Positions 1 to 64,000 of a stretch of DNA of 64,000 bases are shown piece after piece. This stretch comes from an uncultured delta proteobacterium (lineage in GTDB: Bacteria; Desulfobacterota; Desulfomonilia; Desulfomonilales; Desulfomonilaceae). The translations under genes were made by a program, and so were the position numbers. The DNA is taken from positions 96,001-160,000 of the forward strand of contig CAWBKB010000007.1 of the NCBI GenBank assembly GCA_963789265.1. Reading direction: 5' to 3'. Numbering within the stretch: position 1 is the first letter of the stretch; the number at the start of each line of letters is the position of its first letter. The notes under the pieces are model-generated. The model made no database searches. It saw only the letters and a list, made by a program, of their open reading frames with translations, and was not told the origin of the DNA.

Positions 1-809
1 GATTGGAACGGCGCGATTAGATACGGCACAAAATTAACTGCATATTCTTGCACCAGTCCGAACCTGGGAATGGGGGACCGCAGCGCAATTGCCCCTCCGT
101 GGAAAAGAAGGAATCTTGCGGCCAGCACGACCAAGAACGCTATTGCCATTCCAGCACCGAGTCGAAGCCGGAAGACCCGGCCGGAAATCCTGTCACGATT
201 ACGCTTTCTGCAAGGAAGAACGAACAACGGCACGAGGAAGAGCAACAAATTTGCCGCATCGTATGCGAGCGTCGAGATGCAGTAAAGCAGAACCGGGAGA
301 ATCAAACCGCTTCGGGACGTGCTTTCTTCGGCCCAAATCTGAAAGGCAAGCACGGAACCCCAGAACAGCAGCGTGCACGTCCATATATTGTCCATGTGAA
401 ACACGTATATGAGCGGGCAGATCGTAGGTGAAAAAAACCAAAACAGCATACTCGCAGCAACAAAAGCCCGACGCCGCGGGAATGCGCGGGTCAGGCACGC
501 GCCCATGAGCAGAGCAGTCCCGGTGAGCAAAAACACGGCCACCAGATTGAAGAATATTCGATTGAAGCCCACTAAAGGATACGAAGCGAGCCAGGGAAGG
601 CCGTCCAGAGGACGGCGAAACTCAACGGTGTATTTCCAGATGGACTGCGGAAAACTATTCCAATATGGAACGCTTAGCATCCACCAGTCGTCGCCCTGAA
701 ATCCGGTATCACCCGTGATCGAGACCAGTGTCACCGAATACACCAGCAACCCGAAGAAAACCAACCGATGAATCGGGACGGTTTTCACCAAACGCCATCC
801 TGCAATCAC
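1..809 (-). CDS. Polytopic membrane protein, GT-C glycosyltransferase-like (runs off the window start; absent from the ORF track)
   Basis: Manual minus-strand translation from GTG at 809: VIAGWRLVK...TGFQGDDWW...EFRRPLDGLPW followed by several hydrophobic helices. A DD motif after TM1 plus an RP motif is typical of GT-C enzymes. Confidence 0.6.
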   Translation of the reverse strand, partial: MIAGWRLVKTVPIHRLVFFGLLVYSVTLVSITGDTGFQGDDWWMLSVPYWNSFPQSIWKYTVEFRRPLDGLPWLASYPLVGFNRIFFNLVAVFLLTGTALLMGACLTRAFPRRRAFVAASMLFWFFSPTICPLIYVFHMDNIWTCTLLFWGSVLAFQIWAEESTSRSGLILPVLLYCISTLAYDAANLLLFLVPLFVLPCRKRNRDRISGRVFRLRLGAGMAIAFLVVLAARFLLFHGGAIALRSPIPRFGLVQEYAVNFVPYLIAPFQ

Positions 810-927
810 CTTAGCCCCTTTCAATTCCGCAATCCTTCACGGTGGACAAGGGAGCACAATTCGCCTCCGCCAGTCAATACCTCCGGGATAGAGAAACGTA
901 TTGCACGAAATCTCTCCGAATTTATGC

Positions 928-963
928 TTGACCATAACAGCGGTATGACCTATTGTCATACCG
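928..963 (+). promoter_or_regulatory. Sigma70 promoter overlapped by a TA autoregulatory operator
   Basis: TTGACC(928)-17 bp-TATTGT(951); perfect inverted repeat CGGTATGAC-ctatt-GTCATACCG (941-963) just upstream of the RHH antitoxin. Confidence 0.7.
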
Positions 964-973
964 GAGAAAGAAT

Positions 974-1216
974 ATGACGCGTGCAAAGGTAGCAATCACA
1001 TTGGATGAGCAGACGCTGGACCGCCTGGATCGACTCGTGCGGGCCCGCATCTTCCCGAATCGAAGTCAGGCCATTCAGGAAGCTGTTGAAGAGAAGCTTT
1101 CGCGGCTCGAACATACCAGGCTTGCCCGGGAGTGTTCCAAACTCGACCCTGCGTTTGAAAAGTCACTGGCTGAAGAAGGGCTGTCGGAAGAGTTGTCGGA
1201 ATGGCCCGCATATTAA
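974..1216 (+). CDS. Ribbon-helix-helix (CopG/EndoAI-like) antitoxin
   Basis: KVAITLD...[13 protein letters not shown] signature; overlaps the downstream MazF gene. Confidence 0.85.
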
Positions 1217-1539
1217 GGGGAGACATACGTTGGGCTGATTTAAATCCTACCCGGGGCCGGGAACAATCCGGTCTTAGACCCGTTCTAATTTTGAGCCATG
1301 ATGTTTTCAATGAGCGCTCCGGTACTGTCATTGCTGTTGCAGTTACCAGCCAGCCACAGCGTGCCGGTTACCCCCTGACACTGGAATTGCAGTCCAAGAG
1401 CCTTCCGAAGCGCTCATGGGTCAAAATCAGCCAAATCCGCACACTTGCTGTAGAGAGAATCGGCAAACGATTAGGACGGGCGACTCCCGAAGAGCTGGCT
1501 CAGGTGATCGAGGGGCTGGATGAAATTATCGGAGCGTGA
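1201..1539 (+). CDS. mazF: PemK/MazF family toxin
   Basis: [27 protein letters not shown]...[11 protein letters not shown]. Confidence 0.92.
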
Positions 1540-1649
1540 AGATTGAATTAGCCTCGTCGGCAGGCAACGAGAACAAAAATTTATCTGATTGAGACACTGA
1601 AATTGAACTATGTTAAGCTATCGCCAGTTAGGGACCGAAGGAGACAAAA

Positions 1650-1850
1650 ATGGGAAAAGTCGAACGAATAGAACGCGAAATCCAGGAACTTACCCCTACT
1701 GAGCTTGAAGCCCTCCGGAAATGGTTCGTTGAGTTCGACGCAGAGGCTTGGGACCGTCAAATCGAAGAGGACGCGCGATCCGGGAACTTGGACAGGCTAG
1801 CTTCCAAAGCGCTCAAGGCTTTCGAGTCTGGAAACTGTAGCGAGCTTTGA
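1650..1850 (+). CDS. Small putative antitoxin
   Basis: AAGGAG RBS; WDRQIEEDARSGNLD motif; TTGA-coupled to a ParE/RelE-like gene. Confidence 0.7.
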   Translation: MGKVERIEREIQELTPTELEALRKWFVEFDAEAWDRQIEEDARSGNLDRLASKALKAFESGNCSEL

Positions 1851-2100
1851 AACACTATGCTTCCCCTGAATTCTGGGAATGCTACCAGGCATTACCCAAT
1901 CCGGTTAGAGAAATTGCGGATAGAGCTTCGCTATGCTCAACGAAAATCCTCGTCACCCCTCGTTGCATTTCAAGAAAGTCGGGCCTTACTGGGCTGCTCG
2001 AGTGGGGTTAAACCATCGGACTTTGGGCGTGCAGGTGCCTGGCGGCATAATTTGGTTTTGGATTGGAAGTCACGCTGAATATGACAAGCTGATCAAATAA
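1847..2100 (+). pseudogene. ParE/RelE-like toxin with a 1-bp frameshift near 1925 (possibly a sequencing error)
   Basis: LKHYASPEFWECYQALP...ADR / FAMLNENPRHPSLHFKKVG...ARVGLNHR...WFWIGSHAEYDKLIK* lies in two frames. Confidence 0.75.
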
Positions 2101-2241
2101 CCAGGTGCTGCAATGTGTTGCTTATGCATTGCACCCACACTTCACGGTTGGAGGGGAGCATAAAGAGCGGCCAGATGAAGGTCAGTTCATTCTTTCAATT
2201 AGCTCTTCTATGTAGCCGAGACCGGAACTAGGTGAGAAATT

Positions 2242-3420
2242 ATGCATGCGATTATTCCTAATGTTATTTGTACCCGCCGAGTTCGCCTTTTAATCCTCAT
2301 CTGCCTCATCGTTGCAATAGGATTACTGTTCCCGTCGGGACCTCGGACGGTAATTGCCGCTTCAGATACGGTATCGCAGACTCAACCTGGACACAAGGCG
2401 GTGCGGCTGCCGCGTCCGGATCATATTGTCATAGTGATAGAAGAGAACAAGGGCTTCGACGATCTTTTCTCAAGCAAATGCCATGAGAATTCAGGCGGCC
2501 CCTGTGCTCCCTACTTCATTTCCCTGGCGGCTCGGGGTGCATCCCTGGACCATTTTTATGCTTTTCATCATCCTAGCCAGCCGAATTACTTGGAGCTTTT
2601 TTCGGGCAGCAATGAAGGGGTCATCGGTGATTGTTGTCCTCTGGAGAAATGCCAACCGCAGGAGTGTTGCAATACCGAATGCGACCCGGTTGTTTCGCCG
2701 CCCGTCCTGATAGGACCGAGTCTCGCCGGAGTCCTCCTCAATAAAGGTAGATCGCTCGCGCCGAATACTAAGCCCCTGACCTTTGTGGGTTTCGCGGAGG
2801 ACTTGCCGAAAGACAAAAGCCTCTGCTGTTACAGCGAGGATGGATCGCATTACGCGCGGAAGCATTGCCCGTGGCTGGATTACATTGATGTCCCGGAAAC
2901 AAATCCGGATGGAACACGCACAAGTTTGCCGTTTGACCATAAATTCTGGGGTCACAAACAGGATATAAAGCGGTTTTCCACGTTGCCGACAGTTTCCTTT
3001 GTAATTCCTAATTTGCTCAATGATATGCATTCTCTTCCTGAGCATGTTCCCCGCAAAACATGGTTGGATGATGCGAAGCGTCACGAGTTGCTCGGGAAAT
3101 TAGTTAATCAAGGAGATGTCTGGCTGAAAAGATTCCTCGCGGATTACGTGGAATATGTCATGAAAGAGGAGAACAACAGCCTCTTGATCGTCACTTGGGA
3201 TGAAGACAGTAACGGACCGGGTTGCAAGCAGCCATGTCCTACTACGCCCCCTGAAAATCATATACCGACCGTCATTGTGGGTGCCAAAGTTAAATCCGGA
3301 TACCGGAGCAGCGTGCAATACACATTTTACAGCCTATTGCGTACCATTTTGGATATGTATCACCTCCCGTTGATTGGCGGAAGCCAGAGAGCCGAACCAA
3401 TCGCGGATATATGGCGGTAG
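2242..3420 (+). CDS. Secreted phosphoesterase / SapM-like acid phosphatase
   Basis: Signal peptide; DHIVIVIEENK, HPSQPNYLELFSG, YARKHCPW, NDMH and TWDED motifs. Confidence 0.88.
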   Translation: MHAIIPNVICTRRVRLLILICLIVAIGLLFPSGPRTVIAASDTVSQTQPGHKAVRLPRPDHIVIVIEENKGFDDLFSSKCHENSGGPCAPYFISLAARGASLDHFYAFHHPSQPNYLELFSGSNEGVIGDCCPLEKCQPQECCNTECDPVVSPPVLIGPSLAGVLLNKGRSLAPNTKPLTFVGFAEDLPKDKSLCCYSEDGSHYARKHCPWLDYIDVPETNPDGTRTSLPFDHKFWGHKQDIKRFSTLPTVSFVIPNLLNDMHSLPEHVPRKTWLDDAKRHELLGKLVNQGDVWLKRFLADYVEYVMKEENNSLLIVTWDEDSNGPGCKQPCPTTPPENHIPTVIVGAKVKSGYRSSVQYTFYSLLRTILDMYHLPLIGGSQRAEPIADIWR

Positions 3421-3478
3421 CCTACAAGGAATGGGGGCAGGGTCACGCATCAAAAGGCCTACAATGAGGTCTTTTCAA

Positions 3479-3799
3479 ATGAAGATAAAGTTTCGTCAAT
3501 CAGGGGGCATGGCTGGCTTGACTCAAGGCTGTGAAATAGATACCCAGGCGCTACCTGCGACTGAAGCCGCTGAGATCAAGAACCTGGTAAAGAACACCGG
3601 TGTACTGAAGTCCCAATCCCCACTCAGGAGACTGGTAGTGCGTGACGCTTTAGTAGCATGCGACATTTTTTACTACAGTATCTCAGTTGAGAGCCATGAA
3701 ATCACCTATCTCGTCAGATTCAGCGATTTCACGATTCCCGAAAACGGTCGGCTTTTGCTGGATTATCTGAAGAAGCAGGCAAGGCCGCAAGCTTTATAG
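3479..3799 (+). CDS. Emfourin-like (protealysin inhibitor) protein
   Basis: MKIKFRQSGGMAGL...IDTQALP...DIFYYSISVE...LLLDYL pattern. Confidence 0.7.
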   Translation: MKIKFRQSGGMAGLTQGCEIDTQALPATEAAEIKNLVKNTGVLKSQSPLRRLVVRDALVACDIFYYSISVESHEITYLVRFSDFTIPENGRLLLDYLKKQARPQAL

Positions 3800-4090
3800 T
3801 TTCGGAATTATCTGCTTTATTTCTGGAGGAGATCAACTCGACTTATATCGGCCGATTTTTTCGTCGTGTTGCGACTGCGAGGATACTCCGATTCTGGAGT
3901 TGAAGAGGACGCAACGGCATAGCGCAGAAGGTGATAAATGATGCCGTTGCCTCGTCTGCATTCGGAACGATTGGCGACCCCGCCTGCTGTTTGACTATCT
4001 GTACTAAGTGGAAATTCTGAGGAGAGCTTTTGGAGGCTCCTTTCCTTGACTATTCCACGTCAATGGCGTACTAATGTACAGGGAGCAGCA

Positions 4091-4408
4091 ATGGTCTTCA
4101 TCGAGACTCCGATCTTCACCCGGCAAGTACAGGATGACCTCTCGGAAGATCAGTATAGGGATCTGCAAGACGAGTTGAGAAAGCACCCGGACGCCGGGTC
4201 TAAGATCAAAGGGTCAGGAGGTCTTCGAAAATTGCGCTGGGCGATAGAAGGCCAAAGAAAGAGTGGCGGAGTGCGAGTCATCTACTATTGGGTGGCCGCC
4301 CAAGATCGGATTTTCATGCTCTACATGTACGCAAAAAACAAACAGGGTAATCTCACTCCCGAACAACTCAAGGTACTTAGGAAGGCCGTAGAAAAGGAAT
4401 TGTCATGA
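4091..4408 (+). CDS. higB: RelE/HigB-2 family toxin
   Basis: FIETPIF...PDAG..IKGSGGLRKLRW....KSGGVRVIYY. Confidence 0.88.
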   Translation: MVFIETPIFTRQVQDDLSEDQYRDLQDELRKHPDAGSKIKGSGGLRKLRWAIEGQRKSGGVRVIYYWVAAQDRIFMLYMYAKNKQGNLTPEQLKVLRKAVEKELS

Positions 4409-4740
4409 AGGAAGAAATGTTCGAAGAACTTCTCGAAAGCGTCCGGCAAGCCGGGGCCATAATGAGAGGCGAACAGAAACCTTCGAGGGTTTTTGAGGTT
4501 GAAGCACCGGATGTTAAGGCTATAAGAGCCACATTTGGAGTTTCTCAAGACGAGTTTGCTTCCCTGCTCGGGATCAGCGTAAGAACGCTTGAGAACTGGG
4601 AGCAAAAACGTCGGATACCCAAAGGACCGGCTCGTGTCCTGTTAGAGGTCGCTGCCGTCCACCCGGACGCTGTGTGGGACGTGGTGCGACATGCGAGACA
4701 AAATCGAGAGCGCGGGAAATCCCGGGGGCACAATACTTAA
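4405..4740 (+). CDS. higA: HigA-2/NadS-like HTH antitoxin
   Basis: VSQDEFASLLGISVRTLENWEQKRRIPKGPA Cro-type HTH; ATGA overlap with the toxin. Confidence 0.88.
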   Translation: MKEEMFEELLESVRQAGAIMRGEQKPSRVFEVEAPDVKAIRATFGVSQDEFASLLGISVRTLENWEQKRRIPKGPARVLLEVAAVHPDAVWDVVRHARQNRERGKSRGHNT

Positions 4741-5179
4741 TTGAACTCAGAGTTCGATCTCCACATCACAGGTGCATGAAAACAAATAATGAAACCGAAT
4801 GCGTGCGAATCGGGGGTTACCCCATCAATTCGTGCCTGAAATGCAAATAGCTGTGCCCGGCAAAAGGGGCACGAATCCCCCCTCCTCCTGTATTTCACCC
4901 GCCCCACCCCGCTAAGTCTCGTTTAATGAGCGGCCTTCACGGCTACGAGAGTCCGGCACAATTTCTTTCGCAACAGAATTCTCAGCGCCCTCCGCGTTCT
5001 CTGCGGTTAACTATTATCTTTCGCTTTTGTCGAATCGCGGCTCTGTGGTAAACGGAAGAAAGCTCCGTTTCTTCGTCAGACGTGGTGGACGAGACAGCCA
5101 AAATCTGTTCGCATTGATGATCGAGATGAAACGCAAACCACAAAACCCCGATTCAAATTTTCAGATTGGGGCAGCAACG

Positions 5180-6247
5180 TTGGACGACCGGAAGCGCCTG
5201 CTCGTCCAAGGCCTCACCAAGCGTTTCGGCAAGAACAGGGCATTGAGTAACATTGATCTGGAAGTTTCTAAGGGGGAGCTGTGTGTGCTCCTTGGCCCTT
5301 CAGGGTGCGGAAAGTCCACGTTATTGCGGATCATCGCGGGGTTGGAAAGTCCTTCGGCAGGCAAGATCTACATTGAAGGCCGCGATGTGACTGATTTGCC
5401 CCCCGGGAAACGCGATGTTGCCATGGTCTTCCAGAATTATGCGATTTATCCGCACATGACAGTCTTCGAAAACATCGCTTTTCCCTTGCGAGTGCGAAAA
5501 TCACCTAAAGAAGAAATAGTTGCGAAGGTGCACGAAGCGGCGTCATTGCTCCAATTGGATCGATTGCTTGAGAGAAAGCCCGCGCAGCTTTCAGGAGGGG
5601 AACGACAGAGAGTGGCAATGGGCCGCGCTATTGTGAGGCAGCCGACGATTTTTCTCTTTGATGAGCCGCTGTCTAACCTGGACGCCAAACTCCGGGCGAA
5701 TATGCGGATCGAAATTTCCCAGCTTCACCGGCGCCTTGGGGCGACTACAGTGTACGTTACGCACGATCAGGTAGAGGCCATGACAATGGCAGACACGGTC
5801 GTAGTTTTGGACGCAGGAATTGTGCAGCAAATTGGTCCGCCCGACGAAATCTACAAACATCCCGCCAATCTGATGGTCGCGGAGTTCGTTGGCACCCCTG
5901 CCATGAATTTTGTTTCCGGTCGATTGGCTCGCTCGTCAGACGGCACGGTTTTGTTTTCCGCCGGCAGCCTCACCTTCCCAATTTCTGATTGCAACATCGA
6001 AGGTGAAGCGGTCGCCGGGATAAGGCCGGAACATGCATCAATAGACCCTGACGGCAAGGTCATGGGCAGCGTGAAATTTATAGAAGACATAGGATCGGAC
6101 AAATTTGTCCACGTAGAATTGGCGCCGACAGATGAAATGGTAGTACGACTTTCCCAATCGCAGAATGTAAAGATTGGCCGGACGGTTCGTTTATTGGTTG
6201 ATCTCTCCAAGATTAATGTTTTTTGGCAAGGCAAAAGGATCTTGTAA
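5180..6247 (+). CDS. Sugar ABC transporter ATP-binding protein (MalK/MsmK-like); start approximate
   Basis: GPSGCGKST, LSGGERQRVAMGRA, FLFDEPLSNLDAKLR, YVTHDQVEAM. Confidence 0.93.
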   Translation: MDDRKRLLVQGLTKRFGKNRALSNIDLEVSKGELCVLLGPSGCGKSTLLRIIAGLESPSAGKIYIEGRDVTDLPPGKRDVAMVFQNYAIYPHMTVFENIAFPLRVRKSPKEEIVAKVHEAASLLQLDRLLERKPAQLSGGERQRVAMGRAIVRQPTIFLFDEPLSNLDAKLRANMRIEISQLHRRLGATTVYVTHDQVEAMTMADTVVVLDAGIVQQIGPPDEIYKHPANLMVAEFVGTPAMNFVSGRLARSSDGTVLFSAGSLTFPISDCNIEGEAVAGIRPEHASIDPDGKVMGSVKFIEDIGSDKFVHVELAPTDEMVVRLSQSQNVKIGRTVRLLVDLSKINVFWQGKRIL

Positions 6248-6300
6248 TGATGGCCCGCTTGCCAGGAATGGTAATCCCGCAGTTACAGCCGGCAAAAGCT

Positions 6301-6432
6301 TGTCATTGCGAGCGAAGCGAAGCAATCTTTCCCCTAAACGGCACCCAGATTGCCAGTGGGACGGGCATCCTGCCCGTCAGTGCTAATAGACAGGCTAGAA
6401 GCCTGTCCCACTGTTCACTCCTCGCAATGACA
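6301..6432. repeat. Nested REP-like palindromes (family A enclosing family B)
   Basis: TGTCATTGCGAG...CTCGCAATGACA (also at 38635-38721) encloses GTGGGACGGGCATCCTGCCCGTC...AGCCTGTCCCAC (also at 19671-19725 and 27903-27960). Confidence 0.8.
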
Positions 6433-7755
6433 GTGAAGCGACAATTCCAGCGCGCCACTAAATGGTTAGCAGGACCGGTCCTTGCCTTAAGAGCTTTGTT
6501 GCTGGTGCTGTTGATACTGCTGATCACGGCCGCCTCCTGGGCAGCGAATGAAATTCACTTTGTGATGTGGAAGCCCGATCATCCGGAAGTCTGGAACAAG
6601 CTAATCAGCAAATTTGAAAGAGAGACCGGTATCAAAGTTCGCGTCGATATCGGCCCGAACTCGTCCACCGCAGCCCACGCTCTGATTTCGCAGAGGTTAA
6701 AAAATGCGGATCCGGATTTGGATGTTTTCATGATGGACGTTATTTGGCCATCGGAATTCGTATCCGCTAACTGGATTCAGGCTTTGGACCGCTACTTTCC
6801 TTCCCGAGATCGAGCAGATTTCTTCCCGGCGGCTATTTCCGCGTGCACTATACAAGGGAAAATCTACGGCGTCCCATTTGAGACTTCCGGCGGCATTCTT
6901 TTTTGCCGAAAGGATCTTTTGGATAAATATGGATTCGAACCGCCCGAGACATGGGATCAACTCGTCGAGGAGACCGAGCGCATCGTCAGTGGTGAACGAT
7001 CTCAAGATCCTGCTTTGAGAGGCTATTGCGGGCAGTTCAAGCAATATGAAGGGCTCGTTTGCAATATGCAGGAGTTCTTACTGAGCAATCAAGGCAAACT
7101 GTTCAGTGACGACGGGCGGAAATCCATGATGGGGTCTCCTGCAAATCTTCAGGCCACGCGATTCGTAAGAGATAAAATTATCGGCAAAGTCGCGTCCAGA
7201 GGAGTGCTGACGTATGAGGAGCCGGAATCGCTGCATGTTTTCATACAAGGTCACGCAGTTTTTCTCCGCGACTGGCCTTATGCCTGGGAAATTGCAAATA
7301 ATCCCAAGGAATCTGCTGTCGCGCGCAAAGTGGACATCATTCCCCTGCCGCACTTTGCCGGAGGCGTGACCGCGCCCACGTTGGGCGGGTGGCAATTCGC
7401 TCTGTCACGGTTTTCGAGAAAAAAGGCCCTTGCGTGGCAATTTATACAATACATGGCATCTCCCGGCGTTCAGAAGACATTCGCGCTGGAGGCTTCTCAA
7501 AGACCGGCCAGGCGGTCGGTGTACAATGACCCGGAAGTTTTAAAGAAAAATCCCCATTTCGCCAAGCTGCGCAAAGCCTTTGAAAAGGCGTGCCCTCGTC
7601 CGGCGATTCCTCTGTATCCGCTCTATTCAAGCATTTTGCAAAGGCTCTACCAGGACGCGATCGTTTACCCCGACTCTCGCGTCAAACCCCGGGCAGCAGA
7701 GGCGGACAGAGAGATTGATGGGCTCCTTAAGCTCGTGCGTGAAGGCAATCCATGA
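6427..7755 (+). CDS. Sugar ABC transporter substrate-binding protein (trehalose/maltose-type); start approximate
   Basis: Signal peptide; DVFMMDVIWPSEF, QFKQYEGLVCN, LGGWQFAL. Confidence 0.88.
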   Translation: MTVKRQFQRATKWLAGPVLALRALLLVLLILLITAASWAANEIHFVMWKPDHPEVWNKLISKFERETGIKVRVDIGPNSSTAAHALISQRLKNADPDLDVFMMDVIWPSEFVSANWIQALDRYFPSRDRADFFPAAISACTIQGKIYGVPFETSGGILFCRKDLLDKYGFEPPETWDQLVEETERIVSGERSQDPALRGYCGQFKQYEGLVCNMQEFLLSNQGKLFSDDGRKSMMGSPANLQATRFVRDKIIGKVASRGVLTYEEPESLHVFIQGHAVFLRDWPYAWEIANNPKESAVARKVDIIPLPHFAGGVTAPTLGGWQFALSRFSRKKALAWQFIQYMASPGVQKTFALEASQRPARRSVYNDPEVLKKNPHFAKLRKAFEKACPRPAIPLYPLYSSILQRLYQDAIVYPDSRVKPRAAEADREIDGLLKLVREGNP

Positions 7756-8657
7756 GAACTTCATTCTCCACTTCCGAGCGCACTTTCGGGTATCTGCTTC
7801 TGTCACCGCTGCTTATCGTTCTTCTGATTTTCAGTTTTTTCCCCATCGGTTATTCATTTTTCTTGAGTCTTCATCGAATAATATTGAGCCTGCCCCACCT
7901 GGGGGAAAGCTTTGTGGGTCTTGCCAATTACAAGAGTTTGCTCGGAGATCCTGCAGCTCTCAATTCCTTTACAGTCACCATCATTTTCGTAGCGGCAGCG
8001 ACGATTTTCGAGGTTAGTGTAGGATTGATCATTGCTCTTGTCATAAACGAGAGCTTCAGGGCAAGAGGAATTGTGAGGGCAGCGATTCTTATACCCTGGG
8101 CAATCCCGACTGTGGTGGCATCGCAACTGTGGAGGTTCGCCTTTAACGACCAATACGGCATAGTTAACTACATTCTTTTCGGCGCTGATATTGCTCATTA
8201 CAAGGCATGGCTTGCCGATCCTGTTTCGGCTCTCGCGGCAATCATACTCGCGGATGTTTGGAAGACCTCTTCTTTTGCGAGCCTGATCATTCTTGCGGGA
8301 TTGCAAACGATTCCGGATGAACTCTATGAAGCTGCAAGAGTGGACGGAGCAAATGCTTTCCAGCGATTTCGGCACATTACGCTACCGCTCTTGAAGCCAT
8401 CTATTCTTCTGGCTCTCATATTCAGAACTATGGACGCGTTCAGAGTTTTTGATCTTGTATATGTGATGACGCAGGGCGGGCCGGCGGATGCCACGAATGT
8501 CTTGCAGTTCTACGGATATAAGACATTGTTTGACCAAGGCATGGTCGGAGTTGGTTCGGCGGTTTCCGTGGTTGTTTTCATATTGGTTTTCTCAGTCTCC
8601 GTCTTCTATTTGAGCCTGGTGGGAACCACTCTCTTGAGGCAAAAGGAGAATATTTGA
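7752..8657 (+). CDS. Sugar ABC transporter permease (MalF-like)
   Basis: EAA loop IPDELYEAARVDGANAFQRFRHITLPLLKP. Confidence 0.93.
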   Translation: MRTSFSTSERTFGYLLLSPLLIVLLIFSFFPIGYSFFLSLHRIILSLPHLGESFVGLANYKSLLGDPAALNSFTVTIIFVAAATIFEVSVGLIIALVINESFRARGIVRAAILIPWAIPTVVASQLWRFAFNDQYGIVNYILFGADIAHYKAWLADPVSALAAIILADVWKTSSFASLIILAGLQTIPDELYEAARVDGANAFQRFRHITLPLLKPSILLALIFRTMDAFRVFDLVYVMTQGGPADATNVLQFYGYKTLFDQGMVGVGSAVSVVVFILVFSVSVFYLSLVGTTLLRQKENI

Positions 8658-8693
8658 TACTGATTCGCTTTCAAACAAGTGAGAATCGGCAAT

Positions 8694-8840
8694 GGCAAAC
8701 GGCACTGACCTGGCGCCATCACGGCGCTTCCCGCGGGACGCGGGATGGCACCCGGAATTTCATGAATAGATGTTGGGTGCCACGGACCTGGGCTTTGGCA
8801 GGTCCGTGCTGTATTCATCGTTTGAACACGAACTGGTATC
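8694..8840. repeat. Intergenic repeat, second copy at about 63372-63530
   Basis: Shared GCAAACGGCACTGACCTGGCGCCAT and TCCGTGCTGTATT blocks. Confidence 0.7.
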
Positions 8841-8862
8841 ACTTGCTTGAAAGCGAATCGGT

Positions 8863-9693
8863 ATGAGCGCACGGAATGGTCATCTGCTAATTCTGTGGGC
8901 AGCCATAGTCTGTGTCGTGCTCTTTTCGGTTGCACCTTTCGCTTGGTTTGCCCTGCTTGCGTTCAAACCGCACCTAGAAATTACTGCGATTCCGCCGGCT
9001 ATATTTCCCGGGCACATTTCCTCGGAGGCCATGTCCGCTGCAATCTTCAAACATGGCCTGCTGCATTTCCTAAAGAATAGTATGATCGTTGCAGGAATTA
9101 CCACAGCAGTTTGCGTGACTGTCGGAACACTCGCGGCTTATCCGCTGGTACGACTCCCAATAAAGTTCAAAAGAACTATCCTTCTGTTGATCCTGGCTGC
9201 GGGGATGTTTCCTCAAATTTCAATAGCAGGTCCGGTCTGGAGAATTCTGCTCGGCCTGGGTTGGCTCAATACATATCAGGGGCTCGTTCTGCCTTATTTG
9301 GCTCTCACATTGCCGATCACTGTTTGGATACTTGCCAATTTTTTCGGCGAGCTTCCTCGAGAATTGGAAGATGCGGCCAAAATAGACGGTGCAAACCTTT
9401 TCCAGATCTTGGGCAGGATAATTCTGCCGTTGGCTGCGCCGGGCGTCTTCACCGCGGCGATACTGACCTTTATCTATTGTTGGAACGAATTCTTTTTTGC
9501 TCTGCTCATCATGACACGCAGTGATTTTCAGACGCTTCCGGTGGGAATCGCTTTATTTCCGGGGCAGTACACCTTGCCCTGGGGAGAAATAGCCGCGGCT
9601 TCGATTGTAACCACCATGCCGCTGATTCTGTTGACGGTATTTTTTCAGAAACGCATCATTTCGGGACTAACCGCGGGGGCGGTGAGGGGATAG
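8863..9693 (+). CDS. Sugar ABC transporter permease (MalG-like)
   Basis: LPRELEDAAKIDGA; WNEFFFAL; SGLTAGAVRG. Confidence 0.93.
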   Translation: MSARNGHLLILWAAIVCVVLFSVAPFAWFALLAFKPHLEITAIPPAIFPGHISSEAMSAAIFKHGLLHFLKNSMIVAGITTAVCVTVGTLAAYPLVRLPIKFKRTILLLILAAGMFPQISIAGPVWRILLGLGWLNTYQGLVLPYLALTLPITVWILANFFGELPRELEDAAKIDGANLFQILGRIILPLAAPGVFTAAILTFIYCWNEFFFALLIMTRSDFQTLPVGIALFPGQYTLPWGEIAAASIVTTMPLILLTVFFQKRIISGLTAGAVRG

Positions 9694-9814
9694 AGGAATT
9701 GTGGTCAAGCATTGGACTGGAAATTGGAGACGAAAGCCAGTCTCGCTTCGTGCGTATTTTTGCTCGCGTTGGACAAACAGAGAGACATGCTGCGATCTCA
9801 CGCGAGCACGGATC

Positions 9815-9918
9815 AAGACCTGCCCCCAATATTCATTAACTCACGTTGTACATGTTACTCGAAGTCGCGCGCTCAGAAATGAGCCAAGAGCAGATCTGAC
9901 CCCTTTTGACCCCTTTTC
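9815..9918. repeat. GGGGTC/GACCCC-ended palindromic repeat (family I), diverged copy
   Basis: Ends GAGCCAAGAGCAGATCTGACCCC, like the copies at 10906, 14997 and 15953. Confidence 0.6.
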
Positions 9919-9975
9919 TTTTCAAACATTAGTTGGCATCAGCCAGTCAGTTTCCGAGCAGCGGAACAATCCTAT

Positions 9976-10809
9976 TTAGGGGCAATCATGTATTGGGCTT
10001 TCCTTGGCTCCGTGTGCCCTCAAGAGTTCTACGATTTCATCACTTGCTGCCCAATCCAGAGCAGTAGTGCAATGCATGCCGCCTACGTGATTGATATCCG
10101 GCCCCTTGTCCAACAGGGCCTGCACTATCTCTACATTACCATCCGATGCAGCGAACATCAGTGCTGTCCAACCACTGTCATCTTTGGCATTGACATCGGC
10201 TCCTTTGGCCAAAAGTAACTTCACGATCTCAAGATGTCCACTTCCCGAGGCTTCCGAGAGCGCTGTCCGTTCATACTCACCCTTGGCATTTACGTCCGCA
10301 CCCTTGGCCAATAGAATCTTAATTACCTGCAGATGACCATGTCTGGAAGCCCCCGCAAGCGCTGTCCCGATATCCTGGCCATCTATGCCCTTTTCCAGGA
10401 ACTCACGAACTTTTTCTGTATCCCCGAGCATAGCTGCTACTTCCAACGTGAGTATGGCTCCTCGTTGTTTCAGCAACTCAGCCATTCTTCGGCGACCCCA
10501 ACAAGCGGTGAGCCAGATTGCCGTTTTGCCATACCACCCTGTTGCATTGATGTCGGCCCCATTGTCCAGCAACAGATTGACAGTTTCCAGGTGATCGCCA
10601 TAGACGGCTCTAAGGAAGGCTGTGTCACCACGCTTGTCTTTCGCATTGACATCGGCCCCTTTGGCCAAAAGGTCTTGCACCTGCTTCAAGTCGCCCTTCA
10701 AAGCCGCTTCCGTTAACGCATCCTGATCATTCGCAAAGCTCTCGTAACAGAAAACTGACAAAACAATGAGCAGCGCTGTTGCCACTATGCCAATTCCGAG
10801 TCTGTGCAT
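9976..10809 (-). CDS. Secreted ankyrin repeat protein
   Basis: Signal peptide; repeated GHLEIVKLLLAKGADVNAKD..G.TAL. Confidence 0.93.
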   Translation of the reverse strand: MHRLGIGIVATALLIVLSVFCYESFANDQDALTEAALKGDLKQVQDLLAKGADVNAKDKRGDTAFLRAVYGDHLETVNLLLDNGADINATGWYGKTAIWLTACWGRRRMAELLKQRGAILTLEVAAMLGDTEKVREFLEKGIDGQDIGTALAGASRHGHLQVIKILLAKGADVNAKGEYERTALSEASGSGHLEIVKLLLAKGADVNAKDDSGWTALMFAASDGNVEIVQALLDKGPDINHVGGMHCTTALDWAASDEIVELLRAHGAKESPIHDCP

Positions 10810-10905
10810 CTATGAATCCCTCCCTCCCGCAACGTCGTCTCATGAGGGTGCAATTGTTCAGCTAAGTGGATGACCCCACTACTATTCGACGAAAGGGGTC
10901 GGAAA

Positions 10906-10986
10906 GGGGTCAGATCTATTCTTAACTCATTTCCGAGCCGCTTGACAGGAAGCCACCCGCAGAATATGAGTTAAGAGCAGACTTGA
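10906..10986. repeat. Family I palindromic repeat, interrupted by IS110 (continues at 12502)
   Basis: GGGGTCAGATCTATTCTTAACTCATTTCCGAGCC...AAGAGCAGACTTGA then IS, then CCCCTCG. Confidence 0.85.
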
Positions 10987-11058
10987 TAATCATAAAAAGG
11001 CACCTCTGAGTCGGGAATGTGGTATCCCCGACTTGCCATTAACCGTAGGAGGTGCCCG

Positions 11059-12078
11059 ATGGAAGTATATGCGGCGCTTGATCTTCATGCAAGCAACAGT
11101 TATCTGGCGGTGGTAGAGCGAGAAGGAAAGAGGGTGTTCAACAGGAGGCTTGTTAATGATTCGGCTGTTCTCTTGAATGCCCTTGAACCTTACAAGGAAG
11201 GTATGCAAGGCATAGCAGTGGAATCCACCTTCAACTGGTACTGGGTTGTGGATGCGATGATGGAAGCGGGATACCGAGTGCATTTGGCCAATCCTACCGC
11301 TATACAAAAATACAGTGGAATGAAACATTCCGATGACAATAGCGATGCATTTTGGTTGGCGGAAATGTTACGCTTAGGCATTCTACCTGAGGGATATATA
11401 TATCCACGGGAAGAGCGCCCGGTGAGAGACCTGCTACGCAAACGGATGCATCTGGTCAAGCTGAGAACCTCACTTATTAACAGCCTGCAAAATATCCTCG
11501 CTCGTAGTATGGGCGTGAAGATTGGGGCCGCCAAGATAAAACAACTGACTAATGATCTTGTTTCACCGCTCTTGGAGCAGGACGAGAACCTGGCTCTGAC
11601 CGGCCAGGTGAGCAAGCAGAGCATAGATTTCCTCACGCGACAAATCAAGAAGGTTGAAAAGAAGGTTCAAGGGAAAATCGAATTGAAGAAGGAATATGCT
11701 TGCCTGACGACCATCTCCGGCGTGGGGGTTATCCTGTCGCTCACCATCATGCTTGAAACAGGCCCCATAAGTCGTTTTCAGGCTGCGGGGAACTATGCGT
11801 CCTATTGCAGAAAGGTTCCGACTCGCTGGACCAGCAACGGGAAGAGCAAGGGAACAGGTAACAAGAAGAATGGCAACAAGTACTTGGCATGGGCCTTTTC
11901 CGAAGCTTCGGAACTCGCCCGGCGCTTTGATCCGGCAATCAGAGCCTGGTTCGATCGGAAGGTATCCAGGACCAACCGTATGTGCGCTCACGCCGCGCTG
12001 GGCCACAAACTGGCACGAGCGGCGTATTATATCATGAGGGACCAAGTTCCCTTTGACAACAAGAGGCTTATTGGTTAG
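11059..12078 (+). CDS. IS110 family transposase (DEDD RuvC-like recombinase)
   Basis: AALDLH, AVEST, KHSDDNSDA, TISGVG, SYCRKVP...SNGK, GNKYLAWAFSEA; AGGAGG RBS. Confidence 0.95.
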   Translation: MEVYAALDLHASNSYLAVVEREGKRVFNRRLVNDSAVLLNALEPYKEGMQGIAVESTFNWYWVVDAMMEAGYRVHLANPTAIQKYSGMKHSDDNSDAFWLAEMLRLGILPEGYIYPREERPVRDLLRKRMHLVKLRTSLINSLQNILARSMGVKIGAAKIKQLTNDLVSPLLEQDENLALTGQVSKQSIDFLTRQIKKVEKKVQGKIELKKEYACLTTISGVGVILSLTIMLETGPISRFQAAGNYASYCRKVPTRWTSNGKSKGTGNKKNGNKYLAWAFSEASELARRFDPAIRAWFDRKVSRTNRMCAHAALGHKLARAAYYIMRDQVPFDNKRLIG

Positions 12079-12470
12079 ACGACTGGCGTAGGCGGCGACC
12101 CTGAGTAGGGGTTGGAAAAACCACCAGATTTGATTGGGCAGCCGCCTACCCCACAGATCCGGGGAGCCGGACTCTTTGCCGCCCATGCTGTGAGCCACTA
12201 AAGGGTTGGTTCAAAACCATGAGATTTGTCCTATTCCTCTTGGACACAGCATGGAACCGAAGATTTTCTGGTCCGCAATAAGCGGAAGGGGCAGGACCTC
12301 TAAGGTCCATGCCTTGATCCTGATGGGTGACTGGTGCGGTGAGGATAACTACCGACACCACCTGAGAGAAGTACCGGCAAAGGCGAAGAGCAGGCGCTGA
12401 CGGACGCTGTGCGAAACACGGCCGTACTCTCAGCAAGGAAACGATTCTTTCCTTGCTACAGGAGAGTCTT
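12079..12470 (+). ncRNA. Putative bridge/seek RNA in the IS 3' non-coding end
   Basis: Stem-enclosed loops contain AGGGGT and CAGATTTGA, matching the target CAGACTTGA|CCCCT; ATGGGTGA resembles the donor end ATGGGCGA. Confidence 0.7.
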
Positions 12471-12601
12471 TTCCCTTGACAGAGGGCCTTTTAATGGGCG
12501 ACCCCTCGTCCAGCAGCGGTGCAAAAAAAACTTCTTTTTCGTGTCCGTCAGCCGTCCCCGCCTTCCAACACATACAAATTCAGCGATTTTGCCGTTTACC
12601 G

Positions 12602-14899
12602 TTATTCTATCGACGGCTTCAGCTCCGGGACCGTTTTCCACTGATTGACATAAGTCATGATCGCGGCCATCACCAACGGAATGACGCCGAACGCGATAAA
12701 GACACTGTCACCGGGCAAGCGTATCCATTCAATTGTCCTTGCAAACCCCTGGTTAAGGTAGGTAAGCCCGCGCGCATGCCAGTACCCGTGGACCAGTACG
12801 TTGTGCAACTGCAGGATGCCGCCCGGGAAAAGAGTGCACACGATCATAAGCGCCAACCCAATGTTCAAACCCCAAAAGGATACGCGTATGTATTTTTCAA
12901 TGCGCGCCCATTGCATGTCTGTTGACGCCTGGCGAAAGGCAAGGACCATGAGGGCTACCGCCTCCATACCGAATACGCCCATTAGCGCAGCGTGACCGTG
13001 GTTTGGCGTAAGCATCGTGCCCACTTCGAAATAACTTACGATGGGCAGATTGATCAGAAACCCGAAGATGCCTGCACCGACGAAATTCCAAAAGCCTACG
13101 GCCATCAGGAAATAGAACGTCCATTTATGCGGGATGGCGATCGGTTTTCCACAGACGTCGCACGTGCCCCTGGTCAACTTGATGAAGTCCCAGGCATCCA
13201 GCGTCAAAAGGGTTAGCGGGACAACTTCCATGGCCGAAAATAAGGAGGAAAGGGCGAGGTTTACATTGGTCTGGCCCGTCCAATACCAGTGATGGCCTGT
13301 GCCGATGATTCCGCTTCCCAGAAACAGGATGGCATCCAGGTAGATAACCCTGACCGCTGTATTGCGCGCGACCATGCCCAGCCTGTAAAAGGTGACGGCT
13401 ACCATCGTCGTTACAAAAAGTTCGAAGAAGCCCTCGACCCACAGGTGGATGATCCAGAAACGCCAGTTGTCAACAATGGAATACTCCGTGGTACTTTTGA
13501 AGAAGAAGGCCGGCAGGTAGAAGACGGGGATCGTCAAGGCCGATATCATGAAAAGCCACGATATTTCCTTGCGCTCAGGATCTTGGAGGGCGGGCGTAAT
13601 CGCCCGGTACACCAGGATGGCCCAAAGCACCAGTCCCAGGGCGAGAAGGATTTGCCAACCCCGGCCGAGGTCCAGATACTCCCAACCCTGGTGCCCAAAC
13701 CAGAACCAGAATTTGCCGAGGAGTTGATCGATGCCCAGCAGTTCTCCCAGAAGACTTCCGCCAACAACTATCACCAGCGCCCAGAAAAGCAGGTTTATTC
13801 CCTTCACCTGCCCCTTGGGTTCGTATTCTCCCAAAGCGCTGCCAAGCAGCAGGCCGCCCCCCACAAAGGCTGTAGCAATCCAGAAAATGGCCAACTGAAG
13901 GTGCCAGGTTCGCAGGATAATGCTCGGAAACACATCGTATAAAGGAATCCCGTAGAAGCTTCCCGGCTCTGCCCTGAAGTGCGCGGTAGCCCCGCCTACA
14001 AGCACTTGCGCCAGGAAAAGGAGGGAGACCACAAGGAAAAACTTGATGGTCGCTCTCTGGGTCTCACCAGCCCTGCCGGGCAACATTTGCGGATGGATGT
14101 GCGGCCTTGCTCCCCTCCAGCCAAGGTAATCGAATCTGCCGAAGGCAAACAACACCACAGCCGTGCCGACAAGAAGAGCAATAAGGCTTATGGCGCTCCA
14201 GAGCACGGCGTTACCTGGCGGAACATTGCCCACCAGCGGGTCGTAGGGAAAATTGTTGGTGTAAGTTACCGAGCCGCCCGGGCGGTTTACCACCGAAGCC
14301 CAGGCTGCCCAAGCAAAAAATGCCGTAAGTTCCTTCAGTTCTTTGGGATTGCTGATATAGTCGGGCCTAAGTCCGCCGTTCAGGTCTGGCGAGGAGAAAT
14401 AATGTGTCCACAGGCCCACCTGCTCCTTGTAAGAATTCGCCTCCGGGTCGGTGAAAACCAGTGTTCGGGTCCTCGGGTCGTAGCGGTTTTGTTTCAGAAG
14501 GAGTCTGACTTTGTCTTCAACGGTCGCCCGCTCTCCTCGTGACGGTTGGTTCACGTCGTGGCCGAAGAGCTTTTGAGCCATGGTATTTGCAGCTTCGACG
14601 CCAAGGGTGTGAAGGTAAGCTGCCGAAAAATCCGGTCCGAGGTAGGCCCCATGCCCCCAGAGAGTACCATTTTCCATGAGCCCGTACTTCTCAAACACCT
14701 TCTGGCCTGCCAGGATTTCTTGCCCGGTCAAAAGTGTCTTCCCCGAGGTGGTCACTATTTTCTCTGGAATCGGCGGAGCGTCGCGGTAGGCAAGGACTGC
14801 AACCAGAATCAGGACTGAAAACCCCGCCAGCACTACGAGAATTACCGCACGCACCCACCAGGGTGATAGTCCTTCATCCATTTTTTCAGCAGGTGTCAT
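12602..14899 (-). CDS. norB: Quinol-dependent nitric oxide reductase (qNor)
   Basis: WGHGAYLGPDF, WIIHLWVEGFFE, GTGHHWYW, HGHAALMGVFG. Confidence 0.95.
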   Translation of the reverse strand: MTPAEKMDEGLSPWWVRAVILVVLAGFSVLILVAVLAYRDAPPIPEKIVTTSGKTLLTGQEILAGQKVFEKYGLMENGTLWGHGAYLGPDFSAAYLHTLGVEAANTMAQKLFGHDVNQPSRGERATVEDKVRLLLKQNRYDPRTRTLVFTDPEANSYKEQVGLWTHYFSSPDLNGGLRPDYISNPKELKELTAFFAWAAWASVVNRPGGSVTYTNNFPYDPLVGNVPPGNAVLWSAISLIALLVGTAVVLFAFGRFDYLGWRGARPHIHPQMLPGRAGETQRATIKFFLVVSLLFLAQVLVGGATAHFRAEPGSFYGIPLYDVFPSIILRTWHLQLAIFWIATAFVGGGLLLGSALGEYEPKGQVKGINLLFWALVIVVGGSLLGELLGIDQLLGKFWFWFGHQGWEYLDLGRGWQILLALGLVLWAILVYRAITPALQDPERKEISWLFMISALTIPVFYLPAFFFKSTTEYSIVDNWRFWIIHLWVEGFFELFVTTMVAVTFYRLGMVARNTAVRVIYLDAILFLGSGIIGTGHHWYWTGQTNVNLALSSLFSAMEVVPLTLLTLDAWDFIKLTRGTCDVCGKPIAIPHKWTFYFLMAVGFWNFVGAGIFGFLINLPIVSYFEVGTMLTPNHGHAALMGVFGMEAVALMVLAFRQASTDMQWARIEKYIRVSFWGLNIGLALMIVCTLFPGGILQLHNVLVHGYWHARGLTYLNQGFARTIEWIRLPGDSVFIAFGVIPLVMAAIMTYVNQWKTVPELKPSIE

Positions 14900-14996
14900 C
14901 TTTTCTCCCTCCTTGATTACACTTCCGGTTCCTTTCTCAATCAGAAAGCGTTCTGCACCAACCCTCTGTGACCTCAACGTATTGCAAGATGAAAAC

Positions 14997-15082
14997 GGGG
15001 TCAAATCTATTCTTAACTCATTTCCGAGCCACTTGATAGGAAGCCACCCGCGGAATATAAGTCAAGAGCAGACTCGCCCCCC
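14997..15082. repeat. Family I palindromic repeat
   Basis: GGGGTCAAATCTATTCTTAACTCATTTCCGAGCC...AAGAGCAGACTCGCCCC. Confidence 0.85.
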
Positions 15083-15134
15083 CGTCATGCGCTTCTTGAT
15101 TTCTCGCCGATCAGATGAGGTCATCCCAAGTTCC

Positions 15135-15485
15135 TCATGGGTGTGGAGTTATTGCTATGATCATAATTTGGTCTATTCCGGGACCGTAGCACCAGAAAAG
15201 TCGGTAAGCACCAGGGGTACTCTGCTGAACATACGCCTCGAACACTTTGCTTCCGGGCGTATGAGGGTGTCGCTTGGAATGGAATTCATGGGTGTTCAAT
15301 CCTGAGTGCCGAGGGTTTTCTTTTAAGAGATCAACACATTTCTTCACTTGCTTGAAAAGACCTTCGGAACGAGATACTTTGGGCCTCCCCTTCCTTTGTC
15401 TGGCTTCTAACGATGAAATGGCCTCAGCTTTCAGCCGGTCGTAGGTCTCTCGTGCCTTTTGCGTCCAAACAAGGGTGAACGCCAT
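15135..15485 (-). CDS. RelE-like toxin (putative)
   Basis: LLKENPRHSGLNTHEF...FEAYVQQSTPGAYRLFWCYGP...IIAITPHP; directly follows an AbrB-like gene. Confidence 0.7.
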   Translation of the reverse strand: MAFTLVWTQKARETYDRLKAEAISSLEARQRKGRPKVSRSEGLFKQVKKCVDLLKENPRHSGLNTHEFHSKRHPHTPGSKVFEAYVQQSTPGAYRLFWCYGPGIDQIMIIAITPHP

Positions 15486-15486
15486 C

Positions 15487-15753
15487 CTAATCCTCAAGCT
15501 GATCCACTAGGGCTTGATCAGCATGTAGATCAGGGGGAGGGCTGAACGTCCCTGCTTCGGCTTGCTCTAAACCGATCTCGAGCAGAGCCTTGGCTTCAGG
15601 ATTCTTATAAAGCCAAAGCTCCCTCTCCGGTATGACTGCAGCGAGTTCCAGTTTAAACTCCGTTTCGCCAATCTTTTCAAAGAGGACCGTCTTATTGGCG
15701 AACTCTTTGCCGAGATTGATTCGACCTCGTGAATCTACTTTCCTCGTTTCCAT
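15487..15753 (-). CDS. AbrB/MazE-like antitoxin
   Basis: KVDSRGRINLGKEFA...IPERELWLYKNPEA. Confidence 0.75.
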   Translation of the reverse strand: METRKVDSRGRINLGKEFANKTVLFEKIGETEFKLELAAVIPERELWLYKNPEAKALLEIGLEQAEAGTFSPPPDLHADQALVDQLED

Positions 15754-15952
15754 GATGGTGTGTCTCCTTAGACCCAGGATATCATCAGAGCTTACCCGCG
15801 TCAAATGGGTAGATGGGCTAAACCCACATCGATAGGACATTCCAGCTAAGGCGTGTGTTCCTTCTTGATTCCACCGCTTGGAAATCGTTTCTGCCAAAGG
15901 GGTCACATCTGCTCATGGCTCCTTTGTGAAAAGGGGAAAAGGGGTCAAAAAG

Positions 15953-16037
15953 GGGGCAGTTCCACTCTTAACTCATTTTCGAGCCGCTTGATAGGGAGCC
16001 ACCCGCAGAATATGAGTCAAGAGCAGACTTGACCCCT
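15953..16037. repeat. Family I palindromic repeat (empty IS110 target)
   Basis: ...CTCTTAACTCATTTTCGAGCCGCTTGATAGG...AAGAGCAGACTTGACCCCT. Confidence 0.85.
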
Positions 16038-16215
16038 CGCCCAGCTTCGTTTCAATATTCACACCCCGCACGCTGTATGTCAACCTGTAGCTCGTGTAGG
16101 ATGGGGTGAATTCCGTATCTTGCGGATTGAACCGTCAGGCGTGTCGCGGGACTCGCGCCAGACTCGAATGATGCGGTTTCCTCCGTTCGCGACATCCTAC
16201 CAATGCCTCAAAGCT

Positions 16216-16773
16216 TTACAAGAAGGGGTTTTTTTCATCAGTCCATACCAGACGGCATTCAAAACCCTTCAGCTTTGTAGCCTTAACCCGCTCGACGAAA
16301 TCATCAGTGACTAAGACATCCATTAAAACCGCCTGCGGGATCTTGAACACCTTTAGGCCTACAAGACGATTTGGGAAAAAAGAATAACGGACGATATACA
16401 TGATTCTGCCGCTGCTGAACCGCTTCACTTGAGAATTCTCTTCATTCAACGTATCAACAACGCGAGTTACATTAAACAAAAAATAGTCTTCGCCATCGCA
16501 GGTTATGGGCAGGAGTTCCCCGTTTCCTTCCAGCATATCAGCTAAGGCATTCACAGCTTTACGATTAAATACTGGAATGTGGCTGCTCAAGCCTGGAAAA
16601 TCTCCAACCAAACGAGGAGCCTTGTAGAATTCAAATTTTCGTTCTTTGCCCGTCCAAGTATACTTTATTGTCCTGCCATCGAAACGCCGGCTGAACTCCA
16701 CAATGCCCTTCTCACTGCCATACAATAGGCTTCGATACTTATTGACATCTGGGCGAAGTACATAAACTTTCAT
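16216..16773 (-). CDS. Imm11/DUF1629-like immunity protein
   Basis: GDFP...PVFNRKAV..L....ELLPI....YFLFNVT..VD.L...S....V.DDF.......LKG; immediately downstream of an AHH toxin. Confidence 0.75.
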   Translation of the reverse strand: MKVYVLRPDVNKYRSLLYGSEKGIVEFSRRFDGRTIKYTWTGKERKFEFYKAPRLVGDFPGLSSHIPVFNRKAVNALADMLEGNGELLPITCDGEDYFLFNVTRVVDTLNEENSQVKRFSSGRIMYIVRYSFFPNRLVGLKVFKIPQAVLMDVLVTDDFVERVKATKLKGFECRLVWTDEKNPFL

Positions 16774-16783
16774 GAATCGCCTC

Positions 16784-17625
16784 CTATTTAGGGAACGTGC
16801 CTTTGGACAGTCTGCTGCGGATGTCTTTCAGGATCGCATCGCTTCCTCTCTTGTGGAGGCCTGGGACAGCAAGTTCTCAACTTCCTGGTAATACTTGGTT
16901 GTGTGGACCCCCGGATGATAGACGCCCATGCCAGCCCCTGTCTTGTACGGCAGCGGGATCTCATTTTCAATATCATCAATCTTGATTCCGAAATTGTCGA
17001 GTATCTCACCAGACTTTCCGGCTCGTGGAGCACTTTCGGCCACAATATGGTGTGAAGCATGACCTTCCGGCTTAGGAATTCCGGCTTTCTCGAGGTTCTT
17101 TCCAAGTGTTCTCGATGAGCCGATAAAGGGTAGCCAACTGGTTAACGTGTCCCAAGTATCCTGAAATACTTGCCATAATTTGGCCGCGGCTTCTGCCTGT
17201 CTGTAAGCCGCCAATACCCCTTTTCCAAAGCCTTGCGCATAAGGAGAATTGTCGTTGGGATCACACGGAGGCAACTTTTCTTTGTTCCAGATGAGTTTTT
17301 GGGCGGTGTAGTATCCCTCCCAATAACTCGGATCATCCTCGGGTCTGCCTTCTGTCTTCGAGCGGCTAGCCCCTTTTGCATCTACATCTCTTCCCAACAC
17401 GACTGATTTGTCTTGTGTCTGCGAGTTTGCTTCCGTTCCAAAATGCTTCTTCACCGATTTCAGCAAATCCGCTACAGGCCCGCTTTCGTACTTGAGTGCC
17501 CTGTCCACATATCTGTCGACTTCTTTCGGATCTATCCGATTTTCATTTCTTGCTCCTCTGCGGCTTCAGCTATACTCCGGGTGGGTAGCGAACCACCATC
17601 GCCGTTGGTCCTCGGTTTCAATCAT
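16784..17625 (-). pseudogene. Polymorphic toxin with a C-terminal AHH (HNH/EndoVII-fold) nuclease; in-frame TGA at codon 20 and a frameshift near 16838
   Basis: AGGAG RBS; MIETEDQRRWWFATHPEYS*SRRG...in frame with the 17508 ORF; GHASHHIV...IDDIEN...LP...HPGVHTTKYY; tail ILKDIRSRLSKGTFPK* in a shifted frame. Confidence 0.75.
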
Positions 17626-17791
17626 CCATTATTCTCCTGTCATCAAAGTGCAAATGTGAGACCACAAGTGAGGCGGATGAATTAAGGCTCGTTACTGAGT
17701 TGATTTAGCGAGATATTTGAGAATAAATGAGGTTAAGATTTATTTGGACTAATCTGAGGACTAGCTAATATAATTAGGCCCCTCTACTTTA

Positions 17792-17819
17792 ATGGTATCA
17801 TAGAGAGCCTACGCGTCAA
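17792..17819 (-). promoter_or_regulatory. Sigma70-like promoter of the toxin-immunity pair
   Basis: TTGACG-16 bp-TACCAT with an extended -10 TG. Confidence 0.5.
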
Positions 17820-18108
17820 TGATTCAATAGAAAACTTAAGCCACGCCAGATTTTGTAAAGGCTGGAGCCTCGGTCGGTTTAAGATTTGCTTGTCCGAAGC
17901 GAACGGCATCGCTTCCGAAGCGATCAAGATAATTCGGTGGCAGCAGCTATCCGGGAGCTTACCTTAAGAGTACAGAGTTCTTTCGCGAGATCGGCTTGCC
18001 GGGCCGACCCCGGCATCATGGGTTACCGGGCAGATCCTGGTAACCCGGGCAAAAAATCGTTTAATCCACATCTCACCCGAAATCCCAAACACGAACAACG
18101 AAACAGTC

Positions 18109-19407
18109 TTACGGGTTATCTCCTTGTCCCCCTTCTATGGCAGTCGGCCGCTCATGAACATCCCACATATCTGCATCGGTGAAGCAGCGCTCACTCTCGT
18201 CGGGTCGCATGGCATCCTTCTCCATCTTTCGGCGATCATAACTCGGATCAAGGACCTGATTATAGTATTCGTGCTGGATAAGCAGATTCATGATCTGGCT
18301 GGTGCCGGTCCATATCATGGCAAGTCGTGTGTCTCTGACGGCCCGTTCTATCGGGTAAACATCGGTATAACCGATTCCTCCCATGATCTGCATCGCGTTG
18401 TTTACCACGTTCCATGCCGCCTGAGTGGCAAAGCTCTTGGCCTCGCTGACAAGGCGCCTCGCGTAAGGATAGTTGTTATCCACCGCACGTGCTGCGCAAT
18501 ATGCTAGTCCACGAGCTGCATCCAGTTGCGTAATGGACTCGGCAACCATGAAGTTGACGGCCTGAAACTCTCGGATGTGTTTGCCGAAGGCTTTCCGCCG
18601 ATTGGAATACCTTACCGCCAGGTCAAGAGCGCCCCAAATGCCCAGACAACCTGCCGCCGAGGTCAGACGTTCCGGGATCATCATTTGGTTAAAGCAGGCC
18701 GCACCGCTGTGTAGTTCGCCGATAAGGTTTTCCTTCGGCACTTTGACATCCCTGAAGACCAGTCGTCCGGTCCCGCCTCCCTTGCACCCCATCAGTCCAT
18801 ACAGGTACTCTGTTTCCACGCCGGGGCCCTTCTCCACGATTAACAGACTCAGTCGATTGTACTTGTGGCAATTGGGCTCGAAATTGGTCCGGCAATAAAC
18901 CACGAAAAAGTCAGCGCCTTCGGCTCCCACCACGAACCGCTTTTGTCCGGTGAGAACAAAGTGATCGCCATCGAGAACCGCCTTAGTAGTGGCGCCAAAA
19001 AAGTCAGATCCTCCCCTTGGTTCGGTCAAAGCCTCGGCAGCTACGAATTTCCCTTCGACATAGGGTTTGAGATACTTTTCTTTTTGTTCTTCCGTACCGA
19101 ACTTATTCAGGGCTTCCCCCACGATGGAAGGCATTACAAATGCACATCCGAGAGCCATGCCAAGACAACCGATCTCTTCAGTGGCTGCCACTTCAGCCAC
19201 CCAGGACATGCCTCTTCCTCCATAACGCTCGGGGAACCGAATTCCTCGGAGATTGCGTTTGGCCAGTTTTTCCACGAACTCGCGAGGATAGGTGATTTCA
19301 TCTTTATCCATCTGCCTCAAGAACTCGCTTGTCACTTCCGCACGTACAAAATCGCGTGCCTCCTGCTTCAAAGCCTGCTCTTCAGGTGTAAGCAAGAAAT
19401 CGTACAT
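18109..19407 (-). CDS. Acyl-CoA dehydrogenase
   Basis: ALTEPRGGSD, LTGQKRFV, RKAFGKHIREFQAV, QIMGGIGY, IWTGTSQI. Confidence 0.95.
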   Translation of the reverse strand: MYDFLLTPEEQALKQEARDFVRAEVTSEFLRQMDKDEITYPREFVEKLAKRNLRGIRFPERYGGRGMSWVAEVAATEEIGCLGMALGCAFVMPSIVGEALNKFGTEEQKEKYLKPYVEGKFVAAEALTEPRGGSDFFGATTKAVLDGDHFVLTGQKRFVVGAEGADFFVVYCRTNFEPNCHKYNRLSLLIVEKGPGVETEYLYGLMGCKGGGTGRLVFRDVKVPKENLIGELHSGAACFNQMMIPERLTSAAGCLGIWGALDLAVRYSNRRKAFGKHIREFQAVNFMVAESITQLDAARGLAYCAARAVDNNYPYARRLVSEAKSFATQAAWNVVNNAMQIMGGIGYTDVYPIERAVRDTRLAMIWTGTSQIMNLLIQHEYYNQVLDPSYDRRKMEKDAMRPDESERCFTDADMWDVHERPTAIEGGQGDNP

Positions 19408-19616
19408 CAGTACCTCCTTTTTTCCCTTCTTCACGGAAACCGCTGCATATCGCTTCAAAGTTAGCGGTTACCTGGTTCCTGTCAATCAGAACCGGTCGAG
19501 ATGGATGCATGAGCGGGGATTACCTGCTGTTGATTGATTTGTCAATCAATTCTTTCGGCTGCCACGCCAGCAACCTGTTCTTTGGAAAATACGGTCTCGT
19601 ATTCTGGTTCAACAGC

Positions 19617-19851
<235 letters not shown>

Positions 19852-19942
19852 TCCTGTTCCTCGATCCATCTCCGCCAACGGATGCACCAGTTATTGTGGG
19901 ACAATCTCTTAGTTCCGTTAGGATTAGTTATCAGGCATTATC

Positions 19943-20912
19943 TTATCTGCCGTGATACTTCGGAAGTCTGTTCAGAATGCCGCGCTCGATTGTCGCGGCC
20001 GGCCCCGATGCGCCCGATTCTCTGCCGGGACCGCCCAAACCTTCCGTGTTCCGTTCTTCAGTCAATTTGATGGATTCGTCTGTGACCCATGCCAGGGGCT
20101 CTCCAGAGTTGTTAACAAGTTCAAAGTACCCGGGCATACTCGACCTGACCAATGCGGTACGCAGGTGCTCCAAAATATGTCGCTTTTCTTCCTGAGGCAG
20201 ATCCGGCCACTCGGAACCCGCAGTGAAGGACCTGTAATCTTTACTTGCGCTTGAAAGGACAGAATTGCTGATCAGGCGCTGGACTTCAAACTGAATTATT
20301 CTCGCTCCAGCTTGCCTTGCCATATCACGGGCAGCTTGTTTCGCGGTTTTCCCCTTGGGAATCTCTTTGCGAATATCCGCTGCCCTTTTCTCCATAACGC
20401 CTTCAGTCATGGGGAGAATGGCGTTTCTTGAACAGAAAGAACAGTAGAATTCCTATGGGGATAGCAATTATGTACCCGAGCGTCCTGGCAGAAACGCGGT
20501 CCATCAGACCTTTTCCAGGTTCCGCAGCCTCCCATCTGTCCTCACCGGGCAGTATATGGCCGCATTCCGGGCACGAAAGCATCCTCTGAGAGACCCGTGC
20601 TCCGCACTGAGGGCAGGATAAGCCATCCTTTTGGGCATCCTCCCGGTGGATGCCTACGTACGCTACTTCTGCGGTAGGGGACTCTTGGGGTTCATTTGTC
20701 GGAGTAATGCTTTCTTTCCGCTGGAGCGGAATTGCAGACCGCGATTTCAGTTCGGAAGGATCGAGAAGTTTTCTTTCGAGCAGGATACGCATCAGCTTGT
20801 CCAGCTTCGGGCGAGTCAGGCCGTGCAATCTCATCAGGTCTTCGTAGCTTTTGCCGTCGCGAAAGTCCCGCAGAAACTTTTTCGCATTTACTTTTTGTGG
20901 ATTCTGTTCCAT
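19943..20912 (-). CDS. Zinc-ribbon membrane protein; probably one gene split by an extra A near 20425
   Basis: CPQCG...CPECG and a TM helix; removing one A joins FLFKN-AILPMTEGVMEK to the 19943..20410 ORF. Confidence 0.6.
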
Positions 20913-23900
20913 CAAGGATCACCATCAATATTCGCTGAGATTACCCACTCCAGCCCCCATAGTCTAGCTGAACCATCGCTGCTTCCACTCGCGATCAGCG
21001 AAAGATTCGGAAAGAAACACGCGGCCCTGACTGGTGAAGAGTGCCCCTCCACTGTCGCCAAGCACTTTTGCTCTGAAATATCCCAGACGCGCAATGAACA
21101 GTCGTCCGAGCCCGTCACCCAAAACCGTTCATCTTTTGCCGGTGCTACAGCTCGCACCGCGGCCCTATGGCCCCTGAGGGTGACGACATTTACACCTGAC
21201 CCTATCATGTACACCATAACCTCGCCGGTTTCCATTCCCGCGATTACTTTGTCGTCTGAGGCAGTAGGCATTAGCGACGTTATTTTTATGCCCAGATCCC
21301 GGAACGCGCCCTGATTGCGCCCGTTGGCGACGGACCATCGCTGAACGAGCTTTTCTTCCCGCAAGCTGTAGATGGTGTCCAGCCGTTTGGAAAAGCATAC
21401 GAAATCGGGGCATAGGATGGGCACTCCTGCCCGCCTTTTGCCGTCGGTCTTCAGATTCATTAGAAGGACAGAGTCGTCCGAGGAGATGGCGGCCAGTTCC
21501 GAGCCGTTCTCAGAGAGGGATATGGGAAGCCTCAGCCCTGCTATTTCTTCTGTAACGTTCCCAGCGAGGTCCCACCTTCTTAAAATCCCGTCCGTGCTCC
21601 AGGTAACGACCCCAGCGCTTCTCGGCAGAAAGAGAACCTTGTGTACCGGGCTGTTGACGTCGAAGCGCTTGATGCAGTGACCCGTAACGACGTCCCACAT
21701 CGCGGCGGTACCGTCGAGGCTTCCTGTCAGGAGAACCAGACTGTCGGAGCTTGGAGCCAGGGTCACCACCGCATCCTCATGGCCATGAAAAGACCTGACA
21801 AATGCTGCTGATTGCAAACGCCCTCGTGGTGTATCCTGCAACGTGTTTCGGACGAGTATGGCCTCCCTGGACCAACAGAAACCGGGAACATTCCTGAGTC
21901 GCTCGAAAGAAGCCAGCGCCTCGGTTCGGCGTCCCTTTCGCCATGCCAAGTGGAAACCTTGGATTGCATCGTTAAAGGATCTGTGCAATCCGACCAGTTC
22001 TCCGAAGGTCTTCGGACGACATATAGCCGGTTCGAGAAAGTCCTTGGCAAACCAACCTGTGTCAAGGGACCAGAGCCTGACCGAGCCATGTGCGCCGCCG
22101 CTTATAAGTCGCTTTCCGTCTGAAGTAACGGCACAACACGTGGCTACTTCCCCAGGCGAAATGAGAGTTCTGTAGCACCGCCCACTGGCGCTCTCCCACA
22201 CCTTTATGGTCTCGTCCTCAGAGGAGGAGATAAAATACTTTCCATCGGGCATGAAGCGCACGGTAGTCACGTTCCCGCGGTGTCCGGCGAAGCGAGCTAT
22301 TTCCTCACCCGAATCTGCGTCCCAAAGCCCGACCAACTCGTCTTTACCGCCTGTGAGGATTACGTCACCTTCGGGTGAGACATCCAGGCACGATACCGGG
22401 CCGCTATGCGCGGAAATAGTGAAGATCGGTTCCCGCGACTCAGCTACCGTGATCATCAGCCGGCCGTCTTCCGTCCCGACGGCAAGCCGTGCGCAGTCTC
22501 CCAGGAAAGCTAGAGACGAAATTTGTCCCGGAACCTTTGATGATTCCCGGGTTATTCTTTCTGAAGACGTGTCCAGAATACGCAAGCCTCCGGTTGATCC
22601 CCAGGCCGCGAGGTAACGCGAATTCTGCGAGAACCGTAACCCGACTGCGCCCATACCCTGGTACCGCCTGAGAAGCCGTGTCTGGTCCATATCCCACAGA
22701 TCCACTGTCTTGAAGGCTTCCCCATAAGAGGTGGCGGCAAGTTTGCCGTCAGGCGAAAAGGCCCCGGCAACGGGTACAAATGTGAATGTGCGCAGATTCT
22801 TATTGCAGCGACCGCTTTCCCGATCCCAAATGCGGATAGAGCGGTCCTCTCCGACAGAGAAAGCCCTTCCCAAGTCGGGCGAAAAGGCCACAGAAAGTAC
22901 TCCTTTGAGATGTCCTGCAAACGACGTCTGTTCCCCAATGGGAACCAGGCCAAGTGATTTTACAAAGTTCCCGGGCTCGCCCCCGTAATCTTTCCAGCGC
23001 TGCTGGTAGTGAGAACCGTCTCGACAGGCTTTCTGCAGGAGCGACGCTCCTACAAGCGAGTCCCCCCGCTGAAGCGCGATGAGGCCCATGAGATGCGAAT
23101 AGTCTAAACCTTCTCTCACCTCGATATTGAGCGATTCCATGCGGTTGATCACCTCTCGGTCGGAAATCGCCCCCTTTGCCCATCTGAGGCTGTGAAGGTT
23201 GTAGACTGTTTCCAAATGGTCCGGAATTGTTGAGTGAGCGTCCTCGAGGAGCGCTCTCGCCTCTTCTTGACGGCCAAGGTCCAGCAACGACACCGCCTGG
23301 TTGTTCAAGGAATCTGCCTTGAGGCCCACGATGTTCGGAGGCCGCCGGCATTCTCGACCGGGAAAGAGTTGCCCGTTCAGAGTTTCGAGAGCGCCACACA
23401 GCTCTACAAATGACGAATAGCGATTTTCCGGCTTCTTCTCCAGGCATGTCATTATGGTATCGGCCAGCGCACGGGGCAAGTCCGGGCGAATCGTAAGTGG
23501 GTCCACCGGCGGAACTTTCAAGTGGCTCCTCACCAGAGCGGGTAGTGAAGACCCTTTGGGCAACCGGAACGGCATGGTCCCGAGCGTGACTTCGTATAGC
23601 ATTACTCCGAAAGAATATATGTCCGACCGTATATCTTCCCGCCCTTTGTCCTTAAATCTTTCCGGGGCCATAAACCACGGTGAGCCAACGACCCCATCCT
23701 CGAAAAGGGTGACGCTGGTATCTGAATACCTACCGATGGAAGCATTAGAGTCCGCTTTGTCGCTATGCAGCTCCTGAGCGGGCTCTTCTACCCGCTTTAC
23801 CAGTCCGAAGTCAGTGATTTTCAGCGTTTTGTCGCGTCCCATGAGACAGTTTTGCGGCTTTATATCCCTGTGGATCATGCCTTTTTCTTCGGCGTACATC

Positions 23901-24595
23901 ATCCCGTGGCAAAACTGGAGCATCAGATCGACGACTGTCCGGAGGTCCCCGAGCAGTTTCTTGTCCTTCCAATCCTCCAGGGTTCCGCCATCCACATATT
24001 CGATGAATAGCCTGGGCAAGCCGCCGATCACGCGAGCGTAATAACACGTTGCGATATTGGGGTGCAGTCCGAGATCCACCCACAATTCAGCCTCTCTGAG
24101 AAAGCGGATGAGGTGGGCTTCACTTTTCACAGCCCTGCGCTGCGGAGTTTTGATCGCCAGCTTCATCTTCCATACGCGATGGAAAACGAAATATACCTTG
24201 CCCATCCCCCCGTGAGCCGATCCCAGGACCTCGTACAGCCCTTCTATAATTTCGCCTTTCTTCCAGTCGATTATTGCTTGGTCGAACTGCGGGTTCAAAT
24301 CAGCGCCCATGGTTCTTGAAGGGAATCTGATCGACGAGAGCCCGGGAGACTCGGGTGCAAAAGGAGCGACTGAAACTCGCAGGCCGCGCCTTTCGAGGAA
24401 CGTTATCAGTCTGTCGAGATCGCTGCTGACGACGACCTTGGCCATTGTGATTGGCCCATTATTGAGCAGCGCAGGTATGTCTTCCGGAGGGCGCTTGATC
24501 GTGCGTCCCAGAAGTTCCATGATCTTGGGCGGTAGCTCGTTCGGGTCCGCTGTGGCGGAAATCGTGAGGGAAACGTACGATGGATCGGTTTTCAT
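20912..24595 (-). CDS. Ser/Thr protein kinase with TPR and WD40 repeats
   Basis: GGMGKVY, LAIK, HRDIKPQN, DFG, APE; many GH...WD repeats. Confidence 0.95.
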   Translation of the reverse strand: MKTDPSYVSLTISATADPNELPPKIMELLGRTIKRPPEDIPALLNNGPITMAKVVVSSDLDRLITFLERRGLRVSVAPFAPESPGLSSIRFPSRTMGADLNPQFDQAIIDWKKGEIIEGLYEVLGSAHGGMGKVYFVFHRVWKMKLAIKTPQRRAVKSEAHLIRFLREAELWVDLGLHPNIATCYYARVIGGLPRLFIEYVDGGTLEDWKDKKLLGDLRTVVDLMLQFCHGMMYAEEKGMIHRDIKPQNCLMGRDKTLKITDFGLVKRVEEPAQELHSDKADSNASIGRYSDTSVTLFEDGVVGSPWFMAPERFKDKGREDIRSDIYSFGVMLYEVTLGTMPFRLPKGSSLPALVRSHLKVPPVDPLTIRPDLPRALADTIMTCLEKKPENRYSSFVELCGALETLNGQLFPGRECRRPPNIVGLKADSLNNQAVSLLDLGRQEEARALLEDAHSTIPDHLETVYNLHSLRWAKGAISDREVINRMESLNIEVREGLDYSHLMGLIALQRGDSLVGASLLQKACRDGSHYQQRWKDYGGEPGNFVKSLGLVPIGEQTSFAGHLKGVLSVAFSPDLGRAFSVGEDRSIRIWDRESGRCNKNLRTFTFVPVAGAFSPDGKLAATSYGEAFKTVDLWDMDQTRLLRRYQGMGAVGLRFSQNSRYLAAWGSTGGLRILDTSSERITRESSKVPGQISSLAFLGDCARLAVGTEDGRLMITVAESREPIFTISAHSGPVSCLDVSPEGDVILTGGKDELVGLWDADSGEEIARFAGHRGNVTTVRFMPDGKYFISSSEDETIKVWESASGRCYRTLISPGEVATCCAVTSDGKRLISGGAHGSVRLWSLDTGWFAKDFLEPAICRPKTFGELVGLHRSFNDAIQGFHLAWRKGRRTEALASFERLRNVPGFCWSREAILVRNTLQDTPRGRLQSAAFVRSFHGHEDAVVTLAPSSDSLVLLTGSLDGTAAMWDVVTGHCIKRFDVNSPVHKVLFLPRSAGVVTWSTDGILRRWDLAGNVTEEIAGLRLPISLSENGSELAAISSDDSVLLMNLKTDGKRRAGVPILCPDFVCFSKRLDTIYSLREEKLVQRWSVANGRNQGAFRDLGIKITSLMPTASDDKVIAGMETGEVMVYMIGSGVNVVTLRGHRAAVRAVAPAKDERFWVTGSDDCSLRVWDISEQKCLATVEGHSSPVRAACFFPNLSLIASGSSDGSARLWGLEWVISANIDGDP

Positions 24596-24800
24596 GATTT
24601 GAGAAGGTCACACCTCGCCGGATACGCGCGGGTCAATGTTCGGCTAGCGTCAGATTGCACCGTCCCGCGAGACGCGGGATGCGCAGAGAACGCAGAAACA
24701 ACATAATTCTCCGCGGTCTCTGCGTTCTCCGCGGTGAACTGTTACAATTTTCGCGCTTACCACAATAAACTACCAGACCGAAAATTTCCCGAGAATTTGT

Positions 24801-25232
24801 CTATCCGCTGAAGTGCCTTCTCGTTACCGCAAGCGGCAGACCCGCCAATATCAGCAGCACCGCGTTGAAGGCAGCGTTGAAGTATACTCTGTGATAGATC
24901 GAAAGAGTTGTATCCAGGACAAACCATATTGCCAATCCGGTGACAATACAATTCCAGGCCCACCTTTCTTTCTTGGCAAATGGGTAATGCGCAATGAATG
25001 CCATAAACGCGCCCCAGCCGGCGATGGTAGCACCCCAAACTCCATAAACCCATTGCTGAAATTCCTTTGCACTTGCTCCGACAGCGCTCGCGCCCCAGAA
25101 GGCAGGATCAATCTGCCTATTGAACAAATCGAAAACGTGAGCCCCGCTCAACTTTGCCATCAAGGCTCCAAAGATGGTGATTATCGCACCGACAACGAAC
25201 AACCACCTTTGCCAGAACGAGAAATTTGTCAT
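24801..25232 (-). CDS. Hypothetical membrane protein (4 TM)
   Basis: AAGGAG RBS; hydrophobic helices. Confidence 0.75.
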   Translation of the reverse strand: MTNFSFWQRWLFVVGAIITIFGALMAKLSGAHVFDLFNRQIDPAFWGASAVGASAKEFQQWVYGVWGATIAGWGAFMAFIAHYPFAKKERWAWNCIVTGLAIWFVLDTTLSIYHRVYFNAAFNAVLLILAGLPLAVTRRHFSG

Positions 25233-25413
25233 TGGATCGACTCCTTTCGTTATAAACCCGCTCTTCTATGAAGCCCGTGCAGCGATGTGCTCGTCGCGAA
25301 AGCTCCTCTTCCTGGCGATGAATCACCAGGCTACTTTCTGTCGCCCCCTTTGGGGGCTGATTAGATGATCTAAGTCAGCAATCCATTTACAAAGGGTTGT
25401 CCACAGCGTGCCT

Positions 25414-25851
25414 TCAAACTTCTAACACACTTTGCAGCCTGGTCTTTATCCTGTCCGCGTGAGATCCTTCCCAGTAGATGCGGCCGCACAAGGGGCATTC
25501 ATGAAATACTGCAACTTTGTCAAAAATCCTATCCGGGACTCTTCCCGCCACCTTTTCTGGCGTGGAATCGCAAACAGGGACATTGCAGATCAAACACCTG
25601 CTCAGGAAAAGATCCGGATCGGGGCAAACGCCTGCCTGCTCCAACACCTGCCTCAACTGTTCTTGGAGATCCTCGCCGCTGACGACGATCGCTTCGCCGT
25701 GAATGACCGATCGTCTCGCAGTCACGAATAATCGTCCGGCCGATGGAGCCGAACGAGGAAAGGCCGCGTCGAACCCGAGGATTCGCAGCCATTTGGTCAG
25801 GCGGCCGAGCATGCCGTCCACGTCGAACGTGATGGGGGGCTGATTGACCAT
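25414..25851 (-). CDS. Mut7-C RNase domain protein
   Basis: DGMLGRLTKWLRILGFD...SRCLICN...CPLCGRIYWEGSH. Confidence 0.9.
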   Translation of the reverse strand: MVNQPPITFDVDGMLGRLTKWLRILGFDAAFPRSAPSAGRLFVTARRSVIHGEAIVVSGEDLQEQLRQVLEQAGVCPDPDLFLSRCLICNVPVCDSTPEKVAGRVPDRIFDKVAVFHECPLCGRIYWEGSHADRIKTRLQSVLEV

Positions 25852-26125
25852 GACTTATTCCAACAGTAGGGCAGTCCGTCGCCGCAATTGCGTTTCGCTG
25901 AAATCGGCCGCCGACGGGCGCGGCCCGCCCTACCCTGCAACATTCAATTGCACTGTTGGATGATAGGCAATCACAGCCTCAAATTCAACGAGCCTCTGTT
26001 CAGAGAAAAGGCAGCCGATTACGCTACCTTCAGTTCATGACTCACAAAATCGTTGCAATCCGCGATCAAAGCAGTACAACATGCAATTTATCGAGTCTCG
26101 CTTCACCCTTGGAAGGGCGTTCAAC

Positions 26126-26497
26126 ATGAAAATCAAAATCAGTATAGGCAAGCTTTCTGTGGAAGCTGAACTCAACGATACTCCCTCCGCGAAGAAAGTC
26201 GCGACCGCGTTGCCGCTCGAATGCTCTTTCAGCACCTGGGGAGACGAGATCTACTTCTCTATCCCGGTGACCGCACCTCTGGATGAAACCGCAAAAGAGG
26301 TTGTGGAAATCGGCGACCTCGGATATTGGCCGACCGGTAAGGCATTCTGCATATTCTTCGGCCAAACGCCAATGAGCCAACCGGACAGAATCGTGCCCGC
26401 GTCCGCCGTGAATATCATCGGCAAGGTTTTGGGAGATCCCGCGAAATTCAAAGAGGTCATGAACGAGCGGGCAGTGACTCTGGAGAAGGTTGAATAG
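26126..26497 (+). CDS. Cyclophilin-like fold protein (DUF369-like)
   Basis: WGDEIYFSIPV...GDLGYWPTGKAFCIFFGQTP. Confidence 0.88.
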   Translation: MKIKISIGKLSVEAELNDTPSAKKVATALPLECSFSTWGDEIYFSIPVTAPLDETAKEVVEIGDLGYWPTGKAFCIFFGQTPMSQPDRIVPASAVNIIGKVLGDPAKFKEVMNERAVTLEKVE

Positions 26498-26678
26498 GAC
26501 TAGTCTCAATACCTCGGCAGCATTCGAAGGCATGCCGGATACAAGTGCTGCCACTCATCGGCTGATCCGGGTAATAGATGAGTCCGGCGAAGATTACGTT
26601 TATCCCGAAGACGATTTTGCTCCGATCACACTACCGGAGGGCTTGGTCGAGGCCCTCGATCTGGCTGTCAAGCCGTAG
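26490..26678 (+). pseudogene. C-terminal fragment of a conserved small protein
   Basis: IRVIDESGEDYVYP motif without a credible N-terminus. Confidence 0.5.
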
Positions 26679-26796
26679 CCCATGTAGGGTGAGGGGTACG
26701 CACCGCCTCAATCGTGATCTTATCGGAGTTCTTGAAAGTAATCACGGATAGACTTGCGGGTGCCACTGCTGGCTTGCCCAGCAGTGACTTTAGACC

Positions 26797-26828
<32 letters not shown>

Positions 26829-26914
26829 AAGACACGGTCCCCATTTGCTGAGTTCCAACTGCAAACCCTAAATTTTTGAAAACAGCTAATCCGAATTCAC
26901 ATTCGCGTCGGGTC

Positions 26915-27262
26915 CTAATTACGGTGCGAACATCTCTTGCAGGTACCTGCTAATGCGCGGCCAAGCGTGGATGAAGTGAGCTTTCCAAGCCGCTGAATCA
27001 AACGTCCTTGGTCCACTGCGCGAATTTGGTCGAGAACCACATAGCCTGACCTGCCTTGGAAGCGGCATGGCACGCGAAATGGGTACGCATGTCCGCCGGT
27101 CGTGAGAGGTGCGACAATGAAAGTTTGCAAATGAGCATTGAGCTCATCAGGCGATACGATAACGCAAGGACGAGACTTTTGAATTTCGCTCCCTCTAGTG
27201 GGACCGAGACCAACCAGGAATACGTCACCGCGTCGGACGTCCTCGGCCGTCACCATTCCCAA
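26915..27262 (-). CDS. mazF: PemK/MazF toxin (C-terminus probably frameshifted)
   Basis: RRGDVFLVGLGPTRGSEIQKSRPCVIVSPDELN...LDQIRAVD. Confidence 0.9.
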   Translation of the reverse strand: MGMVTAEDVRRGDVFLVGLGPTRGSEIQKSRPCVIVSPDELNAHLQTFIVAPLTTGGHAYPFRVPCRFQGRSGYVVLDQIRAVDQGRLIQRLGKLTSSTLGRALAGTCKRCSHRN

Positions 27263-27498
27263 TCCTTCTCGTCAAAATTGGTGGAAGTGGGCGGATCGAG
27301 CAACCTATCGTCATCCCACTCATGCATTCCCTTGGCTGCATCAGCCCACCCGGACCGAGGAGTGGCCGCCGGCTCGATAACGATGGTCCCATCTTTTACT
27401 CTCAGTTCCACTTCATCGGTCAAGCCGGCTTCCTCTATGAGTGGCTTTGGTAACCGGATACCACGCGAATTGCCAATGCGGACCAACCGGGTTTTCAT
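27250..27498 (-). CDS. mazE: AbrB/MazE antitoxin
   Basis: RIGNSRGIRLPKPLIEEAGL. Confidence 0.9.
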   Translation of the reverse strand: MKTRLVRIGNSRGIRLPKPLIEEAGLTDEVELRVKDGTIVIEPAATPRSGWADAAKGMHEWDDDRLLDPPTSTNFDEKDWEW

Positions 27499-27517
27499 GG
27501 TAGCGCCTCACACTTGA

Positions 27518-27557
27518 AATGTAATTACATTATAAGTACTCATTGAGGTCACGTCAA
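27518..27557 (-). promoter_or_regulatory. mazEF promoter and operator
   Basis: TTGACG-17 bp-TATAAT; perfect palindrome AATGTAATTACATT at 27518-27531. Confidence 0.8.
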
Positions 27558-28154
27558 GGCTGGAGGGCAGGGATTTTCCGGCTATTTAGACCTGCGCGGC
27601 AAGGTTCAAGTTTGCGGATGACCGTTAGACAGCCCGTGCAGGACGTGGTCAGCGAAGCCAACTGTCCCAAGATACGTCCCATTCCCAGACAAGGCCGCGA
27701 ACGATGCGGTTCCCCCGCTGCTCGCGGAGTCACCGAGATCCAATGCATTAGACCCGCGGGACAGAGATATTCCATCACATCAATAACTTGCCCGACCGAC
27801 CGTTAGGTTTTACAACGAATGGTTGACCAGCCTAATTAATTGCGAGACAATATAATTGTAAGGAGGAGGAAACGGGAAAACATGAACCTCCAAATTTATT
27901 TTAGTGGGACAGGCTTCCAGCCTGCCACTGATGGACGGGCAGGATGCCCATCCCCACTGCAAGATGCCCGTGGCCACCGAATCATTATCGGCTTCCTGAT
28001 TAGTTTTGAAAATCCCTGTTACTGAGAAGGCACAATTCGAAACAGAACTTATCTTGGCATTTTGTGCGATCTCTGCGGTAGAGAATGCGCATAATGTATC
28101 CAATATGTAGTCAACTGTCTCTCAAAATGTAAAGCCACACTTAGGACAAAAATC

Positions 28155-28430
28155 ATGGTTGTTACGGGGAACGGCGATAGTCCGAGGGAGAACAACGCGC
28201 GACTTTCCGAGATGGTTCAGCGCGAGCTTGAAGCGCTGACTTTTCGAAAGGAAAGGTACGATTTTACTTATCCTGACCACGTCAAAAATCTCGCTAAGTC
28301 GGAAATGAGGCAAATCTCTCGAGAGAAGGTCATCGAAGAGCTTTGTATGCTTCCCAATTGCCCGGAAGAATGTCCCGACTTTGGAGAATGCCGCGAAAAC
28401 CCTGACAAATGCGGATATATGGGGCGGTGA
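28155..28430 (+). CDS. Small hypothetical protein with a Cys-rich C-terminus
   Basis: AGGA RBS and ATG; CMLPNCPEECPDFGEC...C. Confidence 0.45.
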   Translation: MVVTGNGDSPRENNARLSEMVQRELEALTFRKERYDFTYPDHVKNLAKSEMRQISREKVIEELCMLPNCPEECPDFGECRENPDKCGYMGR

Positions 28431-28782
28431 ATTCGGACCGAGATGTGGCCTCCTGATTCTCGGCCCAGAGGGGTTCTCACATTTTGACAAATTCCCACTC
28501 ACTAACCGATGGCCAGGGCGCCTGACACTGGTCACGCAGGCGTTTAGTTTGCGATTCGTCACCCCGGACTCCGATCCGGGGTCCAGTCTGGATTCCCGCG
28601 TACGCGAGAATGACGACCTCTTACTTGCCCTACAAAATCGGGGGCAAATAGTCTGGATTCCCGCGTACGCGAGAATGACGACGGGCAGGATGCCCGTCTC
28701 CACCAACCGAATCGCAATATCGCCGGCCACTTCTTCGGTCGCTATAGACGAGAAAATGCATCACAGATGAGGAATGACATAA

Positions 28783-30915
28783 ATGGATGATTCGACCCGA
28801 ATCGTTGCCGATCCCAAAGATGAAACCAGTCCAAGTATGCTCAGCGATATGGAAACGGCGGCCGATCCGTCGGGGAGATCTCTGGCGCCTCAGCCGATCC
28901 CATCCAAGGAATTCCAGGAGCAGGCATTCAAATATGTGAGCCAATGGTGCAAGGCGGCCCGAGACTTCGTCAACAGGAAGGTCGAACGATGGAAGCTGCT
29001 GGAAGATCTGTATCACAACCGGCGGGAACTAAATTCCTGGTCAACCCGTTCGGATTCGATAGGCTCGCAGGGCCTGGCGGGGCTCAGGAAACAGTCCGGT
29101 TCGGCGAAAGACCGATGGCAGGCGGATATCATTCTGGCTCCCTCGTACATCGTGGATTCATGGGCGGACAGAGCCTATCAGTCAATCTTCAGCGGCCCTG
29201 AATGGCTGACCGTAATTCCCGAAAACCCTCAAGGGCCTACTACCGAGGATCTGCAATTCCCGACGTCATACAAGCTCCAGGAGCTACTTCTTGCGCGACT
29301 GGCCGAGGGCCAGATCCACGTGAGGCTCTATGAGATACTCCAACACCTGGTCCTATTCGGCTCCGTGTACGCCAAGATATTCTGGTACTCCAAGGGCGTG
29401 ACCCGACATCGGTGGGATTACGAAACCCTTGATGTTATCGAAGATGAAGAAAAGATCTATGATTGCCCCATCGTCCAGGTTATTCCTCTCGACCGAATCC
29501 TGCCGGACTGGACCGCGACCCACAGCGATGTGCAAAGGCATAGCGGAATCGGGCATCGTATTGATAAACCGTATGACCACGTAATCGAGCAGTTCGAACG
29601 GGGCGTATACAATCTTAACCGTGAAGAGTTTGTGACTCGCTGGGAAGACGTGCCCACTGCTACAACAACGGAGGATGACACTCTCCTCCATGATCCTGAT
29701 AGCGACGATCTCGACACCGATGAGATAAGGAAGGTCACTATCTGGGAATGGCACGGCCGGATTCCCACGGACAAAGGCCACAAAGAGTGCCTGTGTACCA
29801 TCATAACCGACAAAGGGGCCGATTCTCCGGAAAATGGGCTCCTCGTGCGTCTCACGGATACGCCGGTACTCTGGTCGGGACTAAGGCCGTTTCTCGCGGC
29901 GCATTACACGCCTCTTCCCGGGCCTCTCGGCATGGGGGCCGTGGAAAGCAACCTCGATCTCATTCACTCCATCTCGCAGTTCATAAGCCAATCCCAGGAC
30001 AATGCCAGACTGACGGCCAACGCTCAGCTTATCGTCCGCCGCGGCTCTTCAGCGGCCAGGCAGATCGGGACCGATTCGGATGTGGTCTACCCGGGAAAGA
30101 TATGGACCGTTGACGAACCGGGCGACATTCAACCCTTCCCGCCCCTGAACTTCCCTCAGCAGGAAGTGAACAGCCTGATTAATTACCTGAACGGTCTTCT
30201 GGAACGGCGCACCACAGTTTCGGATATGGCCCTGGGCGCGGGTGGCGCTTCAAAGACCGCGACAGAGGCTCACATTCTCCAGGAATCCGCCATCAATCCC
30301 TTTACTACCAGAACAGACCTGTTCGCTAGGAGTTTCCTGGAGCCGCTCGGTAGACTTGCCCTCTCGATGCTGCAACAGTTTCTGTTGGAGGATCAGACGA
30401 TCGCGGTACGCGATTTTAGCGGCCTGGACGTCCCTGTGACGGTTACCACCGAAGAGATACAGACAGGGCGCTATAGAGTAGTTGCTACCCTAACTCGGCA
30501 GGATTCAACAAGGCTCGCAAAGGCCCAGAGCATCGAGCGAGTCCTTCCTATTCTCGCGCAATTCCAGTCGATACTTGCAGGTGAAGGCGTACAGATCTCT
30601 TTTTCCGAGATCATAAAGCGCTACCTGGATCTCCTTGGGGTGGACGGTGCCGAACGTGTCCTGAGCCGGATACATCCTCTTCAAGGCGCCCCGCCGGGTG
30701 GAATGGCGATCCAAGACGCGGCGGAAAGCGGTCTGTCGCGGTTTCGTCCCCGCGGCGATCCGACTTTATCGGACAATGTTACAACCGGCCGGGAATCGCC
30801 CACTCCTCTCGTGAGGCACGGCGGACCGATGGGGCCTGAACCTACCGATGCTAATGCGCTGGCCCAATTTCTTCAGATTCAGGCGAATCAACCAACTCAG
30901 CAGGGGAGCTTATGA
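28783..30915 (+). CDS. Phage portal protein (P22/N4-like podovirus type)
   Basis: 710 aa; LVLFGSVYAKIFW, IWEWHG, PF....Y.P.PG..GMG, TATEAHILQES; first gene of the head module. Confidence 0.8.
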   Translation: MDDSTRIVADPKDETSPSMLSDMETAADPSGRSLAPQPIPSKEFQEQAFKYVSQWCKAARDFVNRKVERWKLLEDLYHNRRELNSWSTRSDSIGSQGLAGLRKQSGSAKDRWQADIILAPSYIVDSWADRAYQSIFSGPEWLTVIPENPQGPTTEDLQFPTSYKLQELLLARLAEGQIHVRLYEILQHLVLFGSVYAKIFWYSKGVTRHRWDYETLDVIEDEEKIYDCPIVQVIPLDRILPDWTATHSDVQRHSGIGHRIDKPYDHVIEQFERGVYNLNREEFVTRWEDVPTATTTEDDTLLHDPDSDDLDTDEIRKVTIWEWHGRIPTDKGHKECLCTIITDKGADSPENGLLVRLTDTPVLWSGLRPFLAAHYTPLPGPLGMGAVESNLDLIHSISQFISQSQDNARLTANAQLIVRRGSSAARQIGTDSDVVYPGKIWTVDEPGDIQPFPPLNFPQQEVNSLINYLNGLLERRTTVSDMALGAGGASKTATEAHILQESAINPFTTRTDLFARSFLEPLGRLALSMLQQFLLEDQTIAVRDFSGLDVPVTVTTEEIQTGRYRVVATLTRQDSTRLAKAQSIERVLPILAQFQSILAGEGVQISFSEIIKRYLDLLGVDGAERVLSRIHPLQGAPPGGMAIQDAAESGLSRFRPRGDPTLSDNVTTGRESPTPLVRHGGPMGPEPTDANALAQFLQIQANQPTQQGSL

Positions 30916-31196
30916 CCATGTTTTACAAGGAATATTTGCTGTTTCGCGACGGCTGGGACGAGGATTCGGAGAAAGAGATCGAGGAGAGCCTGGTTCATTG
31001 CGCAATGACCCCGACGTGGCAAAGCCAGTTCCTCCCTGCGTTCGTGGAACTGCTTAAACGAGAGCAATTTATCAAAATTATGGAATGCCTCGACAAAGAC
31101 AAGAACCTCGAATTCAACCGCGGCTTCGTCGCGGGAATCGATCTGGTCTTAAACAGGCTGGACCGCATCTATATCAAGGCCCGGCCCCGGAATTAG
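30912..31196 (+). CDS. Small head-module protein
   Basis: ATGA-coupled to the portal; EFNRGFVAGIDLVL-type helix common after podovirus portals. Confidence 0.65.
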   Translation: MTMFYKEYLLFRDGWDEDSEKEIEESLVHCAMTPTWQSQFLPAFVELLKREQFIKIMECLDKDKNLEFNRGFVAGIDLVLNRLDRIYIKARPRN

Positions 31197-31218
31197 CGGG
31201 AGACCGGCAGGAGGAAGC

Positions 31219-32001
31219 GTGAACCTCGAGGAGTTATCTCTGGATGAAAAGCCTTTCGAGACTCGAACGAATCCGGATGAATATGACGAGGCTCTCGATG
31301 ATGGGCAGGAACTCGACGATCTCTCGCGGTCAAACGACGGTGATGACGGTGGAGCGCAAGAGCCTACTGATTCGGAAAAGATTGAAGACAAGTTCTCTTC
31401 TCCGGAAGAGCTTATGGCCGCGTACAGGACAACGGAAAGCCGGTAGCTGGAGAAGGCCGGCGAAGCTGACGAGTACCGCCGCATGCTCGATCAGATGGGG
31501 CACAACGCCAGTGTGCTTCTTCGCCGTGCGGACGAGGATGCCTTCATACACGACATGCGTGAATCGTTCCAAAAGGACCCGGTGGCTACAACAGCCATGA
31601 TGATCAAGAAGTTTCAGGAAGGATCCCTGCACGACATCGAAGCCAGGATCGCCGGGACCGTTCGAGATCAAGAGAATTTCAGGAGCCTTTTCGACGACTT
31701 CTTGAATGACCCGGTGAATTCTCGCTTGAAACCCTACGAGCAGGAATTGGAGTTTCTTATTCGGGATAAAGGGCTCTTCCCGGATGAAGCCGCAAACTTG
31801 TTAAGGAGCGTCGAGAAGAAACGAGAGCTGGCGACAAAACGGAGATCCGCTGCAGCCAATGAGGTGAGAAACCGGGCTGCGGTCGAAAGTGGAGGCGAAA
31901 TCAACGAGCCGGTGGACAACGACAAGGATTTCTACCGCCGGATGAAAAAAGCCAAGACTCTGGACGAAATGTTCGCAGCACTGCGTAAGACAAAGTTCTA
32001 G
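31219..32001 (+). CDS. Putative capsid scaffolding protein with an in-frame TAG at 31444-31446
   Basis: Acidic N-terminus; KFSSPEELMAAY motif; the frame continues past TAG into the 31483 ORF; lies between portal and capsid. Confidence 0.65.
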
Positions 32002-32079
32002 AGCATGAGAGGAGGGGCTTCTGCGAATCTGGTCGCCAGCCTCTGCCTGCTCGGTGCTAGCTTAGCGCCGCGTTCGGCG

Positions 32080-32170
32080 GGACTCCCCCCTTTCTTAAAG
32101 GGGGGTTAGGGGTGATTTTGCTTTAACCTCTTGAAAATCCCCCTAAATCCCCCTTTAGAAAAGGGGGACG
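32080..32170. repeat. REP-like palindrome; related copy at 45104-45192
   Basis: CCCCCTTT...AAAGGGGG...AAATCCCCCTAAATCCCCCTTTAGAAAAGGGGGAC. Confidence 0.75.
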
Positions 32171-32299
32171 TTGAGGCCTCTCATCGCTCTAATGAAATTG
32201 CCCATAAGTCAACGCTTGTAGGGTTCTTCTGCATTACACCTAACCGCGGGTGCATACACGCTGCAAACCGCCCCAGAAAACACCAAGGAGTCAATTGAT

Positions 32300-33517
32300 A
32301 TGGCCGGAAACGTTTCTGATTTCATGAAGCTCTGGACCCAAAGCGACCAGGCTTCAGAGCGCCTGCTCCAAAAGTTCTTGCTCGTGGGACTGGACAAAGT
32401 CGTTCAAGGCCAGAGCGATGTCCTCGCCAAGATCCCCGTGGGTCAGCCCGCAACGGGGCCGGTGGTACGATGGCTGGAAGAATGGGGATATCCATCGCAA
32501 GTTACTGCAACCCTTGCCGGAAATATTTTGACATTTTCGGGCTATCTGTTCGGCCGTCCGGTAGATGCAGATTCCATAAAGAAAGTGATCCGAACCGGAA
32601 CCATCCTGGAACGCCCGACTGACGGAGTTCAGGCAAAAGTCTCGTCTGTAGACGGTTTAACCGCCACGGTCGCGGCCTACGGCAACACCACTTTGAGCAA
32701 CGATTCCGGATCGGTCGGCTGGGACATCATTTCTGAAGTGTGGTCCGACTACCGTGACGCCACTGACCCGCGATCTCTGGACAGGATCTTCCGAGAGGTC
32801 GGAACTCAGATCCATGCGGAGACCTTCGAGATTCCCAAGACCCGCAAAAACACCAAGTACGAGATCGTGGCCGATGAGACCCAGCATCAGATAACCGCGC
32901 TCTTGGACAAGCTCAGACGACAGCTCGCCTTCGCGGTGCTCCGCTCCAGGCCGTACTATGACGGTTCGGACTACGTGTACGGGAACAAAACGGAAGAGCC
33001 CACCATGTGCGGCCTTTGCACGTGGCCTGTGATCACGCAGAGCGAACTCTCCAATCCGAACGTGTACGTCAACAAGAACTCGGTTGCTCTGACAAAAACG
33101 GATCTGGACAATCTCGCCAGACACCTGTGGCTGGACGAACAGGCCGATTACAACAAAGGGGACTGGCACATAGTTTGCCACCCGCTCACGCACCAGTATA
33201 TCCACGATTTTGACATCTCGTACCGCAGAATGGAAAAGGACGAAAAAGGCGTCGGATTCTACGTGGATCATTTTGACTCCAAAATCGGCAAGAGTTTTCC
33301 GATTCTTCCTGACAGGTACATGCGGCCCGATGTGCTGATGATCGTCAACTTCGGTGCCACGAAATACGGCTATTTTGCCAACGACAGACTCGATCGCAAG
33401 GAGATCCCCACTCAGGGAAGATATCAGCGCTGGCTGATCTCCTTCCAGACTTACGGGGTGGTGGTTCGCGGGCCAAGATCCAACATCGGCATGATCTTCG
33501 GCCTGCCCACGAGTTGA
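32300..33517 (+). CDS. Major capsid protein (DUF5309/SU10-like HK97 fold)
   Basis: 405 aa; VRWLEE, TQIHAETFEIPKT, TMCGL, LTKTDLDNL pattern; AAGGAG RBS; follows the scaffold gene. Confidence 0.8.
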   Translation: MAGNVSDFMKLWTQSDQASERLLQKFLLVGLDKVVQGQSDVLAKIPVGQPATGPVVRWLEEWGYPSQVTATLAGNILTFSGYLFGRPVDADSIKKVIRTGTILERPTDGVQAKVSSVDGLTATVAAYGNTTLSNDSGSVGWDIISEVWSDYRDATDPRSLDRIFREVGTQIHAETFEIPKTRKNTKYEIVADETQHQITALLDKLRRQLAFAVLRSRPYYDGSDYVYGNKTEEPTMCGLCTWPVITQSELSNPNVYVNKNSVALTKTDLDNLARHLWLDEQADYNKGDWHIVCHPLTHQYIHDFDISYRRMEKDEKGVGFYVDHFDSKIGKSFPILPDRYMRPDVLMIVNFGATKYGYFANDRLDRKEIPTQGRYQRWLISFQTYGVVVRGPRSNIGMIFGLPTS

Positions 33518-33575
33518 TTCATGAATTTCATTTGATTGGCCGTGGAACTTGCTTACAGAGGCGAGCAACCGGCAT

Positions 33576-33855
33576 CCCGCGTCTCGCGCATAGGCGTTAA
33601 GTTAAGCAGCAATTTTGTAGGATGTGCTGAGCGAAGCGAAGCGCATCGATTGTGTAAGACGGAGCGCTGACGCGGCCGATGCGCTTCCCCTGCTTTGGCA
33701 GGGTTCAGCACATCCTACATGTTGAACAGCAGTTTTTATTACGCGGCGCACTTAACTTAACGCGAATGCACGTCTCGCGAGACCGGTCCTACTGGGTGCC
33801 AGCGTACGCGGGCATGACGATATGTAGGGACGGGTTTGAAACCCGCCCCTACCGA
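33576..33855. repeat. MITE/REP-like nested palindromes
   Basis: GCGTTAAGTTAAG...CTTAACTTAACGC termini (same end at 45024-45055); inner GTAGGATGTGCTGA...TCAGCACATCCTAC. Confidence 0.7.
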
Positions 33856-34035
33856 ACTTGCTCCCAGATGAATCGGTATCAGCCGTTCCAGAGTGACGAC
33901 AAAACCAATTTATTTCCCAATCAGCTCCCGGAGAAAAGCTTTTCTCCAAGGCCCGGCGCTTATTACTGAACTTTAATTGCAAGGGGACCTACCGCGGCTG
34001 GGCCGGGTCCCCACCTTCGAACCGAAAGAGGATAA

Positions 34036-34359
34036 ATGATGAAACCTGTTCCAAGGGATGATAACGGCCATCCGCTCCTGGACCGAGGCACGGAACTCTT
34101 CACGACTCGAATTGTAGGGCAAGACACCACAATGTCGCCGTTGGCATTGCCTACTGATTGCAAGGAGGTGCTCTTGCACGTGGAATCAGGGACCGAGATC
34201 CTGCTCGTGAGCGGCACCATAGAGGGCTCCACTGCCGCCAGGCTTACGGATTCCGGTTTCAGTTGGGCGGTTCCCATCACAGCGGCGAGTGGCAGCACTA
34301 TTGCCTATCTGGCTGCCGCGACGGGCACGTGCAACATAAGCATCTTTGCTTGGAGGTGA
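34036..34359 (+). CDS. Small virion-associated beta-rich protein
   Basis: RBS; position after the capsid gene. Confidence 0.55.
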   Translation: MMKPVPRDDNGHPLLDRGTELFTTRIVGQDTTMSPLALPTDCKEVLLHVESGTEILLVSGTIEGSTAARLTDSGFSWAVPITAASGSTIAYLAAATGTCNISIFAWR

Positions 34360-34362
34360 AAT

Positions 34363-35658
34363 GTGGGCAACATGGTTATCGTTGCCGGCCGAGGTGGGCA
34401 AAGCGCCCCTACGGGTATTGAGCGAATTACCGTGCCGTCAGGTCGCTTGACCGTCCCTCCTGCTTACATGCAGACTTCCGGCGATGCTGCTGTTCAGTCG
34501 AGCGTGGCAACCGGCGGTATGGCCTTTTTCGGCTGGACTCAAGAAGCGGATTTTGCTCTCTCTTCGTTCAGCGTTTATCTAAACACCGTGACAACGCCGG
34601 GGATCTTTTCGTGGAACCTCTCTGAGGCAGATTCGAACGGTGATCCAATAGTTGGAGACGACGATCCTTACGGTGAAATTACCAGCGGGTCAAGCGCCGG
34701 AGTTTGGTTACGGACGACATTTGTGCCGGTACAGCTACAGCGTGGGAAAAGATACTGTCTTGTTTTCGGCGTGTCAGGATCATGCAACGTTTCTTATTCT
34801 GCTCGCAGGCAAAATCCGGCCATAGGCTCAGGGCATCCCCCGGGCTGTTGGAGCAAAACGAGCACGGACGGGGGAACGACCTGGTCCGATCTTCAGCAGG
34901 ACTCGCGGCCGGCTCTCTTGAATTTAGTGCTCAATTCCACTGCCCATCACTCCCCACAACTTTACTTCGGTCAATATTCCGGCGAGTCCGTGTACCTGCC
35001 GGGAGCGGGCCTACGAACGATTCCTCCGGTAGGAATCCCTTTTGATTGCGAAAGCTTGACTCCAGATACGCTTTACAATGTGTATTTGTGGGACAATACC
35101 GGCACGTTGACACTGGAAGCAGCGACTACGGGTCGCACAATGAGTGAAGGTATCGAGATCAAATCTGCATCACCGGGAGGGCTTTATCTGGGGCTCATCT
35201 ATCCCATCGAGAGACAGTCCGGCTTTCAGGCCCCAATCAAAGTCCCCGATTGGATGGGAGTGTATAACGCCTACAGCCGGCGCACGACCTTCGTGGGCAA
35301 GCCCAATCCCTACTCAGCAACGACGGAGGGTTCAGGATCAGACACCAATTGGGTCGCTATCAGCGATTTCGCGGCCAAGTTTGTGACAGGGGAGCAGTGC
35401 CGGTTGGCGTCGGACTTCGGCCTCGCGTCAGTGAACTCCACAAGACTTACCATCTTGCTGGACGGAGTCGCCCTGCCCCTTGTTCCCATAGTATGGACCA
35501 CTCGCACATCGGATCTTGTCTCTGTTCACGCCGAATTCGTGCTGTCCGAAGGTTGTCACACGGTGTGCCCTGCCGCGTCCGGATGGCCTGCCTTCGATTA
35601 TTCCCTGTACGATCCTATATACGGAAGCAGTTCATTGACAGGGGAGATCATGGCGTAA
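34363..35658 (+). CDS. Putative tail fibre/decoration protein
   Basis: S/T/G-rich beta composition; LTPDTLYNVYLWDNTGTLTLE and GVYNAYSRR motifs seen in tail fibres. Confidence 0.55.
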   Translation: MGNMVIVAGRGGQSAPTGIERITVPSGRLTVPPAYMQTSGDAAVQSSVATGGMAFFGWTQEADFALSSFSVYLNTVTTPGIFSWNLSEADSNGDPIVGDDDPYGEITSGSSAGVWLRTTFVPVQLQRGKRYCLVFGVSGSCNVSYSARRQNPAIGSGHPPGCWSKTSTDGGTTWSDLQQDSRPALLNLVLNSTAHHSPQLYFGQYSGESVYLPGAGLRTIPPVGIPFDCESLTPDTLYNVYLWDNTGTLTLEAATTGRTMSEGIEIKSASPGGLYLGLIYPIERQSGFQAPIKVPDWMGVYNAYSRRTTFVGKPNPYSATTEGSGSDTNWVAISDFAAKFVTGEQCRLASDFGLASVNSTRLTILLDGVALPLVPIVWTTRTSDLVSVHAEFVLSEGCHTVCPAASGWPAFDYSLYDPIYGSSSLTGEIMA

Positions 35659-35762
35659 AGCGCATCGGCGGTGCTCGAACAGCAAAAGTTGGGCAAAAGA
35701 CGGCACTTTCCTTGGCCTCTGCGACTTCCACGGTGAATGATTTTCGTCCGAGAGGATTGTAA

Positions 35763-36116
35763 ATGTCCCCCAACATGTCCGATCGCGAATTGCTTGAACA
35801 TCTCAGGCTTGACGTGGCCGTCATCAAAGAGAAGCTCCCTCTTCTCGAAAAAATCAGCAATTGCCTGAGCAACCTGAAGAGCAACTGCCGGACCCGCCAC
35901 GAGGATTTGGAGAAGGCACGCCATCGGCGGCACGAAAGACACGAAGTACGATTCTCCGAGCTGGAAACAGCACAAAGAATGGCCCACACCTTTTACGAAG
36001 CTCACGCCTCGTGGACAAATAGGCATAGAGCACTCTTCTGGTCCTCCGTAGTCGCGGTCGCTACCTCGGCGCAGGTGCTGGCGACAGTTATCTTGCACTT
36101 CTTGTCGGTACATTGA
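35763..36116 (+). CDS. Coiled-coil protein with a C-terminal TM (lysis-module-like)
   Basis: Single C-terminal hydrophobic helix. Confidence 0.55.
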   Translation: MSPNMSDRELLEHLRLDVAVIKEKLPLLEKISNCLSNLKSNCRTRHEDLEKARHRRHERHEVRFSELETAQRMAHTFYEAHASWTNRHRALFWSSVVAVATSAQVLATVILHFLSVH

Positions 36117-36472
36117 GCCACGGAATCAGAACTAACCGCAGAGAACGCTGAGACCGCAGAGTAAAACAAAACTTGTTCAACGTCATGCGCGTCATCAATG
36201 CGAGTAGCAGGGCCGCATTTGCCTGCATTGTCACAGACCGGAATGGGCCGTGCTCCATCAGTTAGACGGGCACGGGAAAATAGACTTCTCCGCGGTCTCT
36301 GCGATCTTCGCGGCGCATCCTCAATGCCCGGTGAACGTCTGCACTAAGTGAGTCAGAACAGCGCCGGGGAACTTCACCATAATAGACCGAAATCTCCTTT
36401 GGCAACGGGAACTTGATCCAGCAACTTGGCTTGGACTTGACCAGGCTAGAATTCGCTTAGTTGGGAGGCGCC

Positions 36473-36772
36473 ATGTTGAGAGAAATCAAACAGTGGATTA
36501 TCGCATCGACCGCCGGGGTTCTCGGAATCGCCGCATTGCTTTTCGTGAGCCCATGGGTACTCCCGGACGATCCGGCCGCTCTCTTGCGCTACGTCATCAT
36601 CCGGGTGATTGCGGTATTGATTGGCATGATTGCCCTGACAGGAGGAATGCTCTTCGTGGATTTCATAACCCCTGACGATTGGATGGATGGAATTGGGAAA
36701 GACCATACAGCTTCAGCTATTCTCATGTCTGCTGTCGTGCTTGTTATTGGCGCAATTCTTTGCTGGACCTGA
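36473..36772 (+). CDS. 3-TM membrane protein (DUF350/holin-like)
   Basis: GGAGG RBS; VDFITP..W...I....TASAILMSAV. Confidence 0.65.
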   Translation: MLREIKQWIIASTAGVLGIAALLFVSPWVLPDDPAALLRYVIIRVIAVLIGMIALTGGMLFVDFITPDDWMDGIGKDHTASAILMSAVVLVIGAILCWT

Positions 36773-37211
36773 CGCCTGGGCTCTCACTCCGGCTTACCGG
36801 AGCTCCCTGAAGCGGCAGTTAACATTCATCGTAGCAAAACATCCGAAATATTCCTGGGGCGGGAGTGACAGCCTCGATCTGGGATTGGACTGCTCAGGCT
36901 ACATTTTCCTAGCTTCCAAATGGGCGGGAATTCCCGGGATCACTCGCACCACTGCATTGCGCATGTCGTTGGGATTGGGTGGGTGGCAGGGCAAGGACAT
37001 CGACCGCTCCCAGGCTGATGAATGTGACCTCTCATTTTGGACGTTCAAAGAAGAGAGGCTAAACGGCCACGTTGGAGCCTTCCTTTGCGGGCCTGACAAT
37101 GCAATGCAGGTCACTCACGCCAGCCTGAGAAGAGGTATCGTGCTCGATCGGCTAGATGGGCTGCTCCTGCAAAAACTAACCAAGGTTCGAAGACTAACCA
37201 TAGGAGACTGA
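36687..37211 (+). CDS. NlpC/P60 (C40) cell-wall peptidase
   Basis: YSWGG...GLDCSGYI...GHVG...THAS; signal-like N-terminus. Confidence 0.85.
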   Translation: MELGKTIQLQLFSCLLSCLLLAQFFAGPDAWALTPAYRSSLKRQLTFIVAKHPKYSWGGSDSLDLGLDCSGYIFLASKWAGIPGITRTTALRMSLGLGGWQGKDIDRSQADECDLSFWTFKEERLNGHVGAFLCGPDNAMQVTHASLRRGIVLDRLDGLLLQKLTKVRRLTIGD

Positions 37212-37213
37212 AA

Positions 37214-37411
37214 ATGGATTCAACAAAGGTATGGTGGACTTCAAAAACAATATGGACGAATGTCATTGCCTTGATAGGGTCAGTTGTTATCGCTGTAGGC
37301 TTTGATCCCGGACGTTGGGCTGAGATTTCGACTGTTTCACTATCTGTGGTGAACCTGATTCTCAGGCTTTACACAAAGGAGCCCATTTCTCTCGATTCGG
37401 GAGGGAATTGA
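37214..37411 (+). CDS. Putative holin
   Basis: KVWWTSKTIWTN...VNLILRLYTKEPI; 2 TM; precedes an endolysin. Confidence 0.7.
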   Translation: MDSTKVWWTSKTIWTNVIALIGSVVIAVGFDPGRWAEISTVSLSVVNLILRLYTKEPISLDSGGN

Positions 37412-37878
37412 TGGCTCAACACAAAAGGAGACAGAAAGCTTTGCCCCCAGGAAGCGCGGAATCTGTCACTGCTGACACGGTTCATCAGCCTCGTGCGGAC
37501 TGGGGACAGATCAAGAATTTTACACCTCGCGACTTCACGTGCAAATGTGAAGGTCTCTGTGGACATCCGGATGTAATTTCACCGGATCTGGTGGCAAAAC
37601 TCGACAAGGTCCAAGATCTCGTCGGCCTGCCTGTCACTATTCGGTTCGGGACTCGGTGCGAAAAATTCAATCGGAAATCCGGCGGCAGAGAGCGCTCGTC
37701 CCACACGGTCAAGGATGGAGTCAGTCACGCTGCCGATATTCACTGCCCGGATGCGAGCTTTAGGTTTGCGTTCCTCACTGCTGCGCTCCCAATTTTCAAT
37801 AGGATAGGCATAGGTAAAGACTTCGTTCATGTTGATGATGATCCTGAATTGCCGCAAAACGCCGTGTGGATTCGGTGA
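37411..37878 (+). CDS. Peptidase M15A family endolysin
   Basis: NFTPRDFTCKC, RC..N, SSH...AADI, RIGIGKDFVHVD. Confidence 0.85.
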   Translation: MAQHKRRQKALPPGSAESVTADTVHQPRADWGQIKNFTPRDFTCKCEGLCGHPDVISPDLVAKLDKVQDLVGLPVTIRFGTRCEKFNRKSGGRERSSHTVKDGVSHAADIHCPDASFRFAFLTAALPIFNRIGIGKDFVHVDDDPELPQNAVWIR

Positions 37879-37893
37879 GCAAAGGGAGGAATC

Positions 37894-38568
37894 ATGGCTA
37901 CCGCGCAGGATGATACGCAGGCTTCCACTTGTGAGGGTAGAGTTGGGACCATCATTGACACTGCTCGGGATCTTTTCAACGAGGCGGCAGGAGCATTCCT
38001 CACTCAGGCATTCATTTTGCGCTGTATCAATCTATGCCAGCAGGATATTGCCAAGGATGAATACTGGCGCCGCGAATCCTGGGTTCCCAGCCTCTCCGGC
38101 ATAAACGAGATGGATCTTCTCAACGTTATCCCACAATATCAACGTTTGCACCAACTTCGTTTCTGCTCAGGCAGAGACCCGATGATCCCTCTAGGGAGCT
38201 TTCAAGAATACGAGGAGCTGAAAACCGCCTCCAACGCACCCGGGCTTCCGGAATATTACGTGGTGCAAAACAGCACGGTGTTCGTATGGCCGCCGCCTGA
38301 CCAGAACCTACAATCCGGCTTCTGCGTCTACCATTCTTATCTGCCTGATGATTTAACGTGTTCGGCGGTCAATCCGAACCCTCCCGTGCCAAAAGCCCAC
38401 GACATGATGTTCGTGTACTTCGTGTTGAAACACGCCTTCTTGAGGGACCGTCACGCTCCTGGAGCGGATATCAAGTTTCAGGAGTACTCTGCCTTGTACG
38501 AGCGAGAGAAACAAAAGCTGCTCGCCGCAGGGGATGCCCCGGGCATTTCTCTAAGGTCCTACAGGTAG
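37894..38568 (+). CDS. Head-tail adaptor (tail tubular protein A-like)
   Basis: IIDTARDL...INLCQQDI...GLPEYY......VWPPPD...PVPKAHDMM. Confidence 0.7.
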   Translation: MATAQDDTQASTCEGRVGTIIDTARDLFNEAAGAFLTQAFILRCINLCQQDIAKDEYWRRESWVPSLSGINEMDLLNVIPQYQRLHQLRFCSGRDPMIPLGSFQEYEELKTASNAPGLPEYYVVQNSTVFVWPPPDQNLQSGFCVYHSYLPDDLTCSAVNPNPPVPKAHDMMFVYFVLKHAFLRDRHAPGADIKFQEYSALYEREKQKLLAAGDAPGISLRSYR

Positions 38569-38634
38569 CTCTAGGAAGGCTCGCCTGCCGGGCGGAAGCC
38601 CTTTGGAGTATCCATTCGCTTAAGTGCGGCAAGC

Positions 38635-38721
38635 TGTCATTGCGAGGAGCGAAGTGACGAAGCAATCTCTCTTTTAATCCAGTAAATCCAACGAGATTGC
38701 TTCGCTGCGCTCGCAATGACA
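38635..38721. repeat. REP-like palindrome family A
   Basis: TGTCATTGCGAGGAGCGAAGTGACGAAGCAATCTC...GAGATTGCTTCGCTGCGCTCGCAATGACA. Confidence 0.85.
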
Positions 38722-38813
38722 AACAAGCCCCCTAGTTCTTCCCCCGCGAGAGTGAATGGTTGCCTTTGGAGCCCCTCGGGGGGACCGGCCTTTCACGGTT
38801 TCAAGAAAGGGAT

Positions 38814-41800
38814 ATGACGTTGACACAGGATTCATACCGCACGACTAATCTCTTCGACTGGACTGGTGGGATAGTTGGCCGAAGACACAACCCACTCCAT
38901 TTTCCAACAAACGCTCTTGCAGCCGGTGAAAATGTAGATCTTACGGACGGCTCTCTTCGCACCCGGCCAGGTTCGTCTCTCATGTCCGATGATTCTCTTC
39001 CCTCCGGCGAAGTCATAGCGCTTACACAGGCGCGGTTTCCGACGCAGGAAGTCAGCTATCTTGTGGCGCAGGTGGGTAAGTACGCTCCCGAATCGACCGG
39101 CTATCAGATTCTTGTCTCCGGGCCGCCTCCAAGAATCGGGCACTCAGCAGTGTGGGATACCCCGAGACATCGTATCCTCGTGTTCGGCGGGTACACGGAC
39201 GTTGATCTGTTGAATGACCTCTGGGCATTCTACTCCGCCACGGAAACATGGGAGCAGCTCAACCCTACGGGAGGTCCGCCGAGTGCCCGTGCGTTTCACA
39301 CTGCTGTTTTCGATGTTGTCACAAACCGTATGGTTGTCTTCGGTGGAACCGCTTCGGATGGCTGTCAAAACGAGGTTCTGGCTTCTCGATTGTGCGACGC
39401 TCACATGGAGTCAACAAACCTGCTCCGGCACAATTCCCGCTGCTCGATACTGGCACCAGGCGATTTATCGAAGCTCAAACCGGTCGATGCTCGTGTCCGG
39501 CGGCATGAATGATGACCTGACCCCCGCGGAACACTATTCTGCCTTTAATTACTATAGCCTGGACCTGACTTCGTTTGTTTGGGCACAGATAACGACTTCC
39601 GGTTATGACGGTCTTGCAGACCCGGCATTACAAAACCGCTATCGCCATTGCATGGCCTGCGACGAGGATACAGGGGCAATCTATCTCCTGGGCGGTGAAG
39701 TCAACTACGGCCAAGGTTTTGTGGTGGATTGCTGGGAGCTTGCCGGGAGCGTCTGGACTGAGAAAGCCGCGCCCCCTGAAGCAGTTCAGGACAGCAAGGC
39801 AATTGTTTATAGCGGGCAGTTGATTGTGAGCCTGGAGGACGGGAATTTTCTCTTTTTCGACGGCAGTCAGTGGACAACCGAGACACCGCCAAATACGAGA
39901 TCGTTCTTCTATCACACATTCACCCTGACGAATGATAATGAGCTTTACGTATGTTCCAGCGACAATGATTCTCTGGTCGATGCTCAATTTTTCGTGTGGT
40001 CGGTTAACGGGATTATCGTAGGCGGAGGTACCGGCACGGGTCCCGGAACCATCGAAAACTATAGCCTCTACGCCTGTCCGGATCATCTCCCGACATCCAC
40101 CGGGGTGTTTACAAAAATCTTTGACTTCGGTGGAGTCTGTGGCGTGTGCAAATTCGCAGTGCTCAATGATCGGATCATAATCACCGAGGGTCTTGCAAAG
40201 CCCCCGCTCGTGTGGGGCGGCTGCATGGCAGACGACGCATCTGATTGGATGCACCCCAAAGCAGTGCTTGTTTCTCAGGATGGGCAGACCTTCTACGATG
40301 TGTCGAACTGGGTATGCAATGCAGATCCGGACACGGTTGCTCAGGTGGGAGGAATCCGGCCGTGGGGGTACATGGCATTTTGTACGGATATGCCTATTGT
40401 TGAGGGTTTCTATTTCGATGTTGAGAGCCCGAACGAGGGCGTGAGCGGAGTAACGTCAAACACTTTCGAGGCCCCCCCGGCCGCGATTACTAGCGCAGAT
40501 GATATTACCCGCCAGGATCTTCGGAACGGAATTATCACGAACTGGGTGCAGTCTTCCGGAGCGTCCGGTCATTTCGCCCAGGTTGTCGCACTCGATGAGG
40601 GCCAACCCACCGTTGATGAGGGAAGCGGGAAAACAGGTCTCCCATGCACCGGACAGCCGTTCTCGACAGGTGACAGCATCGTCATCGCAGGTACCACGAA
40701 TTACAATGGAACCTACACGGTGGATGCTTCGAGCACGGCCGACGTGATCGTCATCGTTCATGCGTACACCCTGGAGACAATCGGATCGGGCGCAACCGCG
40801 ACGAGATCCGCAAACATCAGTTTAGGGACCGGAAATCAGTGTCCGGACGTGATACCCGGAACTCTTGTTGAAGTCGGCGGAAATGAGCTGATGGTTACAG
40901 CCGTTACCGGTGACGGCACAGGGGCCGCTGGGGTGGCCCTTTCGGCGGCCCAGGCATCGGCTGCCGTCACTGCAATTTACGGGATACAGGTCACGGCGAA
41001 CGGCGCCACCATCAATAGTGAGTACCAGAATACCTCGAGTACAATCAATAATTCCGTTTCAGGTTCGACTCCACTGGCCGGGTACTCGATCCGAATGGTC
41101 ATCCCGGGCTCGAGCATAACGCAAGTCGCGGATCATATTCAGATCACGTTGAAGAACGCGGCCAGCATGCCGCCATTGCCGCCGATTGCGCCGGGACACT
41201 CAAGCGTTGGGTGGTGGGCTCAGTGGGCGATCAACTGGAAAGCTGTTTCAATAGTTCCCCGCAGTGGTTCAACTGCCGATGGAACAACCACACCGACACC
41301 GGTAACATTCAATAATGGAAAGCCTGCTTCAAGCCTGGGCTCATCAACTTCAGGTAATATTTACGTTCCGCAATACAGCAAGACATGGCAGAGCGACAAA
41401 ATTCAGTTCAGTGTCACGCCAGGCGAGGATCTTCTTTTAATTCTCGATCTTGGCTGGTCGTACAATCCCGTGTGGGATGGCCGTCAGTTCAGATCGGGTG
41501 AATTGCCAAGCTGCGCGGGCACCTCGTACATCAAGGATTACGGTTGGGGAAATGCGGGCGCCTCGGCCGATCAGCAAACGGTCACTGATTTTACCGAAGT
41601 ACCTTTCGTTTACGGGCTGTCACAATTCCTCGGTACGGACATACTGGCCATTTCCCCGAGGGATAATGTCGCGGTCACGACCAATTTGCTCGAGTATAAC
41701 ACGAACCAGTACGAAGCAATCGACAGTGTAACCGTGCAGGAAACCAAGCCGGGAACATCCACGATATTTCATGCAGTGAGCTTCGACGGCCGGAATACCT

Positions 41801-43978
41801 TCGCAGTGTTTCTGAACGGCGCATGGAAAAGCATAGTCCAGCAGAGCGGGGGCACTTGGCAATATCTTGACGGTTCGAGTGCCTGGCAGAACGCGTCTTC
41901 CAATACCCTCTTGTCCGCACTTCGTCAGGCCCTCGCTATTTCTGCAAATCAGATGACCGGGGCACAGGTCGCCGCGATAACCTCAGTCCAGTGGTCGTCG
42001 GCAGGCGGATTTGTGCCCCATATTACTCAGACCTTGGATTTTGCATTCAGGCTCGAAGCTGACCAGACAACTTTGACAAACTTACCAACCTTGACCAGCT
42101 ACACACTCACGTACGAGACGAGCGGTAGCACTACAGGGATAATGCAGGTTCTGGGAAAACGGGCGGTGGACCGACATAACCGACTGGACGGATGGAACAC
42201 TGGCCAATGGCAACCGACTCGCTCAATCGGGAATCATCGGCGGGCCTGCCGTCACCGCGGATTACTCTGTCTTGAATGGAGTGCCGGGTTTCTGGTACCG
42301 ACTCAAAACCAACGGGACAAGCCCCCTTTGTGCGATAACCGAGATTCGGTACAAGGCGCCGTGTCAACCGCTTTCGAATATCGGAGACGGGCAACCTGAC
42401 ATCGGGCAGGTCATTCTTCACATGATCAGTACCGGCGCAAGTCCGCAAGATATCTCTGTTGCGATGGCAGACAACACCCTTACCTCTTTGGCATCCGCGG
42501 GGATCCCCATGACCGCGACTGACTTTCTGTACGTGGGATACCCGACTCACTTCGATGAAGTGGAGATCACACCGTACGCGGACCCCAGCGATACAACGTT
42601 CACGAATAATCAGGCGACTTCGGAACTTTCCGCGGATTACTGGAATGGCGAAGCCTGGGTTGCTCTGACGATCAATGACAGAACGATCGGCGGATCGAGC
42701 AATACTTTTGCTGAGAAAGGACGTATTTCATGGACACTTCCCTCGGACTGGCAAACAAGTATCCCGTTCGATGCGTTTTTCTCAAGAGGCTACTGGCTTC
42801 GCTTTCATGTATCCGCTGCGCTCGCAAGCACCGCTGCGCTCTCGGAAGTTCGGGTGTACGGAGTCCCGAATTCCTTAAAAAAATACAGATTCGTGAGTAC
42901 TTTCGGCAATCGTATAGCCCTGGGGAATCGTTCTGATGCGCCGGATCAGGTGGACATTTCGCGACAATTCGAGGAGTACGGATACACAGGCCAAGACTCC
43001 GCGAGTTTCCGGCTTGGCGGGGAGGACCAGATTGCATCAATGATGGCAGCCTGGGACGGGTTGCTCATCGGCAAGACTGGGACTTTTCACTTCCTGCAAG
43101 AGGGAGCCGAAAGTTTCCAGAGTGTGGAGGCAGGGCGTCACGTTCCGATCAATACGCAGGTGATGGTGAAAGCCCCGCTCGGGGGATTCGATTACGGTGA
43201 TAGATACGGTCTTTTCTTTATTAATCGGTATGGTGCTTTCTTTTCTACCGGCTTGCACACTGACAGTATATTCAATACTTCTCGCGGCAAAACCATAAGC
43301 GATGTGCTCAATTGGTGGGATTCTTCTATAACGCCAAGATTAGACTTGGATTACCTACACCTGGCCTGCGGCGAGTACTGGCCGGCGAAGAATTGGGTTA
43401 TATGGGCAGTTCCGATGATATTTTCGGGGCAGGGCCCGCAGGCTGCTAATAATGCGCTCATCGTTTATGATTTGACCCTCGGGGCTTGGTTGCCTCCGTT
43501 CGTCTTCCCGTTCGGGATGGCTGCCCTGAGCACCGCCTACCATTACAATGCCGATGATCCTCAGAAGCTCGGGGATATGGGGCTGTACGCAGGGGATTAT
43601 GAAGGGCGCGTAATAAGATTGTTCCCGCCGGGCATTACCTCTGATTTGGGCTCCACAATTTCCGCTTGGGCAGAGACTGGATGGCTCGACTTTGGTTCGC
43701 CGGAATACAGGAAGCTGCTACGAATGCTCTCCCTGTGCGGCAAATCCGAGAATCACATGATAACCGTGAACATGTTCAGCGATGGAGAAACGTGTGTTCC
43801 CGTCGTCGTCGAGTATCAAAACCTGTCAAGTTTGGGAAGTCATAGCTTCGCGTTGGAGCAGGAACCCAACAATCTCCAGGGCCGTTTCTTCAAGTTCCGG
43901 ATTGCGTTCAGTGCTGAGAGTGAGGTTCACGGACTTCAGATAGCCATGTCACTGGTCCGCGAATGGGGGTCGTTGTGA
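38814..43978 (+). CDS. Giant (~1720 aa) tail tubular B/nozzle-like protein with Kelch repeats; split by frameshifts near 39376 and 42145-42220
   Basis: N-terminal DWTGGI...ENVD...GSLRTRPG; Kelch repeats (RIGHSAV..VFGG...NDLW); C-terminal ETGWLDFG...KLLR...GRFFKFRI; joins ORFs 38760, 39214 and 42272. Confidence 0.7.
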
Positions 43979-44045
43979 GTGAGGCCTGATGAATCATGAA
44001 GTGCGGCAAGACCCGCCGGGGTTAACAAAATAGGAGGCAATATAC

Positions 44046-44888
44046 ATGCCATCTCCAAACTATGGAGGAAAATTGTCCGGGAACTTCGGGAGCTACTCGT
44101 CCTCAAGAGACAACCCCTTCCTGGAACCGAGCAGACAAATAGCTGACTTGATCGCGCGGCTGTCCAGTGCGCAGATGCAGGGATCAGCGAGCGGAACACC
44201 GGGAATCAACAGTGGATCATTCTCCTGGCAGAGCCACGCGGCTCGCCCCGCAGATCCCGAGGTGCGGGACTACATGTCCAACGTCCTGGGAGGGCAACGC
44301 AACACTCTCGATGACTACGTGCGCAGGGCCGCAGGCGCGAGCATCAAGCGCGGTGGAAAGACCACTGCCGGCGGGCCGCCCCTGGACTCCGCGTTGTACC
44401 AGCAAGCCATAGAAAGTCTTGCAAAGGGCTATGGAGACCGGTTCCGTGATGCAATGAATTACAACCGATACGTGAAAGGAACCGAGTCGAGCCAGGTCTC
44501 CGATAACATGAGAAACTTGCAGAACCTTCTGAGCCTGCAGCAGCGCTATCTTTCCAGCGCTACAGATTGGAAACAGAAACAGACAAGCTTGCCCGGCGTA
44601 ACCACGAATCCGGACGCCGACCTGGACCGCGCCTTGAAGGCGCTTTCCCTGGAGCACCTGCGCCGCCAAATGGAAATGGAACAATGGCAGAATGCGGCTA
44701 CTAAGGATGATCGCCAGAAAGCTTTGGACGAAAAAATTGCGGCTGAAGAAAGGTGGGCAGGGCTCGCGGTAAAACCCAGTTTGACATGGGGTCCGGGAGA
44801 TGCTGCGTTCAACGATCTGGCTGGAATCAGAATCGGTTACCAGTCGCCGTGGCAGCGAAAAATGTCGCTTAATCGCCGCGGATTGTAA
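44046..44888 (+). CDS. Putative internal virion / DNA ejection protein
   Basis: G/S/Q-rich helical protein after the tail; AAGASIKRGG...AIESLAKGYG resembles P22-type ejection proteins; AGGAGG RBS. Confidence 0.5.
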   Translation: MPSPNYGGKLSGNFGSYSSSRDNPFLEPSRQIADLIARLSSAQMQGSASGTPGINSGSFSWQSHAARPADPEVRDYMSNVLGGQRNTLDDYVRRAAGASIKRGGKTTAGGPPLDSALYQQAIESLAKGYGDRFRDAMNYNRYVKGTESSQVSDNMRNLQNLLSLQQRYLSSATDWKQKQTSLPGVTTNPDADLDRALKALSLEHLRRQMEMEQWQNAATKDDRQKALDEKIAAEERWAGLAVKPSLTWGPGDAAFNDLAGIRIGYQSPWQRKMSLNRRGL

Positions 44889-45704
44889 GCAACGAGTCTT
44901 TAGTTCATCGTTACATATACGTGGTCGCGGATTCAGAACAGGGGCGGCAGGGGGAAACTGTCTCAAACGTGCGGACGAAGTCGATATCGTGCCACGAAAG
45001 TCGCTAGAGTTCTGGTTCCCAATCCCGCGTCTCGCGCATTCGCGTTAAGTTAAGGCAATTTCGCTCCCTTTTCAGGAGGTCCATGCAGGCCGAGGGGGAT
45101 CAAAGTCCCCCTTTTCTAAAGGGGGATTTAGGGGGATTTCCAGGGGGTTAGCATAAAATCCCCCCTAGCCCCCCTTTACGAAAGGGGGGAACCCCGCGTC
45201 TCGCTGGACCGCCTGGGAATCCCGCGGGGCGCGGGACTCTGCCCGCAAACTGCCCCCATTTCATTATCATAGTCGAGGTAGAGCTTGGCGCTAGGCATTC
45301 CCAGGCAGAGCCAGGGAACGAGAAAAAAGGCGTCCTCAATTATTTGGCTTTCCTGATTTCGGTTATGACGCGGAATGGCAGCTCCCCTACAGAGCGCTCT
45401 CCAAGCCGCCCCGCAGTGGTTCCCGATTTTTGAGTTGACAAATTAGGTTAATTATGGTCCCATTGCCCCCAACAGAGAACATGTGTTTTCCATTGGGCGC
45501 CCGGCAACCAAGTGGATTGCTGTCAGGCTTCCATTTGGAAAGGCCCATCAATGACCCGACGAGTTAACCTAAGAAGTTCATAATCTGTCGGCCGCCACCT
45601 GATTGGGCCTATCGCCGGGCCTTAACGTCGAAGATCCCTGGAAGAGGGACCAACGAGGGAGGCTTTTCTGCCGACCTCGCAATTCCAAAGGTTGGAGGCG
45701 GATC

Positions 45705-45935
45705 ATGGAGAGAGTCAATCATCGCAAACTTGTGTCTCATTCATTCGACAAGCTCCACGAGCAACTTTCCGTTCTCCGAGTCCATGTGGAGGAAATGGAC
45801 GACCCCGTGGCTCGTCGGCATTTGGAATCCATGGAGTATGGCCTGCTCGCGCCCATGCGCAAGCTCAGAATACATCTGGGCATCCCGTACGACTGGCACG
45901 AACAGAGGCCCACACTCAAGGAGGCGACTCGATGA
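45705..45935 (+). CDS. Hypothetical protein
   Basis: GGAGG RBS; coupled to the next gene. Confidence 0.6.
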   Translation: MERVNHRKLVSHSFDKLHEQLSVLRVHVEEMDDPVARRHLESMEYGLLAPMRKLRIHLGIPYDWHEQRPTLKEATR

Positions 45936-46318
45936 GCCAAGGTGCCCTTACCGTCGAACAGTGGAAAGAGATGAACGCTCATAAGCTGATTGAATGTCGC
46001 TGGGGCTGCAACATTAGTTTTGAAGCGTGCCGCCTGTACCAGGCAAGGACCGGACGTTACGTGCTTCACTTCAACGGCCAACGAGAGCCGTATCCGCGGA
46101 TCAACGCGGATTACCTGAGGTGTTTCTTGCCGGAACCTTGTCCCCACGTGATATCGGACGATGAAATCCGCGGCCTGGAAGCAACGCTCGGCCCCGTTAA
46201 TCACCGCCCCCGTCCGGAACGTCGCGAACGGTCACGGCATGCGAGGGAGTTGGATCGCCTCGTAAATCCCGATCTCATGTTGCGTGAAGCCCGGTGGAAT
46301 CGTTCCCTTGTCCGGTAG
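45932..46318 (+). CDS. Hypothetical Cys-containing protein
   Basis: AAGGAGG RBS; ATGA overlap. Confidence 0.6.
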   Translation: MSQGALTVEQWKEMNAHKLIECRWGCNISFEACRLYQARTGRYVLHFNGQREPYPRINADYLRCFLPEPCPHVISDDEIRGLEATLGPVNHRPRPERRERSRHARELDRLVNPDLMLREARWNRSLVR

Positions 46319-46527
46319 CAGTTCACCGCGGAGGACGCAGAGACCGCAGACGGACTTGGTCCGTTTCGCTTTCGTTGCCGGGCTCCGCCTGGCAATGCAT
46401 GCTCTTAGGGCTCGGCCCGAAATAAGAACAGCGATTGATCCCTCTCAGTTTGCAGAAAACCGGAGGCAAAACCTCCCCATGAGCGTTCCAGGCAAGAGCC
46501 TGGGAACGAGGATTAAAGGATGTCTCG

Positions 46528-46731
46528 ATGAAAAGATCGGAAATGGTTTGCAGCAAGTGCATCAAGTTTGAAAGAACTCAATGCCGCCTCGACCCAGAAG
46601 GTCTCCCGATCGATGAGCCGGACAAGCACTGGTGCGCTCAAGGCCAGTGGCAAGAGTGGTCGGAGCGATACCTGGAAATGGAACCCTTCTACTGGGGCGA
46701 ATGGCAAGAGAATTGCCTGGAGACTGCGTGA
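46528..46731 (+). CDS. Small Cys-rich phage-type protein
   Basis: CSKC...CRLDP...WCAQG. Confidence 0.6.
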   Translation: MKRSEMVCSKCIKFERTQCRLDPEGLPIDEPDKHWCAQGQWQEWSERYLEMEPFYWGEWQENCLETA

Positions 46732-46937
46732 TGCTTCTCTGAGGATAGATGACCAAAGCCAAGATGCGGCGAATGAGGCTAACAGCGTCGCCCGCGAGGA
46801 AACCCGGGTGATGCCGGTTTCCTTGTTCGCCGCACCTTGTGCCTGCTCGCATTACCTTTTCGTTTTCTATCCCGCATAATCTTCGAAACTCCGTTCAATC
46901 GTACCCAATTGGTCAAATGCATTTCGGAGGTTGACCC

Positions 46938-47261
46938 ATGCAAATTCCAGAAAAACTGACAATCTTCTCCAGAACCTACGATGTCCATGATGTGGACCCG
47001 ATACATGCTTATGATGGGCTACTGGGGTTGGCGGCTTATCGGGATGGTGTGATCTATCTTGACCGAAATATGGACCCGCCCCTGGCGCTGAACACCCTCT
47101 GGCACGAAGCATTCCACATCGCGCAACAAGAGATTCTTGGAACCGTAGATGAAGCCCAGGCCAGATGGGTATCGCTATTCATTCACACCTTCCTTTTGGA
47201 AAATCCTGCCATCCTGCAAAGCTATCTCGACGCATCGAGTCCTGCCTCCTTTCACGAATGA
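46938..47261 (+). CDS. HExxH metallopeptidase-like phage protein
   Basis: LLG......IYLD......NTLWHEAFH......DE. Confidence 0.7.
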   Translation: MQIPEKLTIFSRTYDVHDVDPIHAYDGLLGLAAYRDGVIYLDRNMDPPLALNTLWHEAFHIAQQEILGTVDEAQARWVSLFIHTFLLENPAILQSYLDASSPASFHE

Positions 47262-47355
47262 GAAACCTGACGAAGTGCGAGTATGGTTCGGTGAATGAAG
47301 CGGACCGCATCGCTTGCAAGAATGCTTTCAATAGAGATTCCTGTATCATCCCCAA

Positions 47356-47766
47356 ATGACCCAAAAAAGAAAACGCTTAATTGAGGTGGCCCGTGATGCC
47401 CCTTCACCAGAGGCCGATGGATCGGCAACGGCCGCCGAGGCTGGATTCGACCCTTCTTTCCTCGCCCAAATCCGGGAGTTGGCCGCGTCGGGGCTGACGT
47501 CTTCCTCCGCGCTATCGCTGATCACGAAGCTTATCGCCGAAACTCCCGGCGCATCCAAAGAGGCAATGGACCGGATCAAAATGATGGACAAACTTCTCAA
47601 TACCGCCCGAGCAATGATGGAGACTCGGCTGAAAAATGAGGAAGCCGCAGCCATCACCGCAAAACTCGATGAAATGGAACTTCTGATCGAAAAGCTGGCG
47701 ATTCAAAGGGCAGGTGAACCTAATCGGTGCGTCGAAGTCAGAGACGGTCGCGGGCAGGATGAGTGA
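47356..47766 (+). CDS. Putative terminase small subunit
   Basis: Helical 136-aa ORF overlapping the TerL start. Confidence 0.5.
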   Translation: MTQKRKRLIEVARDAPSPEADGSATAAEAGFDPSFLAQIRELAASGLTSSSALSLITKLIAETPGASKEAMDRIKMMDKLLNTARAMMETRLKNEEAAAITAKLDEMELLIEKLAIQRAGEPNRCVEVRDGRGQDE

Positions 47767-49483
47767 ATCTGTACATCCTGAACAAGCTGGCTTCCGGCGG
47801 TCGAGGATGCGGCTCGAAAGATTGTCGGAACGTTTGCAACAGCTTGCGCCCCGTCCCGGGGAGGAATTGTTCCATATTCAGCGGTTCATCGAGGATCTAA
47901 AGATCATCAATAAAAGGGGCGAACTGGTCTCCCTCATCATGAACCGGTCCCAGGAGACGGTATTCCACAGGCTCATGGAATGTCGTGAAAAGAAAGTCCC
48001 GGCCCGTTTCATCTGCTGCAAGTCCCGACAACTTGGTATCTCCACGCTTATCGAGGCATTCATATTTGCCCTGATCACACACTATCCCAACCGGTTTGCT
48101 CTGGTCGCGGCAAATTCCATTGAGAGCGCCCAGACGATCTTCGCGATGGCTCAGCGTTTCCTCCGTTACCTTGGACCCCGTCACACCCCTCGTCCGGCCA
48201 CTGTCAACGCACGCCGAATTGAATATCTGCCGCCTCATCATTCACGGCTGCAAATCGACACGGCCGCGAACAAGGGCCTGGGACGAGGCGGCACTCTTCA
48301 CTATGTCCATGCCAGCGAAGTGGCCTTCTGGGAGAAGGCTGAAGATCCGATTCTAGCCATCAACCAGTCGGTCCCACAGCACTGGGACACTCTCGTCTTT
48401 TGGGAATCCACGGCAAATGGAATGCACAATCTATTTCACCGAACGTGGATAACCGCGGAACGCGGGGAATCGGACATGCAGCCCATATTTCTTTCTTGGA
48501 AAGGATTTCCGGAGTACAGCCTTCCCGTGGCAGAGCGAGAACAACTCGACCTTACCCCGGACGAGGAAGTCTATGCCCGGAAATACGATTTGAAGACAGA
48601 CCAGATCAAATGGGCTTGTTACACGAGAAAGAATCAGTGCCACAACTCCTGGGAAAAATTCCATCAGGAATACCCTGTGGCCCCACAACTTGCCTTCACC
48701 TTCACAGGAATGCCCTGGTTCAACCAAGATGCGATTCAAGAGTCGCTGGAGAATTTGGCCCGGCCTCCGCTTAAACGCGGGAATCTGGAGTTCTCGGCTG
48801 ATGGTGCCTCAATCCCCACTTTTGTAACAGACCCAACAGGGCCTCTGGAAGTTTGGAGGCAGCCCGAGCCGTCGCACACATATAGCATTGGAATGGATGT
48901 CGGGGAAGGCGTCGCCGCGGATTACACCGTTATTCAGGTTATATGCAACGAAACGGGCGAAGTGGTTGCACGTTACCGCTCGAACCGCGTCCGAGCCGAA
49001 ACCGCGGGAGTAGACGCATATCTTCTCGGAACGTACTACAACTTCGGGCTGCTCGGGATCGAGCGCAACGGTCCCGGTCTCGCCTCGCTCGCGGCATGCG
49101 AACGAGGGCTGTCGGAATATCCGCAAATGACCGGATATCCCAACCTCTACTATCACACTTACACTGACCGCAAGATCCCGGAAGAGACCCGACGTTTGGG
49201 ATGGATCACCAACAAAACCACTAAAGAAGCCATGCTGAGCAGACTGGCACTGACTTTCGAGAGCCGCGGGCTCAAGATATACAGCAGAACCACTCTTCTC
49301 GAAATGCAAGGCTTTGTCTGGGATGCCGAGAAAAGATGCTTCAGGCAGAATTACAAATCTCCAGATTCACGGCTTGCTCACGACGATGAGATCATGGCCC
49401 TGGCGATAGCCAACGAGATGCGATCTCACTCGTGGGAAAACCGCTTTATTCACGGCCGACTGCCTCGCGGAGGGGAGTTTTGA
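47759..49483 (+). CDS. terL: Terminase large subunit
   Basis: Walker A KSRQLGIST, Walker B VHASEVAFW, ESTANG, nuclease GMDVGEG...DY, IERN, HDDEIMALAIA. Confidence 0.93.
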   Translation: MSESVHPEQAGFRRSRMRLERLSERLQQLAPRPGEELFHIQRFIEDLKIINKRGELVSLIMNRSQETVFHRLMECREKKVPARFICCKSRQLGISTLIEAFIFALITHYPNRFALVAANSIESAQTIFAMAQRFLRYLGPRHTPRPATVNARRIEYLPPHHSRLQIDTAANKGLGRGGTLHYVHASEVAFWEKAEDPILAINQSVPQHWDTLVFWESTANGMHNLFHRTWITAERGESDMQPIFLSWKGFPEYSLPVAEREQLDLTPDEEVYARKYDLKTDQIKWACYTRKNQCHNSWEKFHQEYPVAPQLAFTFTGMPWFNQDAIQESLENLARPPLKRGNLEFSADGASIPTFVTDPTGPLEVWRQPEPSHTYSIGMDVGEGVAADYTVIQVICNETGEVVARYRSNRVRAETAGVDAYLLGTYYNFGLLGIERNGPGLASLAACERGLSEYPQMTGYPNLYYHTYTDRKIPEETRRLGWITNKTTKEAMLSRLALTFESRGLKIYSRTTLLEMQGFVWDAEKRCFRQNYKSPDSRLAHDDEIMALAIANEMRSHSWENRFIHGRLPRGGEF

Positions 49484-50157
49484 CAGTGCGTGCGGAATAC
49501 CTGGAAGACGGCGCGATAGCGGTAATCGGGACAAAGGGAAAACAAACCTTCAACAAGGTTTGGGCCGGGATCGGCTGGCCGGACAGTGAAGCCGGTTACA
49601 TATCTATTGTGGGCGAGCGCGCAGACCACCGATATCATGCGCTGTGGGAGAAGACCGGCGGCCTGTGGGAACTGGGAGTAGCCGCGGTTGAAGCCAAGAA
49701 TCGTTTGCTAGTCGACAACATCTGGGTCGATTCCCGCGATGCGGTCGCAACCTCGTATCTCAGGACCCTGCCCGGCCTGTGTTTCCATGAGGAGCCGTCC
49801 AAGAGGGCTTTAACGACTGTCGTCGGAACTCATCCTCCGGCCAAAGCGTCGCGTTTCACAGAGCCGGAAACGATGGCAAGCATAATGTCGGTTCCCGAGC
49901 GGGCCACAACAAACTATCGGTCCGCTCTTGAGAATACGAGAGGTGTGATAATGGCTTCTAAACTTCTGATACACGAGCAGAACTGCCCCAAACTGGTCTA
50001 TGCACTGAGACAGCCTCTGGAAGATCTGCTCAGATCGCCTGTCATGAAGGGCTTGGTTTGGGTACTGACGGCTCTTGAGGAAGCCGGGAGAAACGCGGGG
50101 CTGGAGCTTTCCGCATCGGACCCCTGGTACGCCAATACGCCGAGGCGGCGAATATAA
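49480..50157 (+). CDS. Hypothetical protein coupled to TerL
   Basis: TTGA overlap; AGIGWP...GYISIVGE. Confidence 0.65.
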   Translation: MTVRAEYLEDGAIAVIGTKGKQTFNKVWAGIGWPDSEAGYISIVGERADHRYHALWEKTGGLWELGVAAVEAKNRLLVDNIWVDSRDAVATSYLRTLPGLCFHEEPSKRALTTVVGTHPPAKASRFTEPETMASIMSVPERATTNYRSALENTRGVIMASKLLIHEQNCPKLVYALRQPLEDLLRSPVMKGLVWVLTALEEAGRNAGLELSASDPWYANTPRRRI

Positions 50158-50278
50158 ATGACTTTTTGAAAATCCGCGGCCTGTCAAAATTGGTCCAACG
50201 GCCTCACGAACAGCCCATGACTTCGGGAAAATTTCGTGGTAAAGAAGGGGCGAAAAAATTCTTCCAGGAGCGCAGAGA

Positions 50279-50581
50279 ATGAACAGCACTACCTTATTTG
50301 CTTCAGAGGTTATTTTGCCGGGAAGCATGTCCCCCAATTGCGATCTGCCTATCGAAGCTTTACGATCCTTTTCGGCATTGTATGCCGGCCCCGGCATCCT
50401 ATCTTCTCCTCCTGATGACGGCGAGGACGAAGACTGGGAAGACGACGAGGAAGACGATGACGATGAAGAGGATGAAGACTGGGAGGACGACGAAGACGAT
50501 GACGATGAAGAGGATGAGGACTGGGAGGACGACGAAGAAGAAGACGATGAGGAAGACGAAGACGATGAAGAAGATGAATAA
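50279..50581 (+). CDS. Small protein with a poly-Asp/Glu tail
   Basis: CAGGAG RBS; EDEDWEDDE repeated three times; terminator follows. Confidence 0.5.
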   Translation: MNSTTLFASEVILPGSMSPNCDLPIEALRSFSALYAGPGILSSPPDDGEDEDWEDDEEDDDDEEDEDWEDDEDDDDEEDEDWEDDEEEDDEEDEDDEEDE

Positions 50582-50589
50582 TATTGGAG

Positions 50590-50620
50590 AGGCCCTTCTT
50601 AGGCGAAGGGCCTTTTTATT
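50590..50620 (+). terminator. Rho-independent terminator
   Basis: AGGCCCTTC-ttaggc-GAAGGGCCT-TTTTATTT. Confidence 0.8.
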
Positions 50621-51461
50621 TCTTCCTGGCCTCCTCTATTGTAATAGTCTATTTAACGCCGCTTTATACACATTAATCCGCACGCGCCCGGATCTCTACC
50701 AAAAAGCGTTTTCAATCTGACGATCAATTCCAAATGCAAGAGCAATCCGTACTTGCTCGACTGCGAATGACTCGCTTCCAAACCATTCCATCCTGATCAC
50801 AGAAGACCATTTGCAAAAAAATATGATCTGGTGCGGCTTGAAATCCCATCTCGTTGACGCACTGCGCGAGCGATCTTAACTGCGCTCAGCCACGGCAGCT
50901 TCACGACAATGAAGGAGATGTTTTGATGGAAACCGAAAGACAACAACGCTGGTGGTTCGCCACCCATCCTGAGTTTAGTTGGAGCCGGATTGGACACAGG
51001 GGCTGAGGCGGCCGATCACCTCGCGGAAGAAGCACATTTGGGAGTAGCGGTTGAACCCTTGCCTGACAGGGTCAGGCCGGCAAAATAGAATGATTTTCTT
51101 GAGCCCCAGATCAAATGTCTGTCCATCCCCGTCTCGACCCTCAACCACAAATGATCAATTCCGCCCGAGACTCAAGAATGGTGCGAACCTAGCTCGCTCT
51201 CGTCCGAGAGAAACGAGAAGGTCCTTTCGTTTCCGCTGGAACTAACCAAGCACCGGACTTCGCCCAAAAGAAGTGAATCCGACGCGTCCTACCTGAAGCG
51301 GGACCACTGGTCTTGCTTCTTAACGGGTCTAGAGGCAAAACAAAGCAGAAACCGTTTAATAACAGAAGAGTGATCATCTTGTGTTTAAGGTGCTACAGTG
51401 GTATTCACACTTACCGAAGGTAAGTCTATATCTTAACAACAGAATTCGACGAGAAACTCAC

Positions 51462-51653
51462 ATGCAATGCTCCAAGACGGAAAATGAAACTTACCGATTC
51501 AAAAGCCCTAGGCAGCGACGCATCTACCAGCAGCTCTTGGACCTTTCGAGACGAGGTTCAGCCGCTCTGTATAAGGACGCCTGTGTTCTGATGGAGCCAC
51601 AAATGGTTAGTATCTGTCAAATTCGTCAGAGGAGCATCAATGAAGCCCCTTGA
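51462..51653 (+). pseudogene. Truncated paralogue of the N-terminus of the next gene
   Basis: YRFKSPRQRRIYQQL...AALYKDAC vs FKFKTPKQERIFKRL...AAYYRDAC. Confidence 0.55.
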
Positions 51654-52426
51654 ACCTGCAGACAAGAAGTTTAAGTTCAAAACTCCCAAACAGGAACGCA
51701 TCTTTAAAAGGCTTTGTTTGATAGGATTTGCTCCAGCCGCCTACTATCGTGATGCTTGCAGATTGATAATCTCAGATCCGCCTCTGGATTCCATAACTCA
51801 CTTGCTCAGTCATATCTTTCGGGAAATTGAGGGGATGATCATCGACTTCCTGTTGGACGATATTGACAGAAAGGCCTTCACGAATCAGGACGGCGCACGG
51901 AAGCAGAAAATCCGTGCGGTCCTAAAAAAGCTAGGTGTACAGGAAGAACAAGAAATTTCGGAGCTTTGGCTGGAATCTGAATCACTTCACAAATATGCTC
52001 ATAGAAACGGTATAGCAAAGCCGCGCCCGGCGGAAGCTAATTTCCATGAAATGTTACAGCAACGGGAGGAAATCTTGGATTATGTCCTCCATTGCTACGA
52101 GTCACAATATGCTGAATATCATAGACGCCTGGATGAGCTGCTCGGGGCACCGAAGCCGACCAAAAAGATTATGACAGAACTTAGAAATTATGTTCCCAAC
52201 AACATGGTCTCGTTGACCTCCCTCTTTGAGCGACTCTCCGATTCAGACTGGCTGCCATTCCTTAGCGAAAATCAATTTTTTGCGGAATGTCCTAGATAAC
52301 GGTAACAACGTTCTAACGATCTCCTGATCTCTGACATGAAAGATATCATGAATGAACAGTAAGGTCTTGTAATCGCGCGAAATTTGGGCAATAATTCCCC
52401 GATCTATTTCAAAGGGGAAGCTTTCT

Positions 52427-53194
52427 GTGAGCGCTCCAGAGAAATTTGCTCAGTGGATGGACTCTCACGAGCATACGGACAAGCATGGTCACGTTTACCG
52501 CTATCACCCCAGGAGCAACCAGCATTCGTTAGTCCTCTGCGAGTATATCGTTGAAGACTTACTTGAGGATTGCACTATCCTAGAAGAGCAAGCAGCGCAA
52601 GGTCTTGTAGCTTATGGAGTAGACTTGAAGCATGTATGGGAAAATTCTAGCAAGGCTAAGACCATAGATCTTGCCCTGGGAATTCCAAAGGAGCCTATCG
52701 CAGAGGTCCGGGGGAAAATAGCTAAAGTAAAGAATTTGAGAGAAGTATTAGTTTCTTGCGAAGCGAAATCCTGTATGACGGAACACGGAAAATCCCAACC
52801 GAGAATCTATGATGAACTTAGTTCTTCCCATGAAATCGTTCATAAGGGCAACAACGATGCTATTGCCGCTGGTATTGCTGTCGTCAACATAGCGGCTCGA
52901 TTTGCCTCTCCGTTGCGCCAAGGCAGTACGAATGCCATTCATTTCTCAAATCACATTCAGCCGAGGGTGACTGAAAGAATGGTAGAACACTTGAGGGGTC
53001 TACCGCTTCGCCTGCGAAGCGAAGATGTTGGCTTTGATGCTTACTGCACGGTAGTTATCAATTGTGACAATATTCATGGGGCTACCTTATGGGAAGATCC
53101 ACCAGCTCCACAGCCTGGGGACTGGGATCATTATGATAGCTTTTTGCAAAGGATAAGCCAGTTTTACGAGGAGCGTTTTTCTGATCTCAGTTAA
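52427..53194 (+). CDS. Putative type II restriction endonuclease (PD-(D/E)XK)
   Basis: TIDLALG...SCEAKS; convergent with and overlapping the MTase gene. Confidence 0.7.
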   Translation: MSAPEKFAQWMDSHEHTDKHGHVYRYHPRSNQHSLVLCEYIVEDLLEDCTILEEQAAQGLVAYGVDLKHVWENSSKAKTIDLALGIPKEPIAEVRGKIAKVKNLREVLVSCEAKSCMTEHGKSQPRIYDELSSSHEIVHKGNNDAIAAGIAVVNIAARFASPLRQGSTNAIHFSNHIQPRVTERMVEHLRGLPLRLRSEDVGFDAYCTVVINCDNIHGATLWEDPPAPQPGDWDHYDSFLQRISQFYEERFSDLS

Positions 53195-54107
53195 TCTCAA
53201 TTTCAGGTACGCGACCGAACAATTTGGCCTGCTTAGATATTTCCATCATTACCCGCTCCGTTCCCTTTTGAAAGTACTCGGGATCTAATTCGTTTGAAAT
53301 GCTATTTCGATACGCCTGAGCAGCGGCCAGAACGGTTGAGAATGTTCCGGCGAAGGGGTCTAGCACGGTGTCTTTCACAAACGAAAACATGCGAATCAAG
53401 CGATAGGCTAACTCGACCGGAAAAGGAGCCGGGTGATTTTTAGTAGAGGCTCCCTGTAAATCGGTCCAAAACGCCCTGAACCATTGACTGTGTTCTTTCT
53501 TACTTAGCATAGAAAGTCGTCGTTGTTCTTGTGTAGGCTTTCGATACCCTCCCGGTTTTCGTAACATCAAAATGTACTCGATATCATTCTTGATTATTGC
53601 ATTCGGTTCGTATGGTTTCCCTAAAAATGAAGATCCATTCTCTATTTCATAGCTTGCATTAGCGATTTTGTGCCACAGGATAGGAGTGAGGTAATCAAAG
53701 CCAATCTTACGAGATCGTACGGAAATATCGGCGTGAAGCGGGACTACTTGATGTCGCCCTTTGTTTCTCCGGCGCGCTAAACATACATCCCCCACTACAC
53801 AAACAACGCGCCCTCCCTCCACTAGTACCCTATAGCAATGCTCCCACACCTTATTAAGTTCATTCATGAATTCTTCGTAATCAATGACACCGCCTAATTG
53901 CCCTTCATAATCGTTGTATTTCTTGAGAGTCCAATAAGGCGGGGACGTCACTACAAGATGAACAGAATTGTCAGGTATCCATTGGAGCTCTCTTGCATCG
54001 CCCTTGTGAAGTTGGTGGACAGTGAGAATATTTTCGAGTTCCCTCATCTCCGGTCTTTCGGACGAAAGAGGGGCTATCTCTTGCATAGTGCTCGTACTAA
54101 TTTTCAT
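53187..54107 (-). CDS. Beta-class amino DNA methyltransferase (probably m4C)
   Basis: VTSPPY precedes HPAPFP and VLDPFAGT. Confidence 0.93.
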   Translation of the reverse strand: MKISTSTMQEIAPLSSERPEMRELENILTVHQLHKGDARELQWIPDNSVHLVVTSPPYWTLKKYNDYEGQLGGVIDYEEFMNELNKVWEHCYRVLVEGGRVVCVVGDVCLARRRNKGRHQVVPLHADISVRSRKIGFDYLTPILWHKIANASYEIENGSSFLGKPYEPNAIIKNDIEYILMLRKPGGYRKPTQEQRRLSMLSKKEHSQWFRAFWTDLQGASTKNHPAPFPVELAYRLIRMFSFVKDTVLDPFAGTFSTVLAAAQAYRNSISNELDPEYFQKGTERVMMEISKQAKLFGRVPEIEIN

Positions 54108-54133
54108 CGTCAGGTTCTCCCCACGAACTTATC

Positions 54134-55036
54134 CTACTCAGCTTGTTCATCCTCTTGCAAGAAAGGCATTTCTTCTTGCTGAGGCTCGTTCCTAAATGCC
54201 CGCCGAAATAATCGCTCAAAGACAGGCCAGTTAGGAGCTGCACGCATTAAAGTAGTGACAGAAGCGATTTGTCTCTCTAAGTGAGGATTACCAATATCCT
54301 CTGTGAGAAATTGAAAAAATTTGTGTTTCCGCCGCCCCTTGTGGTCTTTTGGATTCTTGTGCCGTAGTTCGTCTAGCACCCCCGGCGGCAACTGCTGGTA
54401 AACAAGTTCGTTCGTCAACTTACCTACGTACTTAGGGCGCTTCACAGACAGAGGGCTATAGTTCCATCCACGCAGTCGAAAGAGCTGTCGATAAAATTCA
54501 TCAGGGAAGCGCTTTGCCCATGGCAATAATTCCTCTGAGATGTATAAGGCTAGAATTTTGTAGAGTTCGTTGCGATCACGTTCATATTGGTAGCCTGTTG
54601 CTTCGTCTACCAACGCGATGATTCCGACTCTAGCGAATCCTCTAACAAGAATTTCACAGTGTTCTGCGATGACCTCTTGCTTATCTGTTAGGCCACCAGA
54701 TTTGCGAGCGGCCAAGACAGCATCACAAATATCAGCTAGAATCGTAGCTTCGTACCCGACAGCAAGCTTCCCCCCTCGTCCGGGACGAACAAAACGAATC
54801 GGATTTGACAATGCCATGGCTAACGTATCGTTAATAAACGGAATTAATGTTTTTTGGGCTAAGAATTCCTTTAAAAGACCCCCATGGCGTTGACCTAATG
54901 CTAAAGCGCCTTGCATTCCGCGGCCAGACAAGACCCGCATGCCATTTTCCAGGACATAACAAGGAAGCTCAAGGTTGCCGATTCTGAGTGGTCTATCAGG
55001 AGATCCGTGTGTTGCTCTAAGAGGTTTGGCATTCAT
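54134..55036 (-). CDS. P63C domain protein
   Basis: LPCYVLENGMRVLS, ALVDEATGYQ, WAKRFPDEFY, FQFLTEDIG. Confidence 0.9.
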   Translation of the reverse strand: MNAKPLRATHGSPDRPLRIGNLELPCYVLENGMRVLSGRGMQGALALGQRHGGLLKEFLAQKTLIPFINDTLAMALSNPIRFVRPGRGGKLAVGYEATILADICDAVLAARKSGGLTDKQEVIAEHCEILVRGFARVGIIALVDEATGYQYERDRNELYKILALYISEELLPWAKRFPDEFYRQLFRLRGWNYSPLSVKRPKYVGKLTNELVYQQLPPGVLDELRHKNPKDHKGRRKHKFFQFLTEDIGNPHLERQIASVTTLMRAAPNWPVFERLFRRAFRNEPQQEEMPFLQEDEQAE

Positions 55037-55902
55037 ATTGTCGCTCCCACAGCCCTACTCAGCGTCAATCCGAACACATCCTCATCGTTCCTGTGGTTGA
55101 AACGATAGCAGAATTCATCGACATACTTAGGAAGATAACGGGCGCTGACCTTGTGATACTGACCAACGATTCCTCTCTTCAGAATTGCCCAAAAACTCTC
55201 CATGTTGTTCGTGTGGATGTTTCCGCAGACATAGGCTACCTGATGATTAACCGTTTCATGCTTTACAAAGTATTTGAGTCTGCAATACCCAGAGAATTCG
55301 TCGGTCATGACCGTTGCACCTTCGATCTGCACTTTCTCTCTGATGAAACGGGCAAGAGACTTAGATTTGAGGTCCTTCGCTACTTTTGCTTTGACTCTGC
55401 CACTACGTTCTATCACGCCCACCACAGGAATTTTGGCCGTGCCGCGACCGCGTTTACTTCCTGAAGGTCCCCTATCGTTGCCCTTTCTCGGCTTTCCACC
55501 TACGTATGTTTCATCGGCTTCTACGATGCCCTTCAGAAGTTCCCCATGCTCAATCATAGCTTTACGGATTCTCATGCCCATGTACCAAGCCGTGTTCTTG
55601 TTCACTTCGATGTCACGGGCGAGTTGTCGGCTGCTAATACCTTTCTTTGCGTTCAAGACTAAAGAGATCGCCAGGAACCACTTTTGAAGGTCTAGTTTCG
55701 TGTCATGGAAAATGGTGTTGACTGTGACGCTGTATGAGGTATTGCAGTTATAGCAATGGTAACGGTGTTCTTTTGGAAGCGCGCTCGCTTTGTCAGATCC
55801 ACAATAAGGGCAACGCGGTCCCCCCGGCCAACGGACCCCTTCAAGATGGGTTATACAGTCATCATGTGTCGGATATTGCTTGTAAATTTCGAAGATGTTC
55901 AT
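55033..55902 (-). CDS. IS1595 family transposase
   Basis: Zn ribbon CPYCG...CYNC; GIVEADETYVGG; MTDE; HTNNMESFW; YVDEFCYRFN. Confidence 0.95.
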   Translation of the reverse strand: MNIFEIYKQYPTHDDCITHLEGVRWPGGPRCPYCGSDKASALPKEHRYHCYNCNTSYSVTVNTIFHDTKLDLQKWFLAISLVLNAKKGISSRQLARDIEVNKNTAWYMGMRIRKAMIEHGELLKGIVEADETYVGGKPRKGNDRGPSGSKRGRGTAKIPVVGVIERSGRVKAKVAKDLKSKSLARFIREKVQIEGATVMTDEFSGYCRLKYFVKHETVNHQVAYVCGNIHTNNMESFWAILKRGIVGQYHKVSARYLPKYVDEFCYRFNHRNDEDVFGLTLSRAVGATI

Positions 55903-58900
55903 GGCAGCCTCCGAAACTTGTTACCTTTATCTAGGTACAAAGTATCAGAGACCGAACACTATGTCAAGAGAACAGAGTTACCGTTAGCTAATACATTCCG
56001 ATTTTTTGAAGGACCTTCGGAACCTGAGCCCGAGCCGGATACGGGTGATCGCATCTTTCCCCGCTGGCCCGCCGGACGCTATTTAATTAGAATGGCAGAA
56101 GTGAAACCCCGCGAAGTCATGGACATCATTTTGGTGGTCAATGACAAACACAATCCCTATGTTCAATGGGCTTTGATAGAAGCCGCAACCAAAATGCCTC
56201 CCGAGGAAGCGGCCAGGTTAGTGCCAAAAGTCAAAGGGTGGCTGGAAATTCGCCGGAATAGGCTTCTGATGCCGGAATGTGCAGACTTGGTAGAGCACCT
56301 TGCGCGTGGCGGATGCACTGACGAATCATCAGACCTCGTACGAGAATTACTTTCTGTCTCGCCTTTTGACGACGAGTCCTTTTCATCGTCGCTCTCGGTG
56401 TGGGATTACAATAACGTCATCACGAAAATTGCTCCCACACTTATCGACGTTTCTGGATTACAGGCACTGCGATTGTTTTGCGACCTGCTGGACCAAGCAC
56501 TGAACCTTGCATGCGGAAATTCGGATGAAGAGAGCGGACACGATAACTCTTATAGCTGGCGAGATCGGATCGAGCAGAATCCCGATGGAGGATTTTACGA
56601 GTTGCAGAATGCTTTTGTTACCGGAGTTCGCGATTGTGCGGCCAGATTAATCCGAAATGATCCACGCCTGACGTCATCCGTTATCGATGAATTGGAAGTC
56701 CGAAGTTGGTTAGTTTTTCACCGACTGGCTCTCCACACGCTCTGTGAATCCGTTCAAGGGTCTCTGGAACTCGTCGTCAAACGGTTGAAAGAATTCAGCC
56801 GATATGACAACCCCCACTTCCGCAATGAATACTATCGACTGGCCCGCACCGCCTTCCCGCTGCTCGACCCATCGGACCGCTGCGAACTGTTGACCGCGAT
56901 TCAAGCCGGTCCCGACATTGGGGAAGTTCGGAGGTGGTTAGAAGAGAGCGGCCAACAAATTACCGATGAGGCGGTGCAACTGGAAGTCAGAAGACAGGTA
57001 AGAAACCGTCTTGGAGACCTGAGAACAGTACCTGAATGAATCGGAGACATCCTTCTTGGATGAACTGGAAAGGGAATTCGGTCCCGCCGTGCCGCTGGTA
57101 ATCCCCCTTAGGGACTATTTTACCTGGGGTTCATCTGAGCCCGAAGAGGCGCGCGAATTGGAATCGATGGCCGTGGAGGACATCGTGTCCTTGTTGGCAG
57201 GTTGGGGTCCCTCGGATGGTGACCCGCGTAGATCGCCAGACAGATTCGGGAGAAGGCTGACCCAAGCGATAGCAAACGACCCGGAGAAGTTTGCGAGAGA
57301 CGCTCAACGGTTTCAACAGGTCGATCCTACCTACATTAGGCATGCATTTCAGGGGTTCAGGCAGGCACTGGCGCTCAAAGAACCTCGACTCTTTACCTGG
57401 GACAACGTGATTTCCCTGTGCGATTGGGTCGTGAGTCAAGGCAGAGAAATCGTCGGGCGGGCGGTCAAGACCTTTTACTGGGACGAGAATTGGGCCAACA
57501 GCAGAAGGGAAATCCTCGATCTTGTTGATGCAGGATTGAGGAACCCCCAGGGAGGAATACCTTTCCATCTCAGGGACCGGTTATGGTGTGTTTTAAAGCC
57601 ACTGACAACGGACCCGGAGCCGACTACTGAAGACGAGATTGACATGCTCAGGGAGCGGCAAGATCCCGCACCGCTAGTGGGGGAAGGCTTCACCGGCTTT
57701 GGTCATCATCCCGGTGACATGGCCATTAATGGTGTTCGCTGCCTCGCCATCACAACAGTGGTCTCGTACGGCATGTGGGTCAGGCGAAACATGTGCCAGA
57801 CCGAAATCCCGGATCAGGGGCCAAAGCCGGGGTTCGAAGAAATGCCAGAGGTCAGGGAAGTTCTCGACTACCACCTTGAGCCCCAAAATGACAGCTCCAT
57901 CGGTGTAGCATACGTGTACGGTAGGGAATTTCGCTCTCTCTATGTCCTAGACAGCGATTGGGCGCAAGAAAACAAGGCTCGAATATTTTCCAGAGCAGAA
58001 GGGCTCCGGGAGCGCGGCGCAGCCGCTTGGGAAGGCTTCTTACTGAATGGACCTACCTACTCAGATGCCTTCACCGTGTTGGAGGAGCAATACGCGCAAG
58101 CTGTTGAAGAGTTAGGAAGACCGGCCAGCGAAACAGGACATTTTGTCAATCTCGATCTCCGTCTCGGCCAGCGCCTCTGCGAACTTTATCTCTCGGCCAA
58201 GATTCCTCTGGGTACTCCGGGGTCTATTTGGGAACGATTCTTCGAGAAGGCTGGCGACGAAGTTGTTGGAAAACTCATTTTGTCCATTGGATGGACGCTT
58301 TTCGAGAAGGAAGCGTCTTCCGGGCAGTGGCTCGACAAGTTACGAATACTTTGGGAATGCAGGTTGCGTCAGATCGCCTTAGATGGCGATGCGACGAAGC
58401 ACAGGAATGAACTGAGGGCCTTCGGTCCTTGGTTTGGTAGCGGCAAGTTTGATAGCGAATGGGCTTTGACAAGACTACGTGAAGTGCTCGTGGTAAATAG
58501 TGAGGTCGAGGCCGCTGACCGTGTTGTCAATCGGCTCGCGCTTCTAGTAACCAAATTTCCGGTAAGGGCTGTGGAATGCACTATCCTTCTTGTCAGAGAG
58601 GCTACGAAACACTGGATGCTGGATTCCTGGCGAGAAGATTTGCAAAGAATTGTTTCGGCCGCAAGGAATACGGAGGATCAGCAGGTGCTGCAGAAGTGTA
58701 AGGAGCTAAAAAACATTCTGGTATCCAAAGGGCTCACCGAATTCGCTTGATCCGTTAGATGAACCTGGGAAATGCATCCGTGTGCCCTTCAGTCCTTGAC
58801 CTGGTCCATGCAGCGAATACAAGCCCACATTTCGCGACGCGGCAGTAGTGAAGCTGCATCCGGCGAGATCGGCACATCTGCTCACAACGAGACCAGAGAG

Positions 58901-58929
58901 GAACTTGTAGATAGCGTAAATGGTGATAT

Positions 58930-59327
58930 CGTACGAGTTCCTTTCTTCTGCCCTGGAGCCTGATGAGCGACTGGCTCCTAGGAAGGTTCCGGATTTGTCC
59001 TATTTTGAAAAATCCATACAAATATTGTAGCCTTTCGAAGCGTTTCTCTCTGAGTTTCAGAATGAAATCGATCTCCACGGGTACGATCGCCAGCGAGCCA
59101 TTCCCAAATTCGACAAGCCGGCCATCATAAGAGGCTTTCATTACCTGGACGAGGGCATGGCCCGTTCAATCGGAGGGATAGATTATTGCCTCAAAGCGCC
59201 GGCCTGGAAGGTTGAAAGATTTTGCGAAGGTGTCTTGATTCGTCTGGTTCCCGGTCTTTTTGACCCCACGAATCCGGAGCATCTCAAAATCCAGCGGCAA
59301 GCCATGAAGTACTTAAAATTGCTGTGA
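58930..59327 (+). pseudogene. Degraded immunity-protein-like gene (absent from the ORF track)
   Basis: Manual translation: ...QIL*PFEAF...IRGFHYLDEGMARSIGGIDYCLKAPAWKVERFCEGVLIRLVPGLFDPTNPEHLKIQRQAMKYLKLL*. Confidence 0.45.
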
Positions 59328-59341
59328 GAATATTGATTGGC

Positions 59342-60253
59342 TTAACTATCGGCCGGGACCAGCCTCTGATCGCTCATAACCATGTCGGCAAACGCGCTTT
59401 TATAGGGAGGAAATCTCCTGTTCTTTCTTGCCACAAGCGCTACGTGATCCGGTTCGAAATAATGAGACAGAGGAATAAATTCCAATTTCCTGTGCCTCAG
59501 TATCGGCAAATCTCCTACCACTGTCGCGAAAGCCACACCCAATCCCATTTCAACGTACAAAGAACTCAGATCGACATTGGAAGATTCCATGATGACGTGA
59601 TAGTCAAGGCCGAGGCTCTGAAGCCGCTCTTCCAACATCAAGCGGCCGGCATATTCCGGGTTCTTGGGCGGCAATATAAGCGGATGTTTGACGATCTCAC
59701 CCAATGTGACTCGTCGGTTGCCGCTCAGGGGATGCCCCATCGGGGTCATCAGAACCGTATCAACCTTGACCCATCTCCCGAAAAGCAACTCGCGGGGTGT
59801 TGACGATTCGAGAGCAAATCCAAAGTCAATGTCACCACTCTTTACAAGCTCGATCACCTTCTGCTGCGGACGATCGAGTATGGTCAACTGCACGTGAGGG
59901 AATCGTCCCAAATAAGCTTTCAGCTTCTCCGGAAACAAGTGGTAAAGCGTGGTGAAGGGCGCTGCTATCTTCAGGGCTCCCTTTTGAATTCCTTTGAGCG
60001 CATTCAATGATTGCTTGAGCCACTCATGGTTTTCCAAAATCTCTTCCGCGAATTTTAGAAATTCCTCTCCTGCGGGCGTCAACTGAAGTTTTCTCTTGCC
60101 TATTCTTTCAAAGAGCTGGCAATCCAACTCTTCTTCCAGGGCCTTGATTTGCTGGCTTAATGCCGACTGGGTCCTGAATGTGGCTTCAGCGGCTCTGGTG
60201 AAATTACTCAGCCTGGCCGCGTGATAGAATCCGATTATTTGCTGCCATTCCAT
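59342..60253 (-). CDS. LysR family transcriptional regulator
   Basis: NFTRAAEATFRTQSALSQQIKALEEELDCQLFER. Confidence 0.95.
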   Translation of the reverse strand: MEWQQIIGFYHAARLSNFTRAAEATFRTQSALSQQIKALEEELDCQLFERIGKRKLQLTPAGEEFLKFAEEILENHEWLKQSLNALKGIQKGALKIAAPFTTLYHLFPEKLKAYLGRFPHVQLTILDRPQQKVIELVKSGDIDFGFALESSTPRELLFGRWVKVDTVLMTPMGHPLSGNRRVTLGEIVKHPLILPPKNPEYAGRLMLEERLQSLGLDYHVIMESSNVDLSSLYVEMGLGVAFATVVGDLPILRHRKLEFIPLSHYFEPDHVALVARKNRRFPPYKSAFADMVMSDQRLVPADS

Positions 60254-60366
60254 GTCTAATAAGCTCTCCTGATGATGATAATTAGATATATTAATTTTAC
60301 TTATTTAAGTAACACGCATACAAATTAACTTCAAGCAGGAACATCACCAGTAACGGAGCCAATGAC

Positions 60367-60792
60367 ATGAAGGACACATTGAAACCCGGTTTGACCTTTC
60401 AGTTCAGGTACAAAGTCCCGGCAGACAAAACCGTGCCTTGCCTGTTACCGGAATCTTCGGAATTCCAGTTGATGCCGCAAGTTCTGGCCACCGGATATAT
60501 GGTCGGGCTGATCGAATGGGCTTGCATTCAGGCCGTAAATCCTCACTTGGATTGGCCGCGCGAACAAACAGTGGGCATTGGTGTCAATGTGACTCACTCG
60601 GCTGCCACCCCGCCAGGGCTGACTGTGACCGTGAATGTAAAACTGGAGAAGGTTGAAGGCCGGAAACTGACTTTTTCTCTATCGGCCGATGATGGTCAGG
60701 ACACGATTTCAGAGGGAACCCACGAGCGATTTGTGATCGACGTCGCCAAATTTAACGCCAAAATGTCCCGGAAGCTCGGGCACGGTAAGTGA
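60367..60792 (+). CDS. FlK-like hot-dog thioesterase
   Basis: VLATGYMVGLIEWAC...TVG..VNVTHSAATPPG...GTHER. Confidence 0.9.
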   Translation: MKDTLKPGLTFQFRYKVPADKTVPCLLPESSEFQLMPQVLATGYMVGLIEWACIQAVNPHLDWPREQTVGIGVNVTHSAATPPGLTVTVNVKLEKVEGRKLTFSLSADDGQDTISEGTHERFVIDVAKFNAKMSRKLGHGK

Positions 60793-61057
60793 TACTTTGT
60801 GCATACTAATCTTGAACGGCAATGGTTCACCGCGGAGCACGCAGAGACCGCAAAGAATTCTGTTTATCTACACGTCCACGCGAATGGGCGCGACTAATTC
60901 CAGCCTGTAAAGTGATTGCAGTTCCGGCTTGGCTGCACACGCCGATGAATCACGCGGCGCCGAATAAACTATCTTCTTCTCTTCGTTCTCGGCGCATCCC
61001 GCTTCTCGCGGGACGGTGACCCCGCGTGGGCCGCGGGATTGATTGCCCGCCGAACGA

Positions 61058-61909
61058 TTATCCGCCCAGCAACGAATCCACCATGTCCTTAACCTGGCCT
61101 ACCATTTTGGGATCGACGCCTGTTCGGAATCCTTTCGACTCTATATTTTCCACTGCCCGCTCAGTAGAGATATTACCCGCGGCCCCGGGGATAAAAGGGC
61201 AGCCGCCCAATCCGCCCACTGACGTGTCGAATCGTCGCACCCCCATTTCCAGCCCCGCATAAAGATTCGCTATGCCCAAGCCTCTGGTATCGTGAAGATG
61301 GAGCGCCAGTCGATCAAGTCCTACCCAAGCTCCAACAGACTCAACCATCCGCTTGATGTCGTCCGGGTGAGCCATTCCCACGGTATCCGCGAGCCCGATT
61401 TCATCCGGAGAGCTTGCCTCGAGTGCTGCGATAATCTCCGCCACGCGCTTAATCGGTACAATCCCTTCGTAGAAACATCCGAACGCACACATAACGCCCG
61501 CTGTAACCCCTATCCCATGCTTCGCCGCGGACTGAGTGATCGCGTCTGCGGATTTCAATGCTTTCGCCACGGTAACACCGGAATTCTTGAGGCTGTGCGT
61601 TTCCGACGCGGACACGGAAACTTCGACATGGGGGACCCTTAAAGCTATGGCCTGTTCAACCCCGCGGTGATTCAGCACCAGAACACTGTACCTCACATCT
61701 TGCTTTGTTCTGACGAGCTTCCACACCTTGTCGGTCTCCGCCATCTGGGGGACTCGACGAGGGTTGACAAAAGAGCCGATCTGGATGCGAGGCAAGCCGG
61801 CATCGACGAGGCGCTCGATCACGCCGGCTCTGCTCTCGGGAGTCAGGATCGCCGCTTCGTTCTGCAAACCGTCTCTGGGGCCGACTTCTTGGATATAAAC
61901 GCTGCTCAC
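61058..61909 (-). CDS. Hydroxymethylglutaryl-CoA lyase
   Basis: EVGPRDGLQNE, LADTVG, LHLHDTRG, GGLGGCPF..GAAGNISTE. Confidence 0.93.
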   Translation of the reverse strand: MSSVYIQEVGPRDGLQNEAAILTPESRAGVIERLVDAGLPRIQIGSFVNPRRVPQMAETDKVWKLVRTKQDVRYSVLVLNHRGVEQAIALRVPHVEVSVSASETHSLKNSGVTVAKALKSADAITQSAAKHGIGVTAGVMCAFGCFYEGIVPIKRVAEIIAALEASSPDEIGLADTVGMAHPDDIKRMVESVGAWVGLDRLALHLHDTRGLGIANLYAGLEMGVRRFDTSVGGLGGCPFIPGAAGNISTERAVENIESKGFRTGVDPKMVGQVKDMVDSLLGG

Positions 61910-62247
61910 GCTTTCGACTTCCTCCGAGAGTTATTCTCCGTCCGCCTGTCCCGTTGTCCTCCCGCAAAACCGGACCAACGAAATCTCGGCCACTGGCGGG
62001 CGCATCGAACGTGCGGGAACCTGGACCAACCGAATGTGTCTCAACAGTTTACTCTATGACGACCACTCCGGGAAGCGCAGGAGGCTGTCAAGTCCACAGC
62101 GATTTGCCGGCGGTGGAAACGGGGCACAGTAAGCCACTTAATCCGAGGCACTTGACACCTGTCAGAGGAAGCGATAAAGGGAACCTCAGCACGGACGTTC
62201 TCGACGGAGAATTTCCGTTTTATTTTTTTATAACCATGGAGGAAGCT

Positions 62248-63334
62248 ATGGAATTCATGGACTTGGTCGCAGACATACCCAGTCCCGAAGAATGCGCCTC
62301 AAGAATATACGATTGCAGTGGGAATAAGTTCGAGCCGGAACTCGCCAGTGAACTATGGCTGAAGATCCTGCAACACAAGTGGTTCTTGTCTGAAACGCTG
62401 GGCCGGGATGTGGGTCTGAAGGTCGCGTGCCTCGACTTGATTGAGAACACGGACTCGATTCGCGATGAACTGGAAAGCGCTCAGAAGAGTCAGTTGCTGA
62501 AGGCGTTGGGCGCTCAGATGGTGGACCGTTCGCTTTGGGACACCATTTCCGAGTCTCAACCCCCTAAACAGATCGTGAACAAGAGAATAGTCCTTCCCCT
62601 GACTGAGCCGGAGTTGGCCCGAAAACACGGGGTCACGCCGCCGCGGACGCTCATCTTCTTCGGACCTCCCGGCACGGGTAAGACACATTTCGCGCGCGAT
62701 CGCGGGCGTTCTTCAGTGGTGGTACGTCGAAGTCAGTCCGAGCAGCCTTATGGCCGATGGGGCAGACCGTGTGGGTGCCAACCTGAAGACCTTTATGGAA
62801 GAGGCTCGGGACCTTGACGAAGTCGTCATGTTCATAGATGAATTCGAGGAGATAGCCGGGAGCCGCGAACAGGCCTCGAGGATCGACAAATCAATCACCA
62901 ACGAATTCCTCAAACAAGTGCCCTTGCTGAAGAGGCAAAGAGGGAAAATCCTCCTGGCATGCGCCACCAATTATATACGCCAGTTGGATGCAGCTCTCCT
63001 CCGGCCGGGCCGATTTGATTGTATCATTCCTGTGGGGGGACTTGATGCTCAAAGCCGAAGAACCATACTTAAACACTTCCTGGCCAAGACCAATCGAGGA
63101 GAAGTGGATGTAGACAAAATAGTGCGGGAGATTCCCTTATTTACGCCGGCTGACATCGAGTATCTCTTCCAGAGAGTTACGCAGGACGCATTCGAGCGAG
63201 AATATGTTAAGGGCGGAGACCATCGTGTTACAACGCAGATGTTCCTCGAGATGATCCCGAAGATGCGCCCAACATTAACACCGGAAATAATCGAAGGTTT
63301 TCGACAGGAATGCCTTGACTACACGCGCTATTAG
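62248..63334 (+). CDS. AAA+ ATPase with a frameshift near 62695
   Basis: FGPPGTGKT then a shifted frame AIAGVLQWWYVEV...FIDEFE...ATN...LLRPGRFD; the shift falls in a GC dinucleotide run. Confidence 0.85.
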
Positions 63335-63577
63335 ACCGATTCGCTTTCAAACAACTGAGAATGGGCCCATAGCAAACGGCACTGACCTGGCGCCATGATG
63401 GTGCTCAGGTCAGTGGCACCCAACATCCAGTCAAGATCGGATCCTGGGTGCCATCCCGCGTCCCGCGGGAGGCTTTGTCAGATCCGTGCTGTATTTTCTT
63501 GATTATTCGCCGTTTGATCGCGCACTGGTATTAGACCGGCACCAACAAAAGCGTACTTGGTATAGTAGAAGGAAAGG

Positions 63578-64000
63578 TCATTTACCTTCAATGGCGGATT
63601 GATCGGCCGTGGGGGACGCCATCTTGATTGTATTGCCGCCGGCCCTTTTTGCCGCGTATAAGGCCTCGTCCGCAGCCCTTACAAGGTCGTCGGCACTGGT
63701 CGCGTGGTCGGGAATACACGCAACCCCGATAGAGACATTCAGGGAGCCTGAAGGCATGACGTGCTCACATTCGAAAGTGGCTCCGCGAACTTCGTTGATA
63801 ATACGTGAGGAAAGCTCGAGAGCGTTTTCCTTGCCCGCGCCCGGAAAGACAATGACGAACTCTTCGCCTCCATATCTGGCAACAATGTCGTATCCTCGGC
63901 AGGCGCACTTGAGGAGCTGAGCTATTTGAGCCAGCGCCTCATCGCCTTTCTGGTGGCCGTTGCGGTCGTTGTAGATCTTGAAATCATCGATATCAATCAT
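63578..64000 (-). CDS. Diguanylate cyclase GGDEF domain (5' part outside the window)
   Basis: DIDDFK.YND..GH..GD, ARYGGEEF, ADEALYAAK. Confidence 0.93.
   Translation of the reverse strand: MIDIDDFKIYNDRNGHQKGDEALAQIAQLLKCACRGYDIVARYGGEEFVIVFPGAGKENALELSSRIINEVRGATFECEHVMPSGSLNVSIGVACIPDHATSADDLVRAADEALYAAKRAGGNTIKMASPTADQSAIEGK

Follow-up and report, generated by a model that had tools for sequence, protein, structure and literature searches.

An IS1111-group insertion sequence in a REP/REPIN-like repeat and its candidate target-binding guide RNA

RNA-guided recombinases of the IS110/IS1111 kind are under development as genome-editing tools. Mechanistic work has mostly addressed IS621 and ISCro4, while the IS1111 group is less understood, especially in the way its members recognize their ends. 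In the published account of IS1111 seekRNAs, these RNAs are encoded directly after the gene and carry a top-strand match located 5' of the bottom-strand match (PMC11187229); the same source describes the experimental reprogramming of other IS1111 members (PMC11187229). A multi-branch loop in place of a simple donor loop has been noted for many members of the group (Durrant et al.).

The window (the whole stretch of 64,000 nucleotides analysed here, to which all positions refer) contains an IS1111-group insertion sequence of this known RNA-guided IS110/IS1111 kind; the type of system is not new. We set it beside the elements of PMC11187229 (ISEc11; ISPa11, which targets REP sequences; ISKpn4/ISPst6, which target attC) through the features given there, a comparison at the level of published features. 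The element is very probably an IS110-family member of the IS1111 group that entered the right arm of a REP/REPIN-like repeat, leaving the target unduplicated, and that would use the RNA-guided mechanism described below.

Recombinase gene, element boundaries and the REP-like target

The recombinase (transposase) gene occupies positions 11059 to 12078 of the plus strand, encodes 339 amino acids and is preceded by an AGGAGG ribosome-binding site. Its product contains an N-terminal DEDD (RuvC-like) domain (PF01548, E 2.7e-16, residues 6-149) and a C-terminal Tnp domain (PF02371, E 4.6e-12), and exceeds the cut-off of the curated model NF033542, ‘IS110 family RNA-guided transposase’ (184.9 bits against 140). 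These matches establish family membership and agree with the IS110/IS1111 assignment in a preliminary description of this DNA; judged by its sequence, the protein is an IS110-family recombinase of the IS1111 type. Candidates for the D, E, D and D residues occur in LDLH, VEST and SDDNSDA, a placement read from the sequence with no structural alignment behind it. No close relative of the protein was found in the PDB, where the ISCro4 and IS621 recombinases match it distantly, over the C-terminal half (E about 1e-11); the serine of PTRWTS falls opposite that of PRRYES in ISCro4 and is followed by N then G, not G. Non-coding sequence amounts to 423 bases downstream of the gene (12079-12501) versus 72 upstream (10987-11058). 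Dozens of relatives of this IS lineage occur in Desulfobacterota, Nitrospirota and Geobacter-type genomes.

If the shared dinucleotide is counted once, the insertion sequence extends from 10986 to 12500 on the plus strand (about 1,515 bp, ends ±2 bases in window coordinates), based on comparison with an empty site at 16012-16037. Because both junctions have TGA (in the window copy, GA only), the ends can be placed only to within 1-2 bases; read directly, the left junction is CAGACTTGA followed by TAATCAT (10986/10987) and the right junction is ATGGGCGA followed by CCCCT (12501/12502). The preliminary description placed the element inside a palindromic repeat, and this is borne out. The interrupted repeat spans 87 bp, and its left portion (10905-10985, plus strand) comprises the left arm (10905-10930), a spacer and the right arm, which runs from 10966 to the junction TG at 10984-10985; the remainder of the split right arm is the right flank ACCCCT (12501-12506, plus strand). 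The start given earlier, 10906, belongs to the left arm of the repeat, and the IS proper begins at 10986 or 10987. An uninterrupted arm with the empty target, ATGAGTCAAGAGCAGACTTGACCCCT, is present at 16012-16037 (plus strand), with the same bases following TG as in the right flank. The occupied and empty sites, along with the insertions of relatives, establish that insertion is site- and orientation-specific and occurs without target duplication. Among the distinct insertions of relatives, all 53 have GA at the left end and 50 start with TG on the right.

The genome has three full copies of the IS (99-100% identity), and mapping their flanks, as the preliminary description had suggested, gave the same left flank, CAGACTTGA, for all three; the right flank of one of them (C1) is non-canonical. 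There are also four lone right-end remnants, followed by GACCCCT in two cases and GACCTCT in one, and 24 of the 33 AGAYYYGACCCC sites genome-wide lie within REP arms. No further IS110-family genes were found in the genome beyond the three copies (E ≤ 1e-5). A search of sequencing runs found the element in no RNA run. Over positions 10800-12700, pieces of the contigs from four DNA runs end at 10983 and 12506 and none spans the IS or a circle junction, making it impossible to infer activity from them.

In type the repeat resembles REP/REPIN sequences, and it is linked to a Y1 transposase. A 21-base arm pattern (≤3 mismatches) has three matches in the window versus 0.01 expected, a number reached in 0 of 100 shuffles, while genome-wide there are 44 arms (≤5/26 mismatches; 0 for each of five shuffled patterns), which form seven doublets. 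Two identical 1,037-bp units bounded by REP arms (C1 and C4) carry a Y1 (IS200-like) transposase (PF01797 and PF08299), and the genome has four further Y1 matches. The likeness to REP/REPIN-RAYT systems (PMC3337134, PMC3116915) lies in short arms whose internal palindrome reads GTCAAG...CTTGAC, in their arrangement as inverted doublets (here spanning 85-87 bp) and in a Y1 HUH transposase gene between two inverted arms. RAYTs are typically single-copy, whereas the Y1 gene here is present twice, in identical units; also unlike REP/REPIN-RAYT systems, the Y1 protein has a DnaA-C-type helix-turn-helix and the arms number only 44. Based on these three differences, the Y1 element may be an active IS200-like element with miniature derivatives rather than a domesticated single-copy RAYT. 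For the host genome this is an ordinary case of a site-specific IS living on a REP family.

The putative target loop and its candidate guides

A target-binding loop module, a candidate equivalent of a short seekRNA, is predicted at 12084-12153 (plus strand). Its outer stem pairs 12084-12096 with 12141-12153 and has an inner CC/GG closure; the core of the stem is formed by GTAGGCGGC (12088-12096) and GCCGCCTAC (12141-12149). The predicted structure shows covariation: the stem keeps its pairing through compensatory changes across 78 related loci, and in alignment A1 (46 sequences) 94.5% of cells are paired, 11 of the 12 outer-stem pairs have changes on both sides, and the covariation score is reached by 0 of 500 shuffles, with slid controls pairing at ≤55%. 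Between the guides is a small hairpin, TGG-AAAAA-CCA (12113-12123, plus strand), that is paired in 99.3% of cells (46 sequences) with zero pairs changed on both sides. The 5' guide, T1 (AGGGGT, 12107-12112, plus strand), complements the top strand of ACCCCT, the right flank, while the 3' guide, B1 (AGATTTGA plus T, 12126-12134, plus strand), matches the left flank AGACTTG in the same sense, apart from a single difference that permits a U-G wobble. Stem, hairpin, AGGGGT and the left-target stretch (previously delimited as CAGATTTGA, 12125-12133) are all present where the preliminary description placed them, and its coordinates for the site, stem, hairpin, guides and promoter halves were all confirmed on the letters. 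The final bases of B1 match the first IS bases, AT; the last two bases of this guide were set by the patterns used for guide extraction. A search with Rfam covariance models returned four matches, all far under gathering scores (best E 0.6), and matched no bridge-RNA or seekRNA family.

Taken from the window sequence alone, the 6-base and 8/9 guide matches are weak, and it is the comparison of relatives that lifts both above chance. With guides collapsed to distinct sequences, and in shuffles that take no account of the ancestry which the lineages still share, the 3' guide is identical to the left flank at 178 of 245 positions (35 distinct guides; shuffle mean 113.3, sd 6.5; reached by 0/10,000 shuffles) and the 5' guide, in the correct register, agrees with the right flank at 201 of 320 positions (40 distinct guides; shuffle mean 174.6, sd 5.7; reached by 0/5,000). 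Guide-flank covariation, which the preliminary description had proposed as a check, is thus established. Tracking of the left flank by the 3' guide covers positions -8 to -1, and the GATT of this guide is invariant (46/46 sequences). Because most relatives target ACCCC-type sites, the test of the 5' guide has few independent retargeting events to draw on; only 9 of the 40 distinct 5' guides are of another type. In registers 0, 1 and 3 after AATGGG, the observed agreement is reached by 417, 3,329 and 145 of 5,000 shuffles, respectively, and is not above shuffles at the strict level; the L041 clade fits register 0 and is hence scored as mismatched in the main test.

Individual lineages are informative as well. 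In the retargeted relatives L018, L063 and L072 and in the L041 clade, the 5' guide follows the element's own flank, and a different guide is accompanied by a matching site in L018 (ACGCTACA, 8/8), L072, L063, L019, L055 (left side only), L066 and L047. The window guide AGATTTGA also occurs in L014 and L015, where the sites are AGATTTGA and AGACTTGA, respectively. There are two misfits: the 5' guide of L055 has no match to its right flank, and the 3' guide of L041 matches its left flank at only 6/10 positions. These sequence comparisons support the view that both loop segments behave as guides. Eight left-hand and some five or six right-hand positions appear to change along with the target, and the two guides differ in how the base following the crossover behaves.

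Downstream of the target loop is a second, paralogous loop (12183-12254, plus strand) consisting of T2 (12198-12206), a hairpin (12207-12219) and B2 (12220-12229), with a closing stem that pairs via compensatory changes. It also correlates with the flank (175 of 234 positions identical; shuffle mean 150.7, sd 4.5), and GGGGT and AGAYYTGA are common to most relatives, as are ACCCC-type REP-like sites. Such observations would fit a conserved scaffold that hitch-hikes in lineages with common targets, the protein itself reading the REP hairpin to choose its site. We consider this explanation of the loop-flank agreement very improbable, given that the flank, in cases where B1 and B2 disagree, follows the former 44 times, the latter seven times and neither of them three times, and that guide and flank have changed together in lineages with unrelated targets (L018, L019, L047, L048, L055, L066, L072); the reprogramming experiments on other IS1111 members described in PMC11187229 also argue against it. 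The second loop was rejected as a simple donor loop, since its sides match the modelled donor junction in neither sense and its 3' side follows the flank far less than does the first loop; it might have a role in excision or in holding a second recombinase dimer.

The distal non-coding end, the IS ends and the crossover

An internal copy of the right junction, ATGGG + TG + AC, is found at 12323-12331 (plus strand); it could be a donor guide extended by 2 bases in handshake-like fashion, or else a DNA pseudo-end. The sequence ATGGGTGA (12323-12330) is the sole match of at least 8 bases to the modelled donor junction in the non-coding end, and 64 of the 69 distinct non-coding ends keep it with ≤1 mismatch. 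At its 8th position the base is the same as the third flank base (the first after TG) in 51 of 54 pairs, all seven non-A cases included. The earlier statement that this segment resembles the donor end holds as far as the match goes, although what is matched is not the donor end alone but the right junction (IS end, TG and first flank base). From these sequence patterns, the internal copy is the best candidate for a donor-end guide.

It is possible, though doubtful, that ATGGGTGA(C) instead acts at the DNA level as a second right end, like the A'/B' boxes of ISPpu9, yielding shorter circles or deletions, with the ends being recognized by the protein via the subterminal repeats. In L065 the internal copy is where the element ends, and CCCCTTTCC, the right flank usually seen, comes next; ISPpu9 is described as forming several circles from alternative ends (PMC12288879), and an 82-base seekRNA is described as sufficient for ISEc11 (PMC11187229), whereas ATGGGTGA starts 245 bases past the stop codon. 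Yet there is no reason why a pseudo-end should copy the first flank bases, which the 8th base follows in 7/7 non-A cases, and the internal copy is located in a predicted single-stranded stretch beside a helix; its standing as the only long match to the donor junction also favors a guide. The two readings are compatible because DNA encoding such a guide necessarily resembles an IS end.

The helix in question is long-range and predicted by RNAalifold (28 sequences): its 5' strand (12173-12181, plus strand) pairs with 12337-12345 and would close a multi-branch loop, one pair being UA in 21 sequences and CG in 6. An alternative fold is a local hairpin at 12333-12362. For a guide to the left IS end, which is otherwise missing, the nearly invariant AAGATTTTCT (12260-12269, plus strand; conserved in alignment A2) is a weak candidate; read by eye, it could pair with the top strand of TGATAATCAT at 7 of 10 positions, one of which varies though the IS end does not. 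No match of at least 6 bases to the first 9 IS bases (ATAATCATA) was found in either sense in the non-coding end. A same-sense arm match, AAGAGCAG (12386-12393), was taken as chance, with an estimated 0.3 such matches expected. A strong hairpin read directly from the sequence, GCAAGGAAA/TTTCCTTGC (12433-12457, plus strand), is paired in the single-sequence fold and precedes a T-rich stretch; it is possibly the end of the transcript.

With respect to the crossover dinucleotide, for which the preliminary description proposed GA, TG (or YG) is more likely on the evidence of the junctions. TG is the better candidate because it is common to both junctions in 50 of 53 distinct insertions, compared with 45 for GA (TGA/TGA 42, TGA/CGA 2, CGA/CGA 1). 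A GA core with the same element and guides, which would place the IS at 10987-12499, is suggested by the window copy itself, where only GA is shared (TGA left, CGA right). We nevertheless regard it as unlikely: seven insertions (TGA/TGC 5, TGA/TGG 2) share TG without GA, and the internal ATGGGTGN there follows the flank base; a C at the first core position would still wobble-pair with the guide U; and the right end is TGA in the other two genomic copies.

Near the ends, direct reading gives subterminal inverted repeats, AAAAGGCACCTCTG on the left (10995-11008, plus strand) and CAGAGGGCCTTTT on the right (12480-12492, plus strand), with 13 matching bases and one extra base on the left; the equivalent repeat of relatives is TAAAAGGCACC / GGTGCCTTTTA, with an exact core of 8-12 bp. 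The -35 half of a junction promoter, TTGACA (12476-12481, plus strand), is also read directly, and the promoter arises only on joined ends, where TTGACA is followed by 18 bases and then by GA (12500-12501) plus TAAT (10987-10990) as the -10. Both halves of the TTGACA-18 bp-GATAAT promoter proposed in the preliminary description are present, and a junction promoter of the form TTGACN, 16-18-base spacer, GATAAT could be modelled for 36 of the 39 distinct relatives.

Judging from published relatives, excision would join both IS ends into a circle, and the circle junction would create a sigma-70-type promoter from which the recombinase gene and the 423-base 3' non-coding end are transcribed. The first 70 bases past the stop codon would fold into a stem round an internal loop that contains a small hairpin. 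In the right half of the target the top strand would pair with the loop's 5' side (AGGGGU), and in the left half, crossover dinucleotide included, the bottom strand would pair with its 3' side (AGAUUUG). We infer that this RNA is made and binds the protein, and that its pairing drives recombination, with the recombinase exchanging strands at the dinucleotide, most likely TG. Further downstream would be the second, paralogous loop and the conserved stretch representing the right IS end, TG and two flank bases, perhaps inside a multi-branch loop. At low confidence, the RNA of this lineage could be tripartite, with a target loop, a paralogous second loop containing target-like segments, and a distal multi-branch-loop segment that reads the right IS end, TG and two right-flank bases. 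The lineage is a readable natural experiment that makes directly testable predictions for guide design in IS1111-type systems, among them the candidate end guide with its flank-tracking extension.

Comparison with IS1111 seekRNA elements and IS621/ISCro4

In the features described in PMC11187229, the window element is like IS1111 elements that have a seekRNA: a transposase (339 amino acids here) with DEDD and Tnp domains, a long non-coding end 3' of the gene, subterminal inverted repeats with zero target duplication, a junction promoter (modelled here), a predicted guide module right after the stop codon with the top-strand match first, and a folded repeat as the target. It differs from the elements of that account in the spacing of the subterminal repeats at the modelled junction, which is about 16 bases here with the 11-base family repeat and about 11 with the longer reading, compared with 7 + 3, and in its longer terminal extensions. 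The REP family targeted here also differs from the IS1111 targets published there, and the 423-base non-coding end contains a second paralogous loop and a distal end-like segment beyond the reach of the 82-172-base RNAs reported in that source.

The likeness to the IS621/ISCro4 bridge RNA (PMC11208160, PMC11208158, PMC13626964) lies in a stem round an internal loop with two guides flanking a hairpin, in one guide being directed to the bottom strand on one side and the other to the top strand on the other side, in the shared core dinucleotide, and in a guide that extends 2 bases beyond the core into the partner sequence, as handshake guides do. Should both extensions be functional (that of the distal segment, and that of the 3' guide, which ends in the first two IS bases), IS1111 elements would use the IS621 handshake principle. 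The RNA is at the 3' end here and at the 5' end in IS621/ISCro4, the core is TG (or GA) here versus CT there, and the candidate donor guide is in a predicted multi-branch loop rather than a simple second internal loop. Relative to the gene, the order of the guides is reversed compared with IS621/ISCro4; read on the opposite strand, however, the order of guide, hairpin, guide and extension is that of IS621. On the same low-confidence reading, with both extensions functional, the loops of IS1111 elements would be IS621 loops on the other strand, and the reported ‘reversed order’ would reflect a flipped polarity of the element and not a separate mechanism.

Borders, copies and target repeat of the element

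The IS is a new member of the IS1111 group that lives on a REP family, and it has apparently been active recently. Its transposase frame (11059-12078, +), with AGGAGG upstream, is the single long frame within 10700-12700. Assignment to IS110/IS1111, as made in the preliminary description, is borne out by matches of the product to PF01548 (E 2.7e-16) and PF02371 (E 4.6e-12), both Pfam domains of IS110-family transposases, and to NCBIfam NF033542, ‘IS110 family RNA-guided transposase’ (184.9 bits, cut-off 140). Solved structures among its relatives are limited to the ISCro4 and IS621 recombinases (E ~1e-11, C-terminal half), whose PRRYES serine aligns with the PTRWTS serine of the window transposase.

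The left junction lies at 10986/10987 (+; CAGACTTGA/TAATCAT) and the right junction at 12501/12502 (+; ATGGGCGA/CCCCT), with no target duplication apart from the bases common to both junctions. Position 10906, previously taken as the IS start, is instead the start of the left arm of the repeat (10905-10930). An empty site was said to survive nearby, and an uninterrupted arm, ATGAGTCAAGAGCAGACTTGACCCCT, is indeed present at 16012-16037 (+); the arm-pattern search gave 3 matches in the window versus 0.01 expected. The other features described earlier (stem, AGGGGT, TGG-A5-CCA hairpin, CAGATTTGA, ATGGGTGA, and TTGACA 18 bases before the terminal GA) were all found in place. More REP arms occur in the window at 14996-15082 and 15898-15923: one of these is a degenerate doublet with a right arm, AGACTCGCCCCCC, that would no longer pair with the guides, and another is a lone arm adjoining the empty target site.

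Genes on either side of the IS and its repeat occupy 12602-15004 (-) and 9976-10809 (-). One is a quinol-type nitric oxide reductase-like gene (NorB cytochrome-c-like domain and COX1) with its 3' end facing the IS, and the other encodes an ankyrin-repeat protein, with the IS and repeat ~180 bp upstream of its start. The stretches 15135-15906 (-) and 16216-16773 (-) hold a pair of small frames (139 and 120 aa) that overlap, have the layout of a toxin-antitoxin pair and gave no match in a Pfam search, together with an adjoining Imm11 immunity-protein-like gene.

The assembly (9 contigs, 6.06 Mb) contains three full IS copies with 99-100% identity: the window copy, a copy that a contig end cuts, and another on contig C1 (1413401-1414916, with flanks). 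All three have intact transposase frames, and no further IS110-family genes were found in the assembly at E 1e-5 or better. Contigs of four DNA runs end at IS borders, and no RNA run was found to contain the stretch. Four lone right-end fragments of 42-107 bases (C1:349356-349462; C8:84383-84465; C7:313395-313436; C7:315032-315073) are relics of older insertions or internal deletions; three still abut a GACCCCT-type flank (GACCCCT in two, GACCTCT in one), and the fourth is truncated. The full C1 copy has a normal left flank (ending in CAGACTTGA), while its right side, beginning CTCATCAG, is a ~58-bp direct repeat of the REP doublet, with the arm ending in GACCCCT only after the repeat. This flank would fit exchange between copies at two doublet sites (GCTCTTGA/CTCAT is target-like) or a recombination event between the right junction and a pseudo-site.

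Across the genome the 26-base arm occurs 44 times at ≤5 mismatches (none for each of five shuffled patterns), with 7 pairs forming inverted doublets of 85-87 bp and a small internal palindrome, GTCAAG...CTTGAC, in each arm. REP arms contain 24 of the 33 AGAYYYGACCCC sites in the genome, versus ~6.6 expected from composition, and 31 of the 44 arms are predicted to pair with both guides. Two units of identical length (1,037 bp; C1:91547-92583 and C4:127843-128879) are bounded by inverted arms, and their 320-aa product combines a Y1 IS200-like transposase domain (PF01797) with a DnaA-C-type helix-turn-helix (PF08299); four further Y1 matches occur elsewhere in the genome. This arm-bounded layout is like that described, in the excerpts consulted, for REP/REPIN elements and RAYT transposases (PMC3337134, PMC3116915). 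With its Y1 gene present here in two copies, the unit may be an active IS200-like element with miniature derivatives.

Guide module and target flanks

A scan of one genome per species yielded 79 loci that encode relatives of 49-92% identity, mostly from Desulfobacterota, Nitrospirota and Geobacter-type records, of which 78 were analysed. Nearly all have the same module right after the stop codon, in the order stem, variable stretch, TGG..CCA hairpin, variable stretch ending in TGA, TTGG and return strand. At 11 loci (L039, L040, L042, L043, L046, L050, L077, L025, L031, L065, L066) the module lies 230-360 bases after the stop rather than ~20, the non-coding end having taken up an extra segment that separates module and gene. 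When 46 sequences are aligned, the specified structure pairs in 94.5% of cells (slid controls, ≤55%). Of the 12 outer-stem pairs, 11 are changed on both sides; the covariation score is matched by 0 of 500 shuffles. The small hairpin is conserved, with no pairs changed on both sides. An Rfam search returned no family match. By analogy with published relatives, the window IS would be expected to express and process this RNA, bind it to the protein and recombine.

For comparison of guides with flanks, TAATCAT and AATGGG, both conserved, served to place the IS ends of each locus, and loop segments were extracted with patterns. Loci without a recognisable end or module, and those truncated at contig ends, were dropped, leaving 52 left and 56 right pairs (35 and 40 distinct guides). 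Between -10 and -4, the left flank and the 3' segment have the same base at 178 of 245 positions (35 distinct guides; shuffles, 113.3, sd 6.5), a match attained by 0 of 10,000 shuffled pairings; positions -8 to -1 are tracked, and -10 and -9 are not. The 5' segment, reverse-complemented, agrees with the right flank at 201 of 320 positions if the comparison starts at base 3 after AATGGG (40 guides; shuffles, 174.6, sd 5.7; attained by 0 of 5,000), and no other register stands out. The match of guides to target first noted at this one site extends to covariation of the non-coding end with both flanks.

Informative retargeted relatives include L018 (GAGACCCGA / ACGCTACA), L072 (CATGACTTGA / GTTTCGTC), L019 and L068 (ATTATTGA), L066 (GGCCCGA), and L047 and L048 (AATCATGA and AAATATGA). 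Exceptions are L055, in which the 5' segment does not fit the right flank, and L041, in which no more than 6 of 10 positions of the 3' segment agree with the left flank. The single mismatch of the window 3' guide (12126-12134), T in the guide versus C in the target, is one that U-G wobble allows; the same guide occurs at L014 and L015, with sites AGATTTGA and AGACTTGA, respectively. The guides of the window IS are readable, and comparison with relatives supports them.

Crossover core, end segment and second loop

For 53 distinct insertions, the base triplets immediately preceding TAATCAT and immediately following AATGGG were tabulated: TGA/TGA in 42, TGA/TGC in 5, TGA/CGA and TGA/TGG in 2 each, and CGA/CGA and TGA/TAA in 1 each. 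Although the GA proposed as core in the preliminary description is common to both junctions in 45 insertions, TG is common in 50, and in the C variants, the window copy included, wobble would still allow pairing to the guide U. We therefore favor TG, more generally YG, as the probable core.

Only one stretch of at least 8 bases in the non-coding end matches the modelled joined ends, namely ATGGGTGA at 12323-12330; 64 of the 69 distinct non-coding ends carry it with ≤1 mismatch. In 51 of 54 distinct pairs its eighth base is the same as base 3 after AATGGG; all seven non-A bases agree (C in L017, L041, L044, L048 and L057; G in L055 and L072), and the three misses are L067, L085 and L089. That this base tracks the flank argues that the segment copies the right junction (IS end, TG and flank), so that its earlier-noted resemblance to the donor end is correct for the IS end and extends beyond it. 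A rival reading, in which the internal copy is a second end acting at the DNA level, has a precedent in ISPpu9 (PMC12288879, in the portion consulted) and agrees with L065, where the element stops at the internal copy and the usual flank follows.

The segment is a candidate end guide. In 46 of 46 aligned sequences GATT closes the target-loop 3' guide, also where C or G follows TG in the target, and its terminal bases are the first IS bases. In IS621 terms both guides extend two bases beyond the core into the partner sequence, as do the IS621 handshake guides in the available text of PMC11208158 and PMC13626964; on the opposite strand, guide, hairpin, guide and extension would follow one another as in the IS621 loops. 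A consensus fold of 28 sequences places the segment single-stranded within a multi-branch loop, which fits a remark in the excerpt of PMC11208160 that the bases binding the donor lie in a multi-loop in many IS1111 members. Predicted closure is by 12173-12181 with 12337-12345 (one pair UA in 21 sequences and CG in 6), a helix with which a local hairpin competes. Within 12331-12362 (columns 116, 331 and ~352 of the non-coding-end alignment) one base covaries with two partners, in the long-range helix and the local hairpin, which could reflect two alternative folds or coincidence.

A second loop (12183-12254, +) is built like the first, with its stem pairing kept by compensatory changes. Its segments resemble a slowly evolving copy of an ACCCC-type target and do not match the modelled joined ends; where the loops differ, the flank agrees with the first in 44 cases, with the second in 7 and with neither in 3. 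Joining the ends creates TTGACA, 18 bases and GATAAT, as first described, and such a junction promoter, with spacers of 16-18 bases, was modelled in 36 of 39 distinct relatives.

Systems of this kind have been known since 2024. What the window IS and its relatives add is a natural covariation set, a probable TG core, a flank-tracking end segment and an unexplained second loop. Such a loop or end guide may already be depicted for other IS1111 members (PMC11187229, PMC11208160, both consulted in part). The window module has the order and place reported for IS1111 seekRNAs in the sections seen of PMC11187229: it immediately follows the gene, and its match to the top strand lies 5' of that to the bottom strand.

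Follow-up and report, generated by a model that had tools for sequence, protein, structure and literature searches.

A co-oriented module of about 21 kb (28783-50157 of the window, by which we mean the whole 64-kb stretch of Desulfomonilaceae DNA analysed here) carries the head, tail, packaging and lysis genes of an SU10-type podovirus, and raises the question of whether it is a prophage, the residue of one, or a particle kept by its host. The initial annotation had favoured the last of these, proposing a long-resident, host-domesticated podovirus-type GTA or protein-delivery particle.

Gene content of the cluster

Three SU10 Pfam families were detected above their curated cut-offs, namely PF23899 (56 bits, cut-off 30), PF17236 (108.3, cut-off 24.1) and PF24175 (63.5, cut-off 27). 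The genes of the cluster and its neighbours are listed below.

27890-28019 and 28547-28706 (within 27890..28706), no strand: upstream non-coding stretch with two dispersed repeats; 77 and 75 BLAST copies in the genome; hairpin folds
28783..30915, +: portal; PF23899 SU10_portal 3.4e-15; phrog_332, phrog_1216; relatives 63-92% identical; dN/dS 0.06-0.12
30912..31196, +: conserved 94-aa protein between portal and scaffold; 83-100% identity in 8 of the 10 relatives compared; dN/dS 0.00-0.08
31244..32001, +: scaffold-like, in two frames in this assembly with a break near 31440; role by position only
32053..32183, no strand: dispersed REP/MITE-like spacer element; 63 copies; inverted copy at 45092-45197
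32300..33517, +: major capsid protein MCP1; PF17236 SU10_MCP 6.6e-31; 74-98% identity family-wide; dN/dS 0.03-0.08
33565..33969, no strand: repeat element; 22 repeat copies
34036..34359, +: conserved 107-aa protein 3' of the capsid gene; in 9 of 10 relatives; dN/dS 0.03-0.20
34363..35658, +: variable 431-aa protein (622 aa in G069); 39-85% identical; no BLAST match in G003; no family match
35763..36116, +: 117-aa protein with C-terminal membrane helix (hydropathy); dN/dS 0.04-0.13
36461..36772, +: holin-like protein with three membrane helices (hydropathy); weak DUF350 match; adjoins the hydrolases
36687..37211, +: NlpC/P60 cell-wall hydrolase with N-terminal signal or anchor (hydropathy); PF00877 9.1e-06, above cut-off
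37408..37878, +: M15 peptidase, endolysin-type; PF08291 6e-12; phrog_894 endolysin
37894..38568, +: head-to-tail adaptor; PF24175 SU10_adaptor 4.7e-17
38760..43978, +: giant Kelch-nozzle gene, ~1740 aa; Kelch Pfam matches; single ORF in relatives; predicted nozzle fold
44046..44888, +: conserved 280-aa protein; in all 9 cluster-bearing relatives compared; dN/dS ~0.2; no family match
44939..45330, no strand: several dispersed repeats combined within a spacer of 800 nt; 69 copies; strong hairpins
45692..46318, +: Cys-rich protein conserved in relatives, start probably internal
46938..47261, +: small HExxH (zincin-like) protein; HEAFH motif; phrog_1233; weak DUF6782 match
47356..47766, +: candidate small terminase (TerS); overlaps the TerL start; conserved; dN/dS 0.12-0.21; no family match
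47714..49483, +: large terminase (TerL); phrog_2 4e-22; dN/dS 0.06-0.09
49432..50157, +: conserved 241-aa protein 3' of TerL, a separate ORF in relatives as well; dN/dS 0.15-0.20
50923..51006, +: start of a toxN toxin gene, remnant, 770 nt past the last cluster gene; intact genes there in G003, G006, G009 and G015
16216..17625, -: toxN-AHH nuclease toxin and Imm11 immunity gene; PF14412, PF07791; toxN match; 11 kb upstream, on the opposite strand

Most of the previously proposed gene list is borne out, the portal, capsid protein, adaptor and hydrolases by Pfam, TerL by phrog_2 and the nozzle by its fold, whereas the scaffold and TerS were assigned only by position and by homology among relatives. 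The scaffold-like gene is a single 255-aa ORF in G069, and its frame stays open for ~110 aa further upstream in G001, G003 and G005 and is closed in G000. An Atlas lead from the 241-aa protein to terminase C-terminal families was not confirmed. Neither a MuF protein nor an ejection or internal-core protein could be recognised in the cluster, and the same holds for fibre, needle and replication genes; no regulator of particle production was identified.

Among the scanned ORFs of the cluster and of its two flanks there was no integrase, replication or repressor family; tRNA genes were absent from the 64-kb window, as were bracketing repeats from around the cluster, and the nearest PF00589 match lies 211 kb off on the same contig. 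The earlier observation of a 21-kb structural and packaging module without such genes therefore holds, and no matching replication or integrase module was found nearby. The integrase, att repeats, repressor and replication genes of an integrated functional prophage are thus missing; the chromosome carries a set for structure, packaging and lysis with no genes for replication, integration or lysogeny, which is the gene content of a GTA or viriform.

The spacers at 32053-32183, 33565-33678, 36124-36319, 38607-38759, 44939-45330 and 46320-46351 are filled by hairpin-forming repeats with 8 to 99 BLAST copies each, found on all large contigs. They had been described as host-type REP-like elements, and they do belong to genome-wide families. 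Copies of these families were also said to lie beside housekeeping genes; those at 6300-6328, 24707-24740 and 60825-60852 of the window were recovered, whereas one at 4981 was not. The ORF at 33679-33969 is probably spurious as a gene, being repeat-derived and having a translation that matches dozens of sites across the genome.

The ORFs at 38760-39512, 39214-42399 and 42272-43978 constitute one gene of ~1740 aa, split by two single-base frameshifts at ~39376 and ~42149. Kelch Pfam matches flank the first break on either side, and the gene is a single unbroken ORF of 1604-1791 aa in G003, G005, G010, G023 and G069. Its product consists of an N-terminal Kelch propeller, a fast-changing middle (dS 2.9 against G001, compared to ~0.4 elsewhere) and a C-terminal tail nozzle. 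The AF2 model of 42272-43975 (pLDDT 85.4) had podovirus nozzles as its top Foldseek matches (A4, SU10, P22 gp10 and T7 gp12; E 2.5e-12 to 1e-8, TM 0.34-0.52), so that the assignment of the C-terminal part as a podovirus-type tail nozzle is confirmed at the level of predicted fold.

This copy of the cluster contains three frameshifts, and for two of them absence from other contigs was demonstrated. At 42149, contigs from the X1 and X2 runs lack one base; at 39376 this is the case for one X1 contig, which has a depth of 2 and differs also at three nearby bases. The rpoB gene of this assembly is likewise frameshifted and, at two of the sites, the extra base is missing from contigs of other runs; the frameshifts in the cluster are therefore probably assembly errors. 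Confirmed inactivating lesions had been named as grounds against domestication; the apparent ones, judged by rpoB and the other-run contigs, are most likely artefacts of this kind.

Descent and selection within the Desulfomonilaceae

The gene order is kept in five genomes of the same genus, in four of other genera (G010, G023, G015 and G012) and in G069, and the flanks recur in relatives, with MazE and a cyclophilin-like gene upstream and LysR, FlK and HMGL downstream. The search for a syntenic cluster, as suggested in the initial annotation, thus recovered it at the same locus both within and beyond the genus. The capsid protein was found in 20 of 24 other family genomes as compared to 0 of 16 genomes from the sister family. 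Among 70 family genomes its gene family occurs in 47, representing 21 of 26 genera, with no match in the other 5. TerL is present in 43 of the 70 (38 at >=56% identity) and unmatched in 27, and some of the genomes without the cluster are 99-100% complete. In G004, G006, G059 and G062, TerL is in pieces, which could reflect decay or sequencing error.

The NG86 dN/dS ratios were 0.03-0.27 for 21 of the 22 comparable ORFs, with o31244 and a part of o46568 at ~1. The dS values in the cluster equalled those in the flanking host genes, at ~0.3-0.5 against G001 and ~0.9-1.4 against G003. Ratios far below 1, together with divergences matching the flanks, speak for the domesticated reading. TerL and RpoB trees for 19 genomes, with RpoB as the host marker, had 9 of 16 splits in common, whereas 1000 sets of shuffled labels shared 0.36 on average and never more than 3; the Mantel correlation was 0.39, a value reached by 15 of 999 permutations. 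The proposed tree comparison, carried out for TerL, thus gave an agreement far above that of shuffled labels.

In G023 and G015, host operons (ZnuABC and others) are inserted between the structural genes, and in genera g11 and g28 the capsid gene stands alone amid housekeeping genes with the portal and TerL genes on another contig. No closely related phage is known: among 50,697 phage records, the capsid protein had no tblastn match and TerL was at most 30% identical to any phage TerL, and IMG/VR contained only three related fragments, listed as viral. Taken together, synteny, flanks, dN/dS, dS and trees show the vertical inheritance and purifying selection that characterize GTAs and viriforms.

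Two alternatives bear directly on these data. The first line of thought, that this is a functionless, defective prophage heading for loss, draws on the frameshifts in this assembly, the fragmented TerL genes of the four genomes named above, the repeat-filled spacers and the absence of the cluster from some lineages. We consider it very improbable, since dN/dS stays at 0.03-0.27 across the cluster after divergence with dS >1, distant genera keep intact ORFs in the same order, and the frameshift in rpoB and the absence of the extra base from other contigs at two sites speak for errors of assembly. An active temperate phage or a helper-dependent satellite with a single favoured integration site across many hosts would account for the full set of head, tail, packaging and lysis genes and for the three IMG/VR fragments. 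Such an element is hardly credible given the lack of integrase, replication and repressor genes and of bracketing repeats, the equality of dS with the host flanks, the agreement with the host tree, the host operons inside the cluster and the dispersal of its genes in g11. With synteny, low dN/dS, tree agreement, no replication module nearby and lesions that are likely artefacts, the view of a long-resident, host-domesticated podovirus-type particle is well supported, and from the sequence data we regard a domesticated, functional particle as highly probable.

Polymorphic toxins and a second capsid protein

Several relatives carry toxin genes embedded with the portal, terminase and capsid genes. 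These share an N-terminal domain of ~75 aa, here called toxN, which was seen only in Desulfomonilaceae-type records and is joined to varied nuclease C-termini (EC869-like, AHH, LHH, GHH, NucA/B and REase-5). Among 76 proteins and 17 locus proteins we recognised at least six toxin families behind the shared N-terminus, the architecture of polymorphic toxins. Immunity genes and orphan cassettes are present, with CdiI after the EC869-like toxin, Imm11 after AHH, and tandem immunity copies. The toxN proteins showed neither a signal peptide nor a known trafficking domain, and a MuF (SPP1 gp7-like) domain had no match in 23 cluster ORFs or 17 toxN proteins.

The toxN domain occurs in 23 of the 70 family genomes; all 23 have a TerL match, and toxN is present in 0 of the 27 genomes without one, counts that overstate the support, as the genomes share ancestry and cannot be treated as separate samples. 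In at least 11 of the 23, toxN genes are co-oriented and lie inside the cluster or within ~2.5 kb of it, and the cassettes occupy five different intergenic positions within the cluster. The gene that follows the HExxH protein is a toxN toxin in G001, G003 and G006. The cluster of this window contains no intact toxN gene, only the remnant, and the toxN-AHH gene upstream has one in-frame TGA. Since about 15 cluster-bearing genomes lack toxN, the toxins are an add-on rather than the core function.

A tree of 49 full-length capsid proteins separated MCP1 (37 copies) from a paralogue, MCP2 (12 copies), each with an SH-aLRT value of 97. A toxN gene starts within 350 nt downstream of 10 of the 12 MCP2 copies as compared to 1 of the 37 MCP1 copies. 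MCP2 or its remnant was found in 16 genomes, all of them toxN-positive and 14 with a toxN gene following MCP2 within 350 nt, while 7 of the 23 toxN-positive genomes show no MCP2. The paralogue is 62-70% identical to the cluster's own capsid protein and is under purifying selection (dN/dS 0.04-0.11). Its gene lies at a distance from the cluster and has no conserved neighbours on its upstream side, and every genome in which it occurs also carries the portal and terminase cluster. A predicted complex of MCP2 with toxN residues 1-80 gave a weak score of 0.40 (0.40, 0.50 and 0.10 for the individual runs; best control 0.00), with a partner pLDDT of at least 54 and a contact agreement between runs of at least 52%. 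When the tool was calibrated, 116 of 157 solved complexes attained the mark, as against 2 of 215 mismatched pairs; scores of 0.60 or lower comprised only 18 of the 157 and both mismatches, so that a score such as this, absent a good prior reason to expect binding, misleads more often than not.

The toxin cassettes and the capsid paralogue lend unexpected support, at the level of sequence, to the suggestion of a protein-delivery particle. Alternatively, the cluster could be a classical GTA that moves random host DNA, with toxN cassettes and MCP2 being accidental neighbours in islands or exported otherwise. In favour of this, purifying selection has preserved TerS and TerL, toxN is missing from about 15 of the genomes with the cluster, the cluster of this window lacks an intact toxin gene, and polymorphic toxin cassettes commonly gather in variable regions and genomic islands for reasons unrelated to function. 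Nevertheless, we find a pure GTA rather unlikely given the presence of toxN in cluster genomes (23/23) as against those without a TerL match (0/27), the co-orientation of cassettes at five positions within the cluster, the adjacency to MCP2 in 14 of 16 genomes and the lack of signal peptides or known trafficking domains on the toxN proteins. MCP2 and the toxins might also act apart from the tailed particle, as an encapsulin-like toxin-storing shell or a capsid-sensing abortive-infection module. The separate location of MCP2, its strong purifying selection and the weak predicted binding to toxN fit this idea. An encapsulin is an HK97-fold shell that takes up tagged cargo and lacks a portal, a terminase and a tail, a description that does not apply to MCP2, which occurs only alongside the cluster and resembles its capsid protein (62-70% identity). 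The family search returned SU10_MCP and no encapsulin family, PADLOC gave no match, and the toxins are paired with immunity genes of the classical kind, in the manner of cell-to-cell toxin systems; a separate role is accordingly improbable in our estimate.

A possible mechanism and its relatives

On balance we favour the reading that the cluster is an ancient, host-owned SU10-type phage remnant, a viriform in the GTA sense, vertically inherited and maintained intact by selection, which would serve as a toxin-carrying weapon in the toxN lineages. The genes encode a head (portal, scaffold, capsid), its filling with DNA (TerS, TerL), a short tail (adaptor, nozzle and variable Kelch arm) and a lysis set for the producer (holin-like protein, NlpC/P60, M15). 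A subpopulation would produce particles and then lyse, and the particles would attach to other cells by the fast-changing arm of the nozzle protein. Those of toxN lineages, this genome included, would carry polymorphic nuclease toxins, directed into the head by the toxN domain through MCP2, and the HExxH protein of the cluster may process the toxN tag. Kin would be protected by the immunity genes adjoining each toxin, and the particle would be an interbacterial weapon, perhaps alongside the transfer of packaged DNA. The chance that the toxN toxins are cargo of the particle we put slightly under even, and that the particle also, or instead, transfers random host DNA at about even. The full scheme, in which MCP2 loads toxins by their toxN tag, the HExxH protein may process that tag and a recombining Kelch-nozzle arm picks the rivals, is offered tentatively.

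Only a handful of GTAs have been characterised, almost all of them of long-tailed phage origin. The Dd1 particle of Desulfovibrio desulfuricans (Rapp and Wall 1987) is reportedly a short-tailed transducing particle of a sulfate reducer; its host belongs to a different bacterial order from the Desulfomonilaceae, and we know of no genes for it. Phage SU10 (Kuravirus; PDB 7z4b / 7z47) shares with the cluster the portal, capsid and adaptor Pfam families and the fold of the nozzle chain, although sequence identity is too low for BLAST and the nozzle is here fused to an N-terminal Kelch arm of ~1100 aa. PBSX-type killer particles and tailocins are likewise phage-derived, kept by the host, released by lysis and active on related strains. 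Their tails are contractile or flexible and their killing involves no dedicated toxin cargo, whereas the tail encoded here is short and its toxins come from exchangeable genes of their own, each accompanied by an immunity partner. In T6SS auxiliary vgrG islands a structural paralogue outside the main cluster heads an effector-immunity island, and in the T4 capsid-targeting sequence and encapsulin cargo peptides a short terminal tag sends cargo into a shell; MCP2 and toxN would resemble these in logic alone, with no homology.

The RcGTA-type Rhodogtaviriformidae and other viriforms are domesticated phage-derived clusters (Kogay et al. 2022, PMC9662315). They share with our cluster the presence of head, tail, packaging and lysis genes and the lack of genes for replication or integration, along with vertical inheritance, purifying selection and, in some lineages, a splitting over several loci. 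In comparison with RcGTA as portrayed there, the genes are of podovirus SU10 type rather than siphovirus type, no family is held in common, the host family is another, polymorphic toxin cassettes and a second capsid paralogue are added, and the packaging and transfer of random DNA are hypothetical. MuF 'phage-capsid-like' toxins, often nucleases, are encoded with terminase, portal and capsid genes, and head loading and delivery have been proposed for them (Zhang et al. 2012, PMC3482391; Jamet et al. 2017, PMC5576092). The tie between polymorphic toxins and phage-derived terminase, portal and capsid genes is the same; relative to those systems, the toxins carry toxN in place of a MuF domain, a dedicated capsid paralogue heads the toxin islands, and the carrier is a vertically inherited, domesticated cluster as opposed to a temperate phage.

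A family-wide, vertically inherited, short-tailed cluster with clear marks of selection widens the known routes of phage domestication, in hosts that are environmentally common sulfate-reducing anaerobes of soil. The link to toxins matters more, as it offers a concrete system in which to examine a long-standing idea, namely that bacteria could pass protein toxins to one another in phage heads. If the cluster is indeed a weapon, it would be the first tractable, vertically inherited case of a capsid-packaging secretion route, which was only predicted in 2012, and with parts (toxN and MCP2) unlike those of MuF systems. The family has cultured members, which opens the system to proteomics and genetics, and the apparent toxN addressing tag with its matching shell subunit might serve to load phage-like particles with proteins. 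The Desulfomonilaceae have kept a phage-derived cluster for what looks to be the whole existence of the family and, as a structural set without replication genes that was retained for so long and, in many members, is tied to swappable DNA-cutting toxins, it has the appearance of a particle that the host owns and turns on cells nearby.

Gene content and genomic setting

The window (G000:C7:96001-160000) belongs to an assembly of 6.06 Mb in 9 contigs with 52.5% G+C, and contains about twenty co-oriented genes between 28783 and 50157. The portal, capsid and adaptor proteins matched Pfam families built on phage SU10, and these families, the PHROGs match of the large terminase (TerL) and the fold of the tail nozzle agree on the podovirus-like, co-oriented set of structural, packaging and lysis genes described in the initial annotation. 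Genes with an assignment were:

Portal protein, PF23899 (3.4e-15)
32300-33517, major capsid protein (MCP1), PF17236 (6.6e-31)
Adaptor, PF24175 (4.7e-17)
NlpC/P60 hydrolase with an N-terminal anchor, Pfam match
M15 peptidase, Pfam match
36461-36772, holin-like ORF with three predicted membrane helices
46938-47261, ORF with an HExxH motif
47714-49483, TerL, phrog_2 (4e-22)

Searches against solved structures with two cluster proteins of 280 and 241 residues gave matches at chance level only. An Atlas lead relating the segment 49432-50157 to terminase C-terminal families was not confirmed by a profile search against solved structures. The last cluster gene is directly followed by an ORF at 50279-50581 whose terminal run of about 60 Asp/Glu residues, interspersed with Trp, is built of 9-nt repeats; the first half of this ORF shows 87% identity in the relative G001. 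An RRWWF motif was considered as a Tat signal; the lack of a hydrophobic stretch behind it spoke against this reading, which was dropped.

Pfam and PHROGs scans of the flanks revealed no integrase, replication protein or repressor, in line with the initial annotation; the nearest PF00589 match on the contig was at C7:357896, 211 kb from the cluster, and the 64-kb window contained no tRNA genes. The same scans identified a WD40 kinase, a Mut7-C RNase, a cyclophilin-like protein and a MazEF pair upstream, and the acidic-repeat ORF, a restriction-modification pair, a P63C protein, an IS1595 transposase and a protein with a Dsr1-like region downstream. The kinase (20912-24595, minus strand, 1227 residues) carries many WD40 repeats behind its Ser/Thr kinase domain, and is 71% identical at the same place in G003. 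The stretch at 50600-59200 is a low-G+C island that is missing from G001, where the LysR and FlK genes lie about 4 kb past the cluster, and this absence indicates a later insertion. It contains:

52427-53194, restriction enzyme-like ORF, facing the methylase
53187-54107, N6/N4 methylase
54134-55036, P63C protein
55033-55902, IS1595 transposase
57056-58750, 564-residue protein with a Dsr1-like region (PADLOC PDLC04166, 4.6e-17)

The spacers of the cluster carry hairpin-forming repeats that occur in 8-99 copies on all large contigs, and the same families are found at 6300, 24707 and 60825 in the window, which supports the earlier description of these repeats as host-type.

Descent, selection and distribution

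To the extent that sequence can settle the question, the cluster is a phage-derived set of particle genes that has been domesticated, and is not a prophage. The complete gene order recurs in five genomes of the same genus and, at lower identity, in genomes of other genera (G010, G023, G015, G012 and G069). The location is also shared, with the upstream neighbours MazE and the cyclophilin-like gene recurring in G003, G005, G023 and G015, and the downstream neighbours LysR, FlK and HMGL in G001, G006, G010 and G069. Nei-Gojobori dN/dS ratios were 0.03-0.27, well away from 1, for 21 of the 22 comparable ORFs, the exceptions being o31244 (a frame artefact) and o46568 (a doubtful ORF). The dS values of the cluster equalled those of the flanking genes, at about 0.3-0.5 against G001 and 0.9-1.4 against G003.

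We compared the TerL tree with an RpoB tree, taken as the host tree, for 19 genomes; the 18 relatives were chosen for having both genes complete, and other cluster-bearing genomes were left out. The two trees had 9 of 16 splits in common, including every well-supported pair, as compared to a mean of 0.36 and a maximum of 3 in 1000 label shuffles. The Mantel correlation of path lengths was 0.39, a value reached in 15 of 999 permutations. The shared locus, purifying selection, host-like tree and lack of replication or integration genes nearby thus uphold the earlier claim of a domesticated, podovirus-type origin.

Rearrangements were seen in several relatives. In G023, a ZnuABC operon separates the capsid gene from the cluster gene that follows it, and TPR, methyltransferase and PIG-L genes are inserted in the cluster of G015. 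In genera g11 and g28, a lone capsid gene is placed among housekeeping genes while the portal and TerL genes are found together on another contig. The lone capsid gene (positions 9075-11215 of locus region L057, with homologues in L051, L052, L054-L056, L058 and L064) has dsrC upstream and genes for a PocR-PAS histidine kinase, HIT, PRPP synthetase and L25 downstream. It is preceded by an ORF of 177 residues, conserved in that group of genera, which we considered as a scaffold gene and rejected, as it has no similarity to the scaffold. The portal homologues of two g11 species (G016:C38:38212-40152 and G061:C6:273195-275135) each contain one in-frame TGA in a match that is otherwise full-length at 60% identity. 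Possible explanations are a readthrough or selenocysteine codon common to the two species, a pseudogene or an error.

All 58 loci in species-representative genomes came from genomes labelled Desulfomonile, Desulfomonilaceae or, under older names, "delta proteobacterium" or Syntrophaceae. Apart from G000, the capsid protein was present in 20 of 24 family genomes versus none of 16 genomes of a sister family in the same class, and its family was found in 47 of 70 genomes and 21 of 26 genera of the Desulfomonilaceae. TerL matches were obtained in 43 of the 70 genomes, at 56-100% identity in 38 and at only 38-43% in five (G048, G064, G065, G067 and G071). We dropped these five as evidence of the cluster; neither its portal nor its capsid is present in G048 or in the three genomes of g14 (G064, G065, G067), and in G071 both have diverged (36% for the portal, 67% for the capsid). 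Several complete genomes (g32, g9, g33) contained neither TerL nor MCP. In G002, a metagenome-assembled genome with 7% contamination, TerL is present twice at full length, on two contigs (C4:19021-20739, 88% identity to the query, and C8:31281-33011, 87%), so that either two strains were co-binned or the cluster is duplicated.

Among 50,697 phage records, MCP gave no tblastn match and TerL was at most 30% identical to any phage TerL. The portal yielded three weak matches, and IMG/VR contained three fragments with 65-93% identity. No close phage relative is known.

The nozzle gene and its reading frames

Three overlapping ORFs (38760-39512, 39214-42399 and 42272-43978) represent a single giant gene. 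Kelch repeats identified with Pfam span the first junction, the homologue is a single ORF of 1604-1791 residues in G003, G005, G010, G023 and G069, and the breaks were mapped to about 39347-39380 and 42126-42152.

The frameshifts in the cluster are probably not real. The rpoB gene (G000:C3:808232-812601, outside the window) is in three frames in the same assembly; in the relatives it is one frame of 1415-1456 residues, and their match to the G000 query ends at residue 741 or thereabouts. The assembly therefore has single-base indel errors, and its frameshifts are not evidence of pseudogenes. We aligned contigs of two public sequencing runs from one study (X1 and X2) to the locus. A base at 42149 was missing in X1 (depth 5.21 of 5.21) and in X2 (3.4 of 3.4), the X2 record being otherwise identical, and a base at 39376 was missing in one X1 contig (depth 2 of 2) with three substitutions nearby, which may come from a close strain. 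Both sites fall exactly in the two break zones of the giant gene. The best-matching run may be the sample behind the window's own assembly, and the runs listed for the locus include no RNA run. As for inactivating lesions, the breaks at 39376 and 42149 are thus probably assembly errors, while the X1 and X2 contigs show no indel at the scaffold-gene break near 31440, which stands without such a correction.

A first AF2 model of the C-terminal 568 residues, built from 8 sequences, was useless (pLDDT 42.6). It was superseded after a profile search with the nozzle part against 1.84 billion representatives, which yielded 2483 relatives at E <= 0.001, many of them proteins of about 800-870 residues, and the model from a 47-row alignment reached a pLDDT of 85.4. 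Its best Foldseek matches in the PDB were podovirus tail nozzles, namely those of cyanophage A4, SU10 (7z4b, 7z47), Pa223, VP1, P22 gp10 and T7 gp12, with E-values from 2.5e-12 to about 1e-8 and TM-scores of 0.34-0.52. From these matches, the giant protein is a nozzle with an N-terminal arm of about 1100 residues that bears a Kelch propeller. Sequence searches of solved structures with the nozzle part and the middle of the protein gave chance-level matches only, and PHROGs searches with nine homologues of about 800 residues gave nothing more than weak "internal virion" or "structural" matches.

The middle of the gene had a dS of 2.9 against G001, compared to 0.96 and 1.23 for its two ends and about 0.4 for the remaining cluster, and its protein identity falls to 27-39% both within and between genera. 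This segment has undergone exchange, like the host-recognition parts of phage tails, which suggests that the particle would meet varied targets.

Nuclease toxins and a second capsid paralogue

Only the capsid gene has a second copy within the genome, MCP2 (C7:228357-229571; 70% identical). The gene 128 nt downstream of it encodes a 307-residue protein whose nuclease domain is CDI EC869-like, and a CdiI immunity gene comes next. PADLOC gave no match for MCP2, its toxin, the immunity protein or the role-less cluster proteins, and BLASTP detected no similarity between the toxin and the cluster proteins at 34363-35658 and 34036-34359. The first 75 or so residues of the toxin (toxN) recur at two places in the window:

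16828-17625, minus strand, toxN-AHH nuclease toxin with an Imm11 partner and one in-frame TGA after residue 19
50923-51006, toxN remnant directly past the cluster

Given the error rate of the assembly, the TGA may be a substitution error, or it may be a real inactivation. The C-termini of 17 toxN proteins from related loci were EC869-like, AHH, NucA/B, Tox-REase-5, DUF2380 or of no known type, and 76 toxN proteins in a collection of 5.8 billion proteins included GHH and LHH nucleases as well; sources naming an organism were Desulfomonilaceae or an older label thereof. The domain consists of two conserved blocks and a basic linker, and some ORFs in the relatives' clusters have the first block only. 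A 275-residue ORF in the G003 cluster (L016, 6928-7755, minus strand) begins with a variant first block, RAKRWWFAQVNP, which hints that the tag family may be wider than the profile used.

The domain was found in 23 of the 70 family genomes, all with a TerL match (22 at >= 64% identity, and G071), and in none of the 27 without one; the relatedness of the genomes, which are not independent samples, inflates the support given by these and all following co-occurrence counts. At least 11 of the 23 genomes (G000 with its remnant, G001, G002, G003, G004, G006, G009, G013, G015, G023 and G072) have toxN ORFs co-oriented with the cluster, either inside it or no more than about 2.5 kb from one of its genes, the remaining assemblies being too fragmented to judge. 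Five positions were used, one on either side of the portal gene and the others following the nozzle gene, the HExxH gene and the last gene.

A tree of 49 full-length capsid copies, which left out partial copies and copies with stops, separated MCP1 (37) from MCP2 (12) with SH-aLRT values of 97 each. A toxN start was located within 350 nt downstream of 10 of the 12 MCP2 copies versus 1 of the 37 MCP1 copies. MCP2 or a remnant was present in 16 genomes, all with toxN and 14 with the two adjacent, the exceptions being G004, in which the gene is split, and G013, with MCP2, MCP1 and toxN in a row; no MCP2 was seen in 7 of the 23 toxN-positive genomes. Nothing is conserved upstream of MCP2, and downstream are immunity genes and orphan cassettes, a layout that resembles the vgrG-effector-immunity islands of type VI secretion. 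The dN/dS ratios of MCP2 were 0.04-0.11. A predicted complex of MCP2 with toxN residues 1-80 was weakly supported, scoring 0.40 (runs 0.40, 0.50 and 0.10; best control 0.00) with a partner pLDDT of at least 54 and contacts agreeing by at least 52% between runs. When the tool was calibrated, 116 of 157 solved complexes attained the mark, as did 2 of 215 mismatched pairs; at scores of 0.60 or less, those attaining it were only 18 of the 157 complexes and both mismatches.

Passages of Zhang et al. 2012 (PMC3482391) propose a delivery route in which prophage remnants encoding terminase, portal, capsid and MuF proteins would load polymorphic toxins into a capsid-like structure, and passages of Jamet et al. 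2017 (PMC5576092) describe MuF toxins of temperate phages. As presented there, these systems follow the same logic of toxins with a capsid-type carrier, whereas the present case combines a new putative trafficking domain with a capsid paralogue of its own and with a carrier of podovirus type that is inherited vertically. No MuF domain was detected in the cluster ORFs or the 17 toxN proteins. Searches of open-access papers and preprints returned nothing linking Desulfomonile to gene transfer agents or describing the cluster, and among the papers listed for Desulfomonile prophages none was relevant by title or abstract.

The cluster shows the features of gene transfer agents that can be looked for in sequence, and is a candidate for one. 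Conservation of the terminase implies that DNA would be packaged. We slightly favour the view that nuclease toxins would be carried by the particle in the toxN lineages, MCP2 being the putative loading subunit. Since about 15 cluster-bearing genomes are without toxN, the carrying of toxins would come on top of an older core function, perhaps that of gene transfer.
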